Below, in pieces: positions 1 to 64,000 of a stretch of DNA of 64,000 bases. Under the pieces are notes generated by a model that worked only from the letters and a program-made list of their open reading frames with translations, was not told the origin of the DNA and made no database searches. Both the position numbers and the translations under genes were made by a program. Numbering within the stretch: position 1 is the stretch's first letter; each line of letters opens with the position of its first letter. Where the stretch lies: positions 2,657 to 66,656 of the forward strand of contig MNYS01000008.1 of NCBI GenBank assembly GCA_001873215.1, in the 5' to 3' direction. The stretch is from Candidatus Levybacteria bacterium CG2_30_37_29. Its GTDB lineage: Bacteria > Patescibacteriota > Microgenomatia > Levybacterales > GWA1-39-11.

Positions 1-27
1 ACCACTAAAAAGAGTGGTGTTTTTTTA
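1..27 (+). terminator. terminator-like hairpin plus T-run at window edge
   Basis: ACCACT-aaaaag-AGTGGT stem-loop followed by GTTTTTTT. The partner gene lies outside the window, and the hairpin could serve the minus-strand ccdA end instead. Confidence 0.3.
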
Positions 28-64
28 AAAATCTGTTGTTCTGTCCAGATAATTTTTGGTAGTC

Positions 65-760
65 TCATATAGAGATTACTTGTAATGCTAAATAAATTAA
101 ATAAATTCCGGCCAAAAGAATTAATATTCCAGCGCTTTTTTGAATTAACGCCATGTAGCTTGTAAGAAATTTCCGCATTGCATTCTTTGATAAAGACGAG
201 ATAAGTGAAAACAGTATCATTAAACTAGACATGGCAAGAGCATATACAGAAAAATTAACCAATCCTCCGATCGTTCCTGTTTGAGCTAACGACTGAAAAA
301 TAACCAGTAAGAAAATCGGAAGGGTACATCCTATAGACCCAAAAGCGTAAGCAACCCCAAAAAGGTAAAATCTTTTTAATCCATCGGCATGAGTTCCGAG
401 AACAACTGGTGGCTTTATGGCAAACTCGTAGCCAAATAGTGATGATACACCCATAAAAATGAGTAATCCGCCCGCGCTAAGTTCTATCCAGGGAAATATT
501 GGAGCAATGAGACGACCAAAAATAGTGAGGATTACGCCAAAGACCACATAAACACTAATGAGTCCCAAACTAGCAAAAATGCCTGCTTTAAGACCAAAAA
601 GCAACTGCTTTATTTTATTGTCCGCTTCTGTTTCTTCTTTAACATAATAACCGACATACGCAGGGATTAGAGCGATACTGCATGGTGCAAAAAACGCCTG
701 CAATCCCGCCAGAAACGAGAAGGAAAGCAAAACTACGTTCATAGTAAACCAGTTCTCCAT
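65..760 (-). CDS. ccdA: CcdA/DsbD-family thiol-disulfide transporter (cytochrome c biogenesis-type transmembrane protein)
   Basis: Polytopic membrane protein with two conserved membrane cysteines (FFAPCSIALIP and FGSIGCTLP) typical of CcdA/DsbD cores. Ends in a TGA stop. Confidence 0.75.
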   Translation of the reverse strand: MENWFTMNVVLLSFSFLAGLQAFFAPCSIALIPAYVGYYVKEETEADNKIKQLLFGLKAGIFASLGLISVYVVFGVILTIFGRLIAPIFPWIELSAGGLLIFMGVSSLFGYEFAIKPPVVLGTHADGLKRFYLFGVAYAFGSIGCTLPIFLLVIFQSLAQTGTIGGLVNFSVYALAMSSLMILFSLISSLSKNAMRKFLTSYMALIQKSAGILILLAGIYLIYLALQVISI

Positions 761-1021
761 GTTAAGAATTGGTTAAATATAAATCCGAGAATGATGATTA
801 TCAGTAGGACAATGGGTAACTTTTTGAGCAAAGCCGGTGAGTCTACCGTTAATTGCTGTATTTGTGGAATGGACTCATGGCTTTTCATTTTAAGTCCTGA
901 AATTTCCTCATCTGAAATAAAAATATTTTGAAAATTCCTACGAAAAAATAGATAAATGATACTTCCGACTATGGTAAGTGCTCCAGCAAATAAAAAAAAT
1001 CTGTATAGTCGTTTAAATTAA

Positions 1022-1714
1022 TCATTTTACTATTCCATGCCTTCCCTCAGCCCCTGCCCCTCCGTGGGATTCATGGGGCAATGCATTCTCGTTACCGGTA
1101 AACAATAGATAATCTTCTAGCATGCCTTTTGGGTACCAGAGGGCATACCAGCGATGCGACTCACCAACCAGTTGTTCGTCACCATATTGATTACCGTAAT
1201 TTTGAATCAAGAATCGGTACATTCCTCGCACAGCCTTAGCATGAGCACAACCACAGTTTTTAATCATAGCGACATTATTCGGACTACCACAGCAGTAACT
1301 ACAAGTCATCATTAACGAAATCAACTTTTGATATCTTTTTTCTTCATCTGCTGTTAATTTTATTGACGACTCAAAAGCTCCCCATTTCTTTTGTGCGTTA
1401 ACAGGGTCATCGAAAGAAATATCGCCGGGAGCATAAAACGGTTTACCTTTAGCAGTCATTACTACTTTGGCGTCTGTCAGTATATTTCCGCTATGAGGGT
1501 CTGCCATAACTTCAGTCATAGTAGGCCACTCGACTAACGTAGTAGTTTTCCCATCGGAATTTACTTTTGGAGCAACAATCATATGAGTCGTCCCTGTTTG
1601 CATTCCCATTGCGGCAGAAACTTGCGTTAACAAAAGTTGGTTTAAAAGGAATAGCCCTGCCAGAGAGAAAACAAGGATTTTTTGTAGTGGTATAATAACA
1701 ATTTTTCTAGTCAT
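1022..1714 (-). CDS. secreted Cys-rich protein (CSYCCGSP and NCGCAHAK motifs, PCYCGC-like)
   Basis: N-terminal signal/TM segment and clustered cysteines. Sits between the thioredoxin-repeat gene and ccdA on the same strand. Confidence 0.4.
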   Translation of the reverse strand: MTRKIVIIPLQKILVFSLAGLFLLNQLLLTQVSAAMGMQTGTTHMIVAPKVNSDGKTTTLVEWPTMTEVMADPHSGNILTDAKVVMTAKGKPFYAPGDISFDDPVNAQKKWGAFESSIKLTADEEKRYQKLISLMMTCSYCCGSPNNVAMIKNCGCAHAKAVRGMYRFLIQNYGNQYGDEQLVGESHRWYALWYPKGMLEDYLLFTGNENALPHESHGGAGAEGRHGIVK

Positions 1715-1716
1715 AG

Positions 1717-2928
1717 TTATTTTTTTGTTTCACTTGGAGCCGGTGTCACGGCAACTTTACCTACAATCTGATTAGTTACTAAATCTCTATAAATTACCCC
1801 CTGAAGTTGCTGCATTTCCCGAAATACGTACCAGCCATCGGATTCAACCGTCCCAACCCCTTTCCAAACATTTTTTAAGTTCGTGTACTGTTCTACCTCA
1901 GGAGATAGAAGAATCGTGGGTACTTTAGTTATTTTATATTTATCAATTAAACTTTTCCCTTCTCCCGATGAAATATCAACAGTTCGTTCAGATAGAATAC
2001 CCACCCCATATCCTTGTTTCAGAATTGGTTTTTGTACTATATCAGCCTTATAACAATCACTGCATGTCGAATCGGTAAGATATAGCAAATCGACCAGCCC
2101 CAAAACTTGATTCTTCTCCAAATCTCTATAGGGTAAAGACAAATTACGTAGTACATACGTTTTGTCCTGTTCAACAGTGCCTATGCTGACCCAGCTAGAT
2201 TTGACACTATCATAGAAATCAATATCAGAGGATAAGAGAAGGGATGGTATTTTGGTAATCTTGTATTGATTAATAAACCTTTGGCCTTCCGATGAATTCC
2301 ACGCAACTTCCTTTTGATCTGTTACATTTACCCCTGCTTTTTTAAGACCTGCTACAGTCAATTTTGGATCAAGACATTGAGTACACGTTGGGTCGGCTAT
2401 AATAGTTGCAGTAATTCTGCCAACCTCTCGCTTACTTTCTGCATCGATAAAAACCGGAGCAACCTTAGTTAAAACAAAAGTATTGTTGATAACTTCACCA
2501 TTATTTTTAACAAAGGTCTCAAGATTGTTTTTTGTTATTTCTCCAGAAACAATATAGGTTGGAATTCTTTTAATGGAGAACTGCTTAACTAAACTACTGC
2601 CTTCTGCGGAATTAAGGCTATATGTTTTTTCCTCTTCGACTTTGACATTTTGTTTCTTGAAATTAGCGACAGCCGTATCGACATCAAAACAGTCCTGACA
2701 GTCAGAAGCAGTAATTTTAGTTATTTTAACAGTGGCAGGACGAGCTGCTTCTTTTGCCACAGCAATATTTTTATTAACTTCAGTAAGCGTTTTTGTAGAA
2801 AAGAGTGCTCCTGTGACAGTTGTAAAAAGTGCGATAGCTAAAATTATCTTTGGCCAAGAGATGTTCAGTTTCTCTCTTTTGATACCTAGCCACGACACTA
2901 TATTAAATATAACTTTTTTCATTTTCAT
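1717..2928 (-). CDS. secreted protein with three tandem thioredoxin-fold repeats, each with a CxxC motif
   Basis: Three ~110-aa repeats carrying CQDC, CTQC and CSDC. Each repeat has a conserved (K/Q)YKITK(I/V)P(S/T)(L/I)LLS segment, and the repeat is also visible at nucleotide level. N-terminal TM anchor. Confidence 0.55.
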   Translation of the reverse strand: MKMKKVIFNIVSWLGIKREKLNISWPKIILAIALFTTVTGALFSTKTLTEVNKNIAVAKEAARPATVKITKITASDCQDCFDVDTAVANFKKQNVKVEEEKTYSLNSAEGSSLVKQFSIKRIPTYIVSGEITKNNLETFVKNNGEVINNTFVLTKVAPVFIDAESKREVGRITATIIADPTCTQCLDPKLTVAGLKKAGVNVTDQKEVAWNSSEGQRFINQYKITKIPSLLLSSDIDFYDSVKSSWVSIGTVEQDKTYVLRNLSLPYRDLEKNQVLGLVDLLYLTDSTCSDCYKADIVQKPILKQGYGVGILSERTVDISSGEGKSLIDKYKITKVPTILLSPEVEQYTNLKNVWKGVGTVESDGWYVFREMQQLQGVIYRDLVTNQIVGKVAVTPAPSETKK

Positions 2929-2955
2929 AATATTAAAAACGGGTTGCTGTAACCA

Positions 2956-3243
2956 TTAGCACCCGCCGACCATTGACTCTGGTACATCTGCATTGCTTCC
3001 GGTAGTAGATGATCCACTATTTGTGGTTGTTGTAGTAGCCGGAGATTCAGCTCTTACTGAAACTGAACTAGCTTTAGAGCTGATACGTACTAATTGGAAT
3101 GTTTGGAAAAGAGTAATTGCTGCTACCAGTCCCAATACTACAATTTGTAGGTTTGGTTTGGGAACACGCAACACAAATGTTTGATCGTATTTCTTCCTTG
3201 GTGCTTCTTCGACAGAAGAAGCTGTTTGCGATAATTTAGTCAT
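2956..3243 (-). CDS. small membrane-anchored low-complexity protein
   Basis: ORF with one TM segment and a Thr/Ser-rich tail ending in Cys. No recognisable family. Confidence 0.3.
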   Translation of the reverse strand: MTKLSQTASSVEEAPRKKYDQTFVLRVPKPNLQIVVLGLVAAITLFQTFQLVRISSKASSVSVRAESPATTTTTNSGSSTTGSNADVPESMVGGC

Positions 3244-3396
3244 AGTATCTCACCTCCATTCAGAATAAATCGTAATGATTAGTTAAATGTAGCAAGATGA
3301 AAATGAAGAGAAGATGAAATGCTAGTCCGATGATCTTTTGAGACTTATTGTTCTGGCACCAACTAAAAATTCATACATAGGTCCCCAAACTAAACC

Positions 3397-4041
3397 CTAG
3401 GAAAGTCCCCAGAGCATCTCTGTCCAGGGAATATGTTTGAAGATAATAATCCCTTCAGGTTTGCCAGATAACTTCCATATCCAAACCATCCACGCATGAC
3501 CTTCCGGGAAAACTTCCTGCCCCAGAAAGTAGATGGCAAACATCACCCCGGCAACCATTAATGCCGATCCTAACGCATTTGGTATTAGATCAGGGCGCCT
3601 ATAAAGCATGTAAGCGGCAGCAATGATCATTCCTACTGAACTGGCAAAGATTGAATTAAGGCCTAAAAGATTATTTAAAATCAGCATCGAAATTCCTACC
3701 ACTGCAAAGAATACGAATAGAAACCACTCTCGCTTCAACTTTTTCTCTTCGCAGGTACAAAGACCTCTGACAAACAATGATTCATAGGCAAAAGCGCCTA
3801 TGCCGCCAACAGAAAAGCCAAACAGGATATCTTCTACCCCTCCAATAAAAGGAAGCGGTAAGGCTATTTCCGGTTTTCAATAGTCAGCAAAGTACCAAAA
3901 CTCGGAAATCGGACCGAAAGAAGCGGTGATCGAACTCATGATTAGCATCGGCCGACGTAAAACCTTTGCTTTCCAGTAAATGAACAACCAAACAGCAAGA
4001 AAGAAGAAGTTTACGATAAAATATGCGTATTTGAACTCCAT
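3397..4041 (-). pseudogene. polytopic membrane protein interrupted by an in-frame TGA
   Basis: A continuous reading frame runs from the ATG at 4041 to the stop at 3397 (214 codons) with one in-frame TGA at 3877-3879 (…FADY*KPEIALP…). The track reports only the distal 126 aa, starting at a TTG. TGA is a real stop elsewhere, for example in ccdA. Confidence 0.4.
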
Positions 4042-4044
4042 GAT

Positions 4045-4230
4045 TTACATTGTATCTTTTTCTTGGTTGGGTATCCAAGCATCCGGATGAGCCTCAAACA
4101 TTTTTTTGTCATCCTCCGCACAGAAAAAATAAACCTTTCCCTTATAAACTGTTTGGGCTTCCATCTGACTTTTAGGTTTAACCATACCACAAACATAATC
4201 CTTGACTGGTTCATCAATATTTTCAGTCAT
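4045..4230 (-). CDS. YHS-domain (TRASH-like) metal-binding protein
   Basis: 60-aa protein with the CGM…FFCAEDDKKMF motif characteristic of YHS domains. Confidence 0.6.
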   Translation of the reverse strand: MTENIDEPVKDYVCGMVKPKSQMEAQTVYKGKVYFFCAEDDKKMFEAHPDAWIPNQEKDTM

Positions 4231-4572
4231 AGTTCTGAATCACCTCCTATTGCCTACTGTCTGCCAGGACCAGCCGAGTACCCAGCCGGTTACCCAGGCT
4301 GAAACAGCAGCAGTAATGCCTCCCAGCAAGAAATTCTGTTGACGGCGGACAAATAATTTACAGCATAGACATCGGCAAGATCGTTTCTTTGCGCTTCCCG
4401 ACATTTTGGTTTGAGCCAACTCCGCAAGGACTTTTTATGCTTCAAGTCGCCTTTGGCCAGTCAAAATATTATTCTGACAATTTGTCGGAAAATGTAAAGC
4501 GTTGGATTAGGCAAAAACTCAGGCGGGGCGAGCGAGCAACCAAATGCCCCTCAATTTTCAAAATGTCTGAAT

Positions 4573-4648
4573 TGGTCGGGGATAGAGGACTTGAACCTCC
4601 GACCTCACGGTCCCAAACCGCGCGCTCTACCAACTGAGCTAATCCCCG
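4573..4648 (-). tRNA. tRNA-Pro(TGG), CCA encoded
   Basis: Cloverleaf CGGGGAU/AUCCCCG acceptor, anticodon loop UUUGGGA, GGUUCAAGUCC T-arm, then ACCA. The ORFs overlapping it on both strands are spurious. Confidence 0.85.
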
Positions 4649-4735
4649 AAATATTAATAATAAATAAACTGTACTTATTCTATCTTTTATTACATCTAGA
4701 TTCAAGCCTGATTATGGTACAATAGTATCTATATA

Positions 4736-5470
4736 ATGCTTTATCCGATATTATTATTTACATTTTTGGCTTCTATAGCATCGCTTTTTTTAGTTGCGAT
4801 TATGCTTCTTCAGGAAAAAAAAGTGAAAAAAATTTCATTTCATCTTGTGTCTTTTGGAGCGGGAGCCCTTCTTGCAACAGGATTTACAGATACTATGCCT
4901 GAAGCAGTACAGTTATCAAAAAATTCTTTTATGTATGTGACTGCTTTTATTGCTTTGTTTTTCTTAATTGAACGTACTTTCTTGCATTTTCACCACCACG
5001 AGCATGAGGAAGGTAAAAATTTACGGCTTCCTGTTCCATTTTTGATGTTCGGAGACGCACTTCACAATTTTATTGACGGAATTTCTATTGCAACAACTTT
5101 TTTAATTTCTTTTCCGCTTGGCTTTATTACGTCAACCGCAGTTTTTATCCACGAAATTCCCCATGAATTGGGTGATTTTGGTATTCTTTTGCACTCTGGT
5201 TATTCAAGACGAAAAGTTTTGGGATTTAATATTCTTACCGGACTTATGGCATTTGCTGGAGCACTAATTGGATTTTACTTTGCTCAAAACGTTAGCGGCA
5301 CACTACCTATCTTACTATCTCTTACAACTGCTAATTTTATTTATCTTTCATTGACCGATTTGCTTCCTGAAATTCATGAACAATCAAAGGGAAATGCCTT
5401 TGCTCATGTTTTACCTTTTTTTCTGGGTGTTACATTAATGCTTCTTCTTACACAATTCTTCAAGGGATAA
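4736..5470 (+). CDS. zupT: ZIP-family zinc/metal transporter
   Basis: HNFIDG and HEIPHELGDF signature motifs, a His-rich loop (HFHHHEHEE) and 8 predicted TM segments. Confidence 0.8.
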   Translation: MLYPILLFTFLASIASLFLVAIMLLQEKKVKKISFHLVSFGAGALLATGFTDTMPEAVQLSKNSFMYVTAFIALFFLIERTFLHFHHHEHEEGKNLRLPVPFLMFGDALHNFIDGISIATTFLISFPLGFITSTAVFIHEIPHELGDFGILLHSGYSRRKVLGFNILTGLMAFAGALIGFYFAQNVSGTLPILLSLTTANFIYLSLTDLLPEIHEQSKGNAFAHVLPFFLGVTLMLLLTQFFKG

Positions 5471-5497
5471 TAAAAGAAAACACGAGGAAAACAATAC

Positions 5498-6007
5498 CTA
5501 TTCAACAATAAGCTTACCAACCATTCCCATTGCTCTGTGTGTTCCGACACTGCAATAATATTCAAAAGTTCCTTTTTTGCTGGCCACAATAGTTACTGTG
5601 TCGCTTTCTCCGCTTGAAATTCTTTTTGTTCTTACATTAAACTCGTCTATTACAAAATCATGCGTTCCTCCTCTGTTTGTAAAAACTATTTTAATTGTAT
5701 CCCCAAGCTTTGCGCTAATTTTGTTTGGAGAAAATGAAAAATTTTCTCCTGTTATGGTTATTGTTTTTGTCGTAGGAGTCACTACATTACTTGGACTCGG
5801 AGACGCACTTGTGGAAGAAATCGGTGGCGCAACGGCAACTGTAGCCGTTGGCACTGATGTATTTGTAGTTTGAGTTGGTTCAATAGTTTTTTTGGAACCT
5901 CGTAACGCAAAAAATCCAATACCTAGAAGAACAGATGCAATTAGTACTATGGCAGTTATAAGAGGGGCATTACTACCGGTAGAGTCTTGAGTATTTTCCT
6001 CTTCCAT
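5498..6007 (-). CDS. membrane-anchored cupredoxin (plastocyanin/amicyanin-like blue copper protein)
   Basis: C-terminal type-1 copper ligand pattern H…YYCSVGTHRAMGM (Cys, His, Met) on a beta-sandwich-like domain. N-terminal TM anchor plus a Ser/Thr/Pro linker. Confidence 0.65.
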   Translation of the reverse strand: MEEENTQDSTGSNAPLITAIVLIASVLLGIGFFALRGSKKTIEPTQTTNTSVPTATVAVAPPISSTSASPSPSNVVTPTTKTITITGENFSFSPNKISAKLGDTIKIVFTNRGGTHDFVIDEFNVRTKRISSGESDTVTIVASKKGTFEYYCSVGTHRAMGMVGKLIVE

Positions 6008-6057
6008 GTAGCCTTATTTAACAATAAATGCATTTTTTTGTCAAGGCGTCCATGTTC

Positions 6058-6114
6058 TGTGCCAATTTCAGCTTGCCTGAACTTGGCACTGAAATTACGT
6101 TGTAATTTCAGTGG
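6058..6114. repeat. tRNA 3'-flank repeat/hairpin, short version
   Basis: gtgccaatttcagcttgcctgaac followed by ggcactgaaatt-acgttgt-aatttcagtgg. The 3' arm of the hairpin overlaps the last nucleotides of tRNA-Ala. Related to the elements at 30233-30324 and 30584-30626. Confidence 0.5.
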
Positions 6115-6183
6115 ACCGGAAGAGATTCGAACTCTCAACCCCTTCCATGCCATGGAAGTACGCTACCGTTGCGCCACCGGCCC
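6112..6183 (-). tRNA. tRNA-Ala(GGC)
   Basis: GGGCCGG acceptor with a G3:U70 pair, anticodon loop AUGGCAU, GAGUUCGAAUCUC T-arm, discriminator A. Confidence 0.8.
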
Positions 6184-6299
6184 TTATTAGAGAATAGTGA
6201 CTAAGTATTAGGAATTAAAATCTATTACCTATTGTCTAATACCTATTACCTAACTTTGTTATTGTACAAAAAAAGACGTTTGATGTGTAGTGGTACAAT

Positions 6300-7529
6300 A
6301 TGCTTATGGAAATTCCCCTTGCAGAGAGAATGCGACCTGTAACATTATCACAATTTGTCGGGCAAGATCACCTTGCAGGAATTGGCGGGCCAATAAGAAG
6401 CATGATTGAAAATAGGAAAGTCACTTCAATGATTTTATGGGGTCCTCCGGGAGTCGGCAAAACAACTCTTGCTCATATAATCGCTTCGTCAATTGACGCA
6501 AATTTTGTTTTTTTCTCAGCCGTAACAAGCGGAGTAGAGGATGTACGAAAAGTAATTAAACAAGCAAGGATAGACATTGAAAACAACAAGAAGCAAACAG
6601 TGCTTTTTGTCGACGAAATTCATAGATTTAATAAATCTCAACAAGACGGTTTTTTACCTTACGTTGAAGACGGAACAATAATTTTAATTGGTGCAACAAC
6701 TGAAAATCCGGGATTTCGCGTCAACGCGCCTCTTATTTCAAGAAGCCAAGTTTATAAATTGTCAGAACTTGCAGACGTGGATATAAAGAAAGTAGTCGTG
6801 CGAGCAATTAAATTTTATAAAAAAAATAAATGGGACAAAAATGCTCTGGATCATATCATAAAACAAGCAAACGGAGACGCCAGAAATGCGATAAATGCCA
6901 TAGAACTCGCCGCATCAATTTCAAAAAGCGTAACTCTTGAAATTGCTGAAGTCGCCGTTCAGCAAAAAGCAATTTATTATGACAAAAAAGGGGATTTTCA
7001 TTACGATACGATTTCCGCATTCATTAAATCGATGCGGGGAGGCAATCCTGACGCAACTCTTCACTATTTGGCGCGTATGATAAAGTCAGGCGAAGACCCG
7101 CTTTTTATCGCACGAAGAATGGTTATCTTTGCGAGTGAAGATATAGGCAACGCTCAACCTACAGCACTTGTTGTTGCGACGAGCTGCATGCAAGCCGTAC
7201 ATATGATAGGAATGCCTGAATCCCAGCTTATTTTAGCGCAAACAGCAACCTATCTTGCAACTGCAAAAAAATCTATTGCTTCAACAAGCGGAATTTTTGA
7301 AGCTCTATCTGACATAGATGAAACAAGACTTGAGCCTATTCCTTTGCATCTTCGAAACGCAGCAAACAAAGTTATGAAACAATTTGACTACGGAAAAGGA
7401 CATGTACGCTATCCGTGGCTTGTTGAGAAAGAAACCAAACAAAGAGTAGAACAGGCCATGCCTGCCGGCAGGCAGGAATATATGCCAAAAAATCTAAAGG
7501 GGAAAGTTTACTACAAGCGAGATTGGTAA
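6300..7529 (+). CDS. rarA: replication-associated recombination protein A (AAA+ ATPase)
   Basis: Walker A GPPGVGKTT, Walker B LFVDEIHRFNK, and the MgsA C-terminal region. Carries an 18-nt palindrome insertion near the 3' end (see findings). Confidence 0.85.
   Translation: MLMEIPLAERMRPVTLSQFVGQDHLAGIGGPIRSMIENRKVTSMILWGPPGVGKTTLAHIIASSIDANFVFFSAVTSGVEDVRKVIKQARIDIENNKKQTVLFVDEIHRFNKSQQDGFLPYVEDGTIILIGATTENPGFRVNAPLISRSQVYKLSELADVDIKKVVVRAIKFYKKNKWDKNALDHIIKQANGDARNAINAIELAASISKSVTLEIAEVAVQQKAIYYDKKGDFHYDTISAFIKSMRGGNPDATLHYLARMIKSGEDPLFIARRMVIFASEDIGNAQPTALVVATSCMQAVHMIGMPESQLILAQTATYLATAKKSIASTSGIFEALSDIDETRLEPIPLHLRNAANKVMKQFDYGKGHVRYPWLVEKETKQRVEQAMPAGRQEYMPKNLKGKVYYKRDW
7478..7495. repeat. 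GC-rich palindrome TGCCTGCCGGCAGGCAGG (copy 1 of 5), inside rarA
   Basis: Perfect palindrome encoding MPAGRQ in frame. Identical core to the copies at 29680, 31804, 32226 and 33744. Confidence 0.8.
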
Positions 7530-7546
7530 TTGTGTATTATTAATTT

Positions 7547-8416
7547 ATGGGTAAACTTCTTAAAGCAGTAGCTGTTTTAATTGTTCTATATTTTGCAATT
7601 TCTTATTACATTGCTAGTAAAATAACTGAAGAAACTGCAAGAAATATTGACGTATCCGCTGATTTTATTGCTCCTAATTCTGAGAATGTTTCTTTTTTTA
7701 CTACAGATAAACTTACGCTGAAAGGATGGTGGTTTGAACCATCAAGAAAGAAGGTTATCGTTTTCGTGTCGGGGATTTTAGATAATAGAACGAATGCTGG
7801 ATACTATGGTGTAGATTTAACTCGCGAGTTACTTGCAAAGGGATACGGTGTTTTACTTTATGACACTCGCGCAAGAGGGGAGTCTCAAGGCACTGTGCGC
7901 GGAAAAAACGAAGAACTTGATGTAATCGCAGTTGTAAATTATCTTAAACAAAAAGGAGTAGAACCTAAAAATATCGGGATTATTTCATTTTCTTCGGGTG
8001 CATCAGCAACACTCATGGCAATTGACAAAATAAATGACATAGGACCTGTTGTAATCGATAGTTCCCCAACATTTTTTAAACGCGTAACTGACAATATTTT
8101 AATAAAGGAGCAACATGTTCCGTCTTTTATAATTCCGGGTGTATATTTTATGACTAAATTTGCGTTCGGAGTTGACATAAATTCGATTAAGCCAATTGAT
8201 CATGTTGAAAAAGTACCAAATAGGGTTTTTCTCTATCTCCATTGCGCAAATGACACAAGCATACTTCCAGAAAACAGTAAGGAACTTTTGACAAAATCCA
8301 ATTCGAAAAGTAAACTCGTGCTTTTTCCAAAAGGTAAACACGTAGAAACCTATAAAAAGAATCCAGAGATGTATAGAAAAGAAGTTTTCAGTTTTTTAGA
8401 CAAAGCAATGAAGTAA
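7547..8416 (+). CDS. alpha/beta-hydrolase fold protein (membrane-anchored)
   Basis: GxSxG nucleophile elbow (ISFSSGAS) and N-terminal TM. Confidence 0.55.
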   Translation: MGKLLKAVAVLIVLYFAISYYIASKITEETARNIDVSADFIAPNSENVSFFTTDKLTLKGWWFEPSRKKVIVFVSGILDNRTNAGYYGVDLTRELLAKGYGVLLYDTRARGESQGTVRGKNEELDVIAVVNYLKQKGVEPKNIGIISFSSGASATLMAIDKINDIGPVVIDSSPTFFKRVTDNILIKEQHVPSFIIPGVYFMTKFAFGVDINSIKPIDHVEKVPNRVFLYLHCANDTSILPENSKELLTKSNSKSKLVLFPKGKHVETYKKNPEMYRKEVFSFLDKAMK

Positions 8417-8436
8417 TTACTTTAGGTTATTGAATA

Positions 8437-8967
8437 CTATTTACTAATAGTTACGGATCCGTCAGTAAAGGAAGCTTTATATTGCTGTTTTAATTCAATT
8501 TTTGAAAGATCATCTGCAATCAATTTATTAATCACACCTTGCGCTAAAGAAGAAAGTATCGGATTATTCGGAAGCGATCCAAATTGAATGCTTAGATTTG
8601 TTGCATTTGGTACACTTCCCGTTAAATCAACTCCCGCGGTAACATAAAATGAAGGAGTAATTGACCCAAGATTTTTTTTACCTGAAAAGTGGGCGAGTCC
8701 TTTTGTAAAACAAATTTTACCGTCTTCAACTTGTCCTCCAATATAATTCTGGGCTAAGGTTGTTGCCTCACCATCAGTTATGGTAATTGAACCCTTTTCT
8801 AATGCGTCTCCTATTTCCTTATCACTTCTTACCCCTGCGGCTTGACTTTGACACTGCGGTGCTTGTCCGAGCAAAGCTGCCGCTCCCGCTCCTGCGCTTC
8901 CTACAACAATTACACCTAGTACCATAAAAATAATTGCAATAGCTCCGAATCCTTTTTGGCTTCCCAT
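8437..8967 (-). CDS. hypothetical secreted/anchored protein
   Basis: ORF with N-terminal TM segment. No family recognised. Confidence 0.35.
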   Translation of the reverse strand: MGSQKGFGAIAIIFMVLGVIVVGSAGAGAAALLGQAPQCQSQAAGVRSDKEIGDALEKGSITITDGEATTLAQNYIGGQVEDGKICFTKGLAHFSGKKNLGSITPSFYVTAGVDLTGSVPNATNLSIQFGSLPNNPILSSLAQGVINKLIADDLSKIELKQQYKASFTDGSVTISK

Positions 8968-9031
8968 ATTTAACCTTTATACTTTTTTAGCCCGATTTTG
9001 TCAAGCGTTTAAAGATTTATATTTTTTTTGT

Positions 9032-9352
9032 TTAGAGCAATTTAAAATTATGGGCAGTAAAAAACAGTGTAATAATAACAACACCTAGCAGCGTAACCAC
9101 AAAAAGAGAATTGAGCGATCTTCTTAGAAAACCTTCAGGATGCTTTTGGGGTAATAGATAAAACATTGCGGTAGAAATAGCATACAGGTCTATTGCAAAA
9201 ATGCTTTTTGATGTCCAGTGATGACCGGAAAAATTTTTTAACCAATCTTTTAGAGGAACTGATAATTCCGCCCATATAGTAATAATAACGACAAAAGCAA
9301 TTGTTATTATTGCCGCATACGCGGATGAAATAATTAATTTTTGTTTATTCAT
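9032..9352 (-). CDS. small integral membrane protein
   Basis: ORF with 3 predicted TM segments. Confidence 0.35.
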   Translation of the reverse strand: MNKQKLIISSAYAAIITIAFVVIITIWAELSVPLKDWLKNFSGHHWTSKSIFAIDLYAISTAMFYLLPQKHPEGFLRRSLNSLFVVTLLGVVIITLFFTAHNFKLL

Positions 9353-9361
9353 AAAAATATA

Positions 9362-9874
9362 TCAGCTAGTTGCTCCCCAGCGCGCCGCAGCGGAAATTAT
9401 AAATCCCATCGCACCGATAAGAAGACCAAGAATAGCAACGAGTCCTGAAAGCCGAATGGCAAAACTACGAAGCTTTAAATGATCCATATCCTTATTCTCG
9501 AGGAGGGTAATGAATAACACCGTCACGGCAATCGGAATAATGAATAGAAAAATATGCTCTTTTGTTTCCATGATGATATTATGCGCCCATGGCGCAAGAC
9601 CGCTTTTGATTACAGGCTTTACAAGCGTTCCATAATAAACAACGTAGTAATATCCACCGGCAACCCAGCTTATAATAAAAGCAGAAACGCCTATTAATGC
9701 TGTTACAAACTTGCTCTTGAGTGAAGAACTATTATCTTTAAATTTTCCTAGAAGCCATAAAAATGCATCAATTCCGATAATAGCAAAGCCAAGGTGAATG
9801 CCTATAAGAACGGGTTTGTTTTGAAGTATGGAAATTATATCCATAAAACAATAGTAAACAAAAAAATACCACAA
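9362..9874 (-). CDS. integral membrane protein
   Basis: ORF with 4-5 TM segments. An alternative ATG lies at 9844. Confidence 0.35.
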   Translation of the reverse strand: MWYFFVYYCFMDIISILQNKPVLIGIHLGFAIIGIDAFLWLLGKFKDNSSSLKSKFVTALIGVSAFIISWVAGGYYYVVYYGTLVKPVIKSGLAPWAHNIIMETKEHIFLFIIPIAVTVLFITLLENKDMDHLKLRSFAIRLSGLVAILGLLIGAMGFIISAAARWGATS

Positions 9875-9925
9875 TGCAAGTTAGCATTAATTCTTTATAA
9901 AGATAATCCTGATATAATATGGGAT

Positions 9926-10927
9926 ATGGCATTAATTGATGATGTACGAATAAAAGTTAAGGCTGGAAACGGAGGAAACGGAGCAAAATCTTTTCTTACT
10001 ATTACCGGAAATCCGAAAACATTTGCTGACGGAGGAAATGGCGGGCGGGGTGGAAGCGTCTATTTTCAAGCCTCAAATAACATTTCGGATTTAAGTCAAT
10101 TCCGTTTTACTAAAGTAGTTGCTGCAAAAAATGGTCAGAACGGAATGAAAAAAAATCTATTCGGAAAAAAAGGCGAAGACGCGCTTATTCTCGTTCCACC
10201 CGGAACTCAAATTATTAACGAATCGATAGATGAACAGACGGAAATTATAGACCTTGACGTTCCAATCCTTATAGCAAAAGGCGGAGGAGGCGGGCAGGGA
10301 AATCATAATTACAAGCCTGATGCCAGACGCTACGTTCCGCAAAATGAAGTTGGAGGGGCAGGAGAAGAAAAAGACTTACATTTGATATTAAATTTAATCG
10401 CTGATATTGGTCTTATCGGTCTTCCTAATGCAGGAAAAAGTTCGCTTTTAAAAATTCTCACAAATGCAACACCAAAAATCGGAGATTATCTTTTTACGAC
10501 ACTTGAGCCAAATCTCGGAACGGTTCCTGCCAGCCATGATTCGCAAGGCGATGCAGGCGGGGGTAAAATTATTCTTGCAGACATTCCGGGGCTTATTGAG
10601 GGAGCATCTCTTGGCAAAGGGTTAGGTGTAAAATTCCTAAAGCATATTGAGAAAACAAAAATTCTTATGCACTGTATAGACGCACAGGATGCGGATATTC
10701 TCAAAACTTACGAGACAGTACGACGTGAATTTAAAGAATATAGCCAAAAACTTCTTGAAAAAGAGGAAATTATTTTAATTACAAAAAAAGATCTTGTGAG
10801 CTCTAAAAAATTAAAAGAACAAATCACTCTTTTGAAAAAATTTAAGAGGAAAATCCAGCCCGTATCAATTTATGAAGAAACAAGCATTAACACGCTCAAG
10901 GAATTAATCGAATCTTTCAAAATGTAG
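9926..10927 (+). CDS. obg: GTPase Obg
   Basis: Gly-rich Obg fold (GNGGNGAKSF, GGNGGRGGSVYF) followed by the G-domain GLIGLPNAGKSSLL. The start was moved to the in-frame ATG at 9926 to avoid overlapping the upstream membrane gene. Confidence 0.85.
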   Translation: MALIDDVRIKVKAGNGGNGAKSFLTITGNPKTFADGGNGGRGGSVYFQASNNISDLSQFRFTKVVAAKNGQNGMKKNLFGKKGEDALILVPPGTQIINESIDEQTEIIDLDVPILIAKGGGGGQGNHNYKPDARRYVPQNEVGGAGEEKDLHLILNLIADIGLIGLPNAGKSSLLKILTNATPKIGDYLFTTLEPNLGTVPASHDSQGDAGGGKIILADIPGLIEGASLGKGLGVKFLKHIEKTKILMHCIDAQDADILKTYETVRREFKEYSQKLLEKEEIILITKKDLVSSKKLKEQITLLKKFKRKIQPVSIYEETSINTLKELIESFKM

Positions 10928-10957
10928 GTTTTAACCCAAAAATAGTATATTTACAAC

Positions 10958-11407
10958 ATGGAAATTATTGTCAGACCTTTAAAATTAGAAGATTACGAAC
11001 AGGTAAAAAACGTAGACATCTTAACTCAAATTCAATATTTGGGCGAAAACTGGGAAAATAATGAAAATAAGTTAATTTCTAAAAAATCCGAGTTCGAAAC
11101 TAACGCGAATACAGGTTTTTCACTTGTTGCTGAAATAAACGAAAAATTAGTAGGATTTCTTTTTGCTCACGAAACGCTCCCATTTCCGGGCACTCTACAT
11201 ATTAGACACATTGCTATATTACCAGAACACCAAGGTAAGGGAATAGGCGTTAAGCTTTACGAAAAACTTGTAGAAATTGCAAAAGCTAAAAATATACAAA
11301 GAATTGAATCATATATAAACGACGACAATCCTAATTCTCAAAAACTTCACGAAAAAGTAGGATTTAGATTAAGAAAGTGGTGGAGAGGAGAATTGAGAAT
11401 AAAATAA
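10958..11407 (+). CDS. GNAT-family N-acetyltransferase
   Basis: Acetyl-CoA binding motif HQGKGIGVKLYEKLVE. Confidence 0.65.
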   Translation: MEIIVRPLKLEDYEQVKNVDILTQIQYLGENWENNENKLISKKSEFETNANTGFSLVAEINEKLVGFLFAHETLPFPGTLHIRHIAILPEHQGKGIGVKLYEKLVEIAKAKNIQRIESYINDDNPNSQKLHEKVGFRLRKWWRGELRIK

Positions 11408-11499
11408 CCAACGAAAAACTGCAGACCGATGCAGAAAAAATCGGAAAGTTTTAATGCTGTGGGCTAGGTGGGACTCGAACCCAAACTTAATCCGCTTTC

Positions 11500-12198
11500 T
11501 TAAAAACGTTTGGTATACGTATTGTCCTGAAGCGCTTTAACTCCACTTGCCTCCATCTTCTCTCTAAGCGCAATATTACCGGCAAAAGGCTCCCTCGTTT
11601 TTAGCTTCCCAAAAAAATCTTTGTATTTAGGATTAACTATTCCCAAAACTTTCTCTGCAGAGACAAAAAGAACTTTTATGTCTCTAGCGTAAAACTCGTT
11701 CAATATCTGTCTGAATTCCGGATCATCGTTTCCAAGTAATGTCCCAAGTTTGACAAAAGTTACAACAGATCTTTCAATATGGTAATCGTTTGTGACCATT
11801 GCAATTGGCCCTTTCCAGTCGTTATCAACTGCCATCATTACCATTTCCTTAAATTCGTCACGGGTACTTCTGGATTTTTCCTGAAGAGTTATACGCTTAG
11901 GATCAACACCGTGTTTTTCCAGCTGTTGAGCATATACTTTTGCATGGGAAGTTTTCGTCTGGTTATCGATAGAATTTGTTATTATCGGCGCGTTTGGAAA
12001 AAGTTTCGCCATTTCAGCCGCCGCAAGCATTCTATATACGCCGCCTAAATAACCGTATGCATTACCATCTGCAAAATCACCATCAAAAATAGTAGTTGCC
12101 CGCAGACGCTTTACATTTCCTTCTTTGTCAACAACAGGGGCAATTCCGCCGCTCATAAGAAAAAGAATTTGGGGCTCACCTCCGATAAGCTGAACCAC
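11500..12198 (-). CDS. hypothetical Rossmann-like protein (DUF)
   Basis: The ORF as tracked (to 12279) runs into tRNA-Leu on the same strand. A GTG at 12198 is the first start clear of the tRNA. Confidence 0.4.
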   Translation of the reverse strand: MVQLIGGEPQILFLMSGGIAPVVDKEGNVKRLRATTIFDGDFADGNAYGYLGGVYRMLAAAEMAKLFPNAPIITNSIDNQTKTSHAKVYAQQLEKHGVDPKRITLQEKSRSTRDEFKEMVMMAVDNDWKGPIAMVTNDYHIERSVVTFVKLGTLLGNDDPEFRQILNEFYARDIKVLFVSAEKVLGIVNPKYKDFFGKLKTREPFAGNIALREKMEASGVKALQDNTYTKRF

Positions 12199-12250
12199 CT
12201 CGTTTTTGAGAAGTTCCGGTTCGGGTGTATTTTCTCGATTCTCTTTCATG

Positions 12251-12333
12251 TGCCGCGGGGGAGAGTCGAACTCCCACACCCTTGCGGATAAAGGCTCTTA
12301 AGGCCTTCGTGTCTGCCATTCCACCACCGCGGC
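12251..12333 (-). tRNA. tRNA-Leu(TAA), long variable arm
   Basis: GCCGCGG acceptor, anticodon loop CUUAAGA, long variable arm UAUCCGCAAGGGUGU, GGGAGUUCGACUCUCCC T-arm. Confidence 0.85.
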
Positions 12334-12374
12334 AAGTTTTGTATCTAGTATTGTACGAGATTGGCGACTTTATA

Positions 12375-13343
12375 TCAAGAATGTGGTGGAGGAGTGACAC
12401 CTAATGTTTTAAGCGAATAATCAAGTAATTCTGCCATTTCCTGTCTCCTATTTTGACTGTTAAGTAGTACTGCAATAATTTTATGTCCTTGGTATTCAAG
12501 GTATGTTACAAGACATAGCCCTGCTTCATCTGTATATCCTGTTTTTACACCTTTTACGCCGGGGTAGGTTGTCAGTAGGTTTGTTTCGTTAAAAAGCGAA
12601 AATTCTTTATGAGTATTTGTTGGTGGAATATAATATTCATTTGATGCAACAATTTTTGCAAAATCAGTTTTTTTAAGAGCGTAGTTTGTAATCACAAGCA
12701 GGTCGTAAGCCGTTGAATATTGATTACCGTCTCCTTCAAGACCACTTGGATTTGTAAAATGAGTATTTGAAAGTCCAAGATCTTCTGCTTTTTTATTCAT
12801 AAGAAAAACGAAATTATCTCTTCCAAAAGTACTCCCGGAAGCAATAGTTTCTGCCGCATCGTTTCCCGAATGAAGCATTAGACCATAAAGCAAATCCTCA
12901 ATAGTTAGAATCTCACCGGCCGAAAGCCCCATTGAATCCTCGCCAATTTCTGCAGCATTTTTTCCTACCTCAATAGTTTTGGTAATTTTATTGTTTTCCA
13001 AAACAACAACAGCTGTCATAATTTTTGTAAGCGAAGCTATTGGCAGATGTTCTTTAATATTTTTTTCATACAGGAGTGTATCGCTTGTAAGATCATATGA
13101 TATAGCAGAAACTGCTGTTACCGCAGGTTTTTTTGCAAAAATTTCTAAAACAGAATTAATTTTGGGTTTCCAATTTTCTGCGTTTTCAAAAACGTTTGGA
13201 ATTGATTTTGAAAGAAGTACCGGAAGAGGGGAGACGATACTAAATGTTTGTGTATGCTCGGCAATTGTTAAAATGAAAGGATATAAAAAAAACGATACGC
13301 AAAAAATAATTGTTGTAAAAAGCAAAATTGATATCTTTTTCAT
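12375..13343 (-). CDS. dacA: D-alanyl-D-alanine carboxypeptidase (PBP5/6-like serine peptidase S11)
   Basis: SLTKIMT (SxxK) and SGND (SxN) motifs, N-terminal signal anchor. Confidence 0.75.
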   Translation of the reverse strand: MKKISILLFTTIIFCVSFFLYPFILTIAEHTQTFSIVSPLPVLLSKSIPNVFENAENWKPKINSVLEIFAKKPAVTAVSAISYDLTSDTLLYEKNIKEHLPIASLTKIMTAVVVLENNKITKTIEVGKNAAEIGEDSMGLSAGEILTIEDLLYGLMLHSGNDAAETIASGSTFGRDNFVFLMNKKAEDLGLSNTHFTNPSGLEGDGNQYSTAYDLLVITNYALKKTDFAKIVASNEYYIPPTNTHKEFSLFNETNLLTTYPGVKGVKTGYTDEAGLCLVTYLEYQGHKIIAVLLNSQNRRQEMAELLDYSLKTLGVTPPPHS

Positions 13344-13399
13344 TTTGTATTTAAACGGATAATATTTGAGTATATATCATCTTCTTTTAAAAATACCGA

Positions 13400-14032
13400 T
13401 TGACTAAACATATTACTTTGAGTATCATACGTCTTATGTTAAAAACAACAACAAATTACGAAAAGCATTCAAATAAAAATCCTTTCCAGCAATTTTTAAT
13501 CAATAGATTTTATAAAAAATTATTTGAAATTATTAAGCCGTTGAAGCCTAATTCTGTTCTGGACGCAGGAGCAGGAGAAGGATTTACTCTTGTCAAACTT
13601 GCCAGATGCAAAATTGGAAAACGCGTCGAAGGAATCGACAATTCGGAAAGAGCCGTAAAAATTGGAAAGAAAATGTATCCCGGCCTAAATCTTATACAAG
13701 GAGATATCTACAATCTTCCGTACAAAGACAACAGCTTTGATATTGTTTTATGCACCGAAGTATTAGAACATTTAGAAGACCCGGGGAGAGCTCTTGAAGA
13801 ATTGAAGAGAGTGACAAAAAAATATATTATGCTTACAGTCCCAAATGAACCCTTTTTCAGGTTAGCAAACTTTTTTCGAGGAAAATATATTTTAAATTTC
13901 GGGAATCATCCGGAGCATATAAATCTTTGGACAAGTCATAGTTTTGAAAATTTTGTTAAATCAAAAAAGCTAAGAATTTCTTCAAAAAAATATTCATTTC
14001 CATGGACGCTTATTCTTGCAAGAAAGCAGTAG
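13400..14032 (+). CDS. class I SAM-dependent methyltransferase
   Basis: VLDAGAGEG SAM-binding motif, Methyltransf_11-like. Confidence 0.6.
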   Translation: MTKHITLSIIRLMLKTTTNYEKHSNKNPFQQFLINRFYKKLFEIIKPLKPNSVLDAGAGEGFTLVKLARCKIGKRVEGIDNSERAVKIGKKMYPGLNLIQGDIYNLPYKDNSFDIVLCTEVLEHLEDPGRALEELKRVTKKYIMLTVPNEPFFRLANFFRGKYILNFGNHPEHINLWTSHSFENFVKSKKLRISSKKYSFPWTLILARKQ

Positions 14033-14041
14033 ATTGTGAAG

Positions 14042-14527
14042 CTAAGAGTTCTTTTGACCTCTTTTTATAAGTTTTGGAACATAAATAATTTCACGAATGA
14101 TTCCATCTTCTCCTGCAATTTCGTTTACTCCCGACATTCGTTGATATTCCGACAAATAACTTGCAAGACTTTCCTTTGCTTCTTTTAACTCTAGCTTTAT
14201 TCCTTTGAACTTTTCAAAAACGTGTGCAACGTCCGGTCTTTTCAAAATTTCATTTTTTGTAGCAGTTTTTATTCGTTGCGCTTCTTTTGCCGCAGCCGAG
14301 TGTGCCTTAAAAGTTTCATCGTTTTCAAAAATACTATCAAGCATTTCTTTCTGAATACGTACCTCTTCCGTTAATTTATCAATAGAGGAAATATTGCTTT
14401 TTATCATCCCTTCCAAATTTAGAAGAACAATAGCTTCTCCGTCTTGCGCGTTTTGAACTTTTGGTTCTTCAACAATTTCTGCATCTAATACAGTGTCTAA
14501 AGAATTTGTTTTGTCATCCACAGACAA
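14042..14527 (-). CDS. hypothetical coiled-coil protein
   Basis: Charged helical ORF, no family recognised. Confidence 0.3.
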   Translation of the reverse strand: MSVDDKTNSLDTVLDAEIVEEPKVQNAQDGEAIVLLNLEGMIKSNISSIDKLTEEVRIQKEMLDSIFENDETFKAHSAAAKEAQRIKTATKNEILKRPDVAHVFEKFKGIKLELKEAKESLASYLSEYQRMSGVNEIAGEDGIIREIIYVPKLIKRGQKNS

Positions 14528-14567
14528 TAACTATATAAAATAAAGCTTGTTAAAATCAAGAGGCAAT

Positions 14568-15236
14568 TTACTGACTTATGAAGTATTTAATTTTCGCTTT
14601 CTTTTGCAGGTCGTCTAAAAGCTTTTGGAATTGAGAATCATATTTTTGTTGTTTTAACTGTTGTTTTACTTGTTCTTTTGTGTCAGCAGGATTTGATCCT
14701 TCCGGAATACTTGCCTGGTTTTTAGAAATAAAATCATTGATTTCCGCATCTGTTATATTTACGTCTTTGGAAATCATTTTATCAACAAGTTTTTGAAGAC
14801 GAATCCTTTCTTCCAAATCTGCCCTTGTCATACCCTGCGACACTAACAATGTATCAAGTTTTTGTCCTTGTTTTGTAACCGTTTCTTCAATTTTTTTAAT
14901 TTCAGATTTAACTTCGCTGTCAGCGACTTTCAAATTTCTTTTCTGTGCTTCCTGCATAACAAGCATCTTTGAAATAATATTATTAAGAGTTTTCTTTCCG
15001 TCCGCTTTTTGTAATTCCTGATAAAAAGATAGGCTAGTTATAGGCGTTCCGTTAACAGTCGCTACAACAAAAACTCCTTTAAAATAGTAAATGAGGCCAA
15101 TAACAATAACAGCTAAAAGACCAATAATGATTTGTTTTTTGTGTCCCGCCAATCCTGAAGACTTAATATCGCGGGGTTCCGGATTTTTAACCGCTAAAGT
15201 TTTTTTTACTGTCTTTGAAGCTTTTTTTGTTGGCAT
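14568..15236 (-). CDS. SurA N-terminal-domain chaperone-like protein
   Basis: TM anchor followed by a SurA_N-like helical region. Start trimmed to MPTKK. Confidence 0.5.
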   Translation of the reverse strand: MPTKKASKTVKKTLAVKNPEPRDIKSSGLAGHKKQIIIGLLAVIVIGLIYYFKGVFVVATVNGTPITSLSFYQELQKADGKKTLNNIISKMLVMQEAQKRNLKVADSEVKSEIKKIEETVTKQGQKLDTLLVSQGMTRADLEERIRLQKLVDKMISKDVNITDAEINDFISKNQASIPEGSNPADTKEQVKQQLKQQKYDSQFQKLLDDLQKKAKIKYFISQ

Positions 15237-15278
15237 GAAAAAATTATAACATAAATAATATTTTTTGCACAAGCAAAT

Positions 15279-16688
15279 TTGAAGAATTACCAAGTATGGC
15301 TGTATAATACAGTGATGAAGAAAATTGTGACATATACTGTCTTGTTTTATTTACGGGTATTTACAAAACTGGCAATTTTTTTAGGTAAGCCGATAATTAT
15401 TGGCGTTGCTGGTTCTGTTGGTAAATCTTCTACCAGAAATGCTTTATATGCAATTTTTAAAGATAATTCTAAAACTTTTGTAGCAGAGGGCAACTCGGAA
15501 ACCGGGATTCCGCTTGGAATCTTAGGCATAGAAACAAAAGGATTTGGATTTTTTGATTGGATTTCTTATTGTTTAAAAGCTCCTTTTAAAATTTTTAACA
15601 TACGTTCCTATAAATATTTAATTGTTGAGATGGGAATTGACGATCCGTATCCACCAAAAAACATGGAATATCTTCTTTCGATTTTAAAACCGGATATTGC
15701 AGTTTCACTAAACATAGCAGGTCCTCACTTTGAACAATTTGAAAAAACTCTTCTTGGTGCTCCTGACGCGATAAAAGACGATTCTAAAAAAAGGCTCGAC
15801 TTTATTTTGCAAAAAATGGCAGAAGAGGATACAAAAATAATTACAAAATCCAACTGCAGAATAGGAGTATACAATTCAGATGACGAAAATATAGTAAATG
15901 CTCTTTCTTCTCTTGATAAAAATTCGCAAACAAAACTTCTTTCTTTTGGAACTTCAAATAGAGCTTCTATCTGGTACAAGTCTTACTCTGTAACAAATTC
16001 AGGAACAAAATTTTCATATGTAATTTCGGATACAAAAAAAATTGTAACTCTTGATTTTCCAAATCTTTTGCTTCCCAAAGCATACAGAGAAGTCTTTGCT
16101 TCTTCGCTTCTTACTGCAATTTCAAGCGGCATAAATCTTCCAAATGCTATAAATTCTTTATTGAAAAACTTTTATTTGCCCGCCGGCAGGTCAACAATTC
16201 TTAAAGGAGTAAGAAAAACTACAATTATTGATTCTTCATATAACGCTCCAAAAAAGGCAACTCTTGAATTTCTTGCACTGTGCGAACAACTCAAAAAAAA
16301 TACAGGAAAAAAGCTTGTTTTTCTCATGGGAGACATGAGAGAGCTTGGTCAGGAATCAGAAATTGAACACAATGAAGTTGCAAATGAAATTATTAAAGCT
16401 GTTGATTTTCTATATTGCGTAGGAACTCTTACCCAAAAATATATTATGCCAATAGTGGATAAAAAAGTTAAAAGTATGTGGTTTGAAAATTATAAAAAAG
16501 CTGGAGAGTATTTGAAAGATAACATTCCTCAAAATTCACTCGTTTTGGTAAAGGGTTCTCAAAACACTATTTTTCTTGAGGAAGCAATTAAATATCTTCT
16601 GAAAGATAAAGAGGACGAAAAAAAACTATGCAGGCAAGACGATTATTGGTTAAAAATTAAAAAATTAAATTTTTCCAAGAGTTCTTAG
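15279..16688 (+). CDS. murF: Mur ligase family, MurF-like (UDP-MurNAc-tripeptide--D-Ala-D-Ala ligase)
   Basis: IIIGVAGSVGKSST P-loop, MGDMRELG motif, three Mur ligase domains. Confidence 0.65.
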   Translation: MKNYQVWLYNTVMKKIVTYTVLFYLRVFTKLAIFLGKPIIIGVAGSVGKSSTRNALYAIFKDNSKTFVAEGNSETGIPLGILGIETKGFGFFDWISYCLKAPFKIFNIRSYKYLIVEMGIDDPYPPKNMEYLLSILKPDIAVSLNIAGPHFEQFEKTLLGAPDAIKDDSKKRLDFILQKMAEEDTKIITKSNCRIGVYNSDDENIVNALSSLDKNSQTKLLSFGTSNRASIWYKSYSVTNSGTKFSYVISDTKKIVTLDFPNLLLPKAYREVFASSLLTAISSGINLPNAINSLLKNFYLPAGRSTILKGVRKTTIIDSSYNAPKKATLEFLALCEQLKKNTGKKLVFLMGDMRELGQESEIEHNEVANEIIKAVDFLYCVGTLTQKYIMPIVDKKVKSMWFENYKKAGEYLKDNIPQNSLVLVKGSQNTIFLEEAIKYLLKDKEDEKKLCRQDDYWLKIKKLNFSKSS

Positions 16689-17888
16689 CGCAAAACTTAC
16701 TTCTTCGTGTTCGCTCCATTTTTCCTCACCATGTCCATAATTCATTGATTGTTCATGCCCTTTACCAGTAATCAAAACTATATCTTTTGATTGAGCAAGG
16801 CTTATAGCAAACCCTATTGCTTCTTTTCTGTCTTTTATTTTGTAATATACCCGTTTTCCGGAAAGCGGCTTTTCCTTATCAGCAAGATATGTAAAATCTT
16901 TCTGTATTCCAGCCTCTATTTGCTGCATTATTCTCTCAACGGGTTCTGATCTTGGATCTTCGGATGTTAAAATAATTATGTCAGAATATGTGCTCGCGGC
17001 CTTTCCCATTTCTTCCCTTTTGGAACTGTCACGTTGTCCAGCCGCTCCAAACACATGTATAATTCTTCCATTTTTTGTACCCGAAAGGGCAAAAAGCATT
17101 TTATTCAACGCATTTGGTGTATGCGCAAAATCGATAACAATAGTAAAATCCTTATCGTATACAATTTCCTGTCTTCCGACCGGAGGCTTAAATTCTTCGA
17201 TTGTTTTTTTAATAATATCCTCATCTACTCCAATTTCTTTTGAGCACGCTGCCGCTGCAAGACAATTGTAAAAATTAAATTCGCCTACAAGATTTGTTTT
17301 AAAAGGGAAAGATATTTTTGTTATGTCTGCATTTTTATTTTTCAAGGAATAAGTTATAAGCTTGGCTGAATCAAATTTTTCAGAAATAATTTCAAAGGAG
17401 GAATCATCCATATTAACAACTGCTTTTTTGGCAGCCGACAAAAGTTTTAACTTTGACTCAATGTATCTTTTCTGTGTTTTGTGGTAATCAAGGTGTTCGT
17501 GGGTAATATTTGTTAATACACCGATTTGAAAATTTATCCCATAAGTCCTATTTTGATCAAGAGCATGCGAAGTTGTTTCAATTATTGCGTATTCGCATCC
17601 ACTTTCAACGGCTTTTTGTAAATATTTTTGCAAAGAAAAAGCGGATGGAGTAGTGGTGTGAAATCCCGTCTCATAAAGCGTATCGTCAATATACGCGCCA
17701 ATCGTACTAATTAAAGCTGTTTTTTTACCGCTATTTTTCAAAATCTCATACAAAAGCGTTCCCGTAGTTGTTTTTCCGTCTGTTCCGGTAATGCCTATTA
17801 CAAAAAGTTTTTTTCCGGGATTTTTGTAATATAAACAGGCGATGGTTGCAAAAGATTTGTGACCCGTATTTTTCAATTTTCTAAACAT
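16665..17888 (-). CDS. murE: Mur ligase family, MurE-like
   Basis: GITGTDGKTTT P-loop and DFAHTPNAL motif. Shorter than canonical MurE. Confidence 0.6.
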   Translation of the reverse strand: MFRKLKNTGHKSFATIACLYYKNPGKKLFVIGITGTDGKTTTGTLLYEILKNSGKKTALISTIGAYIDDTLYETGFHTTTPSAFSLQKYLQKAVESGCEYAIIETTSHALDQNRTYGINFQIGVLTNITHEHLDYHKTQKRYIESKLKLLSAAKKAVVNMDDSSFEIISEKFDSAKLITYSLKNKNADITKISFPFKTNLVGEFNFYNCLAAAACSKEIGVDEDIIKKTIEEFKPPVGRQEIVYDKDFTIVIDFAHTPNALNKMLFALSGTKNGRIIHVFGAAGQRDSSKREEMGKAASTYSDIIILTSEDPRSEPVERIMQQIEAGIQKDFTYLADKEKPLSGKRVYYKIKDRKEAIGFAISLAQSKDIVLITGKGHEQSMNYGHGEEKWSEHEEVSFALRTLGKI

Positions 17889-18009
17889 ATGTTCTTATTA
17901 TACCTAAAAACTCAAAAAGAAGTCATTTCGCCAAAACGATAATGCATGTGTTTAGATTAAAAATTAAATATAAAGCTTCAATTTCCTCTAATAATAAAAC
18001 TTCTTTCTC

Positions 18010-18038
18010 TTGACAATAATTTTTTTTATGCTTAGACT
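18010..18038 (+). promoter_or_regulatory. sigma70-like promoter
   Basis: TTGACA, 17-nt spacer, TAGACT. A strong RBS AGGAGGTG lies 3 nt before the GTG start of the downstream gene. Confidence 0.35.
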
Positions 18039-18069
18039 CAAATTAGTACAAGAATCTGAAAGGAGGTGA

Positions 18070-18288
18070 GTGATTTTGAAAAACAATAAAATGCTTCATA
18101 TGGTCGCATATTTACTTCTTTGGGTTGGCGGACTTAACTGGGGACTTATAGGACTTTTAAATTTTGACCTTGTAAATACAGTCCTGGGAACATGGCCAAC
18201 AGCTGTAAAAGTAGTATATATCTTAGTCGGTCTTTCAGCAGTATATGTATTTGCAATGCATAAAGGAGATTGCAAAGTTTGCAAATAG
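18070..18288 (+). CDS. DUF378-family small membrane protein
   Basis: Two TM helices with a GGLNWGLIG motif. Confidence 0.5.
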   Translation: MILKNNKMLHMVAYLLLWVGGLNWGLIGLLNFDLVNTVLGTWPTAVKVVYILVGLSAVYVFAMHKGDCKVCK

Positions 18289-18319
18289 AGCTCTGCCTGT
18301 ATCGTGATATAATTACATA

Positions 18320-19549
18320 ATGGCGCAAGATGCACTTTATGTATTTATATTGGGACGAAACGTTGATCTCTCATGCACTGAACTTTTATGCGTATTTAGA
18401 GAAAACAACATTCCATACAAACTTATTCAAAACTCCAATGAAGTAGCGCTTGTTGAGAGTAGAAATAATTTAGATATTGAGTTTTTAAATAAAACGCTTG
18501 GAGGTACGGTGAAAATAGGCAAAGTAGTTTCAGATATACCTCTTGATTCAAATTTAAATAGCGCGTTTTCAAGTGATTTCTTACAAAAGTTTTTTTTTCA
18601 ACAAAATTCAACCAAAGTGGAATTTGGAATAAGTCTTTATGTTTGCGGAGGAAAAAATGATACTTTGTCAAAACTTCAAAGTCAACTTGACAATATAGCA
18701 AAAAGCATTAAGGAAACACTTTTGGAAAATGGAATAAAGTCGCATTACCCAAGGCTTGATAAAAGGTTTTTGTCTTCCGCGTCCGTTGGAAAAAATAAGG
18801 TTCTTGAGAATGGAGCAGAGATTTTATTGATTCTTTGTCAAGATAAAATTTTAATTGCAAAAACCCAGGCCATACAGGAATTTGAAGAATTTAGCCAAAG
18901 AGATTATGGACGACCGGTCAGAGATGTGTCATCCGGAACTATGCCTCCAAAGCTTGCCAGAATTATGATAAATCTTGCGCAAATCGAAAAAAAAGACAAA
19001 TTACTTGACCCTTTTTGCGGAAGCGGAACTATTTTACAGGAAGCTTTAATTCTTGGATACAAAAATGTTGAAGGATCAGATAATTCACAAAAAGCGGTCA
19101 CCGACTCAAAATTAAATCTTGAATGGGCAAAAGATAAATTGAATCTTGATATAAGTTCTGTAAAAATTGAAGAAGCTGATGTAAAAATCCTATCTAAATT
19201 TATAAAACCGGAATCTGTTGATACAATTGTAACAGAGCCGTATTTGGGACCTACATTACAAAAAAGAGCAGAGTATTCTGAAATCTCCCATACTCTTTCC
19301 GACTTAAAAAGTCTTTATCTGTATGCTTTTTCGGAGTTTTTTAAAATATTAAAACGTAGTGCAACAGTAATTATTGTTTTTCCGGCTTTTCCTTATTACA
19401 AAACTTCGCATTATTTGAATATAAAAGAAGAAATAGAACAGTTGGGATTTGAACAAATGCCTTTAAGTCAAACGGTGCGAAAATCAATTATCGTGGGGGA
19501 CAGAAATGATTTTGTGTTAAGGGAAATTGTGAAGTTTAAAAAAATTTAA
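18320..19549 (+). CDS. putative RNA (guanine-N2/adenine-N6) methyltransferase, UPF0020/THUMP-associated class
   Basis: SAM-binding DPFCGSGT motif and a downstream catalytic region. Confidence 0.5.
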   Translation: MAQDALYVFILGRNVDLSCTELLCVFRENNIPYKLIQNSNEVALVESRNNLDIEFLNKTLGGTVKIGKVVSDIPLDSNLNSAFSSDFLQKFFFQQNSTKVEFGISLYVCGGKNDTLSKLQSQLDNIAKSIKETLLENGIKSHYPRLDKRFLSSASVGKNKVLENGAEILLILCQDKILIAKTQAIQEFEEFSQRDYGRPVRDVSSGTMPPKLARIMINLAQIEKKDKLLDPFCGSGTILQEALILGYKNVEGSDNSQKAVTDSKLNLEWAKDKLNLDISSVKIEEADVKILSKFIKPESVDTIVTEPYLGPTLQKRAEYSEISHTLSDLKSLYLYAFSEFFKILKRSATVIIVFPAFPYYKTSHYLNIKEEIEQLGFEQMPLSQTVRKSIIVGDRNDFVLREIVKFKKI

Positions 19550-19558
19550 ACCTCAACA

Positions 19559-20746
19559 TTAATCTACAAAAGTAAGAGCAGTACCTTTTTTATTTGCGCG
19601 TCCAGTTCTTCCAATTCTATGAATATAGTCATCATATGAAGCCGGCATGTCATAATTTATCACGTGGCTTACGTCTTCAATGTCAAGACCCCGTGAAGCA
19701 ACATCTGTTGCCAAAAGTATAGATATTTCATTATTTTTAAATTGATCAAGCGTCCTTTGTCTTTGTCCTTGGCTTTTGTTTCCATGTATTGCGCCTGCCT
19801 TAAAACCTCTTTTTATCAGCTCGTCTGAAAGCTTTTGTATTCCCCATTTTGTTCTGCCGAATACCAAAACTTTGTCAAAATTTTTCTGTATCAAAAGATT
19901 ATGCAGCTGGTCAATTTTTTTATTCTTATGTATAACTTGAACAATATCCTGATCAACATTTTCCGCAGTATCCTGCCGTTTTACGGAAACAGTGACGGGA
20001 TTTGAAACAAAACTTTGTAGAATTTCTTTAACTTTTCCGGAAATTGTTGCGGAGAAAAATAAAGACTGCCGTATGCGAGGCAGAAGAGAGATGAAATATT
20101 TTATATCGTTAATAAATCCTATATCTACCATTCTGTCTGCTTCATCCAGCACAACATTGTTGAATTGTGAAAGCGCCAAAACACGAGTTTTGACAAGATC
20201 TTTTATCCTACCCGGTGTCCCTATTACAAATTGAGGATTACGGAAAAGTTCGCTACGCTGTCTTCCCATCCCGGATCCGCCAATACAAAGCGCCGCATAA
20301 AGAGGCATTCCTTTTGCAAAAAGACGAAATTCGTCGTGAATTTGAACTGCAAGCTCACGAGTCGGCGTCACAATAAGAACTTTTTGATTTCGATTTTTAT
20401 AAAGTTTATCAATAAGAGGAATTAAAAATGCGGCTGTTTTTCCGGTGCCGGTATTTGCAATACCTATAACATCCCGTCCTTGACAAATCGGTATAATTGC
20501 TTCATCTTGAATTGGGGTTGGAACAGTATATTCCTTTTCTTCGATATTTCTTAAAAGCTGGTCTGAAATCGGAAAATCTCTGAATCTGTGACGTGGAGAA
20601 AAATCTTGGGAAAAAGAAGAATTGTTGGTTTTTTTTGCTATTTTTGTTGCACGAACTGCCGCGACAAATTCACTTTTGTTTTGCATAAAGCGTGAATCAT
20701 TTCGCTTAAATTGTTTTCTTTGCTGTCTGTATTTTGGTCTTATCAT
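19559..20746 (-). CDS. DEAD-box ATP-dependent RNA helicase
   Basis: Motifs GTGKTAAF (I), VLDEADRM (II), SAT (III) and HRIGRTGR (VI). Confidence 0.85.
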   Translation of the reverse strand: MIRPKYRQQRKQFKRNDSRFMQNKSEFVAAVRATKIAKKTNNSSFSQDFSPRHRFRDFPISDQLLRNIEEKEYTVPTPIQDEAIIPICQGRDVIGIANTGTGKTAAFLIPLIDKLYKNRNQKVLIVTPTRELAVQIHDEFRLFAKGMPLYAALCIGGSGMGRQRSELFRNPQFVIGTPGRIKDLVKTRVLALSQFNNVVLDEADRMVDIGFINDIKYFISLLPRIRQSLFFSATISGKVKEILQSFVSNPVTVSVKRQDTAENVDQDIVQVIHKNKKIDQLHNLLIQKNFDKVLVFGRTKWGIQKLSDELIKRGFKAGAIHGNKSQGQRQRTLDQFKNNEISILLATDVASRGLDIEDVSHVINYDMPASYDDYIHRIGRTGRANKKGTALTFVD

Positions 20747-20950
20747 AAATTTGTGTGAAATTGATAAAAGGAAACTGCTTAAAAAATTTGTGAGTAGGGG
20801 AGAAGATACGTATTACAAGTCTTATGCGAAGATATCTTTACCTTTATCTAATCAAATTATCTTTTGAGCAGATTCTTTCTTTCAATCTGCCAGTACTAAA
20901 GTATAACAGGCAAAACAAGCAAAGTCAAGAAAACTATAAGCTATTAAATT

Positions 20951-21382
20951 TTAGTTTTGGGATTCCTTTTCTAGAAGGGCTCTGTGTTCTGCTATAAACA
21001 ATCTTGTTGATACTGTCAAATGCAATTTTTCAAGCTCCTTAAGTGTGAAAAACTGAAGAATTTGACCATTTGATCGGTTTATATTATTAACATTTTCGTC
21101 TGTCAACTTAGCATGATAGAAATATTTTCTGATGTCATTAAATAGAGGACTTGCTATAAATTCAATTGTTCTGAGTCTTACGCTTGTTTCTCTTTCTACA
21201 GAACTTGAGATAGATTCTTCAAAAGTTTTATTTTTTTCTTTTGAACCGCTTATAAAACACCAAATATTCTGTTGAGCGAGTGTTTTTTTGTCTTGTTGTG
21301 CGGGGGTATAATTTTGGAGCTTCAAAAGAACTTTACCTTTATAAGTTAGAAGAATAAGACTTATATCAATTTTATTGAGCAC
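20951..21382 (-). CDS. hypothetical protein with a degenerate Nudix-like box
   Basis: SGSKEKNKTFEESISSSVERETSV partly matches GX5EX7REUXEEXGU. Confidence 0.3.
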   Translation of the reverse strand: MLNKIDISLILLTYKGKVLLKLQNYTPAQQDKKTLAQQNIWCFISGSKEKNKTFEESISSSVERETSVRLRTIEFIASPLFNDIRKYFYHAKLTDENVNNINRSNGQILQFFTLKELEKLHLTVSTRLFIAEHRALLEKESQN

Positions 21383-21499
21383 ATTTATATTATAGCACTA
21401 TTTGTAACAAATAGTATGTTGAAAAAATACAACGAACCTTGAAAACCATCGGCGTTCCTTGAAGAGGAGAACTGTTTTTGGTATCATTATCAAGCTTAT

Positions 21500-21570
21500 T
21501 GCCGGATCGTCTAACGGTAGGACAACGGACTTTGGATCCGTTTACCATGGTTCGAATCCATGTCCGGCAG
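21500..21570 (+). tRNA. tRNA-Gln(TTG)
   Basis: UGCCGGA acceptor, anticodon loop CUUUGGA, CAUGGUUCGAAUCCAUG T-arm, discriminator G. Confidence 0.8.
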
Positions 21571-21594
21571 CAAAACCATTATTATTATTCATGT

Positions 21595-21960
21595 ATAAAA
21601 TTCGGGGGGGTTAGAATTGGAAACCAGCGAGGGAAAAAACTTGGGTTTCCTACCGCAAACACAAACCTTTACAAAAATATTCCAGAAGGAATATACATAT
21701 CAAAAACAAAAATAAACAATAAGATTTACCCGTCTCTCGCTTTTATCGGCCGTTCTATAACTTTTAATGAAACAGAGTTTAAAGCGGAAACGCATCTGCT
21801 TTCTTATAAAAAAAGCCTATACAACACTTGGATAAGTATTGATCTTGTAAAAAAACTTCGAGAAAATAAAAGGTTTGATTCTGCAGAAGACTTAATTAAG
21901 CAGATGGAAAAGGATAAAAAAGACGCACAGGAATATTTTAAAAAAAAGAAAGATGTTTAG
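21595..21960 (+). CDS. riboflavin kinase domain protein (possible ribF remnant)
   Basis: GxxLGFPTANT motif. The frame is open from inside the tRNA, with no in-frame ATG/GTG/TTG between the tRNA end and the domain. Confidence 0.5.
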   Translation: MKFGGVRIGNQRGKKLGFPTANTNLYKNIPEGIYISKTKINNKIYPSLAFIGRSITFNETEFKAETHLLSYKKSLYNTWISIDLVKKLRENKRFDSAEDLIKQMEKDKKDAQEYFKKKKDV

Positions 21961-22124
21961 CGGTTATAATAAAACTTACAAGGTGAGGAGAGTTGATCAG
22001 TTCAAAACATCATTCAGGGATGTTGTGAGTTATTTTATACAGAAAGGAAGACAACCGTTCTCTATCTAGCCAACCAGGACAATAATTTGACTATTCAAAT
22101 AACCTACAATATAATTCAACAAGC

Positions 22125-23135
22125 ATGCTGCAAAAATTGTTACATGATAATATTTTAGTTACTGGTGGCGCAGGTTTTATTGGGTCGCATCTTGTTGATA
22201 AACTTATTGATAAAAATCATAAAGTAATTGTAATCGATGACCTTTCGAGTGGATATAAAAGAAACGTTAATCGCAAAGCTAGATTGATTAAATGTGATTT
22301 ACGAGAATATAAATGTGTTGATAGCATAATTAGAAGAACAAAACCCAAAATTATATTTCATTTAGCGGCAAATGCTGCTGAAAATAAGGCTCAATTTTCT
22401 CCTATAGACATTACTACAAGAAATTATAATTCTTTTTTAAACGTATTAGTTGCCGGTTTAAAAAATAGCATGAAGAGAATAGTAATTACATCAAGTATTG
22501 CCGTTTATGGATCAAAACAAATACCTTTCAGCGAAAATGATAAACCCGAACCAGAAGATTTATACGGCTTAAGTAAATTAGAGATGGAAGAGACTCTTAA
22601 AATCTTATCGAAAGTGCATAAATTTGAGTACGTAATTACTAGACCTCACAATGTTTATGGACCAAGACAAAACATGAAAGACCCTTATAGAAACGTCGTT
22701 GTTCTATTTATGAATGCAGTTCTTAAAGGAGAACCATATTATATATATGGCAACGGAGGCCAAAGACGGTGCTTTTCATATATTTCTGACGTTGTAGAAG
22801 CAATATATAAATGTGGTTTTTTAAATGTTTCTGGAAAAATATTCAACATAGGGTCAGATAAGAGTTATAATATTAATGAACTTTCGAAAGAAATTCAAAG
22901 AATTACAAACGTAAAGATTAAACCAAAACACCTTCCATTAAGACCACAGGAAATATTGTTAGCAATATCAGATCACACGCTTTCTAAAAAATATCTTAAA
23001 TATAAAGATCAAACTAGTCTTTCTGTGGGGATAAAAAAGACGTGGGAATATGCAAAAAAAATTGGATACCAGAAACCAGTATTTGGTGGTATTGAATTAG
23101 ATAGCCCTTTATTGCCGAAGAATTGGAAGAATTAA
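22125..23135 (+). CDS. NAD-dependent epimerase/dehydratase (SDR family, UDP-sugar epimerase-like)
   Basis: N-terminal VTGGAGFIGSHL Rossmann motif and a YxxxK region. Confidence 0.7.
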   Translation: MLQKLLHDNILVTGGAGFIGSHLVDKLIDKNHKVIVIDDLSSGYKRNVNRKARLIKCDLREYKCVDSIIRRTKPKIIFHLAANAAENKAQFSPIDITTRNYNSFLNVLVAGLKNSMKRIVITSSIAVYGSKQIPFSENDKPEPEDLYGLSKLEMEETLKILSKVHKFEYVITRPHNVYGPRQNMKDPYRNVVVLFMNAVLKGEPYYIYGNGGQRRCFSYISDVVEAIYKCGFLNVSGKIFNIGSDKSYNINELSKEIQRITNVKIKPKHLPLRPQEILLAISDHTLSKKYLKYKDQTSLSVGIKKTWEYAKKIGYQKPVFGGIELDSPLLPKNWKN

Positions 23136-23140
23136 TACAT

Positions 23141-23737
23141 ATGAAAACAAATTTTAAAGAAAAGGATTATCTCAAAAAAGATAAATCAATGCACTGGAAA
23201 ACTTTAAAATCCCAAATACAAATTACTTCACCTTGGTATAAGATAAAAAAAGATTCTGTTGAATTACCAAATGGAGTAATAATTAATGATTACTATGTAG
23301 GTCAATTGCTTGATGTATCAATTTTATTTGCGATAACAGAAAAAAATGAGGTTGTATTAGTAAAGCAGTACAGACATGGAACTAAAGATATACAACTAGA
23401 ACTACCAGCAGGAACTTTTAAGAGAGGTAAAGAAAATCCATCGTCCGCCGCAAAAAGAGAGTTATTGGAAGAAACAGGGTTTAGAGCAAATAAGCTTATA
23501 AAGCTGGGAGTTATAGAAGAATATCCAACAAAGAATAGTCATTTAGTTCATATGTTTCTTGCGCCCAAAGTAAAATTTACAGGAAAACAACACAACGACA
23601 TTACTGAGGAAATAAAGACTTATCTATTGCCAATAAATGAAGTAATTACTCTTGCAATAAATAACAGAATTATGGTTGGATCATCTATTACAACAATTTT
23701 ATTGGCTGCATTATCTTTGGGTATAATCAAGAACTAA
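23141..23737 (+). CDS. NUDIX hydrolase (ADP-ribose pyrophosphatase-like)
   Basis: Nudix box GTFKRGKENPSSAAKRELLEETGF. Confidence 0.7.
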   Translation: MKTNFKEKDYLKKDKSMHWKTLKSQIQITSPWYKIKKDSVELPNGVIINDYYVGQLLDVSILFAITEKNEVVLVKQYRHGTKDIQLELPAGTFKRGKENPSSAAKRELLEETGFRANKLIKLGVIEEYPTKNSHLVHMFLAPKVKFTGKQHNDITEEIKTYLLPINEVITLAINNRIMVGSSITTILLAALSLGIIKN

Positions 23738-23764
23738 TAATATTTTGCCATCTAACTTTATAGA

Positions 23765-24328
23765 ATGGATCAAGTATTGGTATTATTACTTTTTAAGGGA
23801 TATCCGGCTACGGGGAAGTCTTATTTGGCTAAAAAATTAGGTAATCACTTGAATATTCCCGTCATTGTTAGGGATAAATTTAAAACAATTCTCGTTAAAA
23901 AAGGTTTTTCTTTAAAGGAAATAGGTTATAGAAGCTATGACATAATGTGGAAATACACCATGTTGTATCTGGGCAACAACAAATCTTGCATTTGCGATAC
24001 AAGCTTAATTCAACCTCACGGTTTATCTAGAATAGAATATATTAAAAAACATACACAAGCAAAGATTATTATCATAGAATGCTATTGTAGTGACAAAAAA
24101 ATACACAAAAAACGACTAATTTCTCGTAAAAAGATTCCTTATTATTATGGAATTAAAACTAACGAGCAATTTAAGATTTTTGTAAAGGAAAATAAGAAAT
24201 GGGATAATTTTTTATTTCCATACTGCACAATTAGAGTAGATACCTGTAAGAAATTAAATATTAAGGATTTTTCCTTATTTATAAAAGACATAATTTTATT
24301 AGATGGTAGCAATTTATACTATTATTAA
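23765..24328 (+). CDS. P-loop kinase (AAA_33/zeta-toxin-like fold)
   Basis: Walker A GYPATGKS. Confidence 0.5.
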   Translation: MDQVLVLLLFKGYPATGKSYLAKKLGNHLNIPVIVRDKFKTILVKKGFSLKEIGYRSYDIMWKYTMLYLGNNKSCICDTSLIQPHGLSRIEYIKKHTQAKIIIIECYCSDKKIHKKRLISRKKIPYYYGIKTNEQFKIFVKENKKWDNFLFPYCTIRVDTCKKLNIKDFSLFIKDIILLDGSNLYYY

Positions 24329-24358
24329 TAGAATAATTATAATTAAGTATTGTTAGAC

Positions 24359-25774
24359 ATGAACGAATTACCGACATCACATTTTTCTGAATTGCAAAGT
24401 CAATTAAGACAACTGAGAAAAAATTATAGCATTCCTACCTTTGAGATTTCACCGATGATGAAAAGATCGGACAACCCTTCTATATTCAAAGAGGGCGAAA
24501 TATTTAGCGGATTACTTACTACAAAGAATGCCATGGCTTGCGTCACACTAGTCGCTTCATCTCATACTCCCCCCACTGTTTCTACGGATCAATTTTTATC
24601 TATAGCAAGCGATGTATTTGCAATCAACAGTTCTTTACCAATAGATACCGACATATCCATTTTAGCTCCTCAGGTTATTGTCTGGTGGGGCAAGAATGAT
24701 ACATCAGAGATAGATAGTGATTTTTCTAAATTATATAATTTAGACTCTTTAAATCGTCAAGAATTCATTAGATTAATTTCAGATGAAACAATCTTAGCAG
24801 TAAAACTAATAAAAAAAATTAAACAATCAGCTACAATATGGGGTTCATGGGGAAATGGATCCGATAATGAAAGAGTTTTTACCGGTAGAAGTAGAGGAGG
24901 TCCGACTAATAAAATAGGGCATACTCATGTAACGCATTTTGATGAGGCCAGAAAAATTTCTATTCCTAGACTCCAACAAACAGATGCCAAGGATGCAGTA
25001 AATTTTTACTCTCCTTGGGTAACACTTGTGATGGAAAAGTTTGGTGGGGATTTCTCTAATTTTATCAATCAATCTGTTAAAAACGATACTATTGATATTC
25101 CAGAATTTACAATAGAACAGACAAATATGGATTTAAGTACATCGGGCCATCATGATTTTCATAATGGATTTGAAATAACCTTCTCAAGCCCTGCAAAGTA
25201 TGCAAAGGTGGTGGATATGCTTATTTCAATAGGAGGAAAATCAGAAATTTTATATAAAGATTTATTGTTGTTATATGAAGAATTTTATAAGGATTTATTT
25301 ATGAAAAAATCTACAGATGAAACGTATAATCATGGTTATTTAAAATTGAAATCATACGGTTTTTCTCAAAGAACGGCAGAAAAAATGTTAGGATTTTTAT
25401 TTTCAATTAGACCTACCAATATTCAGATTTCAAATTGGATAGAACAAATGAGTAAGTATAAAAATGTAGACGTAAATTTACTTCTAAATATAGCAAACAG
25501 ATACGCTCACGTGTCAAAAAGAATAAGAAAAAATAAATCTTATAACACGACAGTGAATAGTTTAGTATATGATACTTATCGAGATAAAGAGGAAATTGAA
25601 AATATTAAAACAACTTGGCCTGAACACGCAAGCTACTGGTATCTTATTAATGATTATAAATTATCAGGCGACGAAATACTAGTTAATACTCTTAAACTTT
25701 TTCCTCTAATAGGGACTAGTGTCACTGGGCCAGAAAGAATATTGGGAGGAATAATTAAACGACCCCTAAAATGA
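24359..25774 (+). CDS. hypothetical 471-aa protein
   Basis: Long intact ORF, no recognised family. His cluster GHTHVTHF. Confidence 0.4.
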   Translation: MNELPTSHFSELQSQLRQLRKNYSIPTFEISPMMKRSDNPSIFKEGEIFSGLLTTKNAMACVTLVASSHTPPTVSTDQFLSIASDVFAINSSLPIDTDISILAPQVIVWWGKNDTSEIDSDFSKLYNLDSLNRQEFIRLISDETILAVKLIKKIKQSATIWGSWGNGSDNERVFTGRSRGGPTNKIGHTHVTHFDEARKISIPRLQQTDAKDAVNFYSPWVTLVMEKFGGDFSNFINQSVKNDTIDIPEFTIEQTNMDLSTSGHHDFHNGFEITFSSPAKYAKVVDMLISIGGKSEILYKDLLLLYEEFYKDLFMKKSTDETYNHGYLKLKSYGFSQRTAEKMLGFLFSIRPTNIQISNWIEQMSKYKNVDVNLLLNIANRYAHVSKRIRKNKSYNTTVNSLVYDTYRDKEEIENIKTTWPEHASYWYLINDYKLSGDEILVNTLKLFPLIGTSVTGPERILGGIIKRPLK

Positions 25775-26514
25775 GGACGCTTGTATTTTTTAACTTAGAA
25801 AATTTATTTATTGCCTCGTCTGAATTACGTTATAGTCCTACTCCTTTTTTAAGAAGACAAATAAATAAAATATGGAAGGTTTACCTGCTAAAAGCAAAAA
25901 AAAACAATCGTCCAATATGGAATGGTAAAGTTTATCGGTTAGAAAATATAACTAAAAACCGAAATGCGGTTTATTTGAAATTAGGATTTATTGATTATAA
26001 AACTTATCTTTCTTCCTTTGATTTAAAAAATGTTTTTAATAAATATCCTTTTCAAGAAAGACCTAATGGCTTATACGTTGCATCTCATATTATTACGAAG
26101 GATGGAAAATTTATTATTGGACAAACCGCAGACAATTCACTTTTTAAACATAACTTCGATTTGATAAGTGGTAGCTTAAACTATTATAATAAGAAAAAAA
26201 TTAAAACAGCAGAAGACATAAAATTATTTTGGCAAAGCGAGCTAATGGAAGAAGCATCCATACCCGCTGAATTGATAGAAAAAATAGAAGGAATATGCAT
26301 TACTGTTACGAGCTCTGGAAGAATAGGATTTTTTTTTCAAACAAAACTTAAAATTACTGCTATAGATTTCAAAAAGACGGCAAAAATAAATTTTGAACAC
26401 AAAAAGCTTTTGTTATTAAATAAAGAAGAATTATTACTTTTAATAAATAATAAGAAATTCTTTGTCAATCCAGCCGTAAAATATACGTATAAATTTATTG
26501 AAAATAAATTGTAA
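25771..26514 (+). CDS. hypothetical 247-aa protein
   Basis: Intact ORF overlapping the upstream stop by 4 nt (likely translational coupling). Confidence 0.35.
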   Translation: MRTLVFFNLENLFIASSELRYSPTPFLRRQINKIWKVYLLKAKKNNRPIWNGKVYRLENITKNRNAVYLKLGFIDYKTYLSSFDLKNVFNKYPFQERPNGLYVASHIITKDGKFIIGQTADNSLFKHNFDLISGSLNYYNKKKIKTAEDIKLFWQSELMEEASIPAELIEKIEGICITVTSSGRIGFFFQTKLKITAIDFKKTAKINFEHKKLLLLNKEELLLLINNKKFFVNPAVKYTYKFIENKL

Positions 26515-26575
26515 CAACATATTCATGGTGTGTATTTTACTCAACCAACGATAGTACTATTTTACAATCTATAAA

Positions 26576-27694
26576 CTAACTGTCAGCTCCTACTGCATCG
26601 GCGATATTTTTGAAGCCGTCTATTGCAAGAAGCTTTACCAGGCCTGAATTTATTTCATGAATTAACTGCGGACCTTCAAAAATCATACCGGTAATTAATT
26701 GGACTAAGGATGCGCCTTTTTTTATTTTTACATAGGCGTCTTGGGCGCTAAAAACCCCGCCGCACCCAATAATTGCGAATCTCTTTTTATAATTCTTGTG
26801 TGCAAATTTTATCAGCTCATTTGAGCGTTCAAAAGTAGGCTTTCCGCTAAAATTTCCAATTCTAAACTTTATTACCTCACTTTTTATTAAAGACGGATGA
26901 GAACGGTCTTTTTGTAAATTACCAAAAATGACTCCTTTGGAAGAATGCTTTGCAATCACATCAAGCATAATTTTTATCACCCGAGTGCTGTTTGATATTG
27001 GCATTTTGACAAAAAACGGCTTTTTAAGCCTTAGCTTGTCAATTTCAGACAGTAAATCTTCCAAAGTCTTTTTTTGTGTAAAAAGTAACATTTCCAAAAA
27101 GATTTGGGCAACTGATGTTGAGTTCATAATAACTATTTTTTACGCGAGCTTTTTCAAAAATCTTAAGAGCGCAAATTATGTCTTCAACGCTTTGTTTTTG
27201 ATTTAATTTTGCACTATTTGTTCTACCAATGCTTATTCCTATAGGAATTTCAAAATTTAATTATCCTAATGTTTGTGCAGTTTCTTCTGCCCCGAAATTT
27301 CTAAATCCCTTATTACCATCAGCGATTTTGATTTTGGTAGTCTGCCCAATTGCGGTCTCGGATTTCCTTCATAAGCCATGTTGGTAATTGTTCCAACTGT
27401 TTGAAAACCAAATCCTACACTTAGTGTGATTTGGGTAAGACGCGTTTCATAATCAAACCCTGCGGCAAGACCAATAGGATTGGGGAAATTTATCCCGGAC
27501 AATTCTTGATGCAAAACCGAGTTAGTTATTTTAAATTGCGATGAAATAATTTTTCTTAATCTTTTATTCTGTCCTAATTTCTCCCCAAAAGCAGTTGCTC
27601 CAATGTGAACTTTTTGGGGATCGGTTCTAAAGAAAACAGGATTTAGAATTCCACTATAAGTTTTTTTTGTAATTGTCGGTATTAATCTTCGCAC
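26576..27694 (-). pseudogene. pyrD: dihydroorotate dehydrogenase (pyrD) disrupted by frameshift
   Basis: The N-terminal piece (27266-27694) has FPNPIGLAAGFD. The C-terminal piece (26576-27127) has IIGCGGV…GASLVQ. The two are colinear but in different frames, with a 138-nt gap. Confidence 0.6.
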
Positions 27695-27805
27695 GATTAG
27701 AAATTATGCGCCAAATGATCATTAAACGCAATTAATCACAAGTAAATATCCAGCCAAAACATTCTTCTGTTTACATTTCAGCTTTGTAAATTTATACTGT
27801 TGCAT

Positions 27806-28876
27806 ATGGGACTTTTACGTTTACTATTCGCGCTCACCATAGTAATCTTTCACACGGGAGATATTTTCGGGTACAGGATATTTAACAGCAGACTTGCAAT
27901 TCTTTCTTTTTTCGTCATTTCAGGCTTTTATATGGCTTTTATTTTGGATAGAAAATATTTTAAAAAGAAGCATTCATTCAAGTTATTTATTGTAAACAGA
28001 TTTCTTAAAATTTACCCTATTTATTGGGTTTCACTCTTAATCATTGTCCTTTTTGGGGTTGTAAAATATTTATTTAACGCTGGTGGTCAAGATAATTTCA
28101 TTTCTCATTTTTTTCAGTATTCAACACACATAAATGGATTGGCAATGCTTTTATATTCTGTTAATTTTATTACAAGAAATATTACGCTTGTTGTAAATTC
28201 TGACTATTTTTTCAAGCCTGATATGACACCGGGATATTTACTTGTTCAGCAAGCTTGGACTCTACAAATAGAATTATTATTCTACGTTCTTGCACCATTT
28301 CTTATGTTTTTTTCAAAAAAACATTTTTTATTGCTTTGCTCTTTATATTTAGTACTTGCCCATATCGTTTTAGCAAATTTTATAAGCAAAAACCAAATCT
28401 TTCTTAGCGCGCAATTTGTTTACTACTTGGTTTTTTTCTTAATGGGCATGTCTTCATATAGATTTTTATTTGGTTTTTTAGAAAAGAACAAAGCAAAACA
28501 ACAAATTTTTAAAACAATATTTGGGGCAGCCGTTATCATTATTCTGATTTATAATTACACACCATTATCAATGCTTTCCGTAACACCGGTTTTTGAGCTA
28601 GTTTTCTCCTTTATTTTTGCGTTATTTGTACCTATTATTTTCTCAGTAACAAAAAATTTTAAATTTGATAGGTTTTTGGGCGAATTGTCTTATCCTCTTT
28701 ATATAATTCATTTTATTATTGTAAAGATGTTTGTGAATTTTACGCTTGTTGATACAAATTTAAAAAAGCTTATGATAGTAACTATATCGCTTGTTATATC
28801 GTACAGTCTTTATAAATTTATTGAATTTCCCATAGACAAATTCCGCCAAAAAAGGGTAGCATCTTCATCGGAATGA
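27806..28876 (+). CDS. acyltransferase-3 family membrane O-acyltransferase
   Basis: 10-11 TM segments with N-terminal FHTGDIFG-type motifs of the Acyl_transf_3 family. Confidence 0.65.
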   Translation: MGLLRLLFALTIVIFHTGDIFGYRIFNSRLAILSFFVISGFYMAFILDRKYFKKKHSFKLFIVNRFLKIYPIYWVSLLIIVLFGVVKYLFNAGGQDNFISHFFQYSTHINGLAMLLYSVNFITRNITLVVNSDYFFKPDMTPGYLLVQQAWTLQIELLFYVLAPFLMFFSKKHFLLLCSLYLVLAHIVLANFISKNQIFLSAQFVYYLVFFLMGMSSYRFLFGFLEKNKAKQQIFKTIFGAAVIIILIYNYTPLSMLSVTPVFELVFSFIFALFVPIIFSVTKNFKFDRFLGELSYPLYIIHFIIVKMFVNFTLVDTNLKKLMIVTISLVISYSLYKFIEFPIDKFRQKRVASSSE

Positions 28877-28921
28877 ACACGGCTTTACTTTTTCTTCCCT
28901 ATTTTATATGCTAAAGATGAA

Positions 28922-29593
28922 ATGCTAACCAATGTCCGCGAACGTTTTTTGCAAATTCGCATAAGACGAGACGAAAAAGAAATTAAAATTGGATTTTTCA
29001 TAACAGGCATAATAATAATTATTCTTTTGGCCAACGTTGTCTATCTCAATTTTTTTCTTTTAAAAAATAAAGGTGTTGCAAATACGAATATTTCACCTAG
29101 AAAAAGTTCTGTTGATACTATTATTCCATCTCCAACACAAATTCAAGCTCAAAATCAAACTTTAAGTCCTACGCCTATTCCTCCAACCATTGCCATACAA
29201 AATACTTATCGAACAACGACATCAAATACAATAAAAGATTATTTTATTCCCCTAGGCTCGGGGACAAATCAATCAAGCGACTGGGTGGATGTCCCGGGAG
29301 CACAAGTCGCTATTGATTTAGGTCAATATCAAAATGTTAAAGAAGTTCATTTTGAGGCGTCTGTCACTATGCCCACCTCAAACGGATCTGTTTATGTACG
29401 GCTTTTTAACGTTACGGATAAACATCCTGTATGGAATTCCGACGTTAGCGGAGTAGGGAATTCAATATATACTCTTACTTCGCCGGCTATTATTTATGAT
29501 AAGAGCGCAAAAGTGTATCAAGTACAAATGAAAACGCAAATGCAGGTTGCGGCAAATCTTACTCAATCAAGAATCCATGTCACCCTTGAGTAA
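28922..29593 (+). CDS. hypothetical membrane-anchored secreted protein
   Basis: TM anchor, Thr/Pro-rich linker, beta-rich C-terminal domain. Confidence 0.35.
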   Translation: MLTNVRERFLQIRIRRDEKEIKIGFFITGIIIIILLANVVYLNFFLLKNKGVANTNISPRKSSVDTIIPSPTQIQAQNQTLSPTPIPPTIAIQNTYRTTTSNTIKDYFIPLGSGTNQSSDWVDVPGAQVAIDLGQYQNVKEVHFEASVTMPTSNGSVYVRLFNVTDKHPVWNSDVSGVGNSIYTLTSPAIIYDKSAKVYQVQMKTQMQVAANLTQSRIHVTLE

Positions 29594-29623
29594 CAATAAA
29601 CATTTTGAGCGGGAGACGGGAAT

Positions 29624-29655
29624 CGCTCAATTTCTACGAAATTGCGCGCTTTTTT
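29624..29655 (+). terminator. Rho-independent terminator
   Basis: CGCTCAATTTC-tac-GAAATTGCGCG stem followed by CTTTTTT, 30 nt after the stop at 29593. Confidence 0.55.
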
Positions 29656-29679
29656 CCAACAAAAAGAGCGAACCCGCTA

Positions 29680-29697
29680 CCTGCCTGCCGGCAGGCA
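29680..29697. repeat. GC-rich palindrome CCTGCCTGCCGGCAGGCA (copy 2 of 5)
   Basis: Located 27 nt downstream of the tRNA-Gly 3' end, minus-strand sense, before an AGCGGGUUCGCU hairpin with a U-run. Confidence 0.8.
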
Positions 29698-29724
29698 TCT
29701 TCCTTGACCTGCCCGCTAATACTG

Positions 29725-29796
<72 letters not shown>

Positions 29797-29941
29797 ATAA
29801 GCTCTGCAGGCGGGCAAGGAAGCATTCTTAGGCGCACAGTGAAACGAGCACCGCAAGCTCTTGCTTACCGGTGAATTACTCCCGCTGAAAAAACTTGTTT
29901 TTTCAGCACCAGGTTCTCGCAGTGCTCGAAACTGGCGCAGT

Positions 29942-30196
29942 CTATGTTTTTAAACTCATTACTAATTTTAATTTTCTTTCTCTTGGCCAACTTTTAATTT
30001 CCATTTCGCGTTTCAATGCCTGTGACTTTGTTTTATATTCTTCTGAATGAACTAATTCAACAGGCAACTTACCTTTTATTGATTTTGCGCCCTGCTTTCC
30101 AAAATTATGTTGCCACAATCTGTTTTTTATATTTAATGTATATCCTGTATAAAAAGAGCCGTCACTACATTCGACAATATAAACATAATGCTTCAT
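29942..30196 (-). CDS. small GIY-YIG nuclease-family protein (YhbQ/UPF0213-like)
   Basis: The YVYIVECSDGSFYTGYT…RLWQHN…GAK catalytic motif set fills essentially the whole 84 aa. Confidence 0.75.
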   Translation of the reverse strand: MKHYVYIVECSDGSFYTGYTLNIKNRLWQHNFGKQGAKSIKGKLPVELVHSEEYKTKSQALKREMEIKSWPRERKLKLVMSLKT

Positions 30197-30232
30197 TGTT
30201 CTATCTTAGTTATAAGCTCTGCGAAAATCTAG

Positions 30233-30324
30233 CGTGCCAATTTCAACCTGCCTGAACATAGACTGTGCCACATACGAACAACGTGAGTACGTGGCACTGA
30301 AATTTTAGTAAAAATTTCAGTGCC
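30233..30324. repeat. tRNA 3'-flank repeat with two hairpins
   Basis: The 43-nt core at 30241-30283 is identical to 30584-30626. It is followed by the GGCACTGAAATTTT-agta-AAAATTTCAGTGCC hairpin, whose 3' arm overlaps the tRNA-Phe 3' end. Related to 6058-6114. Confidence 0.6.
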
Positions 30325-30393
30325 GAGACCAAGAATTGCACTCGGATAGCCTGTTCTTCAGACAGGTGCCTTGACTACCTCGGCCATCTCGGC
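30321..30393 (-). tRNA. tRNA-Phe(GAA)-like
   Basis: GCCGAGA/UCUCGGC acceptor and anticodon loop CUGAAGA. The D-stem is 3 bp with a Ser/Leu-like D-loop (GAGGUAGUCAA), and the T-loop UGCAAUU is non-canonical. Discriminator A. Confidence 0.55.
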
Positions 30394-30403
30394 AAAAAAA
30401 TAC

Positions 30404-30454
30404 TATATTCGATTGCGAATTCAATGCAATCTCAGACAGTGATTGCATTATATC
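30404..30454. repeat. 51-nt IS-target/IS-end-like repeat (intact copy)
   Basis: TATATTCGATTGCGAATTCAATGCAATCTCAGACAGTGATTGCATTATATC. The first 31 nt are 29/31 identical to 47105-47135, and the tail matches 48255-48271. Confidence 0.55.
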
Positions 30455-30461
30455 AAATGTG

Positions 30462-30534
30462 TGGGCGGTGCAAGACTTGAACTCGCGACATCTTCGGTGT
30501 AAACGAAGCGCTCTACCAGCTGAGCTAACCGCCC
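30462..30534 (-). tRNA. tRNA-Val(TAC)
   Basis: GGGCGGU acceptor, anticodon loop UUUACAC, GCGAGUUCAAGUCUUGC T-arm. Confidence 0.85.
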
Positions 30535-30583
30535 TTTAAACTTTCCTTAGCACAAACCAACATTTGAACAAACCATGTGTTAG

Positions 30584-30626
30584 TTTCAACCTGCCTGAAC
30601 ATAGACTGTGCCACATACGAACAACG
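30584..30626. repeat. tRNA 3'-flank repeat core (second copy)
   Basis: 43/43 nt identical to 30241-30283, ending 10 nt before the tRNA-Leu(GAG) 3' end. Confidence 0.6.
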
Positions 30627-30635
30627 GGAGAAATG

Positions 30636-30722
30636 TGCCGAGGACAGGACTTGAACCTGCACGTCTTATTTAAGGACACAAGAACCTCAATCTTGCGTGT
30701 ATACCAATTTCACCACCTCGGC
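30636..30722 (-). tRNA. tRNA-Leu(GAG), long variable arm
   Basis: GCCGAGG acceptor, anticodon loop UUGAGGU, 17-nt variable arm, GCAGGUUCAAGUCCUGU T-arm. Confidence 0.8.
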
Positions 30723-30776
30723 AAGCTTCGGCGCAAACACCCAACTTGTACAGTTAGTATTTTACCAAACATAGTC

Positions 30777-31757
30777 ATGTTAAAACAAGAACACATTGCT
30801 ATAATGTTTTTAATGGATGTTATTTTTATATTTTTTACAATTCTTGGTCTATCTCTTTTTGAAATAATTACAAGCATTGACAATGCAATTATTAATGCTG
30901 AAGTGCTCGGAGGAATGAGCAATAGAGCAAAAAAATGGTTTTTGACATGGGGAATAGTATCATCTATTTTCATTGTCAGAGGAGTCTTACCCTTTCTTAT
31001 TCTTTATGCAACCGTTCCACAACTTGGTGTTGTAAATACCATAACCGCAGCTTTTTCATCAGATCCCAATATTGCTGAAACCATAAAAGAATCATCTCAT
31101 GTTCTGCTTATTGCAGGGGGGGTCTTTTTAATTTTTCTTTTTTTTCACTGGCTTTTCTTAGAACCTAAAAATTTTGGCCTTAGGGGCGAAAGGTTTTTCC
31201 ATTCAAAAGGTGTTTGGTTTTATGCAATCGTATCAATACTTTTAACAGTAATTGTGTGGTTTGCATTCAAACAAAACAATCCATTGCTTCAGTTTGGCGC
31301 CGTTGTAGGATCTACAATGTTTTTTATAATTCATGGATTCAAAGGATATGCAGAAGAGCAGGAAAAAAAACTTTTATCGGTTGGCGTATCTGATTTTGCA
31401 AAAATTGCATACCTTGAAATACTGGACGCAAGCTTTTCAATTGATGGAGTAATCGGGGCTTTTGCATTTACCTTTGCAATTCCTCTTATACTTATAGGGA
31501 ATGGCTTAGGAGCAATCGTATTGAGGCAAATAACAATTAGCAATATAGAACGGATAAAAAAATATAAATACCTAAAAAACGGAGCAATGTATTCGATTTT
31601 AATACTTGGTATTGTAATGCTTTTGCATAGCTTTAGAATTGAGATTCCTGAATGGTTATCACCCGTTGCAACATTTGCAATTGTTGGTTACTTTTTTTAC
31701 AAGTCAAATATTGACCTTAAAACAATTACTGACTTATCTGAACCAAATAAAAAGTAG
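30777..31757 (+). CDS. TerC/DUF475-family integral membrane protein
   Basis: SIDNAIINAEV motif and ~8 TM segments. The track ORF starts earlier (TTG at 30564), inside the tRNA genes. Trimmed here to the first ATG past them. Confidence 0.55.
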   Translation: MLKQEHIAIMFLMDVIFIFFTILGLSLFEIITSIDNAIINAEVLGGMSNRAKKWFLTWGIVSSIFIVRGVLPFLILYATVPQLGVVNTITAAFSSDPNIAETIKESSHVLLIAGGVFLIFLFFHWLFLEPKNFGLRGERFFHSKGVWFYAIVSILLTVIVWFAFKQNNPLLQFGAVVGSTMFFIIHGFKGYAEEQEKKLLSVGVSDFAKIAYLEILDASFSIDGVIGAFAFTFAIPLILIGNGLGAIVLRQITISNIERIKKYKYLKNGAMYSILILGIVMLLHSFRIEIPEWLSPVATFAIVGYFFYKSNIDLKTITDLSEPNKK

Positions 31758-31782
31758 AGAAGTCCCACTTCATTTTTCAAAG

Positions 31783-31874
31783 TGCCCGAGAGAGGACTCG
31801 AACCCTGCCTGCCGGCAGGCAGGCTCCACACCATTGCTGGTACAGCGTTCTGAACGCTGCTTGTCTACCTGCCA
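31783..31874 (-). pseudogene. tRNA-Leu(CAG) 3' three-quarter fragment with a 20-nt palindrome in the T-stem
   Basis: D-arm, CAGCG-UUCAGAA-CGCUG anticodon arm, long variable arm and CUCGGGC-A acceptor 3' strand are all present. Removing CCTGCCTGCCGGCAGGCAGG (31804-31823) restores a GGAGG/CCUCU T-stem. There is no matching 5' acceptor strand locally. Confidence 0.6.
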
Positions 31875-31881
31875 AAGCATG

Positions 31882-31962
31882 TGCCAGGAGGGGGACTCGA
31901 ACCCCCACATCTTGCGATACACGGTTCTGAACCGTGCTTGTCTACCATTTCAACATCCTGGC
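31882..31962 (-). tRNA. tRNA-Leu(CAG), intact
   Basis: GCCAGGA/UCCUGGC acceptor, anticodon loop UUCAGAA, 13-nt variable arm, GGGGGUUCGAGUCCCCC T-arm. Begins 4 nt after the GIY-YIG stop. Confidence 0.8.
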
Positions 31963-31966
31963 TTAT

Positions 31967-32212
31967 TTATGTTGCGCTATTTATCTCTTGTATTATCTCA
32001 CGACCAAACCCTGATTTAAAGAACTTCTCGAGTTTAATTGCGTCCCCTAGCGACACACAGATTTCTACATGAATAAGCTTAAATGGTGCTAAATGTTTTA
32101 TGGAAGCTGTTTTATTATTGTTGTGTTCGGAAAGTCTTCTTAAGATATTATTCGTATAACCTTTATAAAAAACGTCCTTTTTTTGACTTTTAATAACATA
32201 TACGTAATACAT
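31967..32212 (-). CDS. small GIY-YIG nuclease-family protein (second copy)
   Basis: The YVYVIKSQKKDVFYKGYT…RRLSEHN motif set fills essentially the whole 81 aa. The start ATG directly abuts the tRNA 5' fragment. Confidence 0.75.
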   Translation of the reverse strand: MYYVYVIKSQKKDVFYKGYTNNILRRLSEHNNNKTASIKHLAPFKLIHVEICVSLGDAIKLEKFFKSGFGREIIQEINSAT

Positions 32213-32213
32213 A

Positions 32214-32261
32214 TGCGTGTCTACCCCTGCCTGCCGGCAGGCAGGATTCCAACACTCGGGC
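32214..32261 (-). repeat. tRNA 5' fragment (acceptor plus D-arm) with palindrome in the D-loop
   Basis: GCCCGAG-UG-UUG-GAAUCC[UGCCUGCCGGCAGGCAGG]GGUAGA-CAC-GCAU. The acceptor strand is the exact complement of the 3' strand of the fragment at 31783. Near-identical to the plus-strand unit at 33727-33773. Confidence 0.6.
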
Positions 32262-32291
32262 TCATACGTATTGTACCAATACTAATTTTTC

Positions 32292-32324
32292 TTGACAAGA
32301 AATAGCAATTTATGTAATTATAAT
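32292..32324 (+). promoter_or_regulatory. putative promoter
   Basis: TTGACA at 32292 with TAATTA/TATAAT about 17-21 nt downstream. The ATG at 32332 is very close, suggesting a short leader or leaderless transcript. Confidence 0.3.
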
Positions 32325-32331
32325 GTATTAA

Positions 32332-32925
32332 ATGAAAAAGCTTGTTCTGCTCGCAAGTTACTCGATTTTTATGCCGATTTTTTTACTCGCCTTAATTATA
32401 TATTCCATGTCGCTTACCAAAGTGGCTGTCGCAAATTTTAACGACGCAAACACAGAGGTTTTGGGTACAGAAACAGCATCATCTCATCTCATTTCCAATA
32501 ATACAAATAGGGATATTATTGCTGCATCCGGTGAAAAAGGGCGTACTACAATTTTGAAAGAATTTTTGAACAAATATAATTCGCCTCTTTTACCATACGC
32601 GGTGCACATTGTTTCTGCGGCAGACTTTTACGGAATTGACTACCGTCTTCTTCCGGCAATTGCACTTCAAGAAAGCACGCTTTGCAAAAAAATTCCAAAA
32701 GAATCTTATAATTGTTGGGGATTTGGAATTTATGGAGGAAATGTTACACGATTTACAAGTTATGAGGATGCAATAGAAACAATTTCAAAAACTTTGGCAA
32801 AAGAATACAAAGCAAAAGGCCTTGAACATCCGACAGAAATAATGACAAAATACACGCCGCAAAGCAATGGAAGCTGGGCGAAAAATGTAAGCTACATAAT
32901 GGACAGAATAAGCCCCTCGCTTTAG
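32332..32925 (+). CDS. membrane-anchored secreted protein, possible peptidoglycan-hydrolase (lytic transglycosylase/lysozyme-like) domain
   Basis: TM anchor. Central LLPAIALQESTL…CWGFGIYGG region paralogous to the gene at 33137-33685. Confidence 0.35.
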   Translation: MKKLVLLASYSIFMPIFLLALIIYSMSLTKVAVANFNDANTEVLGTETASSHLISNNTNRDIIAASGEKGRTTILKEFLNKYNSPLLPYAVHIVSAADFYGIDYRLLPAIALQESTLCKKIPKESYNCWGFGIYGGNVTRFTSYEDAIETISKTLAKEYKAKGLEHPTEIMTKYTPQSNGSWAKNVSYIMDRISPSL

Positions 32926-33136
32926 GTATTTCTTAAACTTCAATCTACTTTAAGGTGATTTTGAACATTTTTGTGCATAAAACTACATATTATGGCCTGT
33001 AGTAAAGTACTTGACAAACCTATAGTTCTATGATAAGATACTGATTAGATCCTAAGGTAGCCCAAAACTACTTTAGGATTTTTTAATGGTTTGAGTAATC
33101 CTCAAGTTTCTATTTGTCATAGGCACTTGAATAATT

Positions 33137-33685
33137 ATGAAAACTACAAAAACTTTTTTAATCCTTGTAGCACTTCTTATTGCTACACTTACATTTTCCA
33201 AAAATGCATACGCGGAAGGTACTGCTGTACCCTCAGCAAAGCTTTTGTCATTTGACAGCTCAAAAATCATTGAAAAGGACGTACGCAGTATTGCAATTGA
33301 AAATATTTTCAAAAAATACAATTCTCCACTTCTAGGCCTTGGCGCAACTTATGTAAAATACGCTGATAAATACGGCGTGGACTGGAAGCTTTTACCTTCA
33401 ATATCAGGGCTTGAATCAAGCTTTGGACAATTTCTTATGCCCGGCTCTTATAATGGTTACGGATGGGGCGGAGGCTACATATATTTTGAAAGTTGGGAAG
33501 ACGGAATTGACATAATTAACAAAACTTTGCGCGGCAACTACATGGATAAATGGGGCGCAACCGACGTTTGGAGTATTGGTCCTATTTATGCAGAGTCAAA
33601 AACATGGTCTGTGAGGGTAAACGGCTTTATGAATGAAATCGAAGCAGAATACAAATCTCTTCTCGCAGTCACCCCCACAATCTAA
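33137..33685 (+). CDS. paralogue of 32332-32925
   Basis: Shares NSPLL…YGVDWKLLPSISGLESSFGQ…GYGWGG with the upstream gene. Confidence 0.35.
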   Translation: MKTTKTFLILVALLIATLTFSKNAYAEGTAVPSAKLLSFDSSKIIEKDVRSIAIENIFKKYNSPLLGLGATYVKYADKYGVDWKLLPSISGLESSFGQFLMPGSYNGYGWGGGYIYFESWEDGIDIINKTLRGNYMDKWGATDVWSIGPIYAESKTWSVRVNGFMNEIEAEYKSLLAVTPTI

Positions 33686-33726
33686 CTCTTTTTCCAAAGC
33701 TGGTTAAACTGTATAATACCTTTATT

Positions 33727-33773
33727 GCCCGGGTGGTGAAATTCTGCCTGCCGGCAGGCAGGAGTATACACGC
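33727..33773 (+). repeat. tRNA 5' fragment with palindrome in the D-loop (plus-strand copy)
   Basis: GCCCGGG-UG-GUG-AAAUUC[UGCCUGCCGGCAGGCAGG]AGUAUA-CAC-GCAU, followed by CGCAA-GACC-UUGCG and a U-run. No 3' half is present. Confidence 0.6.
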
Positions 33774-33825
33774 ATGGTTTAAGAACTTGCTCTCAAGTTC
33801 GCAAGACCTTGCGACCTTAATTTTT

Positions 33826-33906
33826 GCGGATGTGGTGAAATGGTATACACGATAGGTTTAGGACCTATTGCCGTAAGGCGTGGAGGTTCAAGTCCTCTCA
33901 TCCGCA
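33826..33906 (+). tRNA. tRNA-Leu(TAG), long variable arm
   Basis: GCGGAUG acceptor, anticodon loop UUUAGGA, variable arm UGCCGUAAGGCGU, GGAGGUUCAAGUCCUCU T-arm. Confidence 0.85.
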
Positions 33907-33953
33907 CAAATACAGCTTTACTTATAGGCTCATTTCCAGTATAATATCTCTCT

Positions 33954-34862
33954 ATGGCAAACGTGAAGAAAGAAAATACGGACCAAACAGCAGTTAAAAC
34001 CTATTCTACTGCAAAACCTCGAGTAATCGTAAATCGGCTTTCTGATTCATCTGTTGAAATAAAAATTGTTGTCCCGTGGGGAGACGTAGAAAAGGTTCGA
34101 AAAGAAGTAGTAGATAAGCTTGCGCAAACTGTAACCGTGCCTGGATTTAGACCCGGAAAGGCGCCAAAAAATGTTGCCTCTGCAAAAATTCCAAAAGAAA
34201 AAGTACAGGAAGAAATGCTCAAAATTATTTTAACCAATGAGTATACAAAAGCCGTAAAGGACAATGATATAAAGCCGATTATAAATCCTAAAATTCACAT
34301 AGAAGCTTTTGAGGAGGGAACCCCGCTTGAATTCGAGGCAATGACTTGTGAAGAACCAATAGTTGAATTAGGAAATTACAAAGACGCTATCAAAAAAATC
34401 ACTGCTCCTTCTAAAATTGTTTTACCCGGCAAAGACCCTTCGGCTAGCTCAGGGCAGGAGAAGATTCCGCTTGATGATGTATTAAAAGCTGCGCTTTCGG
34501 CAACAACAACAAATATTCCACACGTGTTAGTAGAACAAGAAACAAACCGACTTTTATCACAACTTCTTGACGAAATTAAAAGGCTTGGAGTAAGTCTTGA
34601 CCAATATCTTGCATCACGCAGTAAAAATTCGGATCAGCTAAGAACAGAATATGAAGAAAAGGCAAAATCTGATATAAAGCTTGAATTTATGCTAAGAAAA
34701 ATTGCCGATACCGAAAAAATTGTTGTTGAACAAAAAGATATTGAAACCGCTCTTGCAACGATTGAAGACCAGAACCAAAGAAAAGAAATAGCACAAAATC
34801 CGTATATGCTTGCAGGAATTATCCGTCAGCAAAAAACTCTTGATTTTCTTTCAAAGCTTTGA
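33954..34862 (+). CDS. tig: trigger factor (shortened form)
   Basis: N-terminal ribosome-binding motif GFRPGKAP plus a PPIase-like middle region. 302 aa, versus about 430 aa canonically. Confidence 0.6.
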   Translation: MANVKKENTDQTAVKTYSTAKPRVIVNRLSDSSVEIKIVVPWGDVEKVRKEVVDKLAQTVTVPGFRPGKAPKNVASAKIPKEKVQEEMLKIILTNEYTKAVKDNDIKPIINPKIHIEAFEEGTPLEFEAMTCEEPIVELGNYKDAIKKITAPSKIVLPGKDPSASSGQEKIPLDDVLKAALSATTTNIPHVLVEQETNRLLSQLLDEIKRLGVSLDQYLASRSKNSDQLRTEYEEKAKSDIKLEFMLRKIADTEKIVVEQKDIETALATIEDQNQRKEIAQNPYMLAGIIRQQKTLDFLSKL

Positions 34863-34925
34863 TAAAATCCTTGATTTTTAAGTCTTTAGGTATATAATAT
34901 TGGGGTAAAAAGGTTTGTTAGGAAA

Positions 34926-35558
34926 ATGAAAACTACACAAAAAAGACAAGTTAGCCAAGAATCAATTGAGGCTAAAAGAATCGACTCATCTTCTGATTTT
35001 AAAGATATTCCCAAAGGAATAACAAAGACTACATGGAATGAGTTTTTTGCAAAAATGCCCGGTGGCATTCTTGACCAAACACTAGGACTTGATAATAAAA
35101 CAGAGCAACAGCTTTTAGAAGGCGAAGAGTTTATTCTCAAGAAAAAAGAAGAGAAAAGAGTAGAGGGGGTACAAATGCACCGAGAAACTTATTTTCGACA
35201 AGTTGAAAATGCCGATTTAATGCATCAGAACAAAGAAGAATATCAAATAAGAAATCAGGTTGACCAAATAAGAATGGAGATAAAAAAACTTATTAAAACT
35301 TCAAAAATTGTTGAGGAGACTGTAAAAGGAGCAGTTGCCGAACAAGCACCTGTGAGACCGGGAAAATACCATGTATCTTTTTTTGAATTTGTACTGAACA
35401 CAATAAAAGACGCAACAAGACAGCTTGAGGATAGCGTTTCTTTTGGCTCAGTATTTCAAAATAAAAAACAACAAAAATCATATTGGAAAATGTATAAAAA
35501 ACACGGTACGACTTTCGGCCTTTCGGGTGAACGCACCACAGCCACCCAAACAGGTTAA
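34926..35558 (+). CDS. hypothetical charged protein
   Basis: ORF preceded by a promoter-like TTGATT-16-TATAAT. No family recognised. Confidence 0.3.
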   Translation: MKTTQKRQVSQESIEAKRIDSSSDFKDIPKGITKTTWNEFFAKMPGGILDQTLGLDNKTEQQLLEGEEFILKKKEEKRVEGVQMHRETYFRQVENADLMHQNKEEYQIRNQVDQIRMEIKKLIKTSKIVEETVKGAVAEQAPVRPGKYHVSFFEFVLNTIKDATRQLEDSVSFGSVFQNKKQQKSYWKMYKKHGTTFGLSGERTTATQTG

Positions 35559-35671
35559 CTTGACAACAAAAAAAGTTTTGTTATAAAATAAATCAAATGA
35601 AAAATCAAATAGTTATCATTACACGCCTTCTTCTTAGCTTGCGCTAGGGGAGGTAAATAGTGGTTATGCAC

Positions 35672-35697
35672 GGCCTCCCACACGGGAGGTTTTTTTA
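35672..35697 (+). terminator. Rho-independent terminator (repeat family copy A)
   Basis: GGCCUCCC-ACAC-GGGAGG followed by 7 U. The same module recurs at 39994-40019. Confidence 0.55.
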
Positions 35698-35828
35698 TGG
35701 GAAATTCAAGGAAACCCCGATCTATCGGGGAGGAATTGAAATGACCAAAGAGCTTCCTTCAGAGGCAAAGTCCTCCAAAAGAGGAAAGCTCTTATGGAAA
35801 TTCAAGGAAAGAGAGGAGGTGAAAAAAT

Positions 35829-36038
35829 ATGAACAAATCAGAACGAGAATATGCAGAATCAAACCATGCCAGAAACAGGATTAATTCTAGGTTTGGTGTT
35901 GATGAAACACCAAATCCTAAAGTAGGTCCAAACAGACAGATGTATGAAATCCGTCTTGAAGAAGACTTTGAAAGCGATCCAAGACTTTTTGCAACGCGAA
36001 TGGCTGAAGAAGCCGAAGGATTTAATACAAATCAATAA
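35829..36038 (+). CDS. hypothetical small protein
   Basis: 69-aa ORF with a strong RBS GGAGGTG 7 nt upstream. Confidence 0.3.
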   Translation: MNKSEREYAESNHARNRINSRFGVDETPNPKVGPNRQMYEIRLEEDFESDPRLFATRMAEEAEGFNTNQ

Positions 36039-36213
36039 GTGGAATAAAAATTCAGCAACAAACCATATAGCTTTATTATTTATAATTTGCTAGAATCAAA
36101 GCTACGTACGGGCTCATAAGATTATTAGGATAATCTTGAGTGCCCTCATTTCATTCGGGCTCATAGCCATGCCCCGCTTCGCGGGGTCAGTTGGAAATCA
36201 ACTTTTGAAAAAT

Positions 36214-36290
36214 GGACGATTAGCTCAGTTGGTTAGAGCGTTGCATTGACATTGCAAAGGTCACAGGTTCAAATCCTGTATCGTCCACCA
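36214..36290 (+). tRNA. tRNA-Val(GAC), CCA encoded
   Basis: GGACGAU/AUCGUCC acceptor, anticodon loop UUGACAU, ACAGGUUCAAAUCCUGU T-arm, then ACCA. Confidence 0.85.
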
Positions 36291-36303
36291 TTTTCCAAAA
36301 GGC

Positions 36304-36395
36304 AGAGCGTTGCATTGACACCCGCCCGCAACGCTAAAGCGTAGCTTTGCGGGCGTGGTTGCAAAGGTAATCCCGATTCAATCGGGATTGGGCCC
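36304..36395 (+). other. partial tandem copy of tRNA-Val with a 38-nt hairpin at anticodon-loop position 37/38
   Basis: AGAGCGUUGCAUUGACA (identical to tRNA positions 21-37), then a 38-nt GC-rich hairpin at 36321-36358, then UUGCAAAGG (identical to positions 38-46). A divergent T-arm UCCCG-AUUCAAU-CGGGA and UUGGGCC follow. There is no 5' acceptor or D-stem. Confidence 0.5.
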
Positions 36396-36416
36396 ACAAT
36401 TTGTTATACTAATGTT

Positions 36417-37013
36417 ATGGACGAGACTACAATTAAATCACAAACCCGTGCCGAAGCTTTCGCAAACCTCGAAACTCTGATAAAAAATCCAAATCTTATA
36501 AAACATCATTTGGCGGCTGAAGCTGCTATGCGTGAAATAGCGCTATATTTAAAGACAAAAAGCGACCTACTTATAAACGAAGATGATTGGGCAATTGTGG
36601 GTCTTTTACACGATGCGGATTATGAAATAACACATGATAAGCCTGCGCGCCATACAATAGAACTTGAAGAAAGACTTGGGAAAACATTAAAGCCTGAAAT
36701 CATGTATGCCATAAAATCCCACAATTGGAAACATAACGGGATTGAACCAAAAAGCCTTATGGATTGGGCAATTTATACTTGCGATGAGTTAACTGGGATT
36801 ATTATCGCCGCAGCTCTTATAAGCCCTGACAAAAATCTTGCAAACTTAACATCTGATTTTATTTTGAAGAGAATAAAAGAGAGATCTTTTGCAAAATCTG
36901 TTGACCGTAAACAAATTTCAGTATGCGAGGAAAAGCTTGGCATACCTCTTTCCGAGTACGTACAATTGGTTTTGGTAAGTATGCAGAAAATTGCCCCAAG
37001 TCTTGGATTATAA
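36417..37013 (+). CDS. HD-domain phosphohydrolase
   Basis: H…HD metal-binding motif (GLLHDADYE). Confidence 0.6.
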   Translation: MDETTIKSQTRAEAFANLETLIKNPNLIKHHLAAEAAMREIALYLKTKSDLLINEDDWAIVGLLHDADYEITHDKPARHTIELEERLGKTLKPEIMYAIKSHNWKHNGIEPKSLMDWAIYTCDELTGIIIAAALISPDKNLANLTSDFILKRIKERSFAKSVDRKQISVCEEKLGIPLSEYVQLVLVSMQKIAPSLGL

Positions 37014-37021
37014 GAAAAAAA

Positions 37022-37246
37022 ATGGAAACAAAACACGACAACATAAATAAACCTCTTAAAAGAATATTCATAAATAACTTTGTAGGAGGAATAGCTTGGG
37101 GTCTCGGAGCAACAGTTGGCGCCGGAATACTTTTGGCATTTTTCGGATTTCTCCTTTCACAAATAAATCTTATACCTGTAATTGGTGTATTTGTGTCTGA
37201 TATATTTAAATTTGTTGTATATAATAACCCAAATCTGATAAAATGA
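37022..37246 (+). CDS. small membrane protein
   Basis: ATG at 37022, within the longer track ORF. Two TM helices. Confidence 0.35.
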   Translation: METKHDNINKPLKRIFINNFVGGIAWGLGATVGAGILLAFFGFLLSQINLIPVIGVFVSDIFKFVVYNNPNLIK

Positions 37247-37261
37247 TAGCCTCAAACCGAT

Positions 37262-38503
37262 ATGGACGATAAACAACCAAAAGACCACAAACAAATAGGG
37301 CAGGAACAAGAGCTATTTTTTACCAACGAAGTAGCACCGGGAGCACCATTTTGGCTACCTCGCGGCATGATAATTTTTAAGGAACTTGAAAAATATATTA
37401 GAGAACTTACCGAAAAAGCAGGATATCTTGAAACATCAACCCCAATAATGGTGAAAAGCGAATTGTTTAAGCAATCGGGACACTGGACTAAGTTTGGGTC
37501 TCACAATATGTACAATCTTTTATTGTCTGATGAAGATGAGGATGCAGACGGAATAAGCTACACCCTAAAACCCATGAATTGCCCGGAATCAACTGTAATT
37601 TACAGATTTAGACCACGTTCTTACCGAGAACTTCCACTTAGACTGTCTGAGCTTGGACGGCTTCACAGACGTGAAAAGAGTGGCGAAGTTAACGGACTTT
37701 TTCGAGTGCGTCAAATTACGATGGACGATGCGCATATTTTCGTAACGGAAGACCAAATTTTTGAGGAAATTGGAAATATTTTGGACATTATGAATAATTT
37801 TTATACGATGTTTGGTTTTTCTGTCGAATTCAAGCTTGCAACAAGACCGGAGGGTAGGGCAGGAACGGATATAATGTGGGATAAAGCTGAAAAAGATTTG
37901 GAAGAAGTTTTAAAAGCTAAAAAAATAAAATCATCAGATAAAAAAGGTGACGGAGCATTTTACGGTCCTAAAATTGATGCTCACATAGAAGACTCGCTTG
38001 GAAGAAGCTGGCAGCTTGCTACGGTTCAACTTGACTTTCACATGCCTGAAGCATTCGGACTTACCTATATTAACGACCAAGGTCAAGAAAAAAGACCCGT
38101 TATGATTCACCGCGCAATTCTCGGATCCTTCGAAAGATTTATAGGCATTCTAACAGAACACTACCAAGGAGCATTTCCAATCTGGCTTTCGCCTGTACAA
38201 GTTGCTATATTGCCTGTTTCTGAAAAAGTCCATCCATTTGCTCAAAAAATATTAGACTTGATAAAAGACGAAAATATCAGAGCAGAACTTGATACTTCAA
38301 ATAAAACGGTTGGTGCAAAAATACGAGAAGCTTCTTTACAAAGAGTGCCGTACCTTGTTATAATAGGAGAGAAAGAACATGGCGCATCAAGCGAGGATAA
38401 ATATTTTGTATCGGTTAGAACGCGCACAGGAGAAGACCTAGGAACAATTTTACTTGATAAATTTTTGCAAACTGTAAAAAACGAAATTGAAAAAAAATCT
38501 TAA
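37262..38503 (+). CDS. thrS: threonine--tRNA ligase, catalytic core plus anticodon-binding domain only
   Basis: KPMNCPES (class II motif region), RVRQITMDDAHIF and a C-terminal anticodon-binding domain. 413 aa, lacking the TGS and editing domains. Confidence 0.8.
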   Translation: MDDKQPKDHKQIGQEQELFFTNEVAPGAPFWLPRGMIIFKELEKYIRELTEKAGYLETSTPIMVKSELFKQSGHWTKFGSHNMYNLLLSDEDEDADGISYTLKPMNCPESTVIYRFRPRSYRELPLRLSELGRLHRREKSGEVNGLFRVRQITMDDAHIFVTEDQIFEEIGNILDIMNNFYTMFGFSVEFKLATRPEGRAGTDIMWDKAEKDLEEVLKAKKIKSSDKKGDGAFYGPKIDAHIEDSLGRSWQLATVQLDFHMPEAFGLTYINDQGQEKRPVMIHRAILGSFERFIGILTEHYQGAFPIWLSPVQVAILPVSEKVHPFAQKILDLIKDENIRAELDTSNKTVGAKIREASLQRVPYLVIIGEKEHGASSEDKYFVSVRTRTGEDLGTILLDKFLQTVKNEIEKKS

Positions 38504-38513
38504 AATTCATTAG

Positions 38514-39050
38514 ATGCAGAGGCGCCGTAAACAATATAAGCCAAGCGTATTCTATAGAAGGAATTACCAGATTACTGCTCAAACAATAAGGCTTATTGCA
38601 GATGATGGAAGACAAATTGGAGTAGTTAGTCGGGAAGATGCGCTGAAGATGTCCCAAGATCAAAATGTTGATCTTGTAGAAATAGGGCCAACCGCTATTC
38701 CGCCTGTTGTAAAGCTTATTGACTACAGTAAATTTCTGTACCAATTAAAAAAGAAAAAACAGGAGGAAAAGAAAAAAACCCAAACTTCTGAGACAAAACA
38801 GATACAACTTGGACCTTTTATTGATGACCATGATTTGGACATAAAATTGAAGAGAGCGGATGAATTTATAAAAGACGGAGATAAAGTAAAATTTGTTTTA
38901 AAATTTAGAGGACGAGAGATAACAAAAAAAGAATTGGGCGAAGAAGTACTAAAAAAAGTTATGGAAAAAATGCAAAGTGTTGCAAAAGTTGAAAAAGATA
39001 TGCATATGGAAGGACGACAAATGATACTAGTAATGTCAAAACTAAAATAG
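38514..39050 (+). CDS. infC: translation initiation factor IF-3
   Basis: IF3 N and C domains (…VDLVEIGPTAIPPVVKLIDYSKFLY…) with a Lys/Glu linker. Confidence 0.8.
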   Translation: MQRRRKQYKPSVFYRRNYQITAQTIRLIADDGRQIGVVSREDALKMSQDQNVDLVEIGPTAIPPVVKLIDYSKFLYQLKKKKQEEKKKTQTSETKQIQLGPFIDDHDLDIKLKRADEFIKDGDKVKFVLKFRGREITKKELGEEVLKKVMEKMQSVAKVEKDMHMEGRQMILVMSKLK

Positions 39051-39060
39051 TAATAAAAAT

Positions 39061-39261
39061 ATGGGAAAACAAAAACTTAAAACAAAAAATGCCGTAAGTA
39101 AAAGATTTCGGGTTACAAAAACAGGAAAGGTTATGCATGGACATCAGATGAGAAGCCATCTTAGAAGCAAAAAATCAAAAAGCAACCTGAGACGTAAAAA
39201 GATTCTTGGACAAGCACACGGCACGTTTGCAAAAAAAATAAAACAATTACTTAGTGTCTAA
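39061..39261 (+). CDS. rpmI: 50S ribosomal protein L35
   Basis: Typical basic 66-aa sequence MGKQKLKTKNAVSKRFRVTKTGKV. Confidence 0.85.
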   Translation: MGKQKLKTKNAVSKRFRVTKTGKVMHGHQMRSHLRSKKSKSNLRRKKILGQAHGTFAKKIKQLLSV

Positions 39262-39509
39262 ATGCTAAAAAGATTTACAAAGAGGATAAATATTAATTTT
39301 AAAGAAACGCGGAATGAAAGATCTGCAACGCAATCGTACAGCAATTACAATCAGAAATTGCGGAGGGTGTTTCAAAAAGCGAATTTTTTTAGTAAAATAG
39401 GCGGAAATAAAACAATTTTTAATTTTAGGAAGAAAATAGACTAATTTTAAAAATTAAAACATTTAATATTCACTAAAAATTGTAAATTTAAAATTTAAAA
39501 TTAAATAAT

Positions 39510-39878
39510 ATGACAAGAGTAAAAAGGGGATTAACAAGCAATAGACGACACAATAAACTACGAAACCTTAATAAGGGTTACCGTGGAACACAGTCAAAGC
39601 TTACAAAAGTCGCCCAAGAGGCGGCTCTTCACGCGGGTGCATATGCGTATCATGGACGAAAAAGAAAGAAAAGAGACTTCCGAAGACTATGGATAACCAG
39701 AATTTCAGAAGCCGTCAAAATTGAAGGAATATCGTACAGTAAATTCATAGCGGCGCTTGCCAAGAAAAAAATAGGGCTTGATAGAAAAATTCTTGCGGAC
39801 CTTGTTTTAAACGACCCTGAAACCTTCAAATACATTGTTGATCAAGCCAGGCTGATCAATCCGCCTCTGGAGGATTGA
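39510..39878 (+). CDS. rplT: 50S ribosomal protein L20
   Basis: MTRVKRGLTSNRRHNKL… Conserved along the full length. Confidence 0.9.
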   Translation: MTRVKRGLTSNRRHNKLRNLNKGYRGTQSKLTKVAQEAALHAGAYAYHGRKRKKRDFRRLWITRISEAVKIEGISYSKFIAALAKKKIGLDRKILADLVLNDPETFKYIVDQARLINPPLED

Positions 39879-39993
39879 CACAGCAAAAAAAACAGCTTAA
39901 CCTTAATTTCTATGAATAGAATCTTTTACTTTACTTACTTTACTTCCCAAGCCGGGAGGTAATGTAGTGATCTAAGGTTTTAGAAACACACAT

Positions 39994-40019
39994 AGCCTCC
40001 CACACGGGAGGTTTTTTTT
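39994..40019 (+). terminator. Rho-independent terminator (repeat family copy B)
   Basis: AGCCUCCC-ACAC-GGGAGG followed by 8 U, after rplT. An upstream GGGAGG at 39954 could pair alternatively. Confidence 0.55.
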
Positions 40020-40101
40020 GTGGTTTAAAGCCGATGTAGTTTTAGCTATATCGGACGAAAGGATGTGATTTAATACGACAAAAGAAGGACAACCAATACA
40101 A

Positions 40102-40284
40102 ATGGAACAACAAATTGCTGCGCTATCAACTCGTTTGATAAGTATAAGAGATGTTGCGCCGGGATCAGAACATCATCAACATGCACTAAAAGAACTTATG
40201 ACAATTTTGGCATCCGACAAGAAAGCGGTTGATGTCTTAGCAAAACAACAGGGAAGAGAGGTTCAAAAGGACGATCGAATATGA
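40102..40284 (+). CDS. hypothetical small protein
   Basis: 60-aa ORF between the terminator and pheS. Confidence 0.25.
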   Translation: MEQQIAALSTRLISIRDVAPGSEHHQHALKELMTILASDKKAVDVLAKQQGREVQKDDRI

Positions 40285-40299
40285 TATCCTTAAGAAAAC

Positions 40300-41337
40300 A
40301 TGGAAGAAGAATTAATCAACCTACAAACAAACGCAAGTTCTTTGATTATCTCAACAGATGACGCGGAGGAACTTGAAAAAATAAGAGAGGATTTTTTGGG
40401 AAAAGACGGGAGTCTGACAGACGCCATTAAACGTATAGGAAAGCTTCCGCAAGAATCACGCCCTGAAATAGGAAAACTTGCAAACGAAATAAAAAATACA
40501 ATTGAAGATTTAATTTCCCACAAACTTAAGTCAAAAAAAATAAATACCGGGCCCGCAAAACGGTCAAAAAAAATTGACGTGACAATGCCGGGTCAGGCTT
40601 TACCACTTGGGCACCTTCACCTTATTACTCAAGGAATCGAGGAAATAACAAATATTTTCGAACATATAGGATTTACCCGCGTACGATATCCGGAAGTCGA
40701 ATGGGATTGGTATGCTTTTACTGCTTTGAATTTTCCAGAAAATCATCCTGCACGCGACGATTGGGAAACTTTTTTTGTAAAAGAAGAACCGCATCCAAAA
40801 AATGGGCAAATGGTTTTAACTCCGCATACATCATCCGGACAAATCCGTGAAATGGAAAAGGGGGAACTTCCAATTAAAATGTTGAATGTTGCAAAGTGTT
40901 ATCGCCGACAATCTGATGTTTCACATGTTCCAATGTTTCATCAATTTGAAGGACTTGTTGTTGGAGAAAATATCTCAATAACACATTTAAAAGGTGTGCT
41001 TGATTACTTTTTTAAGTCTTATCTTGGAGAAAAAAGAAAATTCAGAATCCGCCCATACCATTTTCAATTTACAGAACCTTCTTTTGAAATCGATGTTTCT
41101 TGCGGCGTATGTAATGGCCGGGGATGCAAGCTTTGCAAAGCAGGCTGGCTTGAGCTAGGAGGGGCGGGAATGGTACACCCGAATGTTTTAAAAAATGGAG
41201 GCATTGATACAAAAAAATACACAGGGTTTGCTTTTGGGTGGGGAGTTGAACGGGTCCTTATGATGAAAGAGGATCTAGCGCTTGAGGATTTGAGGATTTT
41301 GTACTCAAACGATCTTAGATTTTTAGAACAATTTTAA
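40300..41337 (+). CDS. pheS: phenylalanine--tRNA ligase alpha subunit
   Basis: Class II motifs (HPARDDWETFF, FQFEGLVVG, GWLELGGAGMVHPNVL). Confidence 0.9.
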   Translation: MEEELINLQTNASSLIISTDDAEELEKIREDFLGKDGSLTDAIKRIGKLPQESRPEIGKLANEIKNTIEDLISHKLKSKKINTGPAKRSKKIDVTMPGQALPLGHLHLITQGIEEITNIFEHIGFTRVRYPEVEWDWYAFTALNFPENHPARDDWETFFVKEEPHPKNGQMVLTPHTSSGQIREMEKGELPIKMLNVAKCYRRQSDVSHVPMFHQFEGLVVGENISITHLKGVLDYFFKSYLGEKRKFRIRPYHFQFTEPSFEIDVSCGVCNGRGCKLCKAGWLELGGAGMVHPNVLKNGGIDTKKYTGFAFGWGVERVLMMKEDLALEDLRILYSNDLRFLEQF

Positions 41338-41338
41338 A

Positions 41339-43294
41339 ATGAACATAAAAATACTTGATAGCTGGTTAAGGGATTATTTAGAAACAAAAGCAAGTCCTAG
41401 TAAAATTGCCGAAATTCTTTCTTTGACAAGCGTTTCAATAGAACGCATAGAAAAACTAGGAGACGATTTTCTGTACGATATAGAAATTACAACCAATAGA
41501 CCGGATCTTATGGGAGTTATCGGTCTTGCGCGCGAAGCAGCAACAGTACTTCCGGCAACAGGAATTGATGCAACATTTATTCCTCCCCGATTTTCCAAAC
41601 CAAAAGACGTAAGTGATGAAGTTACTCTTCCGGTTATTAAAAATGACGATACTCTTGTAAATAGAATTTGCGCGGTTATTATGGAAGTAGAATTCGGAAA
41701 TTCTCCGGAATATATTAAAAAGCGGCTTGAATCTTCAGGAATTCGAAGCATCAATAATGTAGTAGACGTCACAAATTATGTCATGCGGGAAACTGGACAC
41801 CCCGCTCATGTTTTTGACTACGACAGACTGAATTCCAAAACTTTGATTATCAAAGCTGCAAAAAAGGGCGAGAAAGTTATAACTCTTGACGGGAAAGAAT
41901 ATACGCTTTCTGGAGGAGATATTGTTGCATACAACGGTGAAGGAAAAATTGTTGACTTATTAGGCATTATGGGCATACAAAACAGCGTTGTTACAGACTC
42001 GACAAAAAGAATTTTATATTTTATTGATAATAATAATCCGGTTCAAATAAGAAAAACTTCTATGGAGCATGGAATAAGAACGGAAGCCGCTGTAATAAAT
42101 GAAAAAGGACCGGACCCGGAAATTGCTTTTGGGGCACTTCTTTGCGGAATAAAATTATTTGAAAAAATTGCGAAAGGAAAAGTTGTATCAAAAATTCTTG
42201 ACATTTATTTTAATAAGCCGGCGTCTAAAACAGTTACTGTTGACGAAAGTAAAATTAATTCTGTAATTGGCATTGATATTCCCTTAAAAGATGCCAAATC
42301 AACACTTGATAACCTAGGTTTTGAGACAAAAATTACTGGAAAATCTATTGCTGCTAGTGTTCCTTCATTCCGACTTGGAGATATAACAATTGCCGAGGAT
42401 ATTATTGAAGAAATAGCGCGCGTTTATGGATATTCCCGCCTACCAAGCATTCTCCCAACTTTCCAAAACAATACTCCTTTTCATCAGGAAAAAAATCTTT
42501 TTTATTGGGAAGCGCGCTGCCGAAATTTTTTCAAATATTCAGGTTTTACGGAAATCTATACTTACGCGCTTGTTTCCCCCGAATTATATGAAGGTAATCT
42601 TGACGATGCGGTAACGCTTCAAAATCCACTGAATGAAGAAATGGCATACATGAGGCGTACTCTTGTCCCAAGCCTTCTACAAGTAGCCAGCGATAATCCA
42701 TCACGAGAAGAGTTTTCAATTTTTGAAATAGCAAATGTTTATTTAAAAAAAGGAAGAGATCTCCCTGATGAACGCCTAACTCTTGCCGGGATAATTAAAA
42801 TGCAGAAGATAGACTTTTTTACCGTAAAAGGAGTTATTGAAAACCTTTTTTTTGATTTTGGAATAAAGAACATAGAGTGGAAAGAAGACTCGGGGGGCGG
42901 AAACGGAGCAGATATTTATATTGATAACATAAAAATCGGAACAATAGAATTGCTTTCTGATTCACTTGCTGATTTTGAGATTGATTTTGCATCTATTTTT
43001 GAACATGCAACACTTAAAAAGATATACAACCCAATTCCAAAATTTCCTCCTGTAATTGAGGATATCAGAATAAAACTTTCTGAAAATACTACTTTTGAAA
43101 AAGCAATAAAATTAATTAAAAAACAAAGTTCTCTTATTTCGTCTGTTAAGCTTTTGGATATTTATGGTGACAAAATTACACTTCGAATTACTTATCAAAA
43201 TTCTAATAAAAACTTAACAAACGAAGAAATAACACCAATTCGAAAAAAAATAATTTCCAATCTAAAACACAGCCTCAAAGCAGAAATTGCTTAA
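41339..43294 (+). CDS. pheT: phenylalanine--tRNA ligase beta subunit (N-terminally reduced)
   Basis: B3/B4, B5 and catalytic-like domains plus a C-terminal FDX-ACB-like domain. 651 aa, against about 800 canonically. Start is 2 nt after the pheS stop. Confidence 0.85.
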   Translation: MNIKILDSWLRDYLETKASPSKIAEILSLTSVSIERIEKLGDDFLYDIEITTNRPDLMGVIGLAREAATVLPATGIDATFIPPRFSKPKDVSDEVTLPVIKNDDTLVNRICAVIMEVEFGNSPEYIKKRLESSGIRSINNVVDVTNYVMRETGHPAHVFDYDRLNSKTLIIKAAKKGEKVITLDGKEYTLSGGDIVAYNGEGKIVDLLGIMGIQNSVVTDSTKRILYFIDNNNPVQIRKTSMEHGIRTEAAVINEKGPDPEIAFGALLCGIKLFEKIAKGKVVSKILDIYFNKPASKTVTVDESKINSVIGIDIPLKDAKSTLDNLGFETKITGKSIAASVPSFRLGDITIAEDIIEEIARVYGYSRLPSILPTFQNNTPFHQEKNLFYWEARCRNFFKYSGFTEIYTYALVSPELYEGNLDDAVTLQNPLNEEMAYMRRTLVPSLLQVASDNPSREEFSIFEIANVYLKKGRDLPDERLTLAGIIKMQKIDFFTVKGVIENLFFDFGIKNIEWKEDSGGGNGADIYIDNIKIGTIELLSDSLADFEIDFASIFEHATLKKIYNPIPKFPPVIEDIRIKLSENTTFEKAIKLIKKQSSLISSVKLLDIYGDKITLRITYQNSNKNLTNEEITPIRKKIISNLKHSLKAEIA

Positions 43295-43304
43295 AAATTA
43301 ATGT

Positions 43305-43535
43305 ATGAAAGCGGCTTCAACAATTTCAAAAAGAGACAGGGAAAAATATGTTTTGAAAGAGGCGATTGATGAAGAAATACTAATCAAGTGTAAGAGACTT
43401 GAAACAACGGAGTTGAACGATCAAGATAAATTATTAGTAAAATTGATTAAAACACAACTTGAAGATGACTGGCGCACACCCCTTGTTAAAGAAATAGCTA
43501 GAGTGTTTAAAAAATACTTCAAGTCCGAGATATAA
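43305..43535 (+). CDS. hypothetical small protein
   Basis: 76-aa charged ORF. Confidence 0.25.
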   Translation: MKAASTISKRDREKYVLKEAIDEEILIKCKRLETTELNDQDKLLVKLIKTQLEDDWRTPLVKEIARVFKKYFKSEI

Positions 43536-43678
43536 TGAAAAAAAAGAACACGCTAACTCCGCAGACAAAGCAACCATTAACCTTTTTCTCAAAAATCTAA
43601 AACCATAATTTTTTTATATCTTTATCTTACATTCGTACGAACATACGAACGATATGATATTATAAAAATAATGAAATT

Positions 43679-43948
43679 ATGCTAAGGAAAAGAACAATTG
43701 AACAAATTGTCAGAAGTTTTTCAAACCACAGAAGGATAGCTATGCTATGCTTGCTCGATGAAAATCCTGAACTTTCGGTTTCTCAAATAGCGGGTGACTT
43801 AAAAATTGATATAAAGCTTGCAAGCTTTTATTTGAGAAAGCTCACTATTGCAGGTTTAATTATGAAAAAAAGTAATGGAAAATTTATTAGACACAAACTT
43901 ACAAAACGTGGTGTTTTTGTTCTTACATTCATACGAACATTAGAATGA
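43679..43948 (+). CDS. ArsR-family winged-helix transcriptional regulator
   Basis: HxxR…VSQIAGDL…LRKLTIAGLI HTH pattern. Palindromic TTCGTACGAA operator-like repeats lie upstream. Confidence 0.5.
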   Translation: MLRKRTIEQIVRSFSNHRRIAMLCLLDENPELSVSQIAGDLKIDIKLASFYLRKLTIAGLIMKKSNGKFIRHKLTKRGVFVLTFIRTLE

Positions 43949-43971
43949 AGATTCAAGTTTATTAATTGTTT

Positions 43972-44694
43972 CTACACAAATTTATTAAACCAAGCGAGAG
44001 TTTCTTGGAAAAGGTTTTCTTCGGCTCCGTCTTCGTCAAAACAATGAGTGGCATTTGGTATAACCACAAATTTCTTTGGTTCGTTTGCATTTTTAAAAAA
44101 CTTTTTCCCACCATCAACTAATTCCCCATTTCCTGCTACCACAACAAGACTAGGTTTATTAATTTTTTTTATCAGATCGCGTGGATTAAGCGTTTGAGTC
44201 TCCTCAAACATTTCTTTCCCGATTGTAAAACCGTATGAAGCTTCAGCCGTTACGTAATATTTATCAAGTTCTGTTACGTATTTTGATTTCGTAACCTTAG
44301 ATGGATTATCTGAAGCTTCCCAAAGCACCATGGCGTCGAAGTCTTTTTTCTTTGATAATAAAACCGTAACCCCACCAAAGCTATGTCCAACAACAAATAA
44401 CTTCTCGACTCCTTCTTTACGAAAAAAATCTACAACCCTATCAAGATCTTGCCCATGCAACGATAAAGTACAATCTTCAAGTTTTCTCGCATCTTCTTCC
44501 CAACCATACAAATCGAATCTGAAAGTTGAAAATCCCTTATCTTCAAAAAATCTCGCAGCATTAAAAAATTGATGTTCATTTTTGTGTCCGGTAAATCCGT
44601 GAACGAAAATAATTAAAGGGGATGAGAGATCTCCTCTTAATATTCCGTATATATTTTTACTGTTTTTAAGCGGAATTTTAATCGTCTTTTCCAT
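43972..44694 (-). CDS. alpha/beta hydrolase
   Basis: GHSFGG nucleophile elbow. Confidence 0.55.
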   Translation of the reverse strand: MEKTIKIPLKNSKNIYGILRGDLSSPLIIFVHGFTGHKNEHQFFNAARFFEDKGFSTFRFDLYGWEEDARKLEDCTLSLHGQDLDRVVDFFRKEGVEKLFVVGHSFGGVTVLLSKKKDFDAMVLWEASDNPSKVTKSKYVTELDKYYVTAEASYGFTIGKEMFEETQTLNPRDLIKKINKPSLVVVAGNGELVDGGKKFFKNANEPKKFVVIPNATHCFDEDGAEENLFQETLAWFNKFV

Positions 44695-44714
44695 TCAATT
44701 ATTATACCATTGCC

Positions 44715-47021
44715 TTATGGCGTAAGGGTGGGAGTAAGAGTTGGAGTGGGGGAGATTGAAACTGTCGGCGTGGGAGTCGGCGTAGTATCATTATTTGAAT
44801 TTTGATCGTATTTATAATCAGACGTGTCTTTCGACGGGTGATATTTTGAATCATCTTTGTGGTTTTGCTCAACCCATGCATTAATCGCATCCTGCCATCG
44901 ATTTTTCCCGTCCGTACTCACCGGATCTGACTCATCAAAAACTATAAAATCTTTTACATCAAAATCCGAGTGTAAAATTTCGTCACTATTTGCTAGTTTG
45001 TCTGTCTGCTTTTTTGAAATTTTAAGTTTTTTATAAATAGAAGCAAGCGTAGTTGGCTCGGTTCCTTTTACAAAATATTCTGTCCTTTTCGGCTGACCGT
45101 CAATTGGAAGTCCTCCTGAAAAAGAATCTATTTCCAACGGAATAACACTGTCCGGTTTTTTCGGCTGTTCATCAGGCTTTCCTTTCAGAACAAATTTCAT
45201 TATTTTACTCCAAATTGGAGTAGCCCCCGTGACTCCGGAAGCAATACGCGGATTCATTGGTGAATTATCATTATTTCCAACCCAAACACCAACTACATAA
45301 CTTGGGGTGTATCCAACAGTCCAGTTATCACGTTTGCTGTCGGTTGTTCCTGTTTTGACAGAAACTGTTCTACCGGAAACAACTAAATAGGAGTTCGGAC
45401 CAAAAACAAGCTGCCGCGCATTATTATCAAGAAGAATGTGTGAAATTATAAATGCGACTTCAGAAGAGAGTACGCGTGTCCCATCTTCGTTTTTATGCTT
45501 ATACAAACTTTTACCTCTTGAATCTTTTACCTCAACTATTGAAAATGGCTCTTTTTTTATACCGCTTGCTGCAAAAACAGAATAAGCCGAGGATATTTGA
45601 AGAAGTGTTGCCTCTCTTCCTCCAAGAACAAGCGATAATCCAACGCTTCTTAAATTTTCGCTCGTCGGCTTCCAATTTTCAATTCCCATGCTGTATGCTT
45701 TTTGCATAACAGGCTTTATTCCAACACGTGCAAGCATTTTAACCGCGGGAATATTTATAGAATTTCCAAGAGCAAATCTAAGCTGCATTGGTCCGTTATA
45801 CTTTCCGTCATAATTTACGGGTGTATAAATCGGAAGTGTCGGATCATTTGTCGGAAAGTCTGTTTTTAAATCCATTATCAAACTTGAAGCCGTATATCCT
45901 TTCTCAAAAGCAGTTGCATACATAATAGGCTTAAGACTTGATCCTGGCTGGCGAAGAGCAGTCGCAGCATTGAAATTTCCCTCGTTTTTTGTATCAAAAT
46001 AATCATGACTTCCTACCATTGCCAGAATTCCTCCGGTTTTTGCATCCAAAACAACAGCTGCTCCATTTCCCACGTTGAATCCTTTAAGATTTTTTTCAAA
46101 CTCGTTTGTAACTATATCTTCGGCGTTTTTTTGTACTTCATAGTCAAGCGAGGTCGTAACAGTCAAATTACCGTTTTCTACAGCCGCTTCTCCGTACATT
46201 TTTACCAATTGCTCCTTGACATACTGCACGAAATGCGGAGCCTTCAAATTACCCTGTTTTTGTGTAAACGTGAAGCCTTCTACCTGACGTATTGCATCGT
46301 CTGACTGTTTTTTTGAAATTCTTCCATCTTCGCGCATTCTTCTCAAAACATATTTTGTTCTATCAATATAAGATTTGTTTTTTCCAGCAAAAGGAGAGTA
46401 ATAAGTGGGCGCTTGGGGGAGGCCCGCTAAGAATGCACTTTGAGCAAGATCCAATTCTTTTACATGCTTTCCGAAATATAAATTGCTTGCTGCTTCAACG
46501 CCAATTGCCGTTCCTCCATATCCGACATTGTTTAAATACATTTCTAAAATTTGGTCTTTTGAAAATCTTTGATCGACTTGAACTGCCAAAATAAGCTCCT
46601 TTGCCTTTCTCGTTAAATTCCTCTCAGGAGACAAAAGCACGTTTTTTACAAGCTGTTGAGTTATTGTAGAACCTCCTGTAACCCTGTGAAAAAAAATCGG
46701 GTCTATAAACGCTCTAAATAACCCTTTGACAGAAAACCCAGGGTTGGTATAAAAATCCTTGTCTTCTGTTGAAACTGTTGCCTCAAGCAGGATCTTCGAC
46801 ATATCAGTCAGCGGAACATAAAGCCTATTGTAATCTTTGAAAATTGAGTAAAGAACAACTCCTTTTTTATCAAGTATTTTGGTTGAGTCGCGTATTTCGG
46901 AATTGGAAAGTTTGCCCGGAGTCGGCAAGTCTCGGGAAATCCACAAAAAATACAAGAAAAACAAAACTACAAACCCTATTATTCCGAAAAGTGTAAAACG
47001 GGTTATCTTACTTAACAACAT
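44715..47021 (-). CDS. bifunctional penicillin-binding protein 1A (transglycosylase plus transpeptidase)
   Basis: GT51 motifs (GGSTITQQL) and transpeptidase SxxK/SxN/KTG (SSLKP, KTGTT). Thr/Pro-rich C-terminal tail. Start trimmed to the ATG preceding the TM anchor. Confidence 0.8.
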   Translation of the reverse strand: MLLSKITRFTLFGIIGFVVLFFLYFLWISRDLPTPGKLSNSEIRDSTKILDKKGVVLYSIFKDYNRLYVPLTDMSKILLEATVSTEDKDFYTNPGFSVKGLFRAFIDPIFFHRVTGGSTITQQLVKNVLLSPERNLTRKAKELILAVQVDQRFSKDQILEMYLNNVGYGGTAIGVEAASNLYFGKHVKELDLAQSAFLAGLPQAPTYYSPFAGKNKSYIDRTKYVLRRMREDGRISKKQSDDAIRQVEGFTFTQKQGNLKAPHFVQYVKEQLVKMYGEAAVENGNLTVTTSLDYEVQKNAEDIVTNEFEKNLKGFNVGNGAAVVLDAKTGGILAMVGSHDYFDTKNEGNFNAATALRQPGSSLKPIMYATAFEKGYTASSLIMDLKTDFPTNDPTLPIYTPVNYDGKYNGPMQLRFALGNSINIPAVKMLARVGIKPVMQKAYSMGIENWKPTSENLRSVGLSLVLGGREATLLQISSAYSVFAASGIKKEPFSIVEVKDSRGKSLYKHKNEDGTRVLSSEVAFIISHILLDNNARQLVFGPNSYLVVSGRTVSVKTGTTDSKRDNWTVGYTPSYVVGVWVGNNDNSPMNPRIASGVTGATPIWSKIMKFVLKGKPDEQPKKPDSVIPLEIDSFSGGLPIDGQPKRTEYFVKGTEPTTLASIYKKLKISKKQTDKLANSDEILHSDFDVKDFIVFDESDPVSTDGKNRWQDAINAWVEQNHKDDSKYHPSKDTSDYKYDQNSNNDTTPTPTPTVSISPTPTLTPTLTP

Positions 47022-47135
47022 AATGCGGTTGAGGGATGAAGTGCGGTATCTTAGTCTTCTTGCATGAAACCTACCAGGGCGCCTGTAATTTTGCATATTT
47101 CTATTATATTCGCTTGCGAATTCAATGCAAGCTCA

Positions 47136-48256
47136 TGTAATGACTTTATAATTATAGTGTTTTATTGTACTTGTTTCAAATTCTGTCATGGACATATAGA
47201 TACCGTAACACTTCCTCTTTTCTTTTCTTGTAGTATCCTAACATAATCTGCCGGTCTTTTGTAACCTAGTGAATGATGGTATCGTAGGTTGTTGTACTTG
47301 TAGTTAAATATTTTGCAATGTTCGTTAATCATATCAAGGTCATCAAGCAGGTCATATTGATAGTTAAAATATTCGTACTCGGCTGTCTGGTGGAGACGCT
47401 CAACTCTCCCATTTTGTTTGGGACAATGGGGATCTGTAAAGAAATGGGGGATATTCCAGGAGATAATCTCTTTGTGAAATTCAAACAGATATTCTGAGCC
47501 ATTATCAGTATTAATTGCTTGTATGGGGAAAGGGAAATAATCTCTCACTTTGCAAATGAAGTCTTTTCCTGAGACAGAAGATATTGTTTTGTAACAATGG
47601 ATAAAGGCGTATCGGCTCTTGCAGTCAATTGCCGAGAATATATAGAATTTCTTTCCTAATACGTAGAAGTATTTAGTATCAACTTGGACAAGAGAGCCGA
47701 GATTCTTCTCTCGTAGCTCAATTGCAGCCTTGATGCGAGCGATCTTGAAGTTTCTGTGTTTTTTGAGACGCTTCTTGTGCTGGATATTTAAAAGCTTTGG
47801 ATCTCTGTTGATTACCTTCTGAATTGTGGTTGTTCCACAAGTTACTCCCTCGTTTTTTAGTTCTGCCTGTATCTCATACTTTGATTTTTCAATATCACCT
47901 TCACGAATACTTTTAATTCTGTCAATTATAAACTGTGCTGTTGTCATTTCTCTTGTTTTCTTTGGTCTCCGGGTTTTTAAATCATCCTCAAGTCCTAAAA
48001 GCCCTAATTTACTAAACCGCTTAAGCCACCTGTAAAACACATCTGGAGATAAAGCGAAATGGCGAAGAGTTAAACGAACCTTTCCTCCATGAAAATGGTA
48101 CCAATCAATCCATATAAGTCTTTCTTGTGCCTTTTTTGACAACCTCACATCTCTCACCTGCGCCCAAGGAACAATTCTGTATGCTCGCATATACGAGCCA
48201 TTGTACCGTCCTTTCAAAATGTATCAAGTGTAACGGGATGTATCGCGTCCTAGACA
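47136..48256. mobile_element. IS481-family insertion sequence (boundaries ±30 nt)
   Basis: Single DDE transposase ORF. Terminal TGTAATGAC…GACAATTCA imperfect inverted ends. Flanks correspond to the two halves of the 51-nt repeat that is intact at 30404-30454. Confidence 0.55.
47186..48217 (-). CDS. IS481-family DDE transposase
   Basis: N-terminal HTH and an rve integrase core with D(VQVDTKYF), D(INTDNGSEY) and E(PKQNGRVERLH). Confidence 0.75.
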   Translation of the reverse strand: MKGRYNGSYMRAYRIVPWAQVRDVRLSKKAQERLIWIDWYHFHGGKVRLTLRHFALSPDVFYRWLKRFSKLGLLGLEDDLKTRRPKKTREMTTAQFIIDRIKSIREGDIEKSKYEIQAELKNEGVTCGTTTIQKVINRDPKLLNIQHKKRLKKHRNFKIARIKAAIELREKNLGSLVQVDTKYFYVLGKKFYIFSAIDCKSRYAFIHCYKTISSVSGKDFICKVRDYFPFPIQAINTDNGSEYLFEFHKEIISWNIPHFFTDPHCPKQNGRVERLHQTAEYEYFNYQYDLLDDLDMINEHCKIFNYKYNNLRYHHSLGYKRPADYVRILQEKKRGSVTVSICP

Positions 48257-48279
48257 ATTCACAGTTATTGCATTCCCAA

Positions 48280-48307
48280 TGACAATTCACCCAAACTTTT
48301 GTATAAT
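48280..48307 (+). promoter_or_regulatory. putative tyrS promoter
   Basis: TGACAA, 16-nt spacer, TATAAT. The ATG at 48314 is only 7 nt downstream, so the mRNA is leaderless or has a very short leader. Confidence 0.35.
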
Positions 48308-48313
48308 GACTTC

Positions 48314-49504
48314 ATGGACAAGATTACGGAATTGTTAACTCGAGGCGTAGACAAAATTTATCCTTCACGTGAAGAACTTGAAAAAGTTTTAAGATCGGGG
48401 GATAAATTAAAACTCTACCAAGGATTCGATCCTACAGGAAATATGCTTCATATTGGACATATGATTGGATTGAGAAAATTAAAACAATGGCAAGAACTTG
48501 GACACGAAGTAATTTTTTTAATTGGAGATTTTACGGGTATGGTAGGAGATCCATCTGGAAAAACAACAATTCGAAAAATGCTATCAAAAGAAGAAGTAAA
48601 GACAAATGCCAAAGCCTATGTAGACCAAGCAGGAAGAATCTTGAGGTTTGATGAAAAAAATCCTGTTAAAGTTCTTTATAATTCTGAATGGTTAGAAAAA
48701 CTATCCTCATTAGAATTTATACAAATAACACATAACTTATCTGTTCAACAAGTATACGAAAGAGACATGTTCCAAAGGCGTCAAAAAGAAGGAAATGATA
48801 TTTACTTAAACGAATTTCTGTATCCCGTTATGCAAGCCTATGATTCCGTAGCAATGAACGTCGACCTTGAAATTGGGGCAACAGACCAAACTTTTAATAT
48901 GTTAATGGGAAGAAAACTAATGCGTAACATGCTTAAAAAGGATAAGTTTGTTATGACAACTCCACTTTTAACAGACTCTGAAGGTAAAAAAATTGGAAAG
49001 ACGGAAGGAAATGTCATAGGAATAACAGACGCACCAAATGAATTATTTGGAAAAATTATGAGTCTTTCAGATGATGTTATTGTAAAAGGATTAGAATGGT
49101 TAACAGATGTATCGATTAAGGAAATCGAAAATATTGCTACCAAAATAAAATACGGAGCTAACCCTATTGAATTCAAGAAAAAGCTGGCATTAGAAATTGT
49201 TAAAGAATTAAACTCGGAAGAAGAAGCGCAAAAAGCACAGGAATTCTTTGAAAAAACAATTCAAGGAAGTGAAATACCAGAAAATATTCCAACCTTTACA
49301 ATTAATGGCAATCTAACAGTATCTGACGTTTTAATTAAAATTAATGCTGTATCAAGCAAATCAGAAGGAAAAAGATTAATCGAACAAGGAGGTGTATCTG
49401 TTGATAATAAAACAGTTACAAATCCGTTTAAACCATTCCCAAAAGCTAATGACGAATACATAATAAAAACTGGAAGAAAATTTGCTAAAATTAAATCAAG
49501 ATAA
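48314..49504 (+). CDS. tyrS: tyrosine--tRNA ligase
   Basis: HIGH motif (LHIGHMIG), KMSKS-like (KIGKTEG) and a C-terminal S4 domain. Start set at MDKITELL. Confidence 0.9.
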   Translation: MDKITELLTRGVDKIYPSREELEKVLRSGDKLKLYQGFDPTGNMLHIGHMIGLRKLKQWQELGHEVIFLIGDFTGMVGDPSGKTTIRKMLSKEEVKTNAKAYVDQAGRILRFDEKNPVKVLYNSEWLEKLSSLEFIQITHNLSVQQVYERDMFQRRQKEGNDIYLNEFLYPVMQAYDSVAMNVDLEIGATDQTFNMLMGRKLMRNMLKKDKFVMTTPLLTDSEGKKIGKTEGNVIGITDAPNELFGKIMSLSDDVIVKGLEWLTDVSIKEIENIATKIKYGANPIEFKKKLALEIVKELNSEEEAQKAQEFFEKTIQGSEIPENIPTFTINGNLTVSDVLIKINAVSSKSEGKRLIEQGGVSVDNKTVTNPFKPFPKANDEYIIKTGRKFAKIKSR

Positions 49505-49614
49505 AAATATGGATTTCATAAGAAAAAAAAAGTGGATTTGGAAAACGATTGTTATTATTTCATCCGTTGCGCTGATTGCCAGTGCGTTTCTTCCGTTGAT
49601 ACTTCAATAGGGTT

Positions 49615-51645
49615 ATGGAACTTGCAACCCCAATAAAGACGCTTGGCAGAGCATACGCCATGAAAACGAGGCTTTTGGAAAAGCTCGGACTTTACACAAT
49701 AGAAGATCTGCTTTACTACATTCCCTATAGATATGAGGATATGTCGCTTATTTCTGAAATTTCCATGGTTCAGGCGGGAGAAAACATCACGGTGCAAGGA
49801 ACGGTTACTGCTACAAAAAATGTTTTTACAAGAAGACGAAATTTCACAATTCAAAAAATAACCATTGAGGACACAACGGGAGAAATTGAATGCACATGGT
49901 TTAATCAAATATATCTTTTAAGAACGGTGCACAAAGGAGATTTTCTTAGCGTTGCTGGCAGAGTAGAACAAACGGGAAATAAAAAATCACTATTTGTAAA
50001 AGAGTATGAAATTTTAAAAACGAAAGATATGCCGCCAACACATACCGGGCGTCTTGTTCCTGTTTATTCTGAAACGCGCGGACTCACTTCAAAGTGGCTA
50101 AGAAATAGAATTTCCGACATTCTTACCTCAAAAGATGTAAAAATTGAAGACTTTTTCCCTAAAGACTTTTTAGAAAAATACAATTTAGTTGATTTGAAAA
50201 CTGCTCTATCTCAAATTCATTTTCCCATATCCATTTCTGACGCAGAAATTGCCCGAAAACGATTATCGTTTGAAGAATTATTTATTACAAACATGTCTTC
50301 CTTAAAAAGAAAAAAAGAATGGGAGCAAAAATTACACACATCGCCTTTTAAAGTTTTGGGATTTGCATCTAAAATACAAGCTCTTTGGGAAAGTCTACCG
50401 TTTCAATTAACCCTTGCGCAAAACCGCGCTATTGATGAAATTTCTTCAGATCTTGCGCGCGACATTCCCATGAACAGAATGCTACAAGGAGACGTAGGGT
50501 CGGGAAAAACAGTTGTCGCATCAATTGCAATATATATTTCACATTTAAACGGTTTCCAATCTGCTCTTATGGCACCGACGGAAATTCTTGCGCAACAACA
50601 TTTCGAAACGGTTTCAAAGCTTCTAAAACCTTTAGGTATAAAAGTTAAGCTTTTTACCTCCAAAATAAAACCAAAAGAGAATGAGAGATTTGATATTGCC
50701 ATTGGCACACATGCTCTTTTACAAAAAAGCATAAAATTTAAAAATTTGGGACTTGTCGTAATCGACGAACAACAAAGATTCGGAGTGGAGCAGAGGGCAA
50801 TTTTACGGGAAAAAGGTAATAACCCGCACTTTTTGAGTATGACCGCAACGCCAATTCCTCGGACAATATTTTTGACTGTATATGGAGACCTTAACCTTTC
50901 GTACCTCGATGAAATGCCCAAAGGAAGAAAGGAAATAAAAACTTGGCTTGTGCCTGAAGAAAAACGTGACGCAGGATACGCGTGGATTAAAACGCAAATA
51001 AAAAAAACTTCAGCTCAAGTATTTATTGTATGCCCTTTTATTGAAATTTCAGAAACTATTACAACCGTCAAAGCTGCAACAGAAGAATTTGAAAGGTTAT
51101 CAAAAGATATTTTTGCCGATTTAAAACTTGGACTTTTACACGGAAAAATGAAGTCTTCCCAAAAAGAAGAAGTACTTTCTAAATTTAAAAATGGAAAATT
51201 GGATATACTTGTTGCAACACCGGTTGTCGAGGTAGGAATTGACATCCCGTCTGCAACAATAATCATTATTGAAGGAGCAGAAAGATTTGGCCTTGCTCAA
51301 CTTCATCAATTAAGAGGTCGTGTAGGAAGAAGCGACAAGGAATCATACTGTTTACTATTTACACAGGCAACAACTGAAACTGCACGCCAAAGACTTAAAT
51401 ATCTTGAGAGAATGCATTTGGGGGCCCAACTTGCAGAGCTTGATTTGCGCCTGCGTGGTCCGGGAGAAGTTTATGGTACCCTTCAACACGGAACGCCTTT
51501 TTTAAAAATTGCATCTTTCTCAGATACACCTCTTATAAAAGAAACTCGGGATGCGGTGCAAAACCTTTTCCCCAATCTTTCTAGCTACCCCCTATTGCAA
51601 GAGAAGCTTAAATCTAATATAATACAGAAAGTCACACCAGACTAA
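49615..51645 (+). CDS. recG: ATP-dependent DNA helicase RecG
   Basis: Wedge domain plus helicase motifs GDVGSGKT, DEQQRFGV, TATPIPRT and QLHQLRGRVGR. Confidence 0.9.
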   Translation: MELATPIKTLGRAYAMKTRLLEKLGLYTIEDLLYYIPYRYEDMSLISEISMVQAGENITVQGTVTATKNVFTRRRNFTIQKITIEDTTGEIECTWFNQIYLLRTVHKGDFLSVAGRVEQTGNKKSLFVKEYEILKTKDMPPTHTGRLVPVYSETRGLTSKWLRNRISDILTSKDVKIEDFFPKDFLEKYNLVDLKTALSQIHFPISISDAEIARKRLSFEELFITNMSSLKRKKEWEQKLHTSPFKVLGFASKIQALWESLPFQLTLAQNRAIDEISSDLARDIPMNRMLQGDVGSGKTVVASIAIYISHLNGFQSALMAPTEILAQQHFETVSKLLKPLGIKVKLFTSKIKPKENERFDIAIGTHALLQKSIKFKNLGLVVIDEQQRFGVEQRAILREKGNNPHFLSMTATPIPRTIFLTVYGDLNLSYLDEMPKGRKEIKTWLVPEEKRDAGYAWIKTQIKKTSAQVFIVCPFIEISETITTVKAATEEFERLSKDIFADLKLGLLHGKMKSSQKEEVLSKFKNGKLDILVATPVVEVGIDIPSATIIIIEGAERFGLAQLHQLRGRVGRSDKESYCLLFTQATTETARQRLKYLERMHLGAQLAELDLRLRGPGEVYGTLQHGTPFLKIASFSDTPLIKETRDAVQNLFPNLSSYPLLQEKLKSNIIQKVTPD

Positions 51646-51650
51646 CAAAT

Positions 51651-51830
51651 ATGCCACACGAACCAAAAAGAAGACATTCTGTTGCAAGAAAAGGAAAGAG
51701 AAGAGCAAGTATAGCTATTTCTGCATCCTCTATTTCAATTTGTAAAAATTGCAAAACTCCAAATTCTCCACATACTGTTTGCAAAACATGTGGGTATTAC
51801 AAGGGTAAAAAGGTGATTCAGGCAAAATAA
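51651..51830 (+). CDS. rpmF: 50S ribosomal protein L32
   Basis: 59-aa basic protein with a CxxC…CxxC zinc ribbon (CKNC…CKTC). Below the track's size cutoff. Confidence 0.8.
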   Translation: MPHEPKRRHSVARKGKRRASIAISASSISICKNCKTPNSPHTVCKTCGYYKGKKVIQAK

Positions 51831-51840
51831 ATTCTACTCC

Positions 51841-52203
51841 ATGAAAACTTCGCTTGACCCTCGTCATAAAAAAAGGCAGGAAACTATAAAAGTACTTTAT
51901 GCAGAAAGTTTTCACACACAACCCACAGACAACTTAACCGCAAAAGCAATTCTTTCAAGTCTTAAAAAAGTTGACCGGATGCTTTTTAAAGTCGCACCTG
52001 GGTTTCCTATAGAAAAGATAAATAAGGTTGATTTAGCAATCCTACGTCTTGGAATTTATGAGATTTTGATAGAAAAAAAACAACCTCAAAAAGTAGTAAT
52101 AGACGAAGCGATAGAACTTGCAAAAGAATTTGGGGGAGATACTTCCCCTGGATTTGTAAACGGCGCGCTTGGTAAACTAATAAAGGTTATAGAAAAAAAA
52201 TGA
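51841..52203 (+). CDS. nusB: transcription antitermination factor NusB
   Basis: NusB-like all-helical 120 aa with an N-terminal R-rich segment. Confidence 0.7.
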   Translation: MKTSLDPRHKKRQETIKVLYAESFHTQPTDNLTAKAILSSLKKVDRMLFKVAPGFPIEKINKVDLAILRLGIYEILIEKKQPQKVVIDEAIELAKEFGGDTSPGFVNGALGKLIKVIEKK

Positions 52204-52865
52204 AAATTCCGAACTTTAACGATAAAAATCTTTTAGAACAAGTGTTTATGCACCGTTCATATCTTAACGAATCGGCAGTAAAAGTTGAATCGAATGAAAG
52301 ACTTGAGTTCTTGGGAGATAGTATTCTTTCTTTTGTCGTATCATCATATATTTTCAACCACAATAAAAGTTTTCATGAAGGAGAATTAACAAATTTGCGG
52401 TCTGTTCTTACTAACACGCAAACTCTTTACGTAGTTTCAAAAGAGTTGGGACTTGGTCAATACTTAAAACTTTCAAAAGGCGAAGAAACAGGAAAGGGAC
52501 GGGAAAACAAGACAATTCTTGCAAACACTCTGGAAGCGCTTATCGGAGGAATATATATAGACCAGGGAATTGAGGCTGCACGACAATTTATTGAAGAATC
52601 AATTATTGCACGAAGTGAAGAAATCATAACCTCACAAGGTCTGAAAGATGCAAAGAGCAGTTTGCAGGAAATACTACAAGAAAAACACAAACAGTCCCCG
52701 CTTTACAAAATTCTTTCGGAAGCTGGACCGGACCACGATAAAAAATACACAATAGGTGTTTTTCTGAAAGACAAACTTTTAGCAAAAGGGGTAGGGCATT
52801 CAAAACAAGAAGCGGAAAAAGACGCTGCAGCCAACGCTCTCTTGATTTATTCTGCGAGCTTCTAA
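52200..52865 (+). CDS. rnc: ribonuclease III
   Basis: ERLEFLGDSIL catalytic signature plus a C-terminal dsRBD. Confidence 0.85.
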   Translation: MKIPNFNDKNLLEQVFMHRSYLNESAVKVESNERLEFLGDSILSFVVSSYIFNHNKSFHEGELTNLRSVLTNTQTLYVVSKELGLGQYLKLSKGEETGKGRENKTILANTLEALIGGIYIDQGIEAARQFIEESIIARSEEIITSQGLKDAKSSLQEILQEKHKQSPLYKILSEAGPDHDKKYTIGVFLKDKLLAKGVGHSKQEAEKDAAANALLIYSASF

Positions 52866-52993
52866 TACTTCAGGGTGTGAGTTCGGGGTACAACGCGATA
52901 AATTATCGCGAAGTGAGCAGAAGAAGATACCGCGAATGTAAGTTCGTGGATCTTCATTGACTCTTTCGCTTCAATTTGGTAAACTTACACTCT

Positions 52994-53227
52994 ATGTCTT
53001 TGGTTATTAGATTTTCAACAATTGGACGACGCGGTGAACGCAAATATAGAATTGTCGTGAAAGAAAAGCGAAGCAAAAGAGATGGTAAAGCGCTTGACAC
53101 GTTGGGATTTTATGAAAAAATGGTAGGTGGGAAAATTTCCAAAGAAATTGACCAAAAAAAGCTGTTAGAGTGGCAAAAAAAGGGCGCATTACTTTCACCA
53201 TCTGTTAAAAAAGCACTTGCTTTATAA
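52994..53227 (+). CDS. rpsP: 30S ribosomal protein S16
   Basis: MSLVIRFSTIGRRGERKYRIVV… The start is at the internal ATG. Confidence 0.8.
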   Translation: MSLVIRFSTIGRRGERKYRIVVKEKRSKRDGKALDTLGFYEKMVGGKISKEIDQKKLLEWQKKGALLSPSVKKALAL

Positions 53228-53230
53228 ATC

Positions 53231-53467
53231 ATGAAAGATCTTCTCAATTATATTTTAGAAAACATCGTCGAAGGTAAATTTAGCGTTGAAGAAGAAGATC
53301 AAGACGGGTTTATTATTTATAAGGTGACGGCGCCTGCCGACGAAATCGGAAAAATTATCGGAAAAGGCGGCAAAACAATAAATGCTTTAAAAAACATTCT
53401 TAAAATAAGAGCTATAAAGGAAAATAAAAAAATTGATATCCAAATAGCTGAGCCAGACCTCTCATAG
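53231..53467 (+). CDS. KH-domain RNA-binding protein (YlqC-like)
   Basis: GKIIGKGGKTINALK KH motif. Conserved position between rpsP and trmD. Confidence 0.7.
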   Translation: MKDLLNYILENIVEGKFSVEEEDQDGFIIYKVTAPADEIGKIIGKGGKTINALKNILKIRAIKENKKIDIQIAEPDLS

Positions 53468-53481
53468 TTTTTTTTCAAACT

Positions 53482-54174
53482 ATGCGCATTACCATTATTA
53501 CTTTATTCCCCGAGATGTTTGAGTCTGTTTTTTCCAGTTCCATTCTTAAAAGAGCCCAGAGTCAAAAAAAGATTGAAATAAAAATTGTTAATCTCCGTGA
53601 TTTTGGAATAGGACGCCACAAGTTAGTTGATGATAAACCTTACGGTGGAGGAGTGGGAATGCTTTTAAGAGTTGATGTTTTGGACCGCGCTATAAGAGCG
53701 GTAAAAAATAGTGGTAAAAATCAAAAAGTTATACTTCTTGACCCAAAAGGTGAAAAATATAATCAAGGGATTGCAGAAAAACTTGTAAATGCTACCAATA
53801 TTATACTTATTTGCGGACACTATGAAGGGTATGATGAGAGAGTAAGAAAACTTGTTGACATGGAAATTTCAATTGGGGATTATATTACCTCCGGTGGTGA
53901 AATACCCGCGATGGTAGTAGTTGAGTCGGTTGCTCGTCTGATACCTGGTGTTCTTATTAAAAAAGAGGCGGTGATGTATGAGTCTTTTTCTAAAAATTCC
54001 TTAGGAAGACGTCTTGAACATCCTCATTATACAAGACCACAGACATATAAAAACATGACAGCTCCAAAAGAGCTCCTTTCGGGAAACCCCCAAATTGTTG
54101 ATGCATTTAGAAATAAAGAAGCGGACAAAATAACAAAGAAAAGAAGACCTGAAATGTTAAAAAGGCAAAAATAG
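53482..54174 (+). CDS. trmD: tRNA (guanine37-N1)-methyltransferase
   Basis: SPOUT fold with TrmD motifs (ITLFPEMF, DDKPYGGGVGM). Confidence 0.85.
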   Translation: MRITIITLFPEMFESVFSSSILKRAQSQKKIEIKIVNLRDFGIGRHKLVDDKPYGGGVGMLLRVDVLDRAIRAVKNSGKNQKVILLDPKGEKYNQGIAEKLVNATNIILICGHYEGYDERVRKLVDMEISIGDYITSGGEIPAMVVVESVARLIPGVLIKKEAVMYESFSKNSLGRRLEHPHYTRPQTYKNMTAPKELLSGNPQIVDAFRNKEADKITKKRRPEMLKRQK

Positions 54175-54831
54175 TTATTTACTTCCTTCCCACTCTTTTA
54201 ATTGTTCCAGAATTTTTTCTTCTGATGCGGAAAGCGGAATTACTTTATTCTGTTTTGCCAAAACCGTCAAATCGTAAGGCTTGTAATAAAAATTTACTTC
54301 AAGCGTTCCAGATGAACCCTGAATGTTTATATTATTTACTTCCGATATCGGCATACCTTTTTGAATTTCTGACGCAAAACGTATAAAACTTTGCGCGTCT
54401 GGGCTTGAAAGGCGTATCAAAACAGTCAAAAATGGAATACCCTTCTTATCTGAATTAGGAGAATTCACTTGTTTGCCATAAATATTACCAACCTTAAATG
54501 AATATTGTTTTAATTCAACTTTGCTTTTCTCGGCAGCACTTACCATAGCTTGAAATACTGCAGATGGATCTTTTGATGTTGGCAGTGCTAATTTTACAAT
54601 TTTTAAATCATCTCCAATTTTTGTATCGTCTTGAGAGGAAAGTACCTGAAAAGTTTTTTTTAAAGTCTCAATTTCCATTTTTTGTGTTTCAATTGTGCGT
54701 TTTTCTTCAGAAATTGAAGTTAATTCCGGTAAAAAAACTTTAAAGATAATAAAAAACGACACACAAATTAATACAATCGGAAGAATATATTGTTTGTATT
54801 TACTATAATATGGAGCAAGCATTTTTTGCAT
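54175..54831 (-). CDS. pilO: type IV pilus assembly PilO-like protein
   Basis: Single TM segment plus a coiled-coil and periplasmic domain, downstream of pilN and pilM. Confidence 0.5.
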   Translation of the reverse strand: MQKMLAPYYSKYKQYILPIVLICVSFFIIFKVFLPELTSISEEKRTIETQKMEIETLKKTFQVLSSQDDTKIGDDLKIVKLALPTSKDPSAVFQAMVSAAEKSKVELKQYSFKVGNIYGKQVNSPNSDKKGIPFLTVLIRLSSPDAQSFIRFASEIQKGMPISEVNNINIQGSSGTLEVNFYYKPYDLTVLAKQNKVIPLSASEEKILEQLKEWEGSK

Positions 54832-54836
54832 TTTTT

Positions 54837-55385
54837 TTATTTCTTTACTGCTTTAGACGTAAAGAAAAAATCAAGCGTGAGCCTATAAGCATCTTTTGCT
54901 ACGGAAAGAGAAGAAGAATCGATTTTTTTAATTCCGAGTTTTGAGTTTTTAGCAAACTTGAGCATAGTATCTTGGGTTAGTAAATCAAGTTCATTAAGAC
55001 TTGGAGATGAAAGACGAAGGGTAATTTTTTGATCATCTGCATTAACACCAACAACTACAATTCCTTTCGGAATTTCGGACACTATAGAGGATGTATTAGA
55101 TTCAACTTTTTTTAGGTTGTTTAAAATTTTTTGTATATTAGTCAATCGATCTTTTATAATAATTGTTTTTTCGCGGCGGTCTCCAAGCCCACTAATGCTT
55201 AGCTGTATCGTTTTTGATTGTGCATCAAGAGAAGACGATGTACTATGCAAAAAAAAAGTGTAAAAAAACGCGGCAACAGTAATAGCAAAAACACTACCAA
55301 ACACTATAAAAGATGTTAAAACTATTTTTCTTATTGCGCTCTTTGTAATTTTTCTTGGTGTAATAAGGTTTATATCATCTTTCAT
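54837..55385 (-). CDS. pilN: type IV pilus assembly PilN-like protein
   Basis: Bitopic protein following pilM. Confidence 0.5.
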   Translation of the reverse strand: MKDDINLITPRKITKSAIRKIVLTSFIVFGSVFAITVAAFFYTFFLHSTSSSLDAQSKTIQLSISGLGDRREKTIIIKDRLTNIQKILNNLKKVESNTSSIVSEIPKGIVVVGVNADDQKITLRLSSPSLNELDLLTQDTMLKFAKNSKLGIKKIDSSSLSVAKDAYRLTLDFFFTSKAVKK

Positions 55386-56413
55386 ACTAAATTACGGAGT
55401 GCCAAACCTATAACCACATTATAACTAGGCGCCTCGGCCTTAATTTCGGGAGGAACATTCTGTATATTATAAGCATCCCAACAATTACCCAAAACAACTT
55501 GTATACCCAACATATTTGCGATATATGTGTCAATTCCCGGCAAAAGAGCAGTGCCTCCTGAAAGAATAATTTGCTTTACCTCTTCGTTATTATTTTTTTC
55601 CTTAAAAGATAAAAGGGATTTTTTAATATCTCCAATAATTGAATCTAAGATTGGGTGAAGACTTTTTCCAACTTTACCCTCAAAAGCTTCCTGACTAAGT
55701 CCGTAAGCTTTCTTATAATTTTCTGCCTGCGCGGTATCAATGCCGAGATCCAAGGAAATCGCCCTAGTTATAGCAAACCCGCCCAAACCAATAGTAAACA
55801 CAATATTTATAGCGCTATCCTTAATTATTGCAACGTTTGTTGTGGTTGCACCAACATGAACAATGATATTTGTATCTGTACTGGCAATTAAAGGAAGAAG
55901 GGCTCTATGTACTGAAATAATTTCTGTCTCTATTGTTTCCACGTTAACTCCTGCCAAAGACAAAATTTTGTCATATTTTTCAAGAAGAGATGTTGGAGCC
56001 GCAACTATCATAACATTCATGCCTTTTTTACCCTCTGTCTCGGTCTGCCCTAAGATTTGCCAGTCAGTTCTTACCTGGTCTAGTGGAAGAGGAATGTACT
56101 GTTCCATTTGAAATTTAAGCGCAGCGGAAAGTTCCTGCTCTGAAAGAACTGGCATTTCAATGACTTTAGTATATACCTGAATTTCAGGAATTGAGATGCT
56201 AGCATCTACAATTTTTATACCAGAGTTTGTGTGCATTTGCTTTATTTGAGAAGCGAGTTCTTGCTGATCAGAAATAGATTCTGAAATAACGCCTTTTTTT
56301 GTAGTAGGCGCGACCGCTATTGCATCAAGCATGTATGTTTCCCCTTGTTTTCTTACCAATGCAATTTTTAGGGACGTCGTTCCAATATCAAGACCGAAAA
56401 GTGTTGTTTTCAT
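55382..56413 (-). CDS. pilM: type IV pilus assembly ATPase-fold protein PilM
   Basis: Actin-like fold with N-terminal FGLDIGTTSLKIAL and a HVGATTTNV second phosphate motif. Confidence 0.75.
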   Translation of the reverse strand: MKTTLFGLDIGTTSLKIALVRKQGETYMLDAIAVAPTTKKGVISESISDQQELASQIKQMHTNSGIKIVDASISIPEIQVYTKVIEMPVLSEQELSAALKFQMEQYIPLPLDQVRTDWQILGQTETEGKKGMNVMIVAAPTSLLEKYDKILSLAGVNVETIETEIISVHRALLPLIASTDTNIIVHVGATTTNVAIIKDSAINIVFTIGLGGFAITRAISLDLGIDTAQAENYKKAYGLSQEAFEGKVGKSLHPILDSIIGDIKKSLLSFKEKNNNEEVKQIILSGGTALLPGIDTYIANMLGIQVVLGNCWDAYNIQNVPPEIKAEAPSYNVVIGLALRNLV

Positions 56414-57261
56414 TATTGCGAAATTACAGAATAGGGAAATATCTCCAATGGAATCTGCGGGTAGGAGGAATAATAAACAACTTTGCGAACAGTATCTCCT
56501 GACGTTCCTGTTGATTCGATTAAGGAACCCTGAGAAGGAAGTGCGACACTTGATCCAACGGCGATTTTTGTTGAATTATATATTGGAATTACTTTCATAA
56601 TAAGACCGTTTGTAACAGAGATTGTTGCTTGGTAATTAAAAGTTATACCCCCAACCGTTTGCTTTGTTACATTATCATATATGTCCGAACTGGGAATCCT
56701 TGCGCACGGATCGAATACTTTCTTGGTAAAAGTAGGGGACGTAACACTTCCTGACAATAATACTACTTCAAGCGCTGAATGCACGCTGCTTCCATCGGTT
56801 TTACCACACTTTTCAGGACTTCCGGAAAGCTGGATGTCCTGATTGCTCCAGAAAATCGTAACATCGCCGGTCGTAGGAGAACTATAATCAGGATAGGTTG
56901 AAAGCCAAACATCCATACCGCTATCCTGATCGACAGATTCTCCGTTATTCAACAATATGTTATTTCCGCCTTCGGCTGAAATTACTGTAGTTTTGGTATC
57001 AGAACTTGAACTATTTGAAAAATTTTGAGTTAAAAGAGAAGGATTACCGGTTTGTGCAGAACTTAAAGCTTGTTCTATTCCCCCTTCTGCGGCTTGGAAA
57101 GCACGCTGGCTTTCTTCGTTTTGCTTTGATATCTTAAGGTTTGTGATCGTACGAGAAACAATTGTAAGCCCAACCGTAAGAGATACAATCGTTGTCAATA
57201 CAACAATAAGAAGCACTTGACCTCTATTCCCATTGCTAAATAAACCTTTACAATATTTCAT
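56413..57261 (-). CDS. pilus-associated pseudopilin/minor pilin-like protein
   Basis: N-terminal hydrophobic helix (LLIVVLTTIVSLTVGL), operon context. Confidence 0.4.
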   Translation of the reverse strand: MKYCKGLFSNGNRGQVLLIVVLTTIVSLTVGLTIVSRTITNLKISKQNEESQRAFQAAEGGIEQALSSAQTGNPSLLTQNFSNSSSSDTKTTVISAEGGNNILLNNGESVDQDSGMDVWLSTYPDYSSPTTGDVTIFWSNQDIQLSGSPEKCGKTDGSSVHSALEVVLLSGSVTSPTFTKKVFDPCARIPSSDIYDNVTKQTVGGITFNYQATISVTNGLIMKVIPIYNSTKIAVGSSVALPSQGSLIESTGTSGDTVRKVVYYSSYPQIPLEIFPYSVISQ

Positions 57262-57324
57262 TTAGTCCTTTAATCATAGGCAAAGATAGAATACGTTGTC
57301 AAGCTTTTAAACGTTAGAGCGAAG

Positions 57325-57876
57325 CTATGGGTTGTAGTTTCTTAGAGAAGTAGACGATTTAAATGTTGCCTGAGATTTTGTTTCAAATAAACCGCCTGCC
57401 GCATTTTTATCCGAAAGCGTAAAACTATATTCAACAGTTGGCACAGAGTAAGGATCGCTTTCTGATTGAATACATTTGAAATAACATGTCGAGGAATCAT
57501 TTTCAACCTGAGACTTATCTATAAGGTCGACAAGGGGCTCTGCCAAAGATCCACTCGAAGAAGCGATAGTACTATTTAAACACGAAAGTGTGGTTACGCC
57601 TCCGTCATATCTTATTAAATCAATTGTTTGCCCGGATGGGCTAGTAGTACAATCAGAGATATCTGTATCATTTATTTTTATAACCGACTCTGATGTAGTA
57701 ATAGTATTTGAAATTACCGATAGTGCATAATTTCCGTTTTGGGCAACTGTTGTTGTAATTCGTGTTTTATTACTTCCACGAAGAGTAGTGTAAACAATTC
57801 CTATAATAATATTTGATATAACTACAAGAATTCCCATAACAGTCACAAGCTCTATCAAAGTATAACCTTTTTTCAT
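57325..57876 (-). CDS. type IV pilin-like protein
   Basis: Prepilin N-terminus KKGYTLIELV plus a hydrophobic helix. Confidence 0.55.
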   Translation of the reverse strand: MKKGYTLIELVTVMGILVVISNIIIGIVYTTLRGSNKTRITTTVAQNGNYALSVISNTITTSESVIKINDTDISDCTTSPSGQTIDLIRYDGGVTTLSCLNSTIASSSGSLAEPLVDLIDKSQVENDSSTCYFKCIQSESDPYSVPTVEYSFTLSDKNAAGGLFETKSQATFKSSTSLRNYNP

Positions 57877-57878
57877 TG

Positions 57879-58382
57879 TTATAATGAACCACCGCTTTTT
57901 GATGGATCTGCAAAACAAGACACAAGAATACTTGTATGACAATAAATATTTGCAGCTCCGCATTTTGTGTCTCTCCAGGAAACTTTTACAGTTACTTCTG
58001 TTTGAGAAAGCTGGGTTTCTGTGGGCGAGGGACAATTAAATGTATTTTTAGAGAAATCTACTTCTCTTATAAATTCTCCCTTTATATTTGGAGTGAGGCA
58101 CAGTAGGGTAAAGGGGTCATCCTTGTTCAGGTCAGTCACCTCATCCAGGCAATATGCTCCGTTTTTTGATTGAAATGATGAGAGATTATTGTTTCTAAGA
58201 TATCGGACATATTCCATTCCGTCCTGCGCGTATTTTGCGGCTGTACTTTGCGCTTTAATAAAAGAAGAGTTACTTATGCTTATCGTAACCAGTATTGAAA
58301 TAGACGCAAGAGTAATAAGTATTGCGCCTAAAGCTATTACAATTTCAATTAAGGTTTGACCTGAATTTGAAAATTTTTTCAT
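57879..58382 (-). CDS. type IV pilin-like protein
   Basis: N-terminal GQTLIEIV plus a hydrophobic helix. Confidence 0.5.
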   Translation of the reverse strand: MKKFSNSGQTLIEIVIALGAILITLASISILVTISISNSSFIKAQSTAAKYAQDGMEYVRYLRNNNLSSFQSKNGAYCLDEVTDLNKDDPFTLLCLTPNIKGEFIREVDFSKNTFNCPSPTETQLSQTEVTVKVSWRDTKCGAANIYCHTSILVSCFADPSKSGGSL

Positions 58383-58385
58383 TTC

Positions 58386-58916
58386 TTAATTTATTGCGAC
58401 ATTTCCTCCGCTGTCTAACGAAAGCGTTTGAGTAGCTCCATATCCTTGTAATTTGATCGAGCAGGGTACGCCGGTTATATAATTTGAAAGAGAATCAAAT
58501 TTTATCTCAGTACAGTCTGTATCATTTGTAACAATTGAAACGTTGTCAGGAAGTTTCTTTGAAGAAACTAGTGAATTATCAAGACCTGATCCGCACACAG
58601 CATAAATTTCATAAAAATTAGAAGGAGCATTACTACCCGGACACGTACCTCCGAGAGATTTCGCACATAAAACCACTTTATATCCAACCAGTGAATCTCC
58701 GGAGCAAGATGATGATTGTTTTATACTTGAAAGTGCATTAAATTTTGCAACTTCAATTGTTAATTTAAAATCATATGCTGCTTGCGTAAGTGTTTGTTTT
58801 CTACTGTAAGAAACAAAAGACGCAAGACCAATGCCGGAAACAATTGCTACAAGAGAAAATACAACCATCAACTCAATTAACGAAAAACCGTTCTGGTATT
58901 TCTTTTTCTTAATCAT
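58386..58916 (-). CDS. type IV pilin-like protein
   Basis: N-terminal NGFSLIELMVV. Confidence 0.55.
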   Translation of the reverse strand: MIKKKKYQNGFSLIELMVVFSLVAIVSGIGLASFVSYSRKQTLTQAAYDFKLTIEVAKFNALSSIKQSSSCSGDSLVGYKVVLCAKSLGGTCPGSNAPSNFYEIYAVCGSGLDNSLVSSKKLPDNVSIVTNDTDCTEIKFDSLSNYITGVPCSIKLQGYGATQTLSLDSGGNVAIN

Positions 58917-58922
58917 ACTAAT

Positions 58923-59408
58923 CTAGGGGTTTTCAAGAGTAAAAGAAACGTTTGTTTTGTCCGCACCGGTACAATCCGGCTGTAAATTTGGCGTTCTATT
59001 CTGATTTTTATCCGACTCGGTATCTCCATCGTTTTCCAAACATGCATAAAGAGTATATGTAAAAGTTACATTATCATAACTATATGAATAAGGAACTTTT
59101 GTAAGCGGGTCGCATGGCGTTTTTTTCATATATGTCGTGTTTCCTGTTGCGTCAGTAATTGACAACCCGCAACTGGGTAAAACGTCAGGATATAACCCAC
59201 TATCAGAACGGTAAAGCTCCAAAGCCGACTGAACCTGACGGAGATCAGACTTTCTTTGTGCATCACGTCCACGCTGCCTAACCCCGACAAAGTTTGCCAA
59301 TAGTAAAGACGCAAGAATCGAAATAATTGATATTACAACCAAAAGCTCTATGAGGGTAAACCCTTTACGAATTGAGAATTGAGAATTTAGAATTGAAAGT
59401 TTTTTCAT
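58923..59408 (-). CDS. type IV pilin
   Basis: KGFTLIELLVV prepilin motif. The leader is encoded by the AATTGAGAATT repeat. Start at the ATG at 59408. Confidence 0.6.
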   Translation of the reverse strand: MKKLSILNSQFSIRKGFTLIELLVVISIISILASLLLANFVGVRQRGRDAQRKSDLRQVQSALELYRSDSGLYPDVLPSCGLSITDATGNTTYMKKTPCDPLTKVPYSYSYDNVTFTYTLYACLENDGDTESDKNQNRTPNLQPDCTGADKTNVSFTLENP

Positions 59409-59761
59409 AATTTTAAACGTGATTTCTTTATGCTTGATACCAGTATAGCAATAATTTCTTGACATTCGCAATATTCTTTTTCCACCAACTTTGCAGGCAA
59501 TAATGCTGATAATTTAATAACTTCTAACCAATAAAGAGTTTCCTTCGCCTCTCTTAAAGATATTGACAGTTTTTGAATAAAATCTTTAGTAGAGGAAGCA
59601 TCTTGCGCCTCTTCCACGTTAGCACCTACAGCAGTTCCTGATCTTACTGTCTGCGAAGCGATAGCAAAACCGGCTGGGGTTTTGGGAAGCTTATTTGCTA
59701 GCAAAACTATAGTAACAGAAAAATTAAGTAATCTTTTTAAAAACTCTTTTTTCCATTCCAT
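59405..59761 (-). CDS. four-helix-bundle protein (23S rRNA intervening-sequence protein family)
   Basis: Characteristic ~120-aa helical protein (…GANVEEAQDASSTKDFIQKLSISLREAKETLYWL…). Flanked by inverted AATTGAGAA-unit repeats. Confidence 0.65.
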   Translation of the reverse strand: MEWKKEFLKRLLNFSVTIVLLANKLPKTPAGFAIASQTVRSGTAVGANVEEAQDASSTKDFIQKLSISLREAKETLYWLEVIKLSALLPAKLVEKEYCECQEIIAILVSSIKKSRLKL

Positions 59762-59795
59762 AATTTTCAATTCTCAATTTTCAACTTTCAATTAG

Positions 59796-60440
59796 TTACG
59801 GCGATGTGTTAGGACTTGATATGCCGTAATTACAAATAGAGCTTGCGCCTCCACATGTTTCAGTAGGTATACCGTTTGTTGAAAGACTAGCACAAATTCC
59901 TCCGCTACATGCCTGCGTATCTTTTATTCCTCTTTCCAAAGAAGCATAAAGGTAGTAAGTTTGATTGCCTGAAGGCGAATAATAAACATAAGTGCGGCTT
60001 TTTGAAGGGTCTTTAGGCAAAATGTCCATATATGGAGAAAACTGATTACTTCCCCAATCAAGAGCTGTTAATACGCCATTTATTGTAATATTTATCTTAT
60101 AACTATTACTTGCCGGATATTTTCCGTTGTCCTGATAATAGACTTCAAGAGCCCGCGCAATTTGAGCAAGGTCTGATTTTCTTTTTACATCTTGGGCTTT
60201 TTCAAATTGAGCCATAGGATTTAGCGCAGTCAAAACAAAAGTTGCAAGAATCGATATTATTCCAATTGCTACAATAAGCTCAATTAATGTAAACCCTTTT
60301 TTTACATTTTTGTTGTTTAGGAAAAAAACTGGAAGAAGGATATAAGAATTTGATTTCCAAAAAAATAAGCGACAAGCATTGAGGCAATAAGAAACGGACC
60401 AAATGGGATTGTCCCTTTTTTGAATGATTTTTTCTTCCAT
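59796..60440 (-). CDS. type IV pilin-like protein (start uncertain)
   Basis: KKGFTLIELIV prepilin motif. No in-frame ATG lies close to it, and the track start overlaps pilD. Confidence 0.45.
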   Translation of the reverse strand: MEEKIIQKRDNPIWSVSYCLNACRLFFWKSNSYILLPVFFLNNKNVKKGFTLIELIVAIGIISILATFVLTALNPMAQFEKAQDVKRKSDLAQIARALEVYYQDNGKYPASNSYKINITINGVLTALDWGSNQFSPYMDILPKDPSKSRTYVYYSPSGNQTYYLYASLERGIKDTQACSGGICASLSTNGIPTETCGGASSICNYGISSPNTSP

Positions 60441-61087
60441 ATAACCAGTATGATTGATACAACCGCGCCTGTCAAGAATGCTAAATATAGACCTGCAACA
60501 ATTCTTGGAAAAGACAAGAAAAATCCTATTATAAAAGACAGCTTTACGTCACCAAATCCCATACCTCTTCCTTTTGTAAACAAAAAAAGAAGAAAAAACA
60601 GTGAAAATGCAGCGAAAGCCGACAACAGTTTTAACGATAATTCATTCTGCGCAAAAAGTAATGTGTAGGCGGTAATTGTAACACCCGTTGCAAATAGAAT
60701 CTCATCCGGAATAATTCCGTATTCCAAATCAGTAAAAAAAATTGCGATAGAGGATGAAACGATAATAAGAAGGTAAATAAATGTTTGAAGAGAATATCCG
60801 GCTAATAAAAAATGTAAATAGATTACTGAAAAAAACATTCCTGTTGAAAATTCTACAAAAAAAATGCGAAATGGAATATCTGCCTTGCATTTGTGACACT
60901 TGCCGCGCAAAAAAAGGTAAGAAAAAAGTGGAACCAGCTCAAGAGGCGAAAGTATTTTTTTACAATTTACGCAGTGCGAACGACCTAGAAGAGTATGGTT
61001 TTTTTTCGGAAGCCTATCAATTAATACATTTAAAAAACTTCCTACAATAGATCCTAAAACAAAAAAATAAAGCGTGAACAAAACCAT
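60317..61087 (-). CDS. pilD: prepilin peptidase (A24 family)
   Basis: N-terminal zinc-knuckle-like CVNC…CHKC plus the polytopic peptidase core. Confidence 0.8.
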   Translation of the reverse strand: MVLFTLYFFVLGSIVGSFLNVLIDRLPKKNHTLLGRSHCVNCKKILSPLELVPLFSYLFLRGKCHKCKADIPFRIFFVEFSTGMFFSVIYLHFLLAGYSLQTFIYLLIIVSSSIAIFFTDLEYGIIPDEILFATGVTITAYTLLFAQNELSLKLLSAFAAFSLFFLLFLFTKGRGMGFGDVKLSFIIGFFLSFPRIVAGLYLAFLTGAVVSIILVIWKKKSFKKGTIPFGPFLIASMLVAYFFGNQILISFFQFFS

Positions 61088-61159
61088 ATTAATAGTATAT
61101 CAATAAAACTAAATATTTAGATGTGCGCATTTAAAATTAAACACGGAGGAAATCAATTT

Positions 61160-61726
61160 TTATCGAGTACACCAATAGCAGGAGGTTTGATGTGCGTCTT
61201 TTAGTGCTACAGTGCCGCAATTAACAGCATCTTCATCACCATTAATATCAAACTTAGTGTTTGTATTGTGAAGCAGCGATTTTGACTGTGGATTAAAACA
61301 TCCTATTGTTTGATTAGTTAATGTATCTTGAGTTATGAGTACATATTTTAAATTAGCCGCGCTTTTAAATGCCGCTTTAAGCTCATTGTCATTAATGAGC
61401 GCATCAAGGCAGTCTCCCATTGTACTTCCTGCCCCACCTAGCGCACTGGCAGCCGGAGCCGTAGCGAGATTACAGTCCGCCCCTCCATCAGCCTCTGTAT
61501 CCCATGGATAAGCTGTACGAGACGTATAATATCTGGTAACTGAAGTTATGAATTCTGTTAATATGTTAGTGGTTGTAGTATCCTGAGCTTTTTTTAACTG
61601 CTCAAAAGGATCAATCGTTGCGACAAGAGCTGCTGCAAGAATACCAAGAATTCCAATAACAACTAAGAGTTCAATGAGAGTGAAACCTTTTTTAGCATTA
61701 TACTTCAGGGCAGTGAATAATTTCAT
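61160..61726 (-). CDS. type IV pilin-like protein
   Basis: KKGFTLIELLVVIGILGILAA. C-terminal Cys pairs. Confidence 0.55.
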   Translation of the reverse strand: MKLFTALKYNAKKGFTLIELLVVIGILGILAAALVATIDPFEQLKKAQDTTTTNILTEFITSVTRYYTSRTAYPWDTEADGGADCNLATAPAASALGGAGSTMGDCLDALINDNELKAAFKSAANLKYVLITQDTLTNQTIGCFNPQSKSLLHNTNTKFDINGDEDAVNCGTVALKDAHQTSCYWCTR

Positions 61727-61761
61727 ATCTGTAATTATCAAAACACAAAAAAAATACCTTG

Positions 61762-62451
61762 TCAATAGGTAATTTTACTCATAAATACTTTTAAAAAGGA
61801 GTTTTCTAGAAACAATCTGATATTGATATTGTTTTCAAAGATAAGTGGAAGATTTTTCTCAAGAAGGAATGTAAATTCTACGAGCTTCTTAATATTATTT
61901 GGAGATATGTTCTTTTTTTCAAAAACTCCCTGAATAAGAATTTTCCGCGAGCAAAGTAATATTTTCTCAATTTCTTTATTTTCTTTCTTGGCTGACAGAC
62001 TTTCACAAAACGAAAAAGCTGAATATATCGCGCTATTCATTTTTCCCTGACTAAAAACATTCAATAATCCAGAATCAATTTTCTTATCTTCCTCAAAAAC
62101 TTGCGTACCGCTTTCAAGATGTAGGATTTTTGCCCTTGAAAGGATTGTCGGAATAAATTCTTCTTTTGTTGAGGCAAGAAAAATAATAAAAGTATTATCA
62201 GATAATTCTTCTAAAGTCTTTAGAAGTGCGTTTTGCGCAGCCTGTAAAATTCCTTCTCTTATAAGTATCACTCTTTTTTCGTTTTGACCAATTTTTTTTG
62301 AAATAATTTTTTTTATTTCCCTAGCTTGTTCTATTTTTACAATATCCTGATATTCATATATATAAAACGGTGGAATTTTTTGTGTTTTAAAAAAAAGAGA
62401 AAGAAATTCTTCTTGGCTTGGATGATTACCTATTATTATTTGTGCTTGCAT
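61762..62451 (-). CDS. DNA polymerase III delta'/delta-like clamp-loader subunit (truncated)
   Basis: LLKTLEELSDNTFIIFLAS and IPTILSRAKILHL resemble HolB sensor motifs. It has no Walker A. Confidence 0.4.
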   Translation of the reverse strand: MQAQIIIGNHPSQEEFLSLFFKTQKIPPFYIYEYQDIVKIEQAREIKKIISKKIGQNEKRVILIREGILQAAQNALLKTLEELSDNTFIIFLASTKEEFIPTILSRAKILHLESGTQVFEEDKKIDSGLLNVFSQGKMNSAIYSAFSFCESLSAKKENKEIEKILLCSRKILIQGVFEKKNISPNNIKKLVEFTFLLEKNLPLIFENNINIRLFLENSFLKVFMSKITY

Positions 62452-62488
62452 ATTGACATTATATCATTGTATCCAATACGATTATTAT

Positions 62489-64000
62489 ATGGATGAACAA
62501 AACCAGAATAAAATTGTGGGAAGTTCGACTCCGGCTAATCCTTCTACTCAACCTGTTGGAAAAAGCGTAGCTGACATTCTCGCTGGCGAGCATATATTGA
62601 CTCCGGATCAACTCGTTCAATTAAAAACTCAAGCGGCAAATAACGGAACATCGGTTGACAAGCTTTTGCTTGATACAAAAATAGTAGGAGAAGAAAAATA
62701 CTATGAAGCACGAGCAAAACTTATCGATTATCCTTTTATATCAGTTGCAACTCTTCCATTTTCGCCTGAAGCTCTAAGCTTTGTTCCCAAAGCTGTCGCC
62801 GAAAGATTTAATTTAATTCCATTTGCTTACGACAAAGCGCAAAACACTCTTTCTGTCGCGATGTCCAATCCTCTTGAAATGGATACGGTCGGCTTCATAC
62901 GGCAAAAAACGGGGCTTACGATAAATGTTTTTCAGGGATTACCAAGCGAAATCACACAAGCAGTTCAAAACCAGTACACTTTTGGTCTTGTCGGCGAAGT
63001 AAAAGAAGCACTGAAAGAAACAGAACAAGTAGGCGCTGTTAAAACTTTTGATAAAGACAGCATATCCCAAGTTATTAAGGAAGCCCCAATTGCAAAAATC
63101 GTTTCAACGATTCTTGAATACGCAATAAAAAGCAGAGCATCTGACGTACATATGGAACCGCAAGAAGATAGAGTTAGGGTTAGATATAGAATCGACGGAA
63201 TTCTTTATGAAAGACTTTCTCTGCCGCACGGAGTACAGGAATCTGTCATTTCACGAATAAAGATTCTTTCTGAAATGAAAATAGATGAACATAGAACGCC
63301 ACAAGACGGACGGTTTAATTTTAAATTTGGAGATGAAGAAATAGATTTGCGTGTCAGCGCTCTTCCTACAGTCTTTGGTGAGAAAATTGTAATGCGTCTT
63401 TTAAAAAAATCTGGCGGTATACCGACCCTTCCGGAACTCGGAATCAGAAGTTCGGCTTTAAGAAATCTTGAAGCAAGCATCTTAAAACCTCACGGAATAA
63501 TAATTGTTTGCGGACCTACGGGTTCTGGAAAAACAACAACTCTTTATTCGGTTTTATCAAAATTAAATACAACCCGAGTAAATATTATGACTTTGGAAGA
63601 CCCCGTAGAATACCAAATTATGGGAGCAAATCAGGTTCAGATAAATCCCGATGTGGGACTCACTTTTGCAACCGGGTTGCGCGCTTTCTTGCGCCAGGAT
63701 CCAAACATTATTCTTGTCGGAGAAATCCGGGACAAAGAAACAACAGAGCTTGCAATACAAGCCTCTCTTACCGGTCACTTGGTATTCTCAACACTTCATA
63801 CATCAAGCGCGGCAGGCGCCCTTCCAAGACTAATTGATATGGGAGCCGAAACTTTTCTTTTAGCATCAACCATGAATGCGATTATGGGACAGCGAATTGC
63901 CAGAAAAATTTGTGCCCATTGCAAAACTACATATGTTCCGCCAAAAGAGTTAGTTCTCGAACTTAGAAAAACTCTTGGCTCTCTTATGACTGCAAAGGAT
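62489..64000 (+). CDS. pilB: type IV pilus assembly ATPase PilB/GspE family (3' partial)
   Basis: Open frame to the window end (504 codons). Walker A GPTGSGKTT, Asp box, Walker B and His box (LVFSTLHT). Confidence 0.85.
   Translation, partial: MDEQNQNKIVGSSTPANPSTQPVGKSVADILAGEHILTPDQLVQLKTQAANNGTSVDKLLLDTKIVGEEKYYEARAKLIDYPFISVATLPFSPEALSFVPKAVAERFNLIPFAYDKAQNTLSVAMSNPLEMDTVGFIRQKTGLTINVFQGLPSEITQAVQNQYTFGLVGEVKEALKETEQVGAVKTFDKDSISQVIKEAPIAKIVSTILEYAIKSRASDVHMEPQEDRVRVRYRIDGILYERLSLPHGVQESVISRIKILSEMKIDEHRTPQDGRFNFKFGDEEIDLRVSALPTVFGEKIVMRLLKKSGGIPTLPELGIRSSALRNLEASILKPHGIIIVCGPTGSGKTTTLYSVLSKLNTTRVNIMTLEDPVEYQIMGANQVQINPDVGLTFATGLRAFLRQDPNIILVGEIRDKETTELAIQASLTGHLVFSTLHTSSAAGALPRLIDMGAETFLLASTMNAIMGQRIARKICAHCKTTYVPPKELVLELRKTLGSLMTAKD

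Follow-up and report, generated by a model that had tools for sequence, protein, structure and literature searches.

A 20-base palindrome as a candidate hairpin site and solo-spreading partner of a small GIY-YIG nuclease–tRNA cassette

We found a 20-base GC-rich palindrome, CCTGCCTGCCGGCAGGCAGG (PAL), at five places in the window, a stretch of 64,000 nucleotides from a Patescibacteria (CPR) genome, and the four tRNA-linked copies sit in the wreckage of the resident tRNA genes Leu-CAG and Gly-GCC. Both resident genes are disrupted and have been functionally replaced by foreign tRNAs with the same anticodons, and both replacing tRNAs adjoin a gene for an 81–84 aa GIY-YIG nuclease. The explanation that we favour from the sequence data, with confidence a little better than even, is that PAL is a cis-acting hairpin or cruciform site and also the solo-spreading, non-autonomous partner of a selfish tRNA cassette carrying a minimal GIY-YIG nuclease of the SLX1/UPF0213 type. 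The evidence supports both interpretations offered by the initial annotation, that of an insertion element and that of a putative nuclease-recognised site. We found no description of a pairing between PAL and a GIY-YIG protein in the literature.

Against the five copies observed, 100 dinucleotide-preserving shuffles give an expectation of zero. The count in the initial annotation is confirmed, but its description of the copies as identical is not: copies 1, 2 and 5 are imperfect, and the set is therefore near-identical. Copy 1 (7457–7476; all five are given without strand) reads CATGCCTGCCGGCAGGCAGG, with one mismatch and a 16-nt perfect core at 7459–7474, and lies in frame within rarA; it had been placed at 7478–7495, 20 nt off the correct 7458–7475. 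Copy 2 (29680–29697), whose right arm is one GGCA unit short, lies 27 nt downstream of the 3' end of an intact tRNA-Gly, as reported, and this position is also inside the variable loop, after nt 44, of a second, broken tRNA-Gly(GCC). Copies 3 (31804–31823) and 4 (32226–32245) are perfect 20-mers, found respectively in the T-stem of the resident tRNA-Leu(CAG) 3' fragment, directly 5' of G53-TTCGAGT, and in the D-loop (GGAAT^GGTAGA) of its 5' fragment. Copy 5 (33743–33762), which begins TCTGCC and has one mismatch and a perfect 18-mer at 33744–33761, occupies the D-loop of another tRNA-Leu 5' fragment just upstream of an intact tRNA-Leu(TAG). The contexts originally assigned (the rarA frame, downstream of tRNA-Gly, a T-stem and two D-loops) are right.

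The resident tRNA-Leu(CAG) is divided into a 5' fragment (32213–32261, minus strand; nt 1 to about 29), which holds copy 4, and a 3' fragment (31782–31873, minus strand; nt about 20 to 85), which holds copy 3 and follows a half-PAL remnant, GGCAGG (31873–31868). GIY-YIG nuclease #2 (31967–32212, minus strand), an 81-aa protein of clade 1 that consists of the catalytic domain only, has its ATG 13 nt downstream of copy 4, and 4 nt past its stop codon an intact cassette-borne tRNA-Leu(CAG) (31881–31962, minus strand; 53.8 bits) substitutes for the resident gene. With PAL spliced out, the resident tRNA agrees with the tRNA-Leu(CAG) of the relative L244, which is uninterrupted, at 75 of 85 positions and at 44 of the first 45, and the cassette-borne tRNA matches the same ortholog at just 65 of 85. 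A promoter-like site (32270–32298, minus strand; TTGTCA-17-TACAAT with an upstream TG), recognised by consensus match only, lies directly upstream of the old 5' fragment, and from it fragment, PAL, ORF and tRNA are probably transcribed together; TATAAT-like boxes occur at the equivalent place in many metagenomic loci. The tRNA-Leu 5' fragment with copy 5 (33727–33790, plus strand; nt 1 to about 40) is followed by the intact tRNA-Leu(TAG) (33826–33907) with no ORF between the two, an architecture shared by L030 and L015. The D-loop fragments with copies 4 and 5 are 88% identical across a 49-nt stretch that includes PAL (32213–32261).

Four insertions interrupt the resident tRNA-Gly(GCC) (29607–29885, minus strand): 38 nt in the D-loop (29829–29866), 107 nt in the anticodon loop (29707–29813), PAL copy 2 in the variable loop and about 45 nt in the T-loop (29626–29672). 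Without them it is 70/73 identical to the tRNA-Gly of L244 and, as with tRNA-Leu(CAG), the earlier observation that removing the palindrome restores tRNA sequence proves correct. Nested inside the anticodon-loop insertion is an intact replacement tRNA-Gly(GCC) (29724–29796, minus strand; 70 bits), flanked by the GC-rich arms CCGCCTGC... and ...GCGGGCAGG. GIY-YIG nuclease #1 (29942–30196, minus strand; 84 aa) lies between tRNA-Phe and this tRNA-Gly complex, is 36% identical to nuclease #2 (alignment A1), and has an ortholog at the same operon position in L244 and none in L246. The orthologous tRNA-Leu(CAG) and tRNA-Gly of L244 are intact and PAL-free, so this relative supplies empty sites; both there and among RarA alleles PAL is present or absent at orthologous sites, the pattern for which a search had been proposed. 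The four tRNA-linked copies belong to two nuclease-plus-tRNA replacement cassettes and are not independent, and the notion that they occupy unrelated hosts has to be abandoned.

Among 80 metagenomic loci coding for relatives of nuclease #2, the cassette is seen to consist of a nuclease ORF of 80–95 aa followed at once by a complete tRNA gene, the whole lying inside or beside a resident gene for the same kind of tRNA. In 59/76 loci an intact same-strand tRNA follows, its start between −35 and +61 nt relative to the end of the ORF, and the ORF often runs into the first ~20 nt of this downstream tRNA. PAL is found 9–48 nt upstream of the ATG, within the displaced 5' tRNA copy, in 46 of 75 loci, a tight linkage to one small-GIY-YIG clade that supports the proposal of the GIY-YIG proteins as candidate partners. 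The common layout is tRNA nt 1–22, PAL, nt 23–30, ORF and intact tRNA, with 1–38 nt (median about 12) between PAL and the ORF junction. The same cassette architecture is present in L038 (labelled WWE3), L109 (labelled uncultured gammaproteobacterium) and the viral contig L156. The nuclease matches PF01541 only and conserves the residues GIY, YxG, R, H and E without exception; among solved structures, UPF0213 proteins and the structure-specific endonuclease SLX1 come nearest to it. Hairpin type varies with nuclease clade, a more distant clade having other GC hairpins in the same place, and no other protein family, transposase families included, is recurrently found near PAL.

In 23/23 evaluable loci PAL adds exactly 20 nt net, with sharp unit edges and no target duplication. 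Freed of PAL, the fragment is 92% identical to nt 1 to 22–55 of the adjacent intact tRNA, and perfectly so in 15/42 loci. PAL usually sits where D-loop and D-stem meet (after nt 22/23 in 28/40 loci); in 3' fragments it is at or within the T-arm. PAL is letter-perfect while the nuclease genes saturate at synonymous sites: across 35 loci with distinct ORFs, which share 57% amino-acid identity and 45% identity at third codon positions, it is identical in 32, and each of the three variants has one or two changes with no compensating one. Folding is predicted to give a stable hairpin (−8 kcal/mol as DNA).

Only 3–4 of 167 exact PAL copies are next to a nuclease ORF; about 97% are solo and dispersed over intergenic DNA and coding regions, with no target motif beyond 'not T' at position −1. 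Many phyla, with more than 120 species, and viral contigs have the palindrome letter for letter; some of these contigs are PAL-rich and show no nuclease gene in the stretches examined. Long ORFs translate PAL as LPAGRQ. In the rarA reading frame (6300–7529) copy 1 is translated MPAGRQ and belongs to an insertion of 21 nt net (7 codons) when compared with empty rarA alleles. The nearest RarA relatives (82% identity) lack the insert, which is polymorphic, with alleles that have or lack it at no fewer than two positions, and in other lineages it is at the same or a shifted position.

In the mechanism that we propose, the nuclease, probably as a dimer, would recognise PAL specifically as an extruded hairpin or cruciform. 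Its breaks in tRNA genes would be repaired by homologous recombination, with conserved tRNA sequence as homology arms in a SegB-like form of homing, and repair would carry ORF and tRNA over into further genomes, with PAL-interrupted leftovers staying behind. PAL would abolish such a leftover as target and as recombination partner and might thereby stabilise the cassette. PAL itself would be excised and re-inserted precisely in trans. By the simplest route, for which we purely infer a source of free PAL copies and a ligating enzyme, the 20-nt hairpin would be severed at its base and then joined to DNA at a nick or a blunt break, which would give insertions without target duplication. Such insertions would survive only where harmless, in dead tRNA pieces, intergenic DNA and protein surface loops, where the frame tolerated would be the cysteine-free LPAGRQ after a +1 correction.

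SegB of phages T4 and T6 is a free-standing GIY-YIG homing endonuclease of tRNA gene clusters that recognises a tRNA T-loop motif and has a 27-bp recognition site. It is found widely in company with tRNA genes, cleaves those of the genome that encodes it and causes tRNA and segB to be amplified through recombination (PMC2330249; PMC13096335). The cassettes described here resemble it in having a GIY-YIG gene among tRNA genes and a conserved tRNA motif as apparent target, in moving or amplifying with an adjacent tRNA, presumably by homologous recombination, and in tolerating the cutting of their own tRNA genes. SegB, however, is a phage protein of roughly 220 aa, whereas the proteins here are catalytic domains of 77–95 aa near UPF0213/SLX1 on bacterial chromosomes (CPR and others), and no invariant palindrome, PAL-interrupted leftovers or solo repeat have been described for SegB. 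For precise hairpin movement the nearest known model is IS200/IS605 'peel and paste', a single-strand transposition by a covalent HUH tyrosine transposase, in which a DNA hairpin is likewise recognised and insertion occurs without target duplication or terminal inverted repeats; GIY-YIG enzymes, in contrast, hydrolyse DNA and would need a host ligase.

Several features count against the favoured explanation. A catalytic domain of 81 aa with no DNA-binding domain beside it would hardly be expected to read 20 bp, some PAL-rich viral contigs show no nuclease gene in the stretches examined, and the broad range of distances between PAL and the ORF junction argues against a fixed geometry in which the enzyme recognises one site and cuts at another. 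Moreover, the D-loop and T-loop of the rebuilt functional tRNA are uninterrupted, so PAL cannot confer full immunity on the locus. This last point also weighs on an unlikely alternative, in which PAL is a mere immunity insertion at the cut site of a nuclease that cuts uninterrupted D- or T-loop DNA and ignores PAL; the PAL-interrupted copy would be resistant, and PAL and ORF would spread jointly by gene conversion into homologous tRNAs, with the functional tRNA of the same locus still cleavable. The model is in the manner of collaborative homing, as in cyanophages, where the free-standing endonuclease F-CphI is paired with a psbA intron. There, too, the gene of a free-standing nuclease adjoins a separate insertion by which the target of that nuclease is interrupted, and they spread as a pair, but that insertion is a self-splicing intron and the host gene stays functional, whereas PAL cannot be spliced and a second complete tRNA gene rescues function. 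Immunity would reproduce the common layout exactly and would fit the placement of PAL at the two best-conserved motifs of tRNA (the D-loop and the T-arm; compare T-loop recognition by SegB), its restriction to redundant copies next to the ORF and the ill-defined ORF edges, which are usual where recombination moves free-standing homing endonuclease genes. A filler, however, would have no reason to remain identical at 20 of 20 positions while the ORF saturates, or to be clade-specific, and homology-based conversion cannot reach the non-homologous sites, coding regions included, at which most copies stand alone.

It is improbable that PAL is an independent REP/MITE-like repeat, mobilised by an unlinked enzyme and piling up in neutral DNA such as the dead tRNA fragments that GIY-YIG cassettes leave. 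The preponderance of solo copies, a target preference limited to 'not T', PAL-bearing phyla and viral contigs with no nuclease gene seen nearby, and the scarcity of neutral DNA in CPR genomes all speak for it. What an independent repeat would not explain is the confinement of PAL, in 46/75 cassettes, to a narrow window 5' of the ATG and mostly to one tRNA position, the tracking of nuclease clade by hairpin type, or the lack of a transposase family recurring by PAL; in addition, the duplicated tRNA segment is still 100% identical in 15 loci, so PAL came with the cassette or immediately afterwards. The initial description as a palindromic insertion element survives as regards a bounded 20-bp unit without target duplication in more than 120 species, but REP or MITE family membership is rejected, there being no HUH transposase, no target duplication and one sequence across phyla. 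REPs and their RAYT enzymes are comparable as short dispersed palindromes that also stand on either side of a single-copy enzyme gene and are presumed to be mobilised in trans. RAYTs, however, are HUH/Y1 enzymes, none of which is found here, and REPs are imperfect, carry a GTAG head, are species-specific and avoid genes, whereas PAL is a perfect 20-mer identical across phyla that enters tRNA genes and reading frames. Rickettsia palindromic elements differ in being longer (100–150 bp), restricted to one genus and, to our knowledge, without an enzyme partner. The GC-rich palindromes of fungal mitochondria, such as the Neurospora 'PstI palindromes' that flank tRNA genes and the GC clusters of yeast, are likewise short, highly conserved in AT-rich genomes, clustered about tRNA genes, polymorphic and sometimes in frame (var1), in host genomes rich in GIY-YIG genes, but they are organellar and of other sequence, and we know of no defined nuclease partner or established tRNA replacement for them.

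We regard as slightly less probable still an action of PAL as RNA, either as a 5'-UTR hairpin that stabilises, processes or regulates nuclease mRNA made from the tRNA promoter, or as a guard against misfolding of the leftover piece with the functional tRNA. PAL always lies between the promoter-like site and the ATG, 8–27 nt 5' of the latter, the linkers have no evident Shine-Dalgarno sequence, and the hairpin is predicted to be stable. A structural RNA would nevertheless be expected to show compensatory changes, of which there are none in this invariant sequence, PAL also occurs downstream of tRNA, within 3' fragments and reading frames and between genes, and the exact 20-bp insertions together with empty sites show that the DNA itself moves.

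A technical origin of PAL (as adapter, linker or chimera sequence), as one sequence with sharp edges and no target duplication across the data of many projects might suggest for a ligated linker, is refuted to near certainty by flanks that join contiguously to restore tRNA sequence and leave reading frames intact, by the concordance of five independent assemblies, by isolates that carry the motif and by its strong association with one gene family. The locus with all four regional PAL copies recurs at 99.8% identity or more in four other, independent assemblies, one of which, L241, has a strain variant, a natural 4-nt slippage, in which copy 2 is a perfect 20-mer. The rarA copy is present in one further assembly as well, and PAL is found in cultured Bacteroidota isolate genomes and in a single-cell genome.

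The 20-nt palindrome centred on GCCGGC (PAL) occurs five times in the window when its 18-mer core is searched with ≤2 mismatches, against an expectation of zero from 100 dinucleotide-preserving shuffles, and a scan of all perfect palindromes found that the PAL copies are the only GC-rich ones in this AT-rich DNA (30-39% GC), which carries 11 tRNA genes. Copies 3 and 4 (31804-31823 and 32226-32245) are perfect 20-mers, copies 1 (7457-7476) and 5 (33743-33762) each have one mismatch, and the right arm of copy 2 (29680-29697) is short by one GGCA unit. The initial annotation had placed the first copy at 7478-7495, 20 nt too high, but the other four where we find them. The predicted PAL hairpin has a computed stability of -8 kcal/mol. 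A 20-nt perfect AT-rich palindrome at 24725-24744, TCTAAATTATATAATTTAGA, is unrelated to PAL.

The doubt that PAL might be a sequencing or assembly artefact is refuted by its reproducible presence in independent assemblies, by contiguous flanks and by isolate genomes. Four independent assemblies contain the region from 26.8 to 35.8 kb, including every one of its four PAL copies, and match it at 99.8-99.98% identity; the rarA copy is also present in a fifth, and in one strain a GGCA slippage variant makes copy 2 a perfect 20-mer. The proteins of the window have their nearest relatives in Patescibacteria, with named homologs from Levybacteria, Gottesmanbacteria and Parcubacteria at 72-77% identity.

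The minus-strand locus running from 32298 to 31782 starts with a promoter-like TTGTCA-17-TACAAT, followed by tRNA-Leu nucleotides 1-16, PAL, GGTAGACACGCAT and the ATG of an 81-aa GIY-YIG nuclease gene (ORF #2, 31967-32212). Four bases 3' of this ORF lies an intact tRNA-Leu(CAG), then CATGCTTT and the half-site GGCAGG, and the locus ends with the remainder of a tRNA-Leu(CAG), which begins at the D-arm and carries PAL in its T-stem. When both PALs and the cassette, i.e. the ORF and its intact tRNA, are removed, the two old pieces add up to a complete tRNA-Leu(CAG), and its acceptor strands match. The rebuilt gene agrees at 75/85 positions (44/45 within the first 45 nt) with the tRNA-Leu(CAG) of a relative, L244, which is uninterrupted and has no cassette, whereas the functional tRNA-Leu(CAG) beside ORF #2 matches the L244 orthologue at only 65/85. 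This difference shows that the resident tRNA-Leu(CAG) was destroyed and its role passed to a foreign gene of identical anticodon. Copy 5 lies within a tRNA-Leu 5' fragment that precedes an intact tRNA-Leu(TAG) and is 88% identical to the fragment upstream of ORF #2 over a 49-nt stretch that includes PAL.

The resident tRNA-Gly (29885-29607, minus strand) is interrupted four times: by 38 nt in the D-loop (29829-29866), by 107 nt in the anticodon loop (29707-29813) that enclose a different, intact tRNA-Gly(GCC), by PAL after nucleotide 44, and by about 45 nt of AT-rich sequence in the T-loop (29626-29672). With these insertions spliced out it is identical to the L244 tRNA-Gly at 70/73 positions, which indicates that the resident tRNA-Gly(GCC) was likewise disrupted and replaced. 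The proposal of the initial annotation that removing PAL restores tRNA sequence thus holds for both rebuilt genes, which align with intact L244 orthologues. One complete tRNA-Gly(GCC) is nested in the anticodon loop of another (29707-29813, minus strand). On either side it has imperfect, inverted GC-rich arms, CCGCCTGC...GCGGGCAGG, similar to those of the hairpins 5' of tRNA-Glu-linked nuclease genes at two other loci (L207 and L233), and the 38-nt D-loop insertion holds a hairpin, GCAAG-AG-CTTGC, that looks like the inner stem of the hairpins found with a second clade of nuclease genes.

Just upstream of the resident tRNA-Gly lies ORF #1, an 84-aa GIY-YIG nuclease gene (29942-30196, minus strand). 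Its L244 orthologue sits between tRNA-Phe and the intact tRNA-Gly, and it is absent at the same tRNA-operon position from L246, a second relative; neither L244 nor L246 contains a single PAL copy. Because synteny around the DUF475 gene of the window is too poorly conserved for intergenic alignment, empty sites were taken from the orthologous tRNA genes themselves. Such sites, which the initial annotation had proposed to look for, are found as the intact L244 tRNA genes and as RarA alleles without the insert.

Imperfect inverted repeats of 48 nt (29901-29948 and 30255-30302, 75% complementary) lie on both sides of ORF #1. A 54-nt repeat at 30234-30287, overlapping the arm at 30255-30302, recurs with 93% identity at 30577-30630, just after tRNA-Leu(GAG), and includes CCTGCCTG, half a PAL arm, beside a tRNA-Leu-like D-loop remnant; the L244 orthologue of ORF #1 has neither the inverted repeats nor the 54-nt repeat. 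A perfect 14-bp hairpin with a 4-nt loop, GGCACTGAAATTTT / AAAATTTCAGTGCC, occupies 30293-30324, one arm covering the tRNA-Phe 3' end. In L246 (1300-1430, minus strand), an intact tRNA-Gly is followed by a duplicate of its own 3' fragment, the T-arm of which is interrupted by a small hairpin of a different kind, CCGATGCAAATCGG; hairpin-interrupted tRNA leftovers therefore also exist without PAL and without a nearby nuclease gene.

The sole Pfam match of both window proteins is PF01541, which covers residues 1-69 of the 81-aa protein (E 1.9e-15) and 2-75 of the 84-aa protein (E 2.7e-17), both above the curated cut-off. They have the catalytic domain, the GIY and YIG motifs and the conserved Arg, His/Tyr and Glu residues of the GIY-YIG superfamily, and Y5, Y16, G18, R26, H30, E50 and E62 are invariant in an alignment of 29 homologs. 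Among proteins of solved structure, the UPF0213 members BH0048 and EF2693 are the nearest relatives, and SLX1, a structure-specific endonuclease, comes next: the ORF #2 family profile matches 1zg2 and 1ywl (UPF0213) at E about 1e-15 and SLX1 (7cq2, 4xlg) at 1e-6 to 4e-4. Homologs are 70-123 aa long, most of them 79-100 aa. No separate DNA-binding domain was found, and proteins of 81 and 84 aa leave no room for one; by relatedness and by having the catalytic domain alone they belong to the UPF0213/SLX1-like subgroup. NCBIfam holds no family for either protein.

When the search starts from the nuclease, its link with PAL and tRNA genes proves overwhelming. A profile of 29 ORF #2 homologs found 541 metagenomic relatives, from which 80 loci were kept. 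These loci show that the nuclease gene travels with a tRNA gene: at 59/76 evaluable loci an intact same-strand tRNA starts between -35 and +61 nt of the ORF end, mostly tRNA-Leu and also Asn, Glu, His, Lys, Gly and Arg. At 46/75 loci PAL is found 9-48 nt upstream of the match start, in a 5' tRNA copy, in agreement with the earlier suggestion that the GIY-YIG proteins are candidate partners of the palindrome. Freed of PAL, this copy is 92% identical to the adjacent tRNA from nucleotide 1 to 22-55 (perfectly so in 15/42). PAL follows nucleotide 22/23 in 28/40 loci and nucleotide 11, 12, 15, 17, 18 or 24 in the others, and its net insertion is exactly 20 nt in all 23 evaluable loci. At some loci PAL is also found in or at the T-arm of an additional 3' tRNA fragment, or in a second, near-complete tRNA that follows the intact one. 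Resident tRNA genes have been disrupted and replaced, and their leftover pieces carry PAL. A split tRNA, trans-splicing or a tRNA intron with a bulge-helix-bulge was rejected as the origin of these pieces, since they are partial, the interruption falls at one position in the 5' piece and at another in the 3' piece, and a complete tRNA with the same anticodon is adjacent.

PAL is coupled, both physically and evolutionarily, to one clade of these nucleases. The ORFs fall into two clades: almost every member of the one closest to ORF #2 has exact PAL, and in the other, more distant one the same place is occupied by longer GC-rich hairpins, e.g. CCCGCCCGCCAxCGCAAGC...GCTTGC...GGCGTTGCGGGCGGG. Across 35 distinct ORFs of the PAL-linked clade, identity is 57% at the amino-acid level, 61% at the nucleotide level and 45% at third positions, whereas PAL is identical in 32/35 loci and the three variants are uncompensated, so PAL must be under strong sequence constraint and not under constraint on structure alone. 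A fixed, type IIS-like distance between PAL and the ORF junction was considered and rejected, the spread being 1-38 nt. The hairpins of the second clade, observed upstream of the ORF at L184, L200, L219, L229 and L235-L239, are GC-rich nested structures of ~45-50 nt in the D-arm of displaced tRNA fragments, and at locus L193 the PAL arms enclose 18 extra bases in the loop.

Beyond these loci, the exact PAL 18-mer occurs in >120 species among the matches listed, where we estimate that chance would yield about ten matches to a random 18-mer in 596 Gb. The hosts include Patescibacteria, Bacteroidota (among them seven cultured isolates), Omnitrophota, Planctomycetota, Nitrospirota, Elusimicrobia, Verrucomicrobia and others, and the PAL-bearing DNA is mostly AT-rich (median GC 42%). 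Isolates with PAL include Agriterribacter humi YJ03, Winogradskyella echinorum KCTC 22026 and Flagellimonas yonaguniensis. This invariance across bacterial phyla implies a highly conserved protein-DNA recognition. PAL is also present in 35 viral stretches; a profile search of viral contigs found no nuclease relatives, and one viral contig, L156, has the full architecture of tRNA fragment with PAL, ORF and tRNA. Only 3-4 of 167 exact genomic and viral copies adjoin a GIY-YIG ORF, in every case as a 5' tRNA fragment with PAL, the ORF and then an intact tRNA of the same kind. That PAL is purely an immunity scar, an unrelated REP-like repeat gathering in neutral DNA, or a hairpin acting at the RNA level are explanations that each fail on its sequence invariance, its solo copies or the strength of its association with the nuclease gene.

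PAL moves as a precise 20-bp unit. In 123 copies the 20-mer is sharply bounded, with the outer C and G present in 98%, and the flanks are essentially random, with no longer inverted repeat and no target duplication. Target-site duplications were found neither at fixed offsets nor when 23 filled sites were compared exactly with their empty counterparts; direct repeats of ≥7 nt flank 18% of PAL sites vs 9% in the local control, an excess that we ascribe to low-complexity intergenic DNA rather than to duplication. No 4-mer is strongly enriched at the target, and only T at -1 is disfavoured. PAL is stop-free in every frame, and long reading frames translate it almost always as LPAGRQ. In RarA, 11/120 close homologs carry the insert, at two or more positions, and the nearest relatives of the window protein (82% identity) lack it, like most of the 120. 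At the DNA level, two of the carriers (L248 and L249) have exact 20-mers and the others have one or two mismatches; the net gain is 21 nt, the 20-mer plus one frame-restoring base.

We also considered PAL as the empty inverted-repeat pair of longer elements; none were found, and solo half-sites are degenerate full copies. The sole hints of elements bounded by PAL halves are the GGCAGG remnant at 31868-31873 and the tRNA-Gly with related GC arms. In some genomes, PAL or a one-mismatch variant lies inside a longer repeat (L078 around 5269 and 5648; L087 at 4015, 4959 and 5147), which recurs 5' of several genes, e.g. the gatC and gatA homologs of L078. Two viral contigs (L126 at 8616, L149 at 2284) have a tRNA-Met with PAL in its variable loop. 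The L149 gene is still called by ARAGORN, as a 92-nt tRNA, and on the basis of this call PAL may here resemble the long variable arm of class-II tRNAs and leave the tRNA functional.

The nearest parallels are partial. Like free-standing homing endonuclease genes of the SegB type, the nuclease gene lies in or beside its presumed target gene family (59/76 loci tRNA-linked) and is present or absent at orthologous loci (ORF #1 in L244 and L246; the L244 tRNA-Leu(CAG)), but it lacks a separate DNA-binding domain with a long recognition site. REP/RAYT systems likewise pair an enzyme with a dispersed palindrome. However, all-against-all clustering of ORFs at 120 PAL loci gave housekeeping families and GIY-YIG only, with no cis-linked transposase and no HUH (Y1) enzyme, and REPs are species-specific imperfect palindromes confined to intergenic DNA, whereas PAL is one perfect 20-mer found across many phyla and inside tRNA genes and reading frames. 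Unlike MITEs, PAL has neither target-site duplications nor a longer autonomous element bounded by its halves. The REP/MITE-like insertion element of the initial annotation therefore stands as a precise 20-bp mobile unit but not as a REP or MITE. The in-frame insertions recall Rickettsia palindromic elements (RPE), and fungal mitochondrial GC-rich palindromes around tRNA genes are also similar. With no DNA-binding domain, no HUH enzyme, no target-site duplication and no species-specificity, the PAL system is not a member of the SegB, REP, RPE or mitochondrial-palindrome families. Full-text literature searches returned no mention of the PAL sequence or the LPAGRQ peptide, and nothing linking small GIY-YIG genes, hairpins and bacterial tRNA genes.

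We favour, by a little over even chances, a combined model in which the nuclease recognises PAL, breaks are repaired by recombination and solo PAL copies spread in trans. PAL would be recognised when extruded as a hairpin or cruciform, and breaks in tRNA genes would be repaired with the tRNA sequence as homology. Such repair is established for phage SegB, whose association with tRNA genes is widespread and which recognises a motif in the tRNA T-loop; it cleaves tRNA genes within the genome that encodes it and drives an amplification of tRNA and segB that depends on recombination (PMC2330249, PMC13096335). PAL in a redundant copy would remove both target and recombination partner. Solo copies would arise, in the simplest case, when the hairpin is excised at its base and ligated into a nick or blunt break, which would explain the exact ends without duplication. 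The main weaknesses of this model are the very small protein, the functional tRNA that is still cleavable and the broad spacing between PAL and the ORF junction.

A bolder alternative, which we regard as less likely than not, is a natural 'cleave-and-rescue' selfish element together with the smallest known mobile DNA. Here an SLX1-like mini-nuclease would break an essential resident tRNA gene, PAL would be ligated precisely into the break, or later into the leftovers, inactivating the resident copy for good, and the cassette would provide a replacement tRNA with the same anticodon, so that the host could not lose it. PAL itself would be a transposon consisting of a 20-nt hairpin, which a hydrolytic GIY-YIG enzyme would excise at the base and, with a host ligase, paste elsewhere. 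This would be a transposition chemistry without earlier description, and it would explain why CPR, Bacteroidota, Omnitrophota, Planctomycetota and other phyla share an identical 20-mer. If so, PAL would be the smallest mobile element known, with a new mobility mechanism, and the nuclease with its rescue tRNA the natural counterpart of engineered cleave-and-rescue gene drives. The chance that hairpin mobility and the disrupt-and-replace logic are categorically new is substantial, though below even.

The coupling of PAL, nuclease and tRNA places the mini GIY-YIG proteins of UPF0213/YhbQ type, which are very abundant but uncharacterised, in a functional setting for the first time: their genes would be selfish nuclease genes that invade tRNA genes and take their place. 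It also accounts for the broken tRNA genes and duplicated pieces of tRNA that recur in CPR genomes, for the fragmentation of their assemblies and for the recurrent LPAGRQ insert in otherwise conserved proteins. Many contigs with the nuclease or with PAL in a tRNA are very short or break off at the element (e.g. L086 from Agriterribacter humi, at the contig end). These elements seem to break short-read assemblies and are for that reason probably under-counted. Elsewhere in the window, two separate ORFs of 142 and 183 aa (26576-27127 and 27266-27694, minus strand), with a gap of 138 nt between them, together encode a dihydroorotate dehydrogenase (PF01180); this layout, which could reflect a split gene, a pseudogene or another insertion, recurs in the independent assemblies L240-L243 of the locus.

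Follow-up and report, generated by a model that had tools for sequence, protein, structure and literature searches.

A five-gene accessory operon of Patescibacteria with a probable role in sugar-nucleotide or sugar-phosphate metabolism

A stretch of 64,000 nucleotides from Candidatus Levybacteria bacterium CG2_30_37_29, an ultra-small bacterium of the CPR (contig MNYS01000008.1; hereafter the window), contains five tightly packed genes, two of which encode large proteins that a preliminary description of the locus could place in no family. Because NUDIX hydrolases and kinases recur together in nucleotide-signalling and anti-phage systems, that description hinted at such a function. What, then, do these five genes do together?

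Organisation and composition of the block

All five open reading frames of the preliminary description were found, co-directional and abutting or overlapping, between positions 22125 and 26514:

22087..22115, plus strand: promoter-like site, TTGACT-17 nt-TATAAT (11/12), ending 10 bp 5' of gene 1
22125..23135, plus strand: gene 1, SDR, ORF of 336 aa
23123..23737, plus strand: gene 2, NUDIX, 204 aa, with an alternative ATG start at 23141
23765..24328, plus strand: gene 3, P-loop kinase (AAA_33), 187 aa
24359..25774, plus strand: gene 4, U470, 471 aa from the ATG (the form found as database protein P0001) or 474 aa from a TTG at 24350
25771..26514, plus strand: gene 5, U247, 247 aa

The SDR and NUDIX genes overlap by 13 bp, or are separated by 5 bp if NUDIX begins at ATG 23141. 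Gaps of 27 bp and of 21–30 bp precede the kinase and U470 genes, respectively, and the start of U247 (25771) lies 4 bp inside the end of U470 (stop at 25774). The promoter-like site has the joint-best score in a 6-kb region and is the only one positioned to drive the block; since the total of such sites in this region is below shuffle expectation, the candidate is suggestive by position only.

The AT-richness noted earlier by eye was borne out by calculation. The GC content of the block is 0.299 (29.9%), whereas segments of equal size along the window average 0.357 (sd 0.021), and the block is the lowest-GC 4.4-kb stretch of the window. In other genomes, the GC content of the module equals that of the host. 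The flanks are also as described: upstream, the ORF of a flavokinase remnant overlaps the tRNA-Gln gene, beyond which it offers no in-frame start; the downstream pyrD, split and carrying about 7 stops in frame, is a pseudogene. The borders are free of att-like repeats, integrase genes and mobile-element genes. The block is a discrete, compositionally distinct unit that looks co-transcribed.

The five encoded proteins

The family calls made earlier for the first three genes stood. Gene 1 matches PF01370 in Pfam (E 1.8e-51); its top NCBIfam model is GalE (E 4.2e-42, under the equivalog cutoff), its closest solved relative is the UDP-glucose 4-epimerase 4zrm (E 2.6e-52), and its translation carries the motifs GGAGFIGS, SSIAVYG and YGLSK. 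The protein is an extended SDR of UDP-hexose / UDP-HexNAc 4-epimerase type, with orthologues of 65–69% identity in three related loci (L004, L006, L012). Gene 2 matches PF00293 in Pfam (E 7.7e-14), NudE in NCBIfam (E 5.9e-17; 61.8 bits, below the equivalog cutoff of 169) and, in the PDB, 2yvm (1.8e-16) followed by ADP-ribose pyrophosphatases. Like its homologues, it resembles NudE, NudF and Ndx2 in sequence, length and N-terminal NDPSase_N region, and is a NUDIX enzyme of this ADP-ribose / ADP-sugar pyrophosphatase type. No such regular association with an orphan enzyme of 470 aa is described for that family.

The Pfam match of gene 3 to AAA_33 is marginal (E 4.3e-06; 27.5 bits, cutoff 27), and its Walker A motif, GYPATGKS, is intact. 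Invariant positions in the kinase family comprise Walker A (GxPxTGKS), R36-D37, D78, R117 and R121. A family profile retrieved 2rhm (7e-10), PSTK (2e-06) and 6-phosphofructo-2-kinase (5e-04) from the PDB, with a full-length match to PSTK and a further match to the Pnkp kinase domain. Gene 3 further matches a PHROG polynucleotide kinase and has weak CMP-kinase and AAA_18 similarity, the NMP-kinase similarity being limited to the P-loop. It encodes an intact P-loop kinase of small-molecule or polynucleotide type with PSTK, 6PF2K and Pnkp as relatives.

U247 was described as lacking a family. This holds for Pfam and NCBIfam, in which none was found, but not at the level of fold: a confident AlphaFold2 model (pLDDT 89.5, pTM 0.86) matches human NUDT22 over its whole length (TM 0.73–0.75; TMq 0.70–0.75), and U247 is therefore not an orphan. 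The top six Foldseek matches are all human NUDT22, with E values of 1e-12 to 6e-12. Human NUDT22 is a UDP-glucose/UDP-galactose hydrolase (PDB 5lor, 5lou, 5lf9) that releases UMP and hexose-1-phosphate. It converts UDP-glucose to UMP and glucose-1-P and supports pyrimidine salvage (PMC10101856), and has an unconventional Nudix box (PMC5688067). By structure, U247 is a NUDT22-like two-domain Nudix-fold protein, sharing the complete architecture of N-terminal and Nudix domains; like NUDT22, it has no conventional Nudix box and is missed by the Pfam NUDIX model. Its box (G134-x22-E157-L-x-E160-E161) differs from that of NUDT22 in the stretched Gly-to-Glu spacing, from G134 to E157. In addition, sequence identity to NUDT22 is just 15–16%, the bacterial protein is about 45 residues shorter and, unlike the human one, it is translationally coupled to the orphan enzyme U470. 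A UDP-hexose substrate would fit the adjoining UDP-hexose 4-epimerase-type gene.

U470, in contrast, remained without a family, as first described, by Pfam (none of 80 family members matched), NCBIfam, PADLOC, PHROG, PDB sequence search (no meaningful match) and Foldseek, in which its model (pLDDT 73.9, pTM 0.79) matched nothing in PDB or BFVD, including any HIT or Rossmann-type structure. A word-indexed search of 5.8 billion proteins yielded six relatives with more than 33% identity, and an exhaustive search a family of 137 cluster representatives; the close relatives that carry a label are Patescibacteria. R36, G165, H188 and R468 are invariant, and the conserved set of an invariant His, three Arg and two Glu is typical of phosphate chemistry. 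The family shows no invariant lysine and no KxDG ligase motif. No resemblance to nucleotidyltransferases, HIT/GalT proteins or phosphotransferases was detectable, and hhalign gave probabilities of 0.35% against GalT and 2.1% against HINT1. U470 is predicted to be a cytosolic enzyme of a small family matching no described family or searchable structure.

Genomic context of U470 in related loci

The order SDR-kinase-U470-U247 was found in L004 and L006, kinase-U470-U247 in L005, SDR-kinase-U470 in L012 and kinase-U470 in L001 and L002; in all six, the P-loop kinase lies immediately 5' of U470. The U247 orthologues of L004, L005 and L006, directly 3' of U470, are 39–45% identical to U247. As the same order recurs in independent CPR contigs with unrelated flanks and only 35–69% protein identity, the arrangement is more than chance. 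NUDIX homologues are found close to U470 in L003, L004, L006, L009, L010, L011, L014 and L017, and NudE-type members in at least nine of about 20 non-redundant loci.

Other kinases occupy the same neighbourhood. A GHMP kinase (HddA/fucokinase-like) lies beside U470 in L003, L009 and L014, an APH kinase overlaps the U470 stop in L015, and a PRK-like P-loop gene adjoins P0110. A 780-aa U470 protein carrying HRDLNWSN...IVDWG is apparently a single fusion to a kinase-like domain, for which the matches are weak (APH, E 0.21; DUF1679, E 0.038). The partners of U470 are thus kinases of three unrelated folds (AAA_33, GHMP and APH), and through overlap, adjacency and apparent fusion U470 is genetically tied both to a kinase and to a NudE-type Nudix. 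From this gene context, we infer that U470 works together with the kinase, transferring a phosphoryl or nucleotidyl group.

Besides the GHMP kinase and the NudE-type Nudix, the sugar and sugar-nucleotide enzymes that recur around U470 are the GalE-like SDR, a DegT/RfbH aminotransferase and an AroB-like cyclase. A short SDR and His_Phos_1 (adjoining U470 in L015 and L017) are further recurrent neighbours. A crude motif scan of 24 loci and the window found no GxGTRL-type sugar-1-P nucleotidyltransferase. The distribution of the module is sparse and patchy rather than universal. The preliminary description had set its proposal against ordinary cell-wall sugar-nucleotide genes syntenic in all relatives; three of the five genes are clearly of sugar-nucleotide type, but the patchy synteny does not extend to all relatives.

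Possible functions of the operon

The operon probably serves sugar-nucleotide or sugar-phosphate metabolism. We give about even chances to a fuller proposal, that of a conserved CPR/Patescibacteria accessory operon for the salvage or activation of sugar phosphates and NDP-sugars by the following mechanism. The kinase would phosphorylate a sugar or cyclitol, and U470 would perform the next phosphoryl- or nucleotidyl-transfer through His188, an invariant residue, and clustered arginines (R36, R179, R468), making or exchanging an NDP-sugar as GalT or a sugar-1-P nucleotidyltransferase does elsewhere. The SDR would interconvert NDP-hexose epimers, and both Nudix enzymes would cleave NDP-sugars to NMP and sugar-1-phosphate, trimming the NDP-sugar pool and feeding nucleotide salvage beside a dead pyrD. 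It is rather unlikely that U470 is, more narrowly, an analogue of a nucleotidyl or hexose-1-P transferase.

In favour of the sugar-nucleotide reading count the enzyme identities, a module conserved between different flanks, the coupling to several kinase folds, the recurrent neighbours, the phosphate-type residues of U470, the pyrD pseudogene next to the block and the absence of a GxGTRL-type nucleotidyltransferase from the loci in the crude scan. Against it, U470 lacks detectable similarity to transferases, the closest solved relatives of the kinase have tRNA-bound serine, fructose-6-P or nucleic-acid 5'-OH as substrates rather than free sugars, two NDP-sugar hydrolases beside an NDP-sugar-forming step would make a futile cycle unless regulated, and the distant members P0064, P0073 and P0120 have no kinase/Nudix context.

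Two known arrangements offer a comparison. The Leloir operon combines the GHMP kinase GalK, the HIT-family uridylyltransferase GalT and the SDR epimerase GalE. The block likewise unites a kinase, a central enzyme that looks His-dependent and an epimerase of GalE type, and in some loci of U470 relatives a GHMP kinase replaces the P-loop kinase. However, U470 is not detectably HIT/GalT, the kinase of the block is P-loop and two Nudix hydrolases are added; the logical triad is shared, and nothing points to galactose in particular. In bifunctional or paired salvage systems (Fkp, a fucokinase-guanylyltransferase; HldE; AmgK-MurU; NahK-GlmU), Rossmann-like NTP-transferase domains bear the GxGTRL signature. 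There too, a small-molecule kinase lies beside the enzyme that follows it in the pathway, or forms one protein with it, and kinases of different fold (GHMP, APH) serve an unchanged pathway logic, as with the kinases that overlap or are apparently fused to U470. U470 has no similarity to these enzymes, and in the crude scan no U470 locus contained their GxGTRL domain.

An operon for catabolic salvage only, stripping nucleotides from scavenged NDP-sugars and ADP-ribose, is unlikely. The epimerase would turn UDP-Gal into UDP-Glc, the Nudix pair release UMP or AMP and sugar phosphates, the kinase act on NMPs, and U470 process the released sugar phosphate or nucleotide. Two Nudix enzymes with NDP-sugar-type relatives, the documented part of NUDT22 in pyrimidine salvage (PMC10101856), the adjacent pyrD pseudogene, the weak CMP-kinase and AAA_18 similarity and a distant U470 member located between carAB and pyrC all fit this scheme. 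Yet the NMP-kinase similarity does not go beyond the P-loop, adjacency to pyrimidine genes, seen at just two loci, may have arisen by chance, and the GHMP/APH sugar-type kinases, AroB-like cyclase and DegT aminotransferase are left unexplained.

Anti-phage defence or nucleotide second-messenger signalling, in which U470 would make or sense a signal, the kinase modify it and the Nudix enzymes degrade it or deplete NAD/nucleotides, is very improbable. GC content low relative to the genome, rare and patchy distribution, the nearby tRNA gene, the Nudix and kinase content and, nearby, one PtuA-like ATPase (L015) and one MmeI_N fragment (L003) would suit it. The original hint nevertheless gained nothing from PADLOC (no match for U470 or U247, only unspecific Nudix and P-loop background for the other proteins), from PHROGs (empty for both) or from a survey of about 20 related loci, in which no nuclease, TIR, pore or protease effector recurred. 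The recurrent partners are sugar-metabolism enzymes, the borders lack signs of mobility and the module shares host GC elsewhere. Even less probable is an RNA end-healing or modification module, with a PNK/PSTK-like kinase, a histidine phosphatase, a Nudix enzyme hydrolysing RNA pyrophosphate ends or ADP-ribose derivatives, and U470 as ligase or transferase. The PSTK, Pnkp and PHROG polynucleotide-kinase matches, the His_Phos_1 neighbours and secondary RppH-type matches of the L009 Nudix agree with it. However, U470 has neither an invariant lysine nor the KxDG ligase motif, RNA repair offers no role for an extended SDR, a DegT aminotransferase, an AroB-like cyclase or GHMP sugar kinases, and ADP-sugar hydrolases are the best-scoring type for the Nudix proteins.

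Gene content of the block and decayed flanking genes

The preliminary description had placed five plus-strand genes between a riboflavin-kinase remnant and a pyrD pseudogene, and the ORF list contains all of them at those positions. The genes indeed overlap or abut, with overlaps of up to 13 bp and gaps of up to 30 bp at the junctions; the one between U470 and U247 is a 4-bp overlap (start 25771, stop 25774). One strong promoter-like site (11/12) ends 10 bp 5' of gene 1.

Genes of the block (ORF list) and upstream tRNA gene
21500-21571: tRNA-Gln, upstream of the block
22125-23135, plus strand: gene 1, SDR
23123-23737, plus strand: gene 2, NUDIX
23765-24328, plus strand: gene 3, kinase
24350/24359-25774, plus strand: gene 4, U470 (471 aa)
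25771-26514, plus strand: gene 5, U247 (247 aa)

Gene 1 is an extended SDR matching PF01370 over its full length (E 1.8e-51), in whose translation GGAGFIGS, SSIAVYG and YGLSK can be read with the NAD motif and the Ser, Tyr and Lys residues intact, and it displays the features of a GalE-type enzyme (extended-SDR fold, GxxGxxG, S/Y-x3-K catalytic residues). Among solved structures the UDP-glucose 4-epimerase 4zrm ranked first (2.6e-52), and UDP-hexose/HexNAc epimerases and UDP-glucuronate decarboxylases came next; the best NCBIfam model was GalE, at 144.2 bits under an equivalog cutoff of 262.3. Gene 1 is likely to encode an epimerase-type SDR, an assignment that leaves out the exact substrate and reaction. 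The gene 2 product scored 52.3 bits against Pfam NUDIX (gathering cutoff 21.1) and matched 2yvm, ADP-ribose pyrophosphatases, NudF and NudE in the PDB while staying under the NudE equivalog cutoff, which places it among the predicted Nudix enzymes of the ADP-ribose/ADP-sugar pyrophosphatase group (NudE, NudF, Ndx2). For gene 3 the AAA_33 score was marginal (27.5 bits, cutoff 27). A profile built from seven orthologues matched 2rhm (7e-10), the L-seryl-tRNA(Sec) kinase PSTK (2e-06, full length) and 6-phosphofructo-2-kinase (5e-04), and Walker A GxPxTGKS, an RD pair, D78 and two lid arginines were invariant in these orthologues. Gene 3 is predicted to encode a P-loop kinase of the AAA_33 / PSTK-6PF2K-PNK type.

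Both flanking genes proved to be decayed. Upstream, an ORF with a flavokinase domain (21478-21960, plus strand) overlaps tRNA-Gln completely at its 5' end, and it contains no ATG, GTG or TTG in frame from the tRNA to the point where the domain begins. Its appearance is that of a C-terminal domain left stranded from a ribF gene. Downstream, pyrD (26576-27694, minus strand) is a true pseudogene whose in-frame halves, covering DHO_dh positions 2-64 (N-terminal) and 139-291 (C-terminal), lie about 50 codons apart and are split by about seven stops. Just upstream of the block, a 143-aa ORF (20951-21382, minus strand) matches NUDIX weakly (E 0.027) and may be a third Nudix-like gene.

The two proteins without a sequence family

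No Pfam or NCBIfam model matched U247 at E ≤ 0.1, in line with its description as a protein without family, and a word-indexed protein search recovered the query alone. The claim that it lacked any homology did not hold, as a structure search revealed the fold of NUDT22. By reading the contexts of the U470 relatives, we recovered orthologues as ORFs of 246-250 aa with 39-45% identity, directly downstream of U470 relatives in three loci (L004, L005 and L006); the ORF found downstream of U470 in L001 is unrelated (13% identity). The AlphaFold model computed from this four-sequence alignment reached a pLDDT of 89.5 and a pTM of 0.86. When it was searched against the PDB with Foldseek, the top six matches were all human NUDT22 (E 1e-12 to about 6e-12, TMq 0.70-0.75), aligned over the full length in 269-275 columns; other Nudix enzymes ranked after them and aligned just to the C-terminal half. 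The two domains of the model, one N-terminal and the other a Nudix alpha/beta/alpha domain against which it packs, can be aligned over the full length. Compared with canonical PF00293, U247 gives no Pfam NUDIX match, the GX5EX7REUXEEXGU box being absent and the spacing non-canonical, but all four family members share G134, E157, E160 and E161 without exception, in a stretched box, G-x22-ELxEE. Human NUDT22 is an outlier of the human Nudix family without a conventional Nudix box (PMC5688067), and U247 may resemble it in this respect. Judging from this model, U247 is a NUDT22-like, two-domain Nudix-fold protein and a predicted hydrolase. NUDT22 contributes to pyrimidine salvage by splitting UDP-glucose into UMP and glucose-1-phosphate (PMC10101856); UDP-glucose and UDP-galactose are given as its substrates, together with a distinctive architecture, in PMC12847042, citing Carter et al. 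2018. A bacterial protein of this fold in an informative operon can help to trace what NUDT22 did ancestrally.

U470 was said to have no family, and this description stands: no match was found in Pfam, NCBIfam, PADLOC or PHROGs. A word-indexed search of 5.8 billion proteins returned six relatives (34-42% identity), and when 1.84 billion cluster representatives were searched exhaustively with a profile, 137 emerged, 85 of them below 1e-30 and nearly all of about 470 aa. Pfam searches of 80 diverse members with a threshold of E ≤ 10 turned up no family that recurred, those on fused and outlier members gave no relevant match, and the family profiles searched against PDB sequences yielded just a spurious match of a helix to protein A repeats. 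For U470, AlphaFold gave a model of reasonable confidence (pLDDT 73.9, pTM 0.79, core blocks 88-97); strands and helices alternate in residues 58-255, residues 281-416 are helical and a beta-hairpin closes the C-terminus in the predicted secondary structure. Foldseek searches against the PDB and BFVD returned nothing below E 0.25, and we took the low-TM matches (class D beta-lactamases, amidase-signature enzymes, HisZ, TolC) as noise.

In the 80-member alignment, R36, G165, H188 and R468 are invariant, and E45, H69, W109, G162, G176, R179, G180, Y299, P352, T353, Q356 and E459 are at least 90% conserved. This pattern has the look of an enzyme signature, and U470 probably binds phosphates. A HIT/GalT reading, suggested by the string NKIGHTHV, was rejected because the HxHxH/HxHxQ triad is not conserved beyond H188: position 190 is His in 60 of the 80 members (75%) and Asn in 14, and the fifth triad position is conserved neither as H nor as Q. 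Moreover, hhalign gave probabilities of 0.35% and 2.1% against HIT/GalT, and Foldseek likewise gave no match. Motifs resembling Fic, amidase-signature, HIGH and class II aaRS proteins, picked out by eye, were discarded since their residues are not conserved in the 80 members. U470 represents a true orphan family, and its function can be tested because its genomic association is strong and specific.

Genomic contexts of the U470 family

About 20 non-redundant loci were read. The gene order of the window recurs at 35-69% protein identity amid unrelated flanking genes, and kinase and U470 genes overlap by 4-8 bp in L001, L002 and L006. Four loci display a second context, in which the best family for the GHMP kinase is D-glycero-D-manno-heptose 7-phosphate kinase (HddA), then fucokinase; this context may correspond to an uncharacterised cyclitol or heptose-type pathway in Patescibacteria.

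Contexts of U470 relatives in related loci
L004, L006: SDR-kinase-U470-U247
L005: kinase-U470-U247
L012: SDR-kinase-U470 (contig ends there)
L001, L002: kinase-U470
L003 (2862-7902), L009 (4361-9443), L013 (1-3222), L014 (4393-9425): second context; divergent from U470 are an AroB-like sugar-phosphate cyclase, a short-chain dehydrogenase and a GHMP kinase, and a NudE-type Nudix lies next to them
L010: DegT/RfbH-type sugar aminotransferase upstream of U470
L015: histidine phosphatase upstream; APH-fold kinase overlapping the U470 stop codon
L017 (830-3172): P0024, a 780-aa U470 whose C-terminal extension contains HRDLNWSN...IVDWG, flanked by a Nudix and a histidine phosphatase

The motif in the extension of P0024 is one that we take to be the catalytic-loop pattern of APH and eukaryotic-like kinases. 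Pfam matches to the extension were weak (DUF1679, E 0.038; APH, E 0.21), and BLAST detected no similarity between the P0024 C-terminus and the APH kinase of L015, so that the kinase-fold reading relies on the motif and these matches. They hint, weakly, at a natural fusion of U470 with an APH/protein-kinase-like domain. Within a few kb of U470, a NudE-type Nudix gene is present in the window, L003, L004, L006, L009, L010, L011, L014 and L017, and a different Nudix gene occupies the corresponding position in L001. From these recurrent contexts, the constant core therefore consists of U470, a kinase of any fold and an NDP-X pyrophosphatase, and the variable periphery of NDP-sugar or sugar-phosphate enzymes. 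GxGTRL is the signature of canonical sugar-1-phosphate nucleotidyltransferases, and no ORF of the 24 loci or the window carries it.

The distant members (about 505-527 aa; P0064, P0073 and P0120), one of them labelled Weeksellaceae, have no kinase/Nudix context, and the association thus defines a CPR-centred core of the family. In the branch of about 505 aa, the U470 genes of L018 and L024 (7001-8518 in both) lie near a SIMPL-domain gene, that of L018 being located between carAB and a dihydroorotase-like gene. The homologue of L011 (8001-9442, a Saccharimonadales MAG) is split into 347 and 128 aa, through disruption of the copy or through an error in the assembly. The 5.4-kb contig CAYPZT010000047.1 (L007, identical to L002) comes from a bin named 'uncultured Gammaproteobacteria'. 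Its adjacent kinase and U470 share 50% and 40% identity with the Levybacteria proteins, and it is probably a misbinned CPR contig.

Proposed role and origin of the block

The operon unites an epimerase-type SDR of the NDP-hexose kind, two Nudix proteins with NDP-sugar-cleaving relatives, an intact kinase and an orphan enzyme whose gene is coupled to that of the kinase. In the pathway that we propose, the kinase would make a phosphorylated sugar or cyclitol, and U470 would perform the next phosphoryl- or nucleotidyl-transfer through His188 and an arginine cluster, the step that falls to GalT in Leloir-type routes or to an NTP-transferase in salvage routes. The SDR would interconvert epimers, and the Nudix enzymes would break NDP-sugars down again to NMP and sugar-1-phosphate, which would keep the pool in check and serve nucleotide salvage; the adjacent pyrD pseudogene fits such Nudix-based salvage. 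We judge it rather probable that the operon belongs to sugar-phosphate or sugar-nucleotide metabolism. The specific transfer role of U470 is a tentative proposal, on balance unlikely to be right in this form. Slightly more doubtful still is the full picture, in which U470 would found an undescribed CPR-centred enzyme family, possibly of a new fold, whose His-dependent nucleotidyl or hexose-1-phosphate transfer replaces GalT or NTP-transferase in kinase-coupled sugar salvage, with the NUDT22-like Nudix as dedicated partner. If true, it would amount to a non-homologous replacement of a central sugar-activation step in ultra-small symbiotic bacteria; should U470 prove to belong, in diverged form, to a superfamily already known, what is left is an ordinary accessory sugar operon.

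Other readings of the block account for part of these data. Purely catabolic salvage would explain the two Nudix genes and the pyrD context, but leaves the diversity of kinases and the biosynthetic-type neighbours unexplained, while a function in RNA repair, which agrees with the relatives of the kinase, fits none of the sugar enzymes. The suggestion of nucleotide signalling or anti-phage defence was not borne out: PADLOC-DB gave no match for U470 or U247, just the generic PDC-S07 for the gene 2 NUDIX (E 5.7e-05) and a P-loop match to IetA for the kinase (E 0.0035), and a PHROGs scan for phage families returned nothing for U470 or U247. Composition and patchiness are all that speaks for defence or signalling, against which stand the lack of a recurrent effector and of any defence model match. 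The block is real and conserved, with three ordinary sugar-nucleotide enzymes, one NUDT22-like Nudix and one orphan family; it is a sugar-nucleotide operon whose central enzyme is non-homologous to any described, rather than a new kind of system or a defence island. Our literature searches found no described CPR module of this kind.

CPR bacteria (Patescibacteria) have tiny genomes with many apparent metabolic gaps, and orphan families are common among them. Unlike the usual CPR orphans, U470 comes with a clear hypothesis derived from its context and a defined set of partners; an orphan tightly linked to kinases of three folds beside sugar-nucleotide enzymes is a pattern that usually marks a missing pathway step. 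The operon touches the question of how CPR obtain activated sugars and nucleotides from their hosts, and assigning an activity to U470 could fill a gap in their cell-envelope or nucleotide-salvage pathways and add a new enzyme family.

The AT-richness noticed by eye was confirmed, as the block, with a GC content of 29.9% against a mean of 35.7% (sd 2.1%) for windows of the same size, is the lowest stretch of this size in the 64 kb; measured against the remainder of the window, it is 6.4 points lower (0.299 vs 0.363). In the codon-usage check, GC3 of its genes was 0.21-0.28, lower by about one sd than the mean of the window (0.277), and part of the shift is therefore due to amino-acid composition. 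In other genomes the GC content of the module matches that of its host (0.362 vs 0.364 in L005, 0.406 vs 0.408 in L006, 0.393 vs 0.411 in L001). Taken with the tRNA nearby and the decay of the flanking genes, this suggests that the present genome acquired the module comparatively recently. A test for a genomic island targeted to tRNA-Gln, however, lent this no support, since no direct repeat involving 21500-21571 and no att-like repeat was detected, nor any integrase-like ORF in the 19-30 kb region of the window. Just past the pyrD remnant, a gene for an Acyl_transf_3 membrane acyltransferase (27800-28876, plus strand) has a very low GC content (0.291), and the AT-rich zone thus runs beyond the block, broken only by the pyrD pseudogene. 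Further downstream (29724-31962), a minus-strand cluster holds five tRNA genes (Gly, Phe, Val, Leu, Leu), with an 84-aa ORF (MKHYVYIVECSDGSFYTGYT..., 29942-30196) between tRNA-Gly and tRNA-Phe whose start appears GIY-YIG-like by eye.

Follow-up and report, generated by a model that had tools for sequence, protein, structure and literature searches.

REP and REPIN sequences occur in tens to hundreds of copies per genome, and the direct repeats produced by att duplication consist of the 3′ part of a tRNA gene, typically 15 nt or more. In mitochondria, transcripts are punctuated by tRNAs, while the ends of bacterial mRNAs are protected by REPs and 5′ stem-loop stabilisers. Free-standing GIY-YIG homing endonucleases owe their specificity for long sites to a C-terminal DNA-binding domain, and we know of no GIY-YIG enzyme that is a transposase. 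GIY-YIG proteins of the UPF0213/Slx1-like type occur widely among bacteria and archaea and have, to our knowledge, no known role. SegB, a free-standing GIY-YIG homing endonuclease from the tRNA gene cluster of phage T4, has its recognition sequence within a tRNA gene (in the T-psi-C arm) and takes neighbouring tRNA genes with it (PMC2330249). REPs act in RNA too, as stabilising stem-loops (PMC3116915, PMC2817692, PMC3337134).

Here we describe a 64,000-nt stretch of DNA (the window) in which an exact 43-nt repeat and a set of hairpins lie at the 3′ ends of tRNA genes, next to a cassette of about 0.4 kb that has a GIY-YIG nuclease as its only gene, is bounded by inverted units and sits within a presumed tRNA transcription unit. 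Our literature searches found no account of tRNA operons in which hairpin repeats frame a GIY-YIG gene, or of this cassette architecture, nor any report linking the UPF0213 family to tRNA-operon cassettes or flanking hairpin repeats.

Results

The 43-nt core was found twice with 0 mismatches, as the earlier note had reported, where shuffled sequences gave an expectation of 0.00 copies. No third copy was detected in the window at up to three mismatches. The similarity between the copies reaches 54 nt at 93% identity (30234–30287 against 30577–30630). Because all the neighbouring tRNAs are on the minus strand, the elements lie 3′ of tRNA-Leu(GAG), tRNA-Phe and tRNA-Ala; of the window's 11 tRNAs, three are associated with at least some part of an element. 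The features concerned are:

30241–30283: copy 1 of the 43-nt core (site A), reading on the plus strand TTTCAACCTGCCTGAAC and then ATAGACTGTGCCACATACGAACAACG
30584–30626: copy 2 of the 43-nt core (site B), cut off inside the H2 loop
30321–30393, minus strand: tRNA-Phe(GAA), with no encoded CCA and with an extended −10-like TTTGATATAAT just upstream
30461–30534, minus strand: tRNA-Val(TAC)
30535–30634, minus strand: 100-nt spacer between tRNA-Leu(GAG) and tRNA-Val(TAC), containing copy 2
30635–30722, minus strand: tRNA-Leu(GAG)
6111–6183, minus strand: tRNA-Ala(GGC)

Several observations bear on the age and constraint of the repeat. Within the species, five of the seven SNP sites in 1.2 kb fall in the two copies or within 5 nt of them, at sites that are not the same in copy 1 and copy 2, and this clustering points to low constraint on the core. 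Copy 2 forms no hairpin or other secondary structure and folds more poorly than shuffled sequence (z = +1.9). The core was present in none of the six relatives aligned or inspected. At two related loci (L012 and L013), tRNA-Leu(GAG) and tRNA-Val are 2–4 nt apart, so that the 100-nt spacer is a lineage-specific insertion. The exact 43-nt repeat is a recent, species-specific duplication, and it probably has no function of its own. A role for the core as a promoter was rejected, as no consensus promoter was found in or beside it. A reading of the core as a decayed tRNA 3′ half (GCAGGTTGAAA against GCAGGTTCAAG) was dropped, since the stretch aligns with the conserved leader hairpin of relatives, and a group I intron or riboswitch reading found no support.

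The gene next to site A is recurrent:

29942–30196, minus strand: GIY-YIG nuclease gene of 84 aa, of the UPF0213/Slx1-like stand-alone type (PF01541)

At six related Patescibacteria (Microgenomates-like) loci, a GIY-YIG gene of 82–87 aa is wedged between tRNA-Phe and tRNA-Gly. The order tRNA-Phe, GIY-YIG, tRNA-Gly was found in nine distinct relative sequences (from 10 loci, two being identical in sequence), with protein identities of 61–84%; at another locus (L019), a homolog lies between tRNA-Arg and tRNA-Lys. All 10 Phe/Gly loci examined have the nuclease gene, but they were all fetched through the protein itself and are a biased sample; likewise, no empty Phe/Gly junction was seen among these relatives, whose loci were picked via the nuclease and all have the cassette in one and the same place. 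The 84-aa protein keeps the catalytic residues Tyr, Tyr, Arg and Glu (Y6, Y16, R26 and E64 are invariant), and the nuclease is likely to be active. The protein matches the UPF0213 structures 1zg2 (E 6e-17, over residues 1–82) and 1ywl (E 1.4e-14) and consists of the catalytic domain only, with no C-terminal DNA-binding domain. No NCBIfam model matches either GIY-YIG protein of the window, a collection of viral contigs gave 0 pattern matches and 0 GIY-YIG relatives, and no integrase was found near the repeats.

In the relatives, the gene is bounded by two double-hairpin units that are inverted to each other. The leader consists of an outer hairpin (H1) and an inner hairpin, the trailer of hairpins H2′ and H3, and the hairpins abut the 3′ end of tRNA-Phe and the 5′ end of tRNA-Gly to the base. 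Since the GIY-YIG start codon lies 5–9 nt past the hairpins in six relatives, leaving no room for a promoter, transcription must, judging by the sequence, read through the hairpins. Both units show covariation. Compensatory changes affect nine of the 10 pairs of leader H1, in which 93% of cells are paired compared with 28–52% in slid controls (equalled by 0 of 500 shuffles), and 11 of the 20 pairs of the trailer. Covariance models of leader and trailer were built from the relatives alone. With E-values that rest on a shortened calibration, the leader model finds the opposite-strand trailers of L015, L021, L024, L025 and L023 (E 3e-7 to 3e-3), as well as the plus strand of the trailer in the window (29.3 bits, E 2.6e-5). 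Since the leader model also recognises the trailer when this is read as its reverse complement, leader and trailer are terminal inverted repeats. Their likeness is also visible at the sequence level in L021 and L023 (z 8–9), while it is weak in L015 and L024 (z ~1.5). In L013 the leader hairpins occur with no trailer, which shows that a complete pair of inverted units can be dispensed with. Rfam returned tRNA matches only, both at gathering thresholds and at E ≤ 1, and the GTAG/CGTC tag does not occur in the units.

The same parts can be traced in the window, together with additional pieces:

30293–30324, minus strand: outer hairpin H1, with arms GGCACTGAAATTTT and AAAATTTCAGTGCC and a 14-bp stem
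30231–30292, minus strand: insertion of ~62 nt (modules m2 and m3) between H1 and the resident leader
30258–30321, plus strand: complete inverted trailer-like unit (site A)
30234–30257, minus strand: module m3, GTTCAGGCAGGTTGAAATTGGCAC, corresponding to the inner-hairpin loop and 3′ arm
30203–30233, minus strand: resident inner leader hairpin, degenerate, GCTAGATTTTCGCAGAGCTTATAACTAAGAT, a weak match to the leader model
29884–29945, minus strand: resident trailer, with the stop, H2′ (GCGCCAG..CTGGTGC) and H3 (GCTGAAAAAAC..GTTTTTTCAGC)
29606–29885, minus strand: old tRNA-Gly(GCC), the cassette boundary in relatives, in five pieces with four insertions

H1 at site A is the ortholog of the covarying H1 of relatives and includes the last 4 nt of tRNA-Phe (30321–30324; GGCA, three acceptor bases and the discriminator), and GCTAGATTTTCGCAGAGCTTATAACTAAGAT is the ortholog of GTGCTAGGTTTTCGCAAGCTCAAAACTAGCAC. 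The resident trailer scores 69.8 bits with the trailer model, and the old tRNA-Gly starts with the two bases GC that end the H3 of this trailer. On the plus strand, the inverted trailer at site A runs from an ATAG stop through ACT and an H2 stem (GTGCCAC..GTGGCAC) to an H3-type hairpin, which is H1 itself. It scores 56.5 bits (E 7e-13) with the model made from relatives only and is 82% identical (28/34, z 12.9) to the L012 trailer in reverse complement, against ~70–75% identity to the resident trailer. On the plus strand, site A resembles a cassette from which the ORF has been lost, bringing inner hairpin and stop codon together.

These modules account for the composition of the core. TTTCAACCTGCCTGAAC is part of the inner-hairpin module m3, and ATAGACTGTGCCACATACGAACAACG is the stop codon with the first half of the inverted trailer hairpin (m2), both on the plus strand; the junction between CTGAAC and ATAGACT is common to both copies. 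The core is thus chimeric, joining part of an inner hairpin to half of an inverted trailer. The ~62-nt insertion of m2 and m3 is not present in L012, L013, L015, L021/L025, L023 or L024, and from these alignments both core copies sit within species-specific insertions. The Leu(GAG)/Val spacer contains a second trailer-like scrap (30553–30575), which has the 13-mer ACATTTGAACAAA in common with the L012 trailer.

A related unit lies about 24 kb from the repeat:

6059–6117, minus strand: solo double-hairpin unit (site C), directly after tRNA-Ala(GGC), with no GIY-YIG ORF

The earlier note had described a shorter relative of the core at this tRNA. The relationship is real, with m3 and its counterpart at 6059–6082 identical at 22 of 24 positions (92%), and with three matches in the window where 0 were expected; the middle ~33 nt of the core are absent from site C, however, where the likeness is limited to TTTCA(A/G)C(C/T)TGCCTGAAC and the hairpin. 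Besides an H1-type hairpin, site C has an intact inner hairpin (GTGCCAAgTTCAG..CTGAAaTTGGCAC), and the two form side by side in its predicted fold (z −5.0). It scores 31.9 bits (E 6e-6) with the whole leader model on the minus strand and 33.4 bits with the trailer model on the plus strand, its orientation being ambiguous because the unit is nearly palindromic. The orthologous tRNA-Ala locus L026 has no unit. CACTGAAATT is common to H1 at site A and its counterpart at site C, whereas the orthologous H1 hairpins of relatives differ, a pattern that suggests copying within the genome.

The overlap of hairpins with tRNA ends, noticed earlier, was confirmed at both sites: the 14-bp stem at site A takes in four tRNA bases, and the 12-bp stem at site C (6087–6113) takes in the final CA of tRNA-Ala. 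As stated before, no T-run comes after either stem. The terminator function suggested for them did not hold up, as there is no T-tract, the H1 stems are AT-rich, and a terminator scan gave none at 30293–30324, 30584–30626 or 6059–6117; canonical terminators with a GC stem and T7 occur elsewhere in the window.

Solo units also occur in other organisms. The leader model finds one in L011 (31 bits), which is intergenic with no adjacent tRNA, and one in L022 (20.5 bits), which lies within an ORF. A scan for the pattern TTCARGCARGYTGAAAYTRRCAC gave one match in genome_contigs and one in metagenome_contigs, neither of which includes the source species of the window; the view that these two matches are due to chance was rejected, as the leader model shows real solo units. 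The unit-related sites are three in the window and two in other organisms, with only one solo unit in the 64 kb. No clear target-site duplication was found at the units, where CAC or GCAC alone is repeated and is part of the stem.

The tRNA genes near these elements are themselves disrupted. When spliced, the pieces of the old tRNA-Gly are identical to the L012 tRNA-Gly at 72 of 76 positions, and the functional tRNA-Gly (29724–29796) is carried by one of the insertions inside the old gene. Elsewhere in the window, a second GIY-YIG gene and a tRNA-Leu(CAG) lie inside a disrupted tRNA-Leu(CAG). Some tRNA genes of the window show many hairpin or palindrome insertions, as well as nested replacement tRNA genes of equal anticodon.

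Discussion

The reading that we prefer, with a probability of roughly 0.6, is that the repeat and the hairpins are boundary modules and debris of a GIY-YIG cassette of a tRNA operon. The hairpins and the 43-nt repeat would then be copies or fragments of one double-hairpin unit of ~55–60 nt, made up of an AT-rich outer hairpin and an inner hairpin of the GTGCYAR..YTRGCAC type. In this species a rearranged piece, consisting of an inverted trailer with its stop codon and part of an inner hairpin, was inserted between H1 and the resident leader, and a 54-nt piece of this H1/leader insertion was then copied into the Leu(GAG)/Val spacer, creating the exact repeat. We infer that the units multiply and are reshuffled as DNA, probably through recombination or template switching from one palindromic inverted unit to another, a process possibly started by the structure-specific nuclease that they flank. 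The conserved hairpins may have been kept because of their position right beside the RNase Z and RNase P cleavage sites of a tRNA-Phe/ORF/tRNA-Gly precursor; after cleavage, they would remain as protective terminal stem-loops on the freed nuclease mRNA.

Much of the hairpin evidence would also be expected if the hairpins, and perhaps the core, were signals for tRNA 3′-trailer processing, stability or termination acting in RNA only, with no mobile-element history and with their likeness due to shared function. All four hairpins (H1, inner, H2′ and H3) are maintained through compensatory changes, they border tRNA-Phe (3′ end) and tRNA-Gly (5′ end) exactly, the leader hairpins of L013 stand without a trailer, and the GTGCY arm can pair with either the tRNA end GGCAC or the inner-hairpin end RGCAC, forming a possible switch. 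The core, however, is missing in all relatives and gathers SNPs, and its copy 2 is unstructured; termination is contradicted by the lack of a T-tract and by the ORF directly following. Nor do such signals explain solo units that have no adjacent tRNA or lie within an ORF, an inverted trailer whose stop codon is senseless as a signal on the tRNA strand, or the restriction to three of the 11 tRNAs. We consider a history confined to RNA unlikely, although the 3′-processing module proposed in the earlier note is plausible for H1, given its nine compensatory pairs of 10, and is implausible for the core. An RNA-level role of H1, for example in processing or stability, is plausible from the covariation. 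A meaningless local segmental duplication of intergenic sequence, accompanied by chance hairpins, seems very unlikely. It fits an exact pair that is species-specific and found at only two places, 343 bp apart, and it does describe the last duplication step; but the modules within the piece significantly match models from other species, H1 is conserved with covariation, and related units occur at tRNA-Ala 24 kb away and in other organisms.

The units could also be non-autonomous mobile repeats comparable to the REPIN/RAYT pair, cut or mobilised by the flanked GIY-YIG enzyme via hairpins or cruciforms, with tRNA ends as preferred sites. Inverted units do flank the gene, solo units exist elsewhere in this genome and in other organisms, the flanked gene is vertically inherited at a fixed site, and the hairpin covariation is what recognition of single strands would produce. 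Structure specificity has been described for GIY-YIG nucleases of the Slx1 type (PMC1564403, PMC7017083), and CACTGAAATT is common to the H1 hairpins of sites A and C and not to those of relatives. Against this, the copy number seems low, with one solo unit in 64 kb, far below that of REP-like families; clear target-site duplications are absent, since CAC/GCAC belongs to the hairpin; and GIY-YIG enzymes have no known transposase activity. On balance, such mobility is also unlikely. Somewhat less doubtful, though still tentative, is the idea that a domesticated or selfish Slx1-like GIY-YIG enzyme in the tRNA operon cuts the flanking hairpins or cruciforms and spreads the units to tRNA genes; cutting of units by the resident enzyme would also explain hairpin-riddled tRNA genes rescued by nested replacements. 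The att-type direct repeats suggested earlier, as traces of an element inserting itself at tRNA 3′ ends and as borders of a variable island, are hardly credible. Direct repeats do adjoin tRNA 3′ ends, and tRNA-Phe and tRNA-Leu(GAG) both finish with CTCGGCA, as the earlier note had pointed out. Yet repeat and tRNA have at most 5 nt in common (only GGCAC or CAC), the flanked 343-bp segment is simply tRNA-Val and tRNA-Phe, and the same Val-Phe order is found in L012 and L013, loci that include tRNA-Leu(GAG) and have no repeat. No integrase is nearby, and the arrangement is identical in 10 assemblies, contrary to the proposed strain-variable segment. What survives of the integrating-element proposal is that the repeats are remnants of element ends.

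A UPF0213-type nuclease is fixed between two tRNA genes throughout a lineage of ultra-small bacteria, and the covarying double hairpins around it recur as solo copies and debris at other tRNA genes. Either tRNA processing enzymes might free a hairpin-capped nuclease mRNA, or the nuclease might act on the hairpins and remodel tRNA loci. Should the nuclease indeed cut or spread the units, this would be the first function for the large UPF0213 family and a new class of bacterial mobile element with a GIY-YIG nuclease. It would also offer an explanation for the messy tRNA loci of these genomes (split, nested and replaced genes); loci of this kind have consequences for how tRNAs are annotated and how complete a genome is judged to be. 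The 43-nt repeat is of interest only as the clue that led to the cassette.

Comparison with known systems

SegB resembles the cassette in that a GIY-YIG nuclease gene lies between tRNA genes in both, and the window's second GIY-YIG gene, with its tRNA-Leu(CAG) inside a disrupted tRNA-Leu(CAG), would fit tRNA-targeted homing with a replacement tRNA. SegB is, however, a two-domain phage enzyme of ~220 aa from the HEase/UvrC branch and has no double-hairpin inverted repeats, whereas the enzyme here is a bare 84-aa Slx1-like domain encoded on a bacterial chromosome. The presence/absence polymorphism of homing endonuclease ORFs was likewise not seen here, in loci retrieved via the nuclease. With REP/REPIN sequences and their RAYTs, the cassette shares a single, vertically inherited gene flanked by inverted palindromic units, solo units elsewhere and a maintained hairpin structure (PMC3116915, PMC2817692, PMC3337134). 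The RAYT is a Y1 HUH (IS200/IS605-like) transposase and not a GIY-YIG nuclease, and the cassette units differ in being AT-rich double hairpins with no GTAG/CGTC tag, in their apparently low copy number and in being bound to tRNA gene ends.

MITEs and solo TIRs are comparable as short non-coding derivatives of the ends of a gene-carrying, TIR-bounded element, with lineage-specific insertions and internal deletion derivatives (as at site A on the plus strand). Here, however, there is no recognised transposase and no clear target-site duplication, the solo units are double hairpins and are not TIR-bounded, and each end is a hairpin pair under structural selection. The tRNA punctuation model would fit the way in which tRNAs enclose the ORF to the base, the stable hairpins that lie immediately within the RNase Z and RNase P cleavage sites, and the lack of room for a separate promoter in relatives; it leaves the inverted trailer fragments, the tRNA-distant solo units and the unstructured copy 2 unexplained. 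The flanked protein itself is a member of the UPF0213/Slx1-like stand-alone family (E. coli YhbQ, B. subtilis YazA; 1zg2, 1ywl; PMC1564403), with the minimal GIY-YIG domain and no C-terminal Asn region.

The repeated core lies among hairpins in a tRNA operon

The 43-nt core reported in the earlier note is present in two exact copies, at 30241-30283 (copy 1) and 30584-30626 (copy 2). No third copy was found at up to 3 mismatches (0 expected by chance), and the similarity of the two reaches beyond the core, to 54 nt at 93%. The shorter relative by tRNA-Ala was borne out over 24 nt (6059-6082, 92%). According to ARAGORN and Rfam, the tRNAs beside the elements are all on the minus strand.

Features around the two copies, in transcript-sense order
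30722->30635, minus strand: tRNA-Leu(GAG), followed by copy 2
30534->30461, minus strand: tRNA-Val(TAC)
30393->30321, minus strand: tRNA-Phe(GAA)
30324->30293, minus strand: hairpin H1, ahead of copy 1
30196->29942, minus strand: 84-aa ORF after copy 1, followed by further hairpins and then tRNA-Gly(GCC)

H1 has a 14-bp stem, to which tRNA-Phe contributes its last four bases, GGCA; the stem of the hairpin 3' of tRNA-Ala is 12 bp long, and, as described previously, neither has a T-run after it. Site A (beside tRNA-Phe) and site C (after tRNA-Ala) folded better than shuffled sequence (z -3.7 and -5.0, respectively); copy 2 has no hairpin and folded worse (z +1.9).

A nuclease cassette conserved in relatives

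The encoded nuclease is a member of UPF0213, the Slx1-like stand-alone GIY-YIG proteins of bacteria, a family of no known function (PMC1564403, PMC7017083). It is homologous to PDB 1zg2 and 1ywl, and its catalytic residues are invariant. Relatives were gathered as homologs of the nuclease and their contigs then inspected, so that selection was via the nuclease itself. Nine distinct relative sequences, from ten loci (L016 and L017 do not differ in sequence), have the gene between tRNA-Phe(GAA) and tRNA-Gly(GCC), with protein identities of 61-84%. In the relative L024, tRNA-Phe is degenerate and the short contig stops within sequence resembling the start of tRNA-Gly. At one further locus the gene is located between tRNA-Arg and tRNA-Lys.

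In the relatives, the leader before the ORF consists of H1, which begins at the tRNA GGCA+C, and an inner hairpin (GTGCYAGgTTTT..AAAACTAGCAC) whose 5' arm, GTGCY, is also the end of H1. A Shine-Dalgarno sequence and ATG lie 5-9 nt past these hairpins, and the ORF is 82-87 codons long. In the trailer, the stop codon is followed by H2' (GCGCCAS..STGGYGC) and then H3, the final GC of which forms bases 1-2 of tRNA-Gly. The leader alignment, made from relatives only, showed compensatory changes in 9 of 10 H1 pairs, with 93% of H1 cells paired compared with 28-52% in slid controls; no shuffle equalled it. Compensatory changes were also seen in 11 of the 20 trailer pairs. An extended -10-like motif is conserved upstream of tRNA-Phe and there is no promoter space before the ORF, from which we infer that tRNA-Phe, ORF and tRNA-Gly are probably co-transcribed.

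The cassette ends are inverted repeats

Covariance models of the leader (R1) and trailer (R2) were built from relatives only, and their E-values, here and below, are rough. R1 matched the reverse complement of the window trailer (29884-29938, plus strand, 29.3 bits, E 2.6e-5) and of the trailers of relatives L015, L021, L023, L024 and L025 (E 3e-7 to 3e-3). Plain sequence comparison of leader with inverted trailer gave z scores of 8.0 for L021, 9.3 for L023 and 4.3 for L012; the likeness was weak in L015 and L024. Judged from these matches and comparisons, the nuclease gene is framed by two double-hairpin units of ~55-60 nt in inverted orientation.

Units were also sought in large collections by a degenerate pattern. 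The two matches, L011 and L022, are real units by the leader model. The L011 unit (31 bits) is intergenic and solo, with no adjacent tRNA, an inner hairpin almost the same as that of site C and a covaried outer hairpin. The weaker L022 unit (922-991, minus strand, 20.5 bits) is in-frame within a membrane-protein ORF that reads through it. Neither large-collection scan had the source species among its matches, and they are uninformative on this genome's other tRNAs. The L011 contig is labelled Gammaproteobacteria, its gene content looks Patescibacteria-like, and it also carries an HNH-type endonuclease-like ORF (2481-2879, minus strand, 132 aa) directly after tRNA-Thr(TGT).

The core is a recent chimera of cassette ends

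At site C the whole leader model matched (6117->6059, 31.9 bits, E 6e-6), and the trailer model scored about equally on the opposite strand; site C is a solo unit without an ORF. The unit is absent from the orthologous tRNA-Ala locus of one relative (RarA neighbour 82% identical). At site A, R2 matched end to end on the plus strand (30258-30321, 56.5 bits, E 7e-13), including ATAGACT with the stop codon. Compared with the reverse-complemented L012 trailer, site A is identical at 28/34 positions (82%), a closer match than the resident trailer gives. Positions 30234-30257 correspond to an inner hairpin's loop and 3' arm, 22/24 identical to those of site C. Alignment with relatives revealed two species-specific insertions, one of ~62 nt from H1 to the now degenerate resident inner hairpin, the other the entire 100-nt Leu(GAG)/Val spacer, since the same tRNAs are 2-4 nt apart in relatives. 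On sequence grounds the core is a chimera of 17 nt of inner hairpin and 26 nt of inverted trailer (stop codon plus half of H2). Its junction, CTGAAC/ATAGACT, is identical in both copies, implying that one copy gave rise to the other or that a single rearranged precursor gave rise to both. An additional trailer scrap in the spacer has the 13-mer ACATTTGAACAAA in common with the L012 trailer.

Exact look-up placed the window also in the Patescibacteria MAG GCA_002793055.1 and many near-identical assemblies. The idea that the repeats delimit a strain-variable segment failed, the arrangement being identical in 10/10 assemblies fetched. Of seven strain-distinguishing SNP sites in the 1.2 kb examined, five fall inside the two copies or no more than 5 nt away from them, and the SNPs of copy 1 are not those of copy 2. 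This concentration and dissimilarity reflect a core without visible constraint that is not being homogenised. The core is young, species-specific and unconstrained, with copy 2 unstructured; the modules share homology with the ends of the cassette, and H1 is structurally conserved.

Remodelled tRNA genes and palindromes

An older tRNA-Gly(GCC) (29606-29885, minus strand), in five pieces separated by four insertions, holds the functional tRNA-Gly(GCC) (29724-29796) within its anticodon loop.

Insertions in the older tRNA-Gly(GCC)
D arm: 36 nt
Anticodon loop: 107 nt, with the new tRNA
Variable loop: 16-nt palindrome
T loop: 45 nt

ARAGORN calls the spliced pieces as tRNA-Gly, and they match the relatives' tRNA-Gly at 72/76 positions, compared with only 53/73 for the nested gene. 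At 31785-32261 (minus strand), a tRNA-Leu(CAG) harbours another tRNA-Leu(CAG) (31881-31962) together with a second GIY-YIG gene (31967-32212) that shares 40% identity with the first, and an 8-nt direct repeat, GGTAGACA, marks the edges of the insertion. Minus the insert and two palindromes, the outer gene is called as tRNA-Leu(CAG) by ARAGORN, and the locus looks like a tRNA-gene-targeted insertion with a replacement tRNA. At 36150-36410 (plus strand), tRNA-Val(GAC) (36214-36290) is surrounded by fragments of an older tRNA-Val(GAC), whose anticodon loop carries a further 38-nt insertion; once spliced, the fragments are tRNA-Val(GAC) by ARAGORN.

The perfect palindrome (C)CTGCCTGCCGGCAGGCAGG occurs five times (7459-7482, 29678-29701, 31806-31829, 32228-32251 and 33745-33768) and looks like a miniature of the Rickettsia palindromic elements. 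Three copies occupy disrupted tRNA-like sequences, in the D loop or ahead of the T arm, and two of these three flank the second GIY-YIG gene. Another copy is in-frame in the RarA/MgsA gene (6300-7529), adding seven residues (QAMPAGR) absent from an 82%-identical ortholog. Just upstream of tRNA-Leu(TAG) (33826-33907) is a sequence resembling a tRNA-Leu 5' half (33727-33775, plus strand), which has the palindrome in its D loop and is 88% complementary to 32213-32261.

In the relative L018 (1230-1500), the tRNA-Phe 3' end (ACTCACATCCTCAGCAC) is repeated ~95 nt downstream, before H1, and a 29-nt tandem duplication follows; the tRNA-Phe/leader junction is an insertion hotspot in other lineages too. 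In L016 (1290-1380), the promoter and first tRNA-Phe bases occur in tandem (GCCAAGATAAGCAAAGCTTGACTTAGCAAGTAT, twice) upstream of an intact tRNA-Phe. In the window, the promoter-like region upstream of tRNA-Phe (30401-30451) recurs at 47102-47152 (51 nt, 78% identity). Elsewhere, dihydroorotate dehydrogenase (PF01180; 26576-27694, minus strand) is called in every assembly as a pair of adjacent ORFs (142 and 183 aa) and may be a split gene or pseudogene.

Origin of the repeat

The units are probably copied and rearranged as DNA, which fits an inverted trailer complete with stop codon, solo units that lie at unrelated sites, and similar scraps in the broken tRNA-Gly nearby. This could come about by recombination between palindromic inverted units or by template switching between them, and its putative initiator is the flanked structure-specific nuclease. 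The conserved hairpins would be kept because they sit, in the tRNA-Phe/ORF/tRNA-Gly precursor, immediately internal to the cleavage sites of RNase Z and RNase P, and after cleavage would stay as terminal stem-loops of the nuclease mRNA. The shared GTGCY arm has two possible partners, the tRNA end (GGCAC) or the inner-hairpin end (RGCAC); the latter wins in the predicted fold of site C, so the overlap with tRNA may be a by-product of end mimicry.

A purely RNA-level module does not explain all of this, leaving the inverted fragments, the units away from tRNAs and the unstructured copy 2 unaccounted for. The earlier proposal of termination signals is excluded, since T-tracts are missing and the ORF follows directly. 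Two identical canonical terminator-like sequences, GCCTCCCACACGGGAGGTTTTTTT, at 35673-35696 and 39995-40018 indicate that the organism does use GC-stem plus T-tract terminators. Direct repeats left by integration at tRNA 3' ends (att sites) are likewise excluded: overlap with tRNA sequence is minimal, the repeats enclose a content of 343 bp, no integrase is present, and the strains do not differ. A meaningless local segmental duplication describes the last copying step and fails for the rest. There is nothing unusual about the repeat, which is element debris duplicated locally and recently. Our reading of the sequence is that it points to a GIY-YIG cassette, conserved and framed by hairpins, that sits in tRNA operons and is accompanied by solo units and extensively altered tRNA genes. 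Such a cassette is testable, and we found no description of it in the literature.

Comparison with known systems

No Rfam family matches the elements, and literature searches returned no description of the architecture. T4 SegB, a GIY-YIG homing endonuclease that recognises tRNA gene sequence, is found within a tRNA cluster (PMC2330249). Unlike it, the window protein has no DNA-binding domain, and the presence/absence polymorphism of a homing endonuclease was not seen among relatives that were themselves selected via the nuclease. A REPIN/RAYT-like system with the GIY-YIG protein as putative mobilising enzyme is an unlikely reading. The RAYT enzyme is an HUH transposase; the window enzyme is not. 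The element is assigned to neither class, as it lacks part of the defining features of both; T4 SegB and the REP/RAYT systems (PMC3116915, PMC2817692) are its nearest functional analogues.
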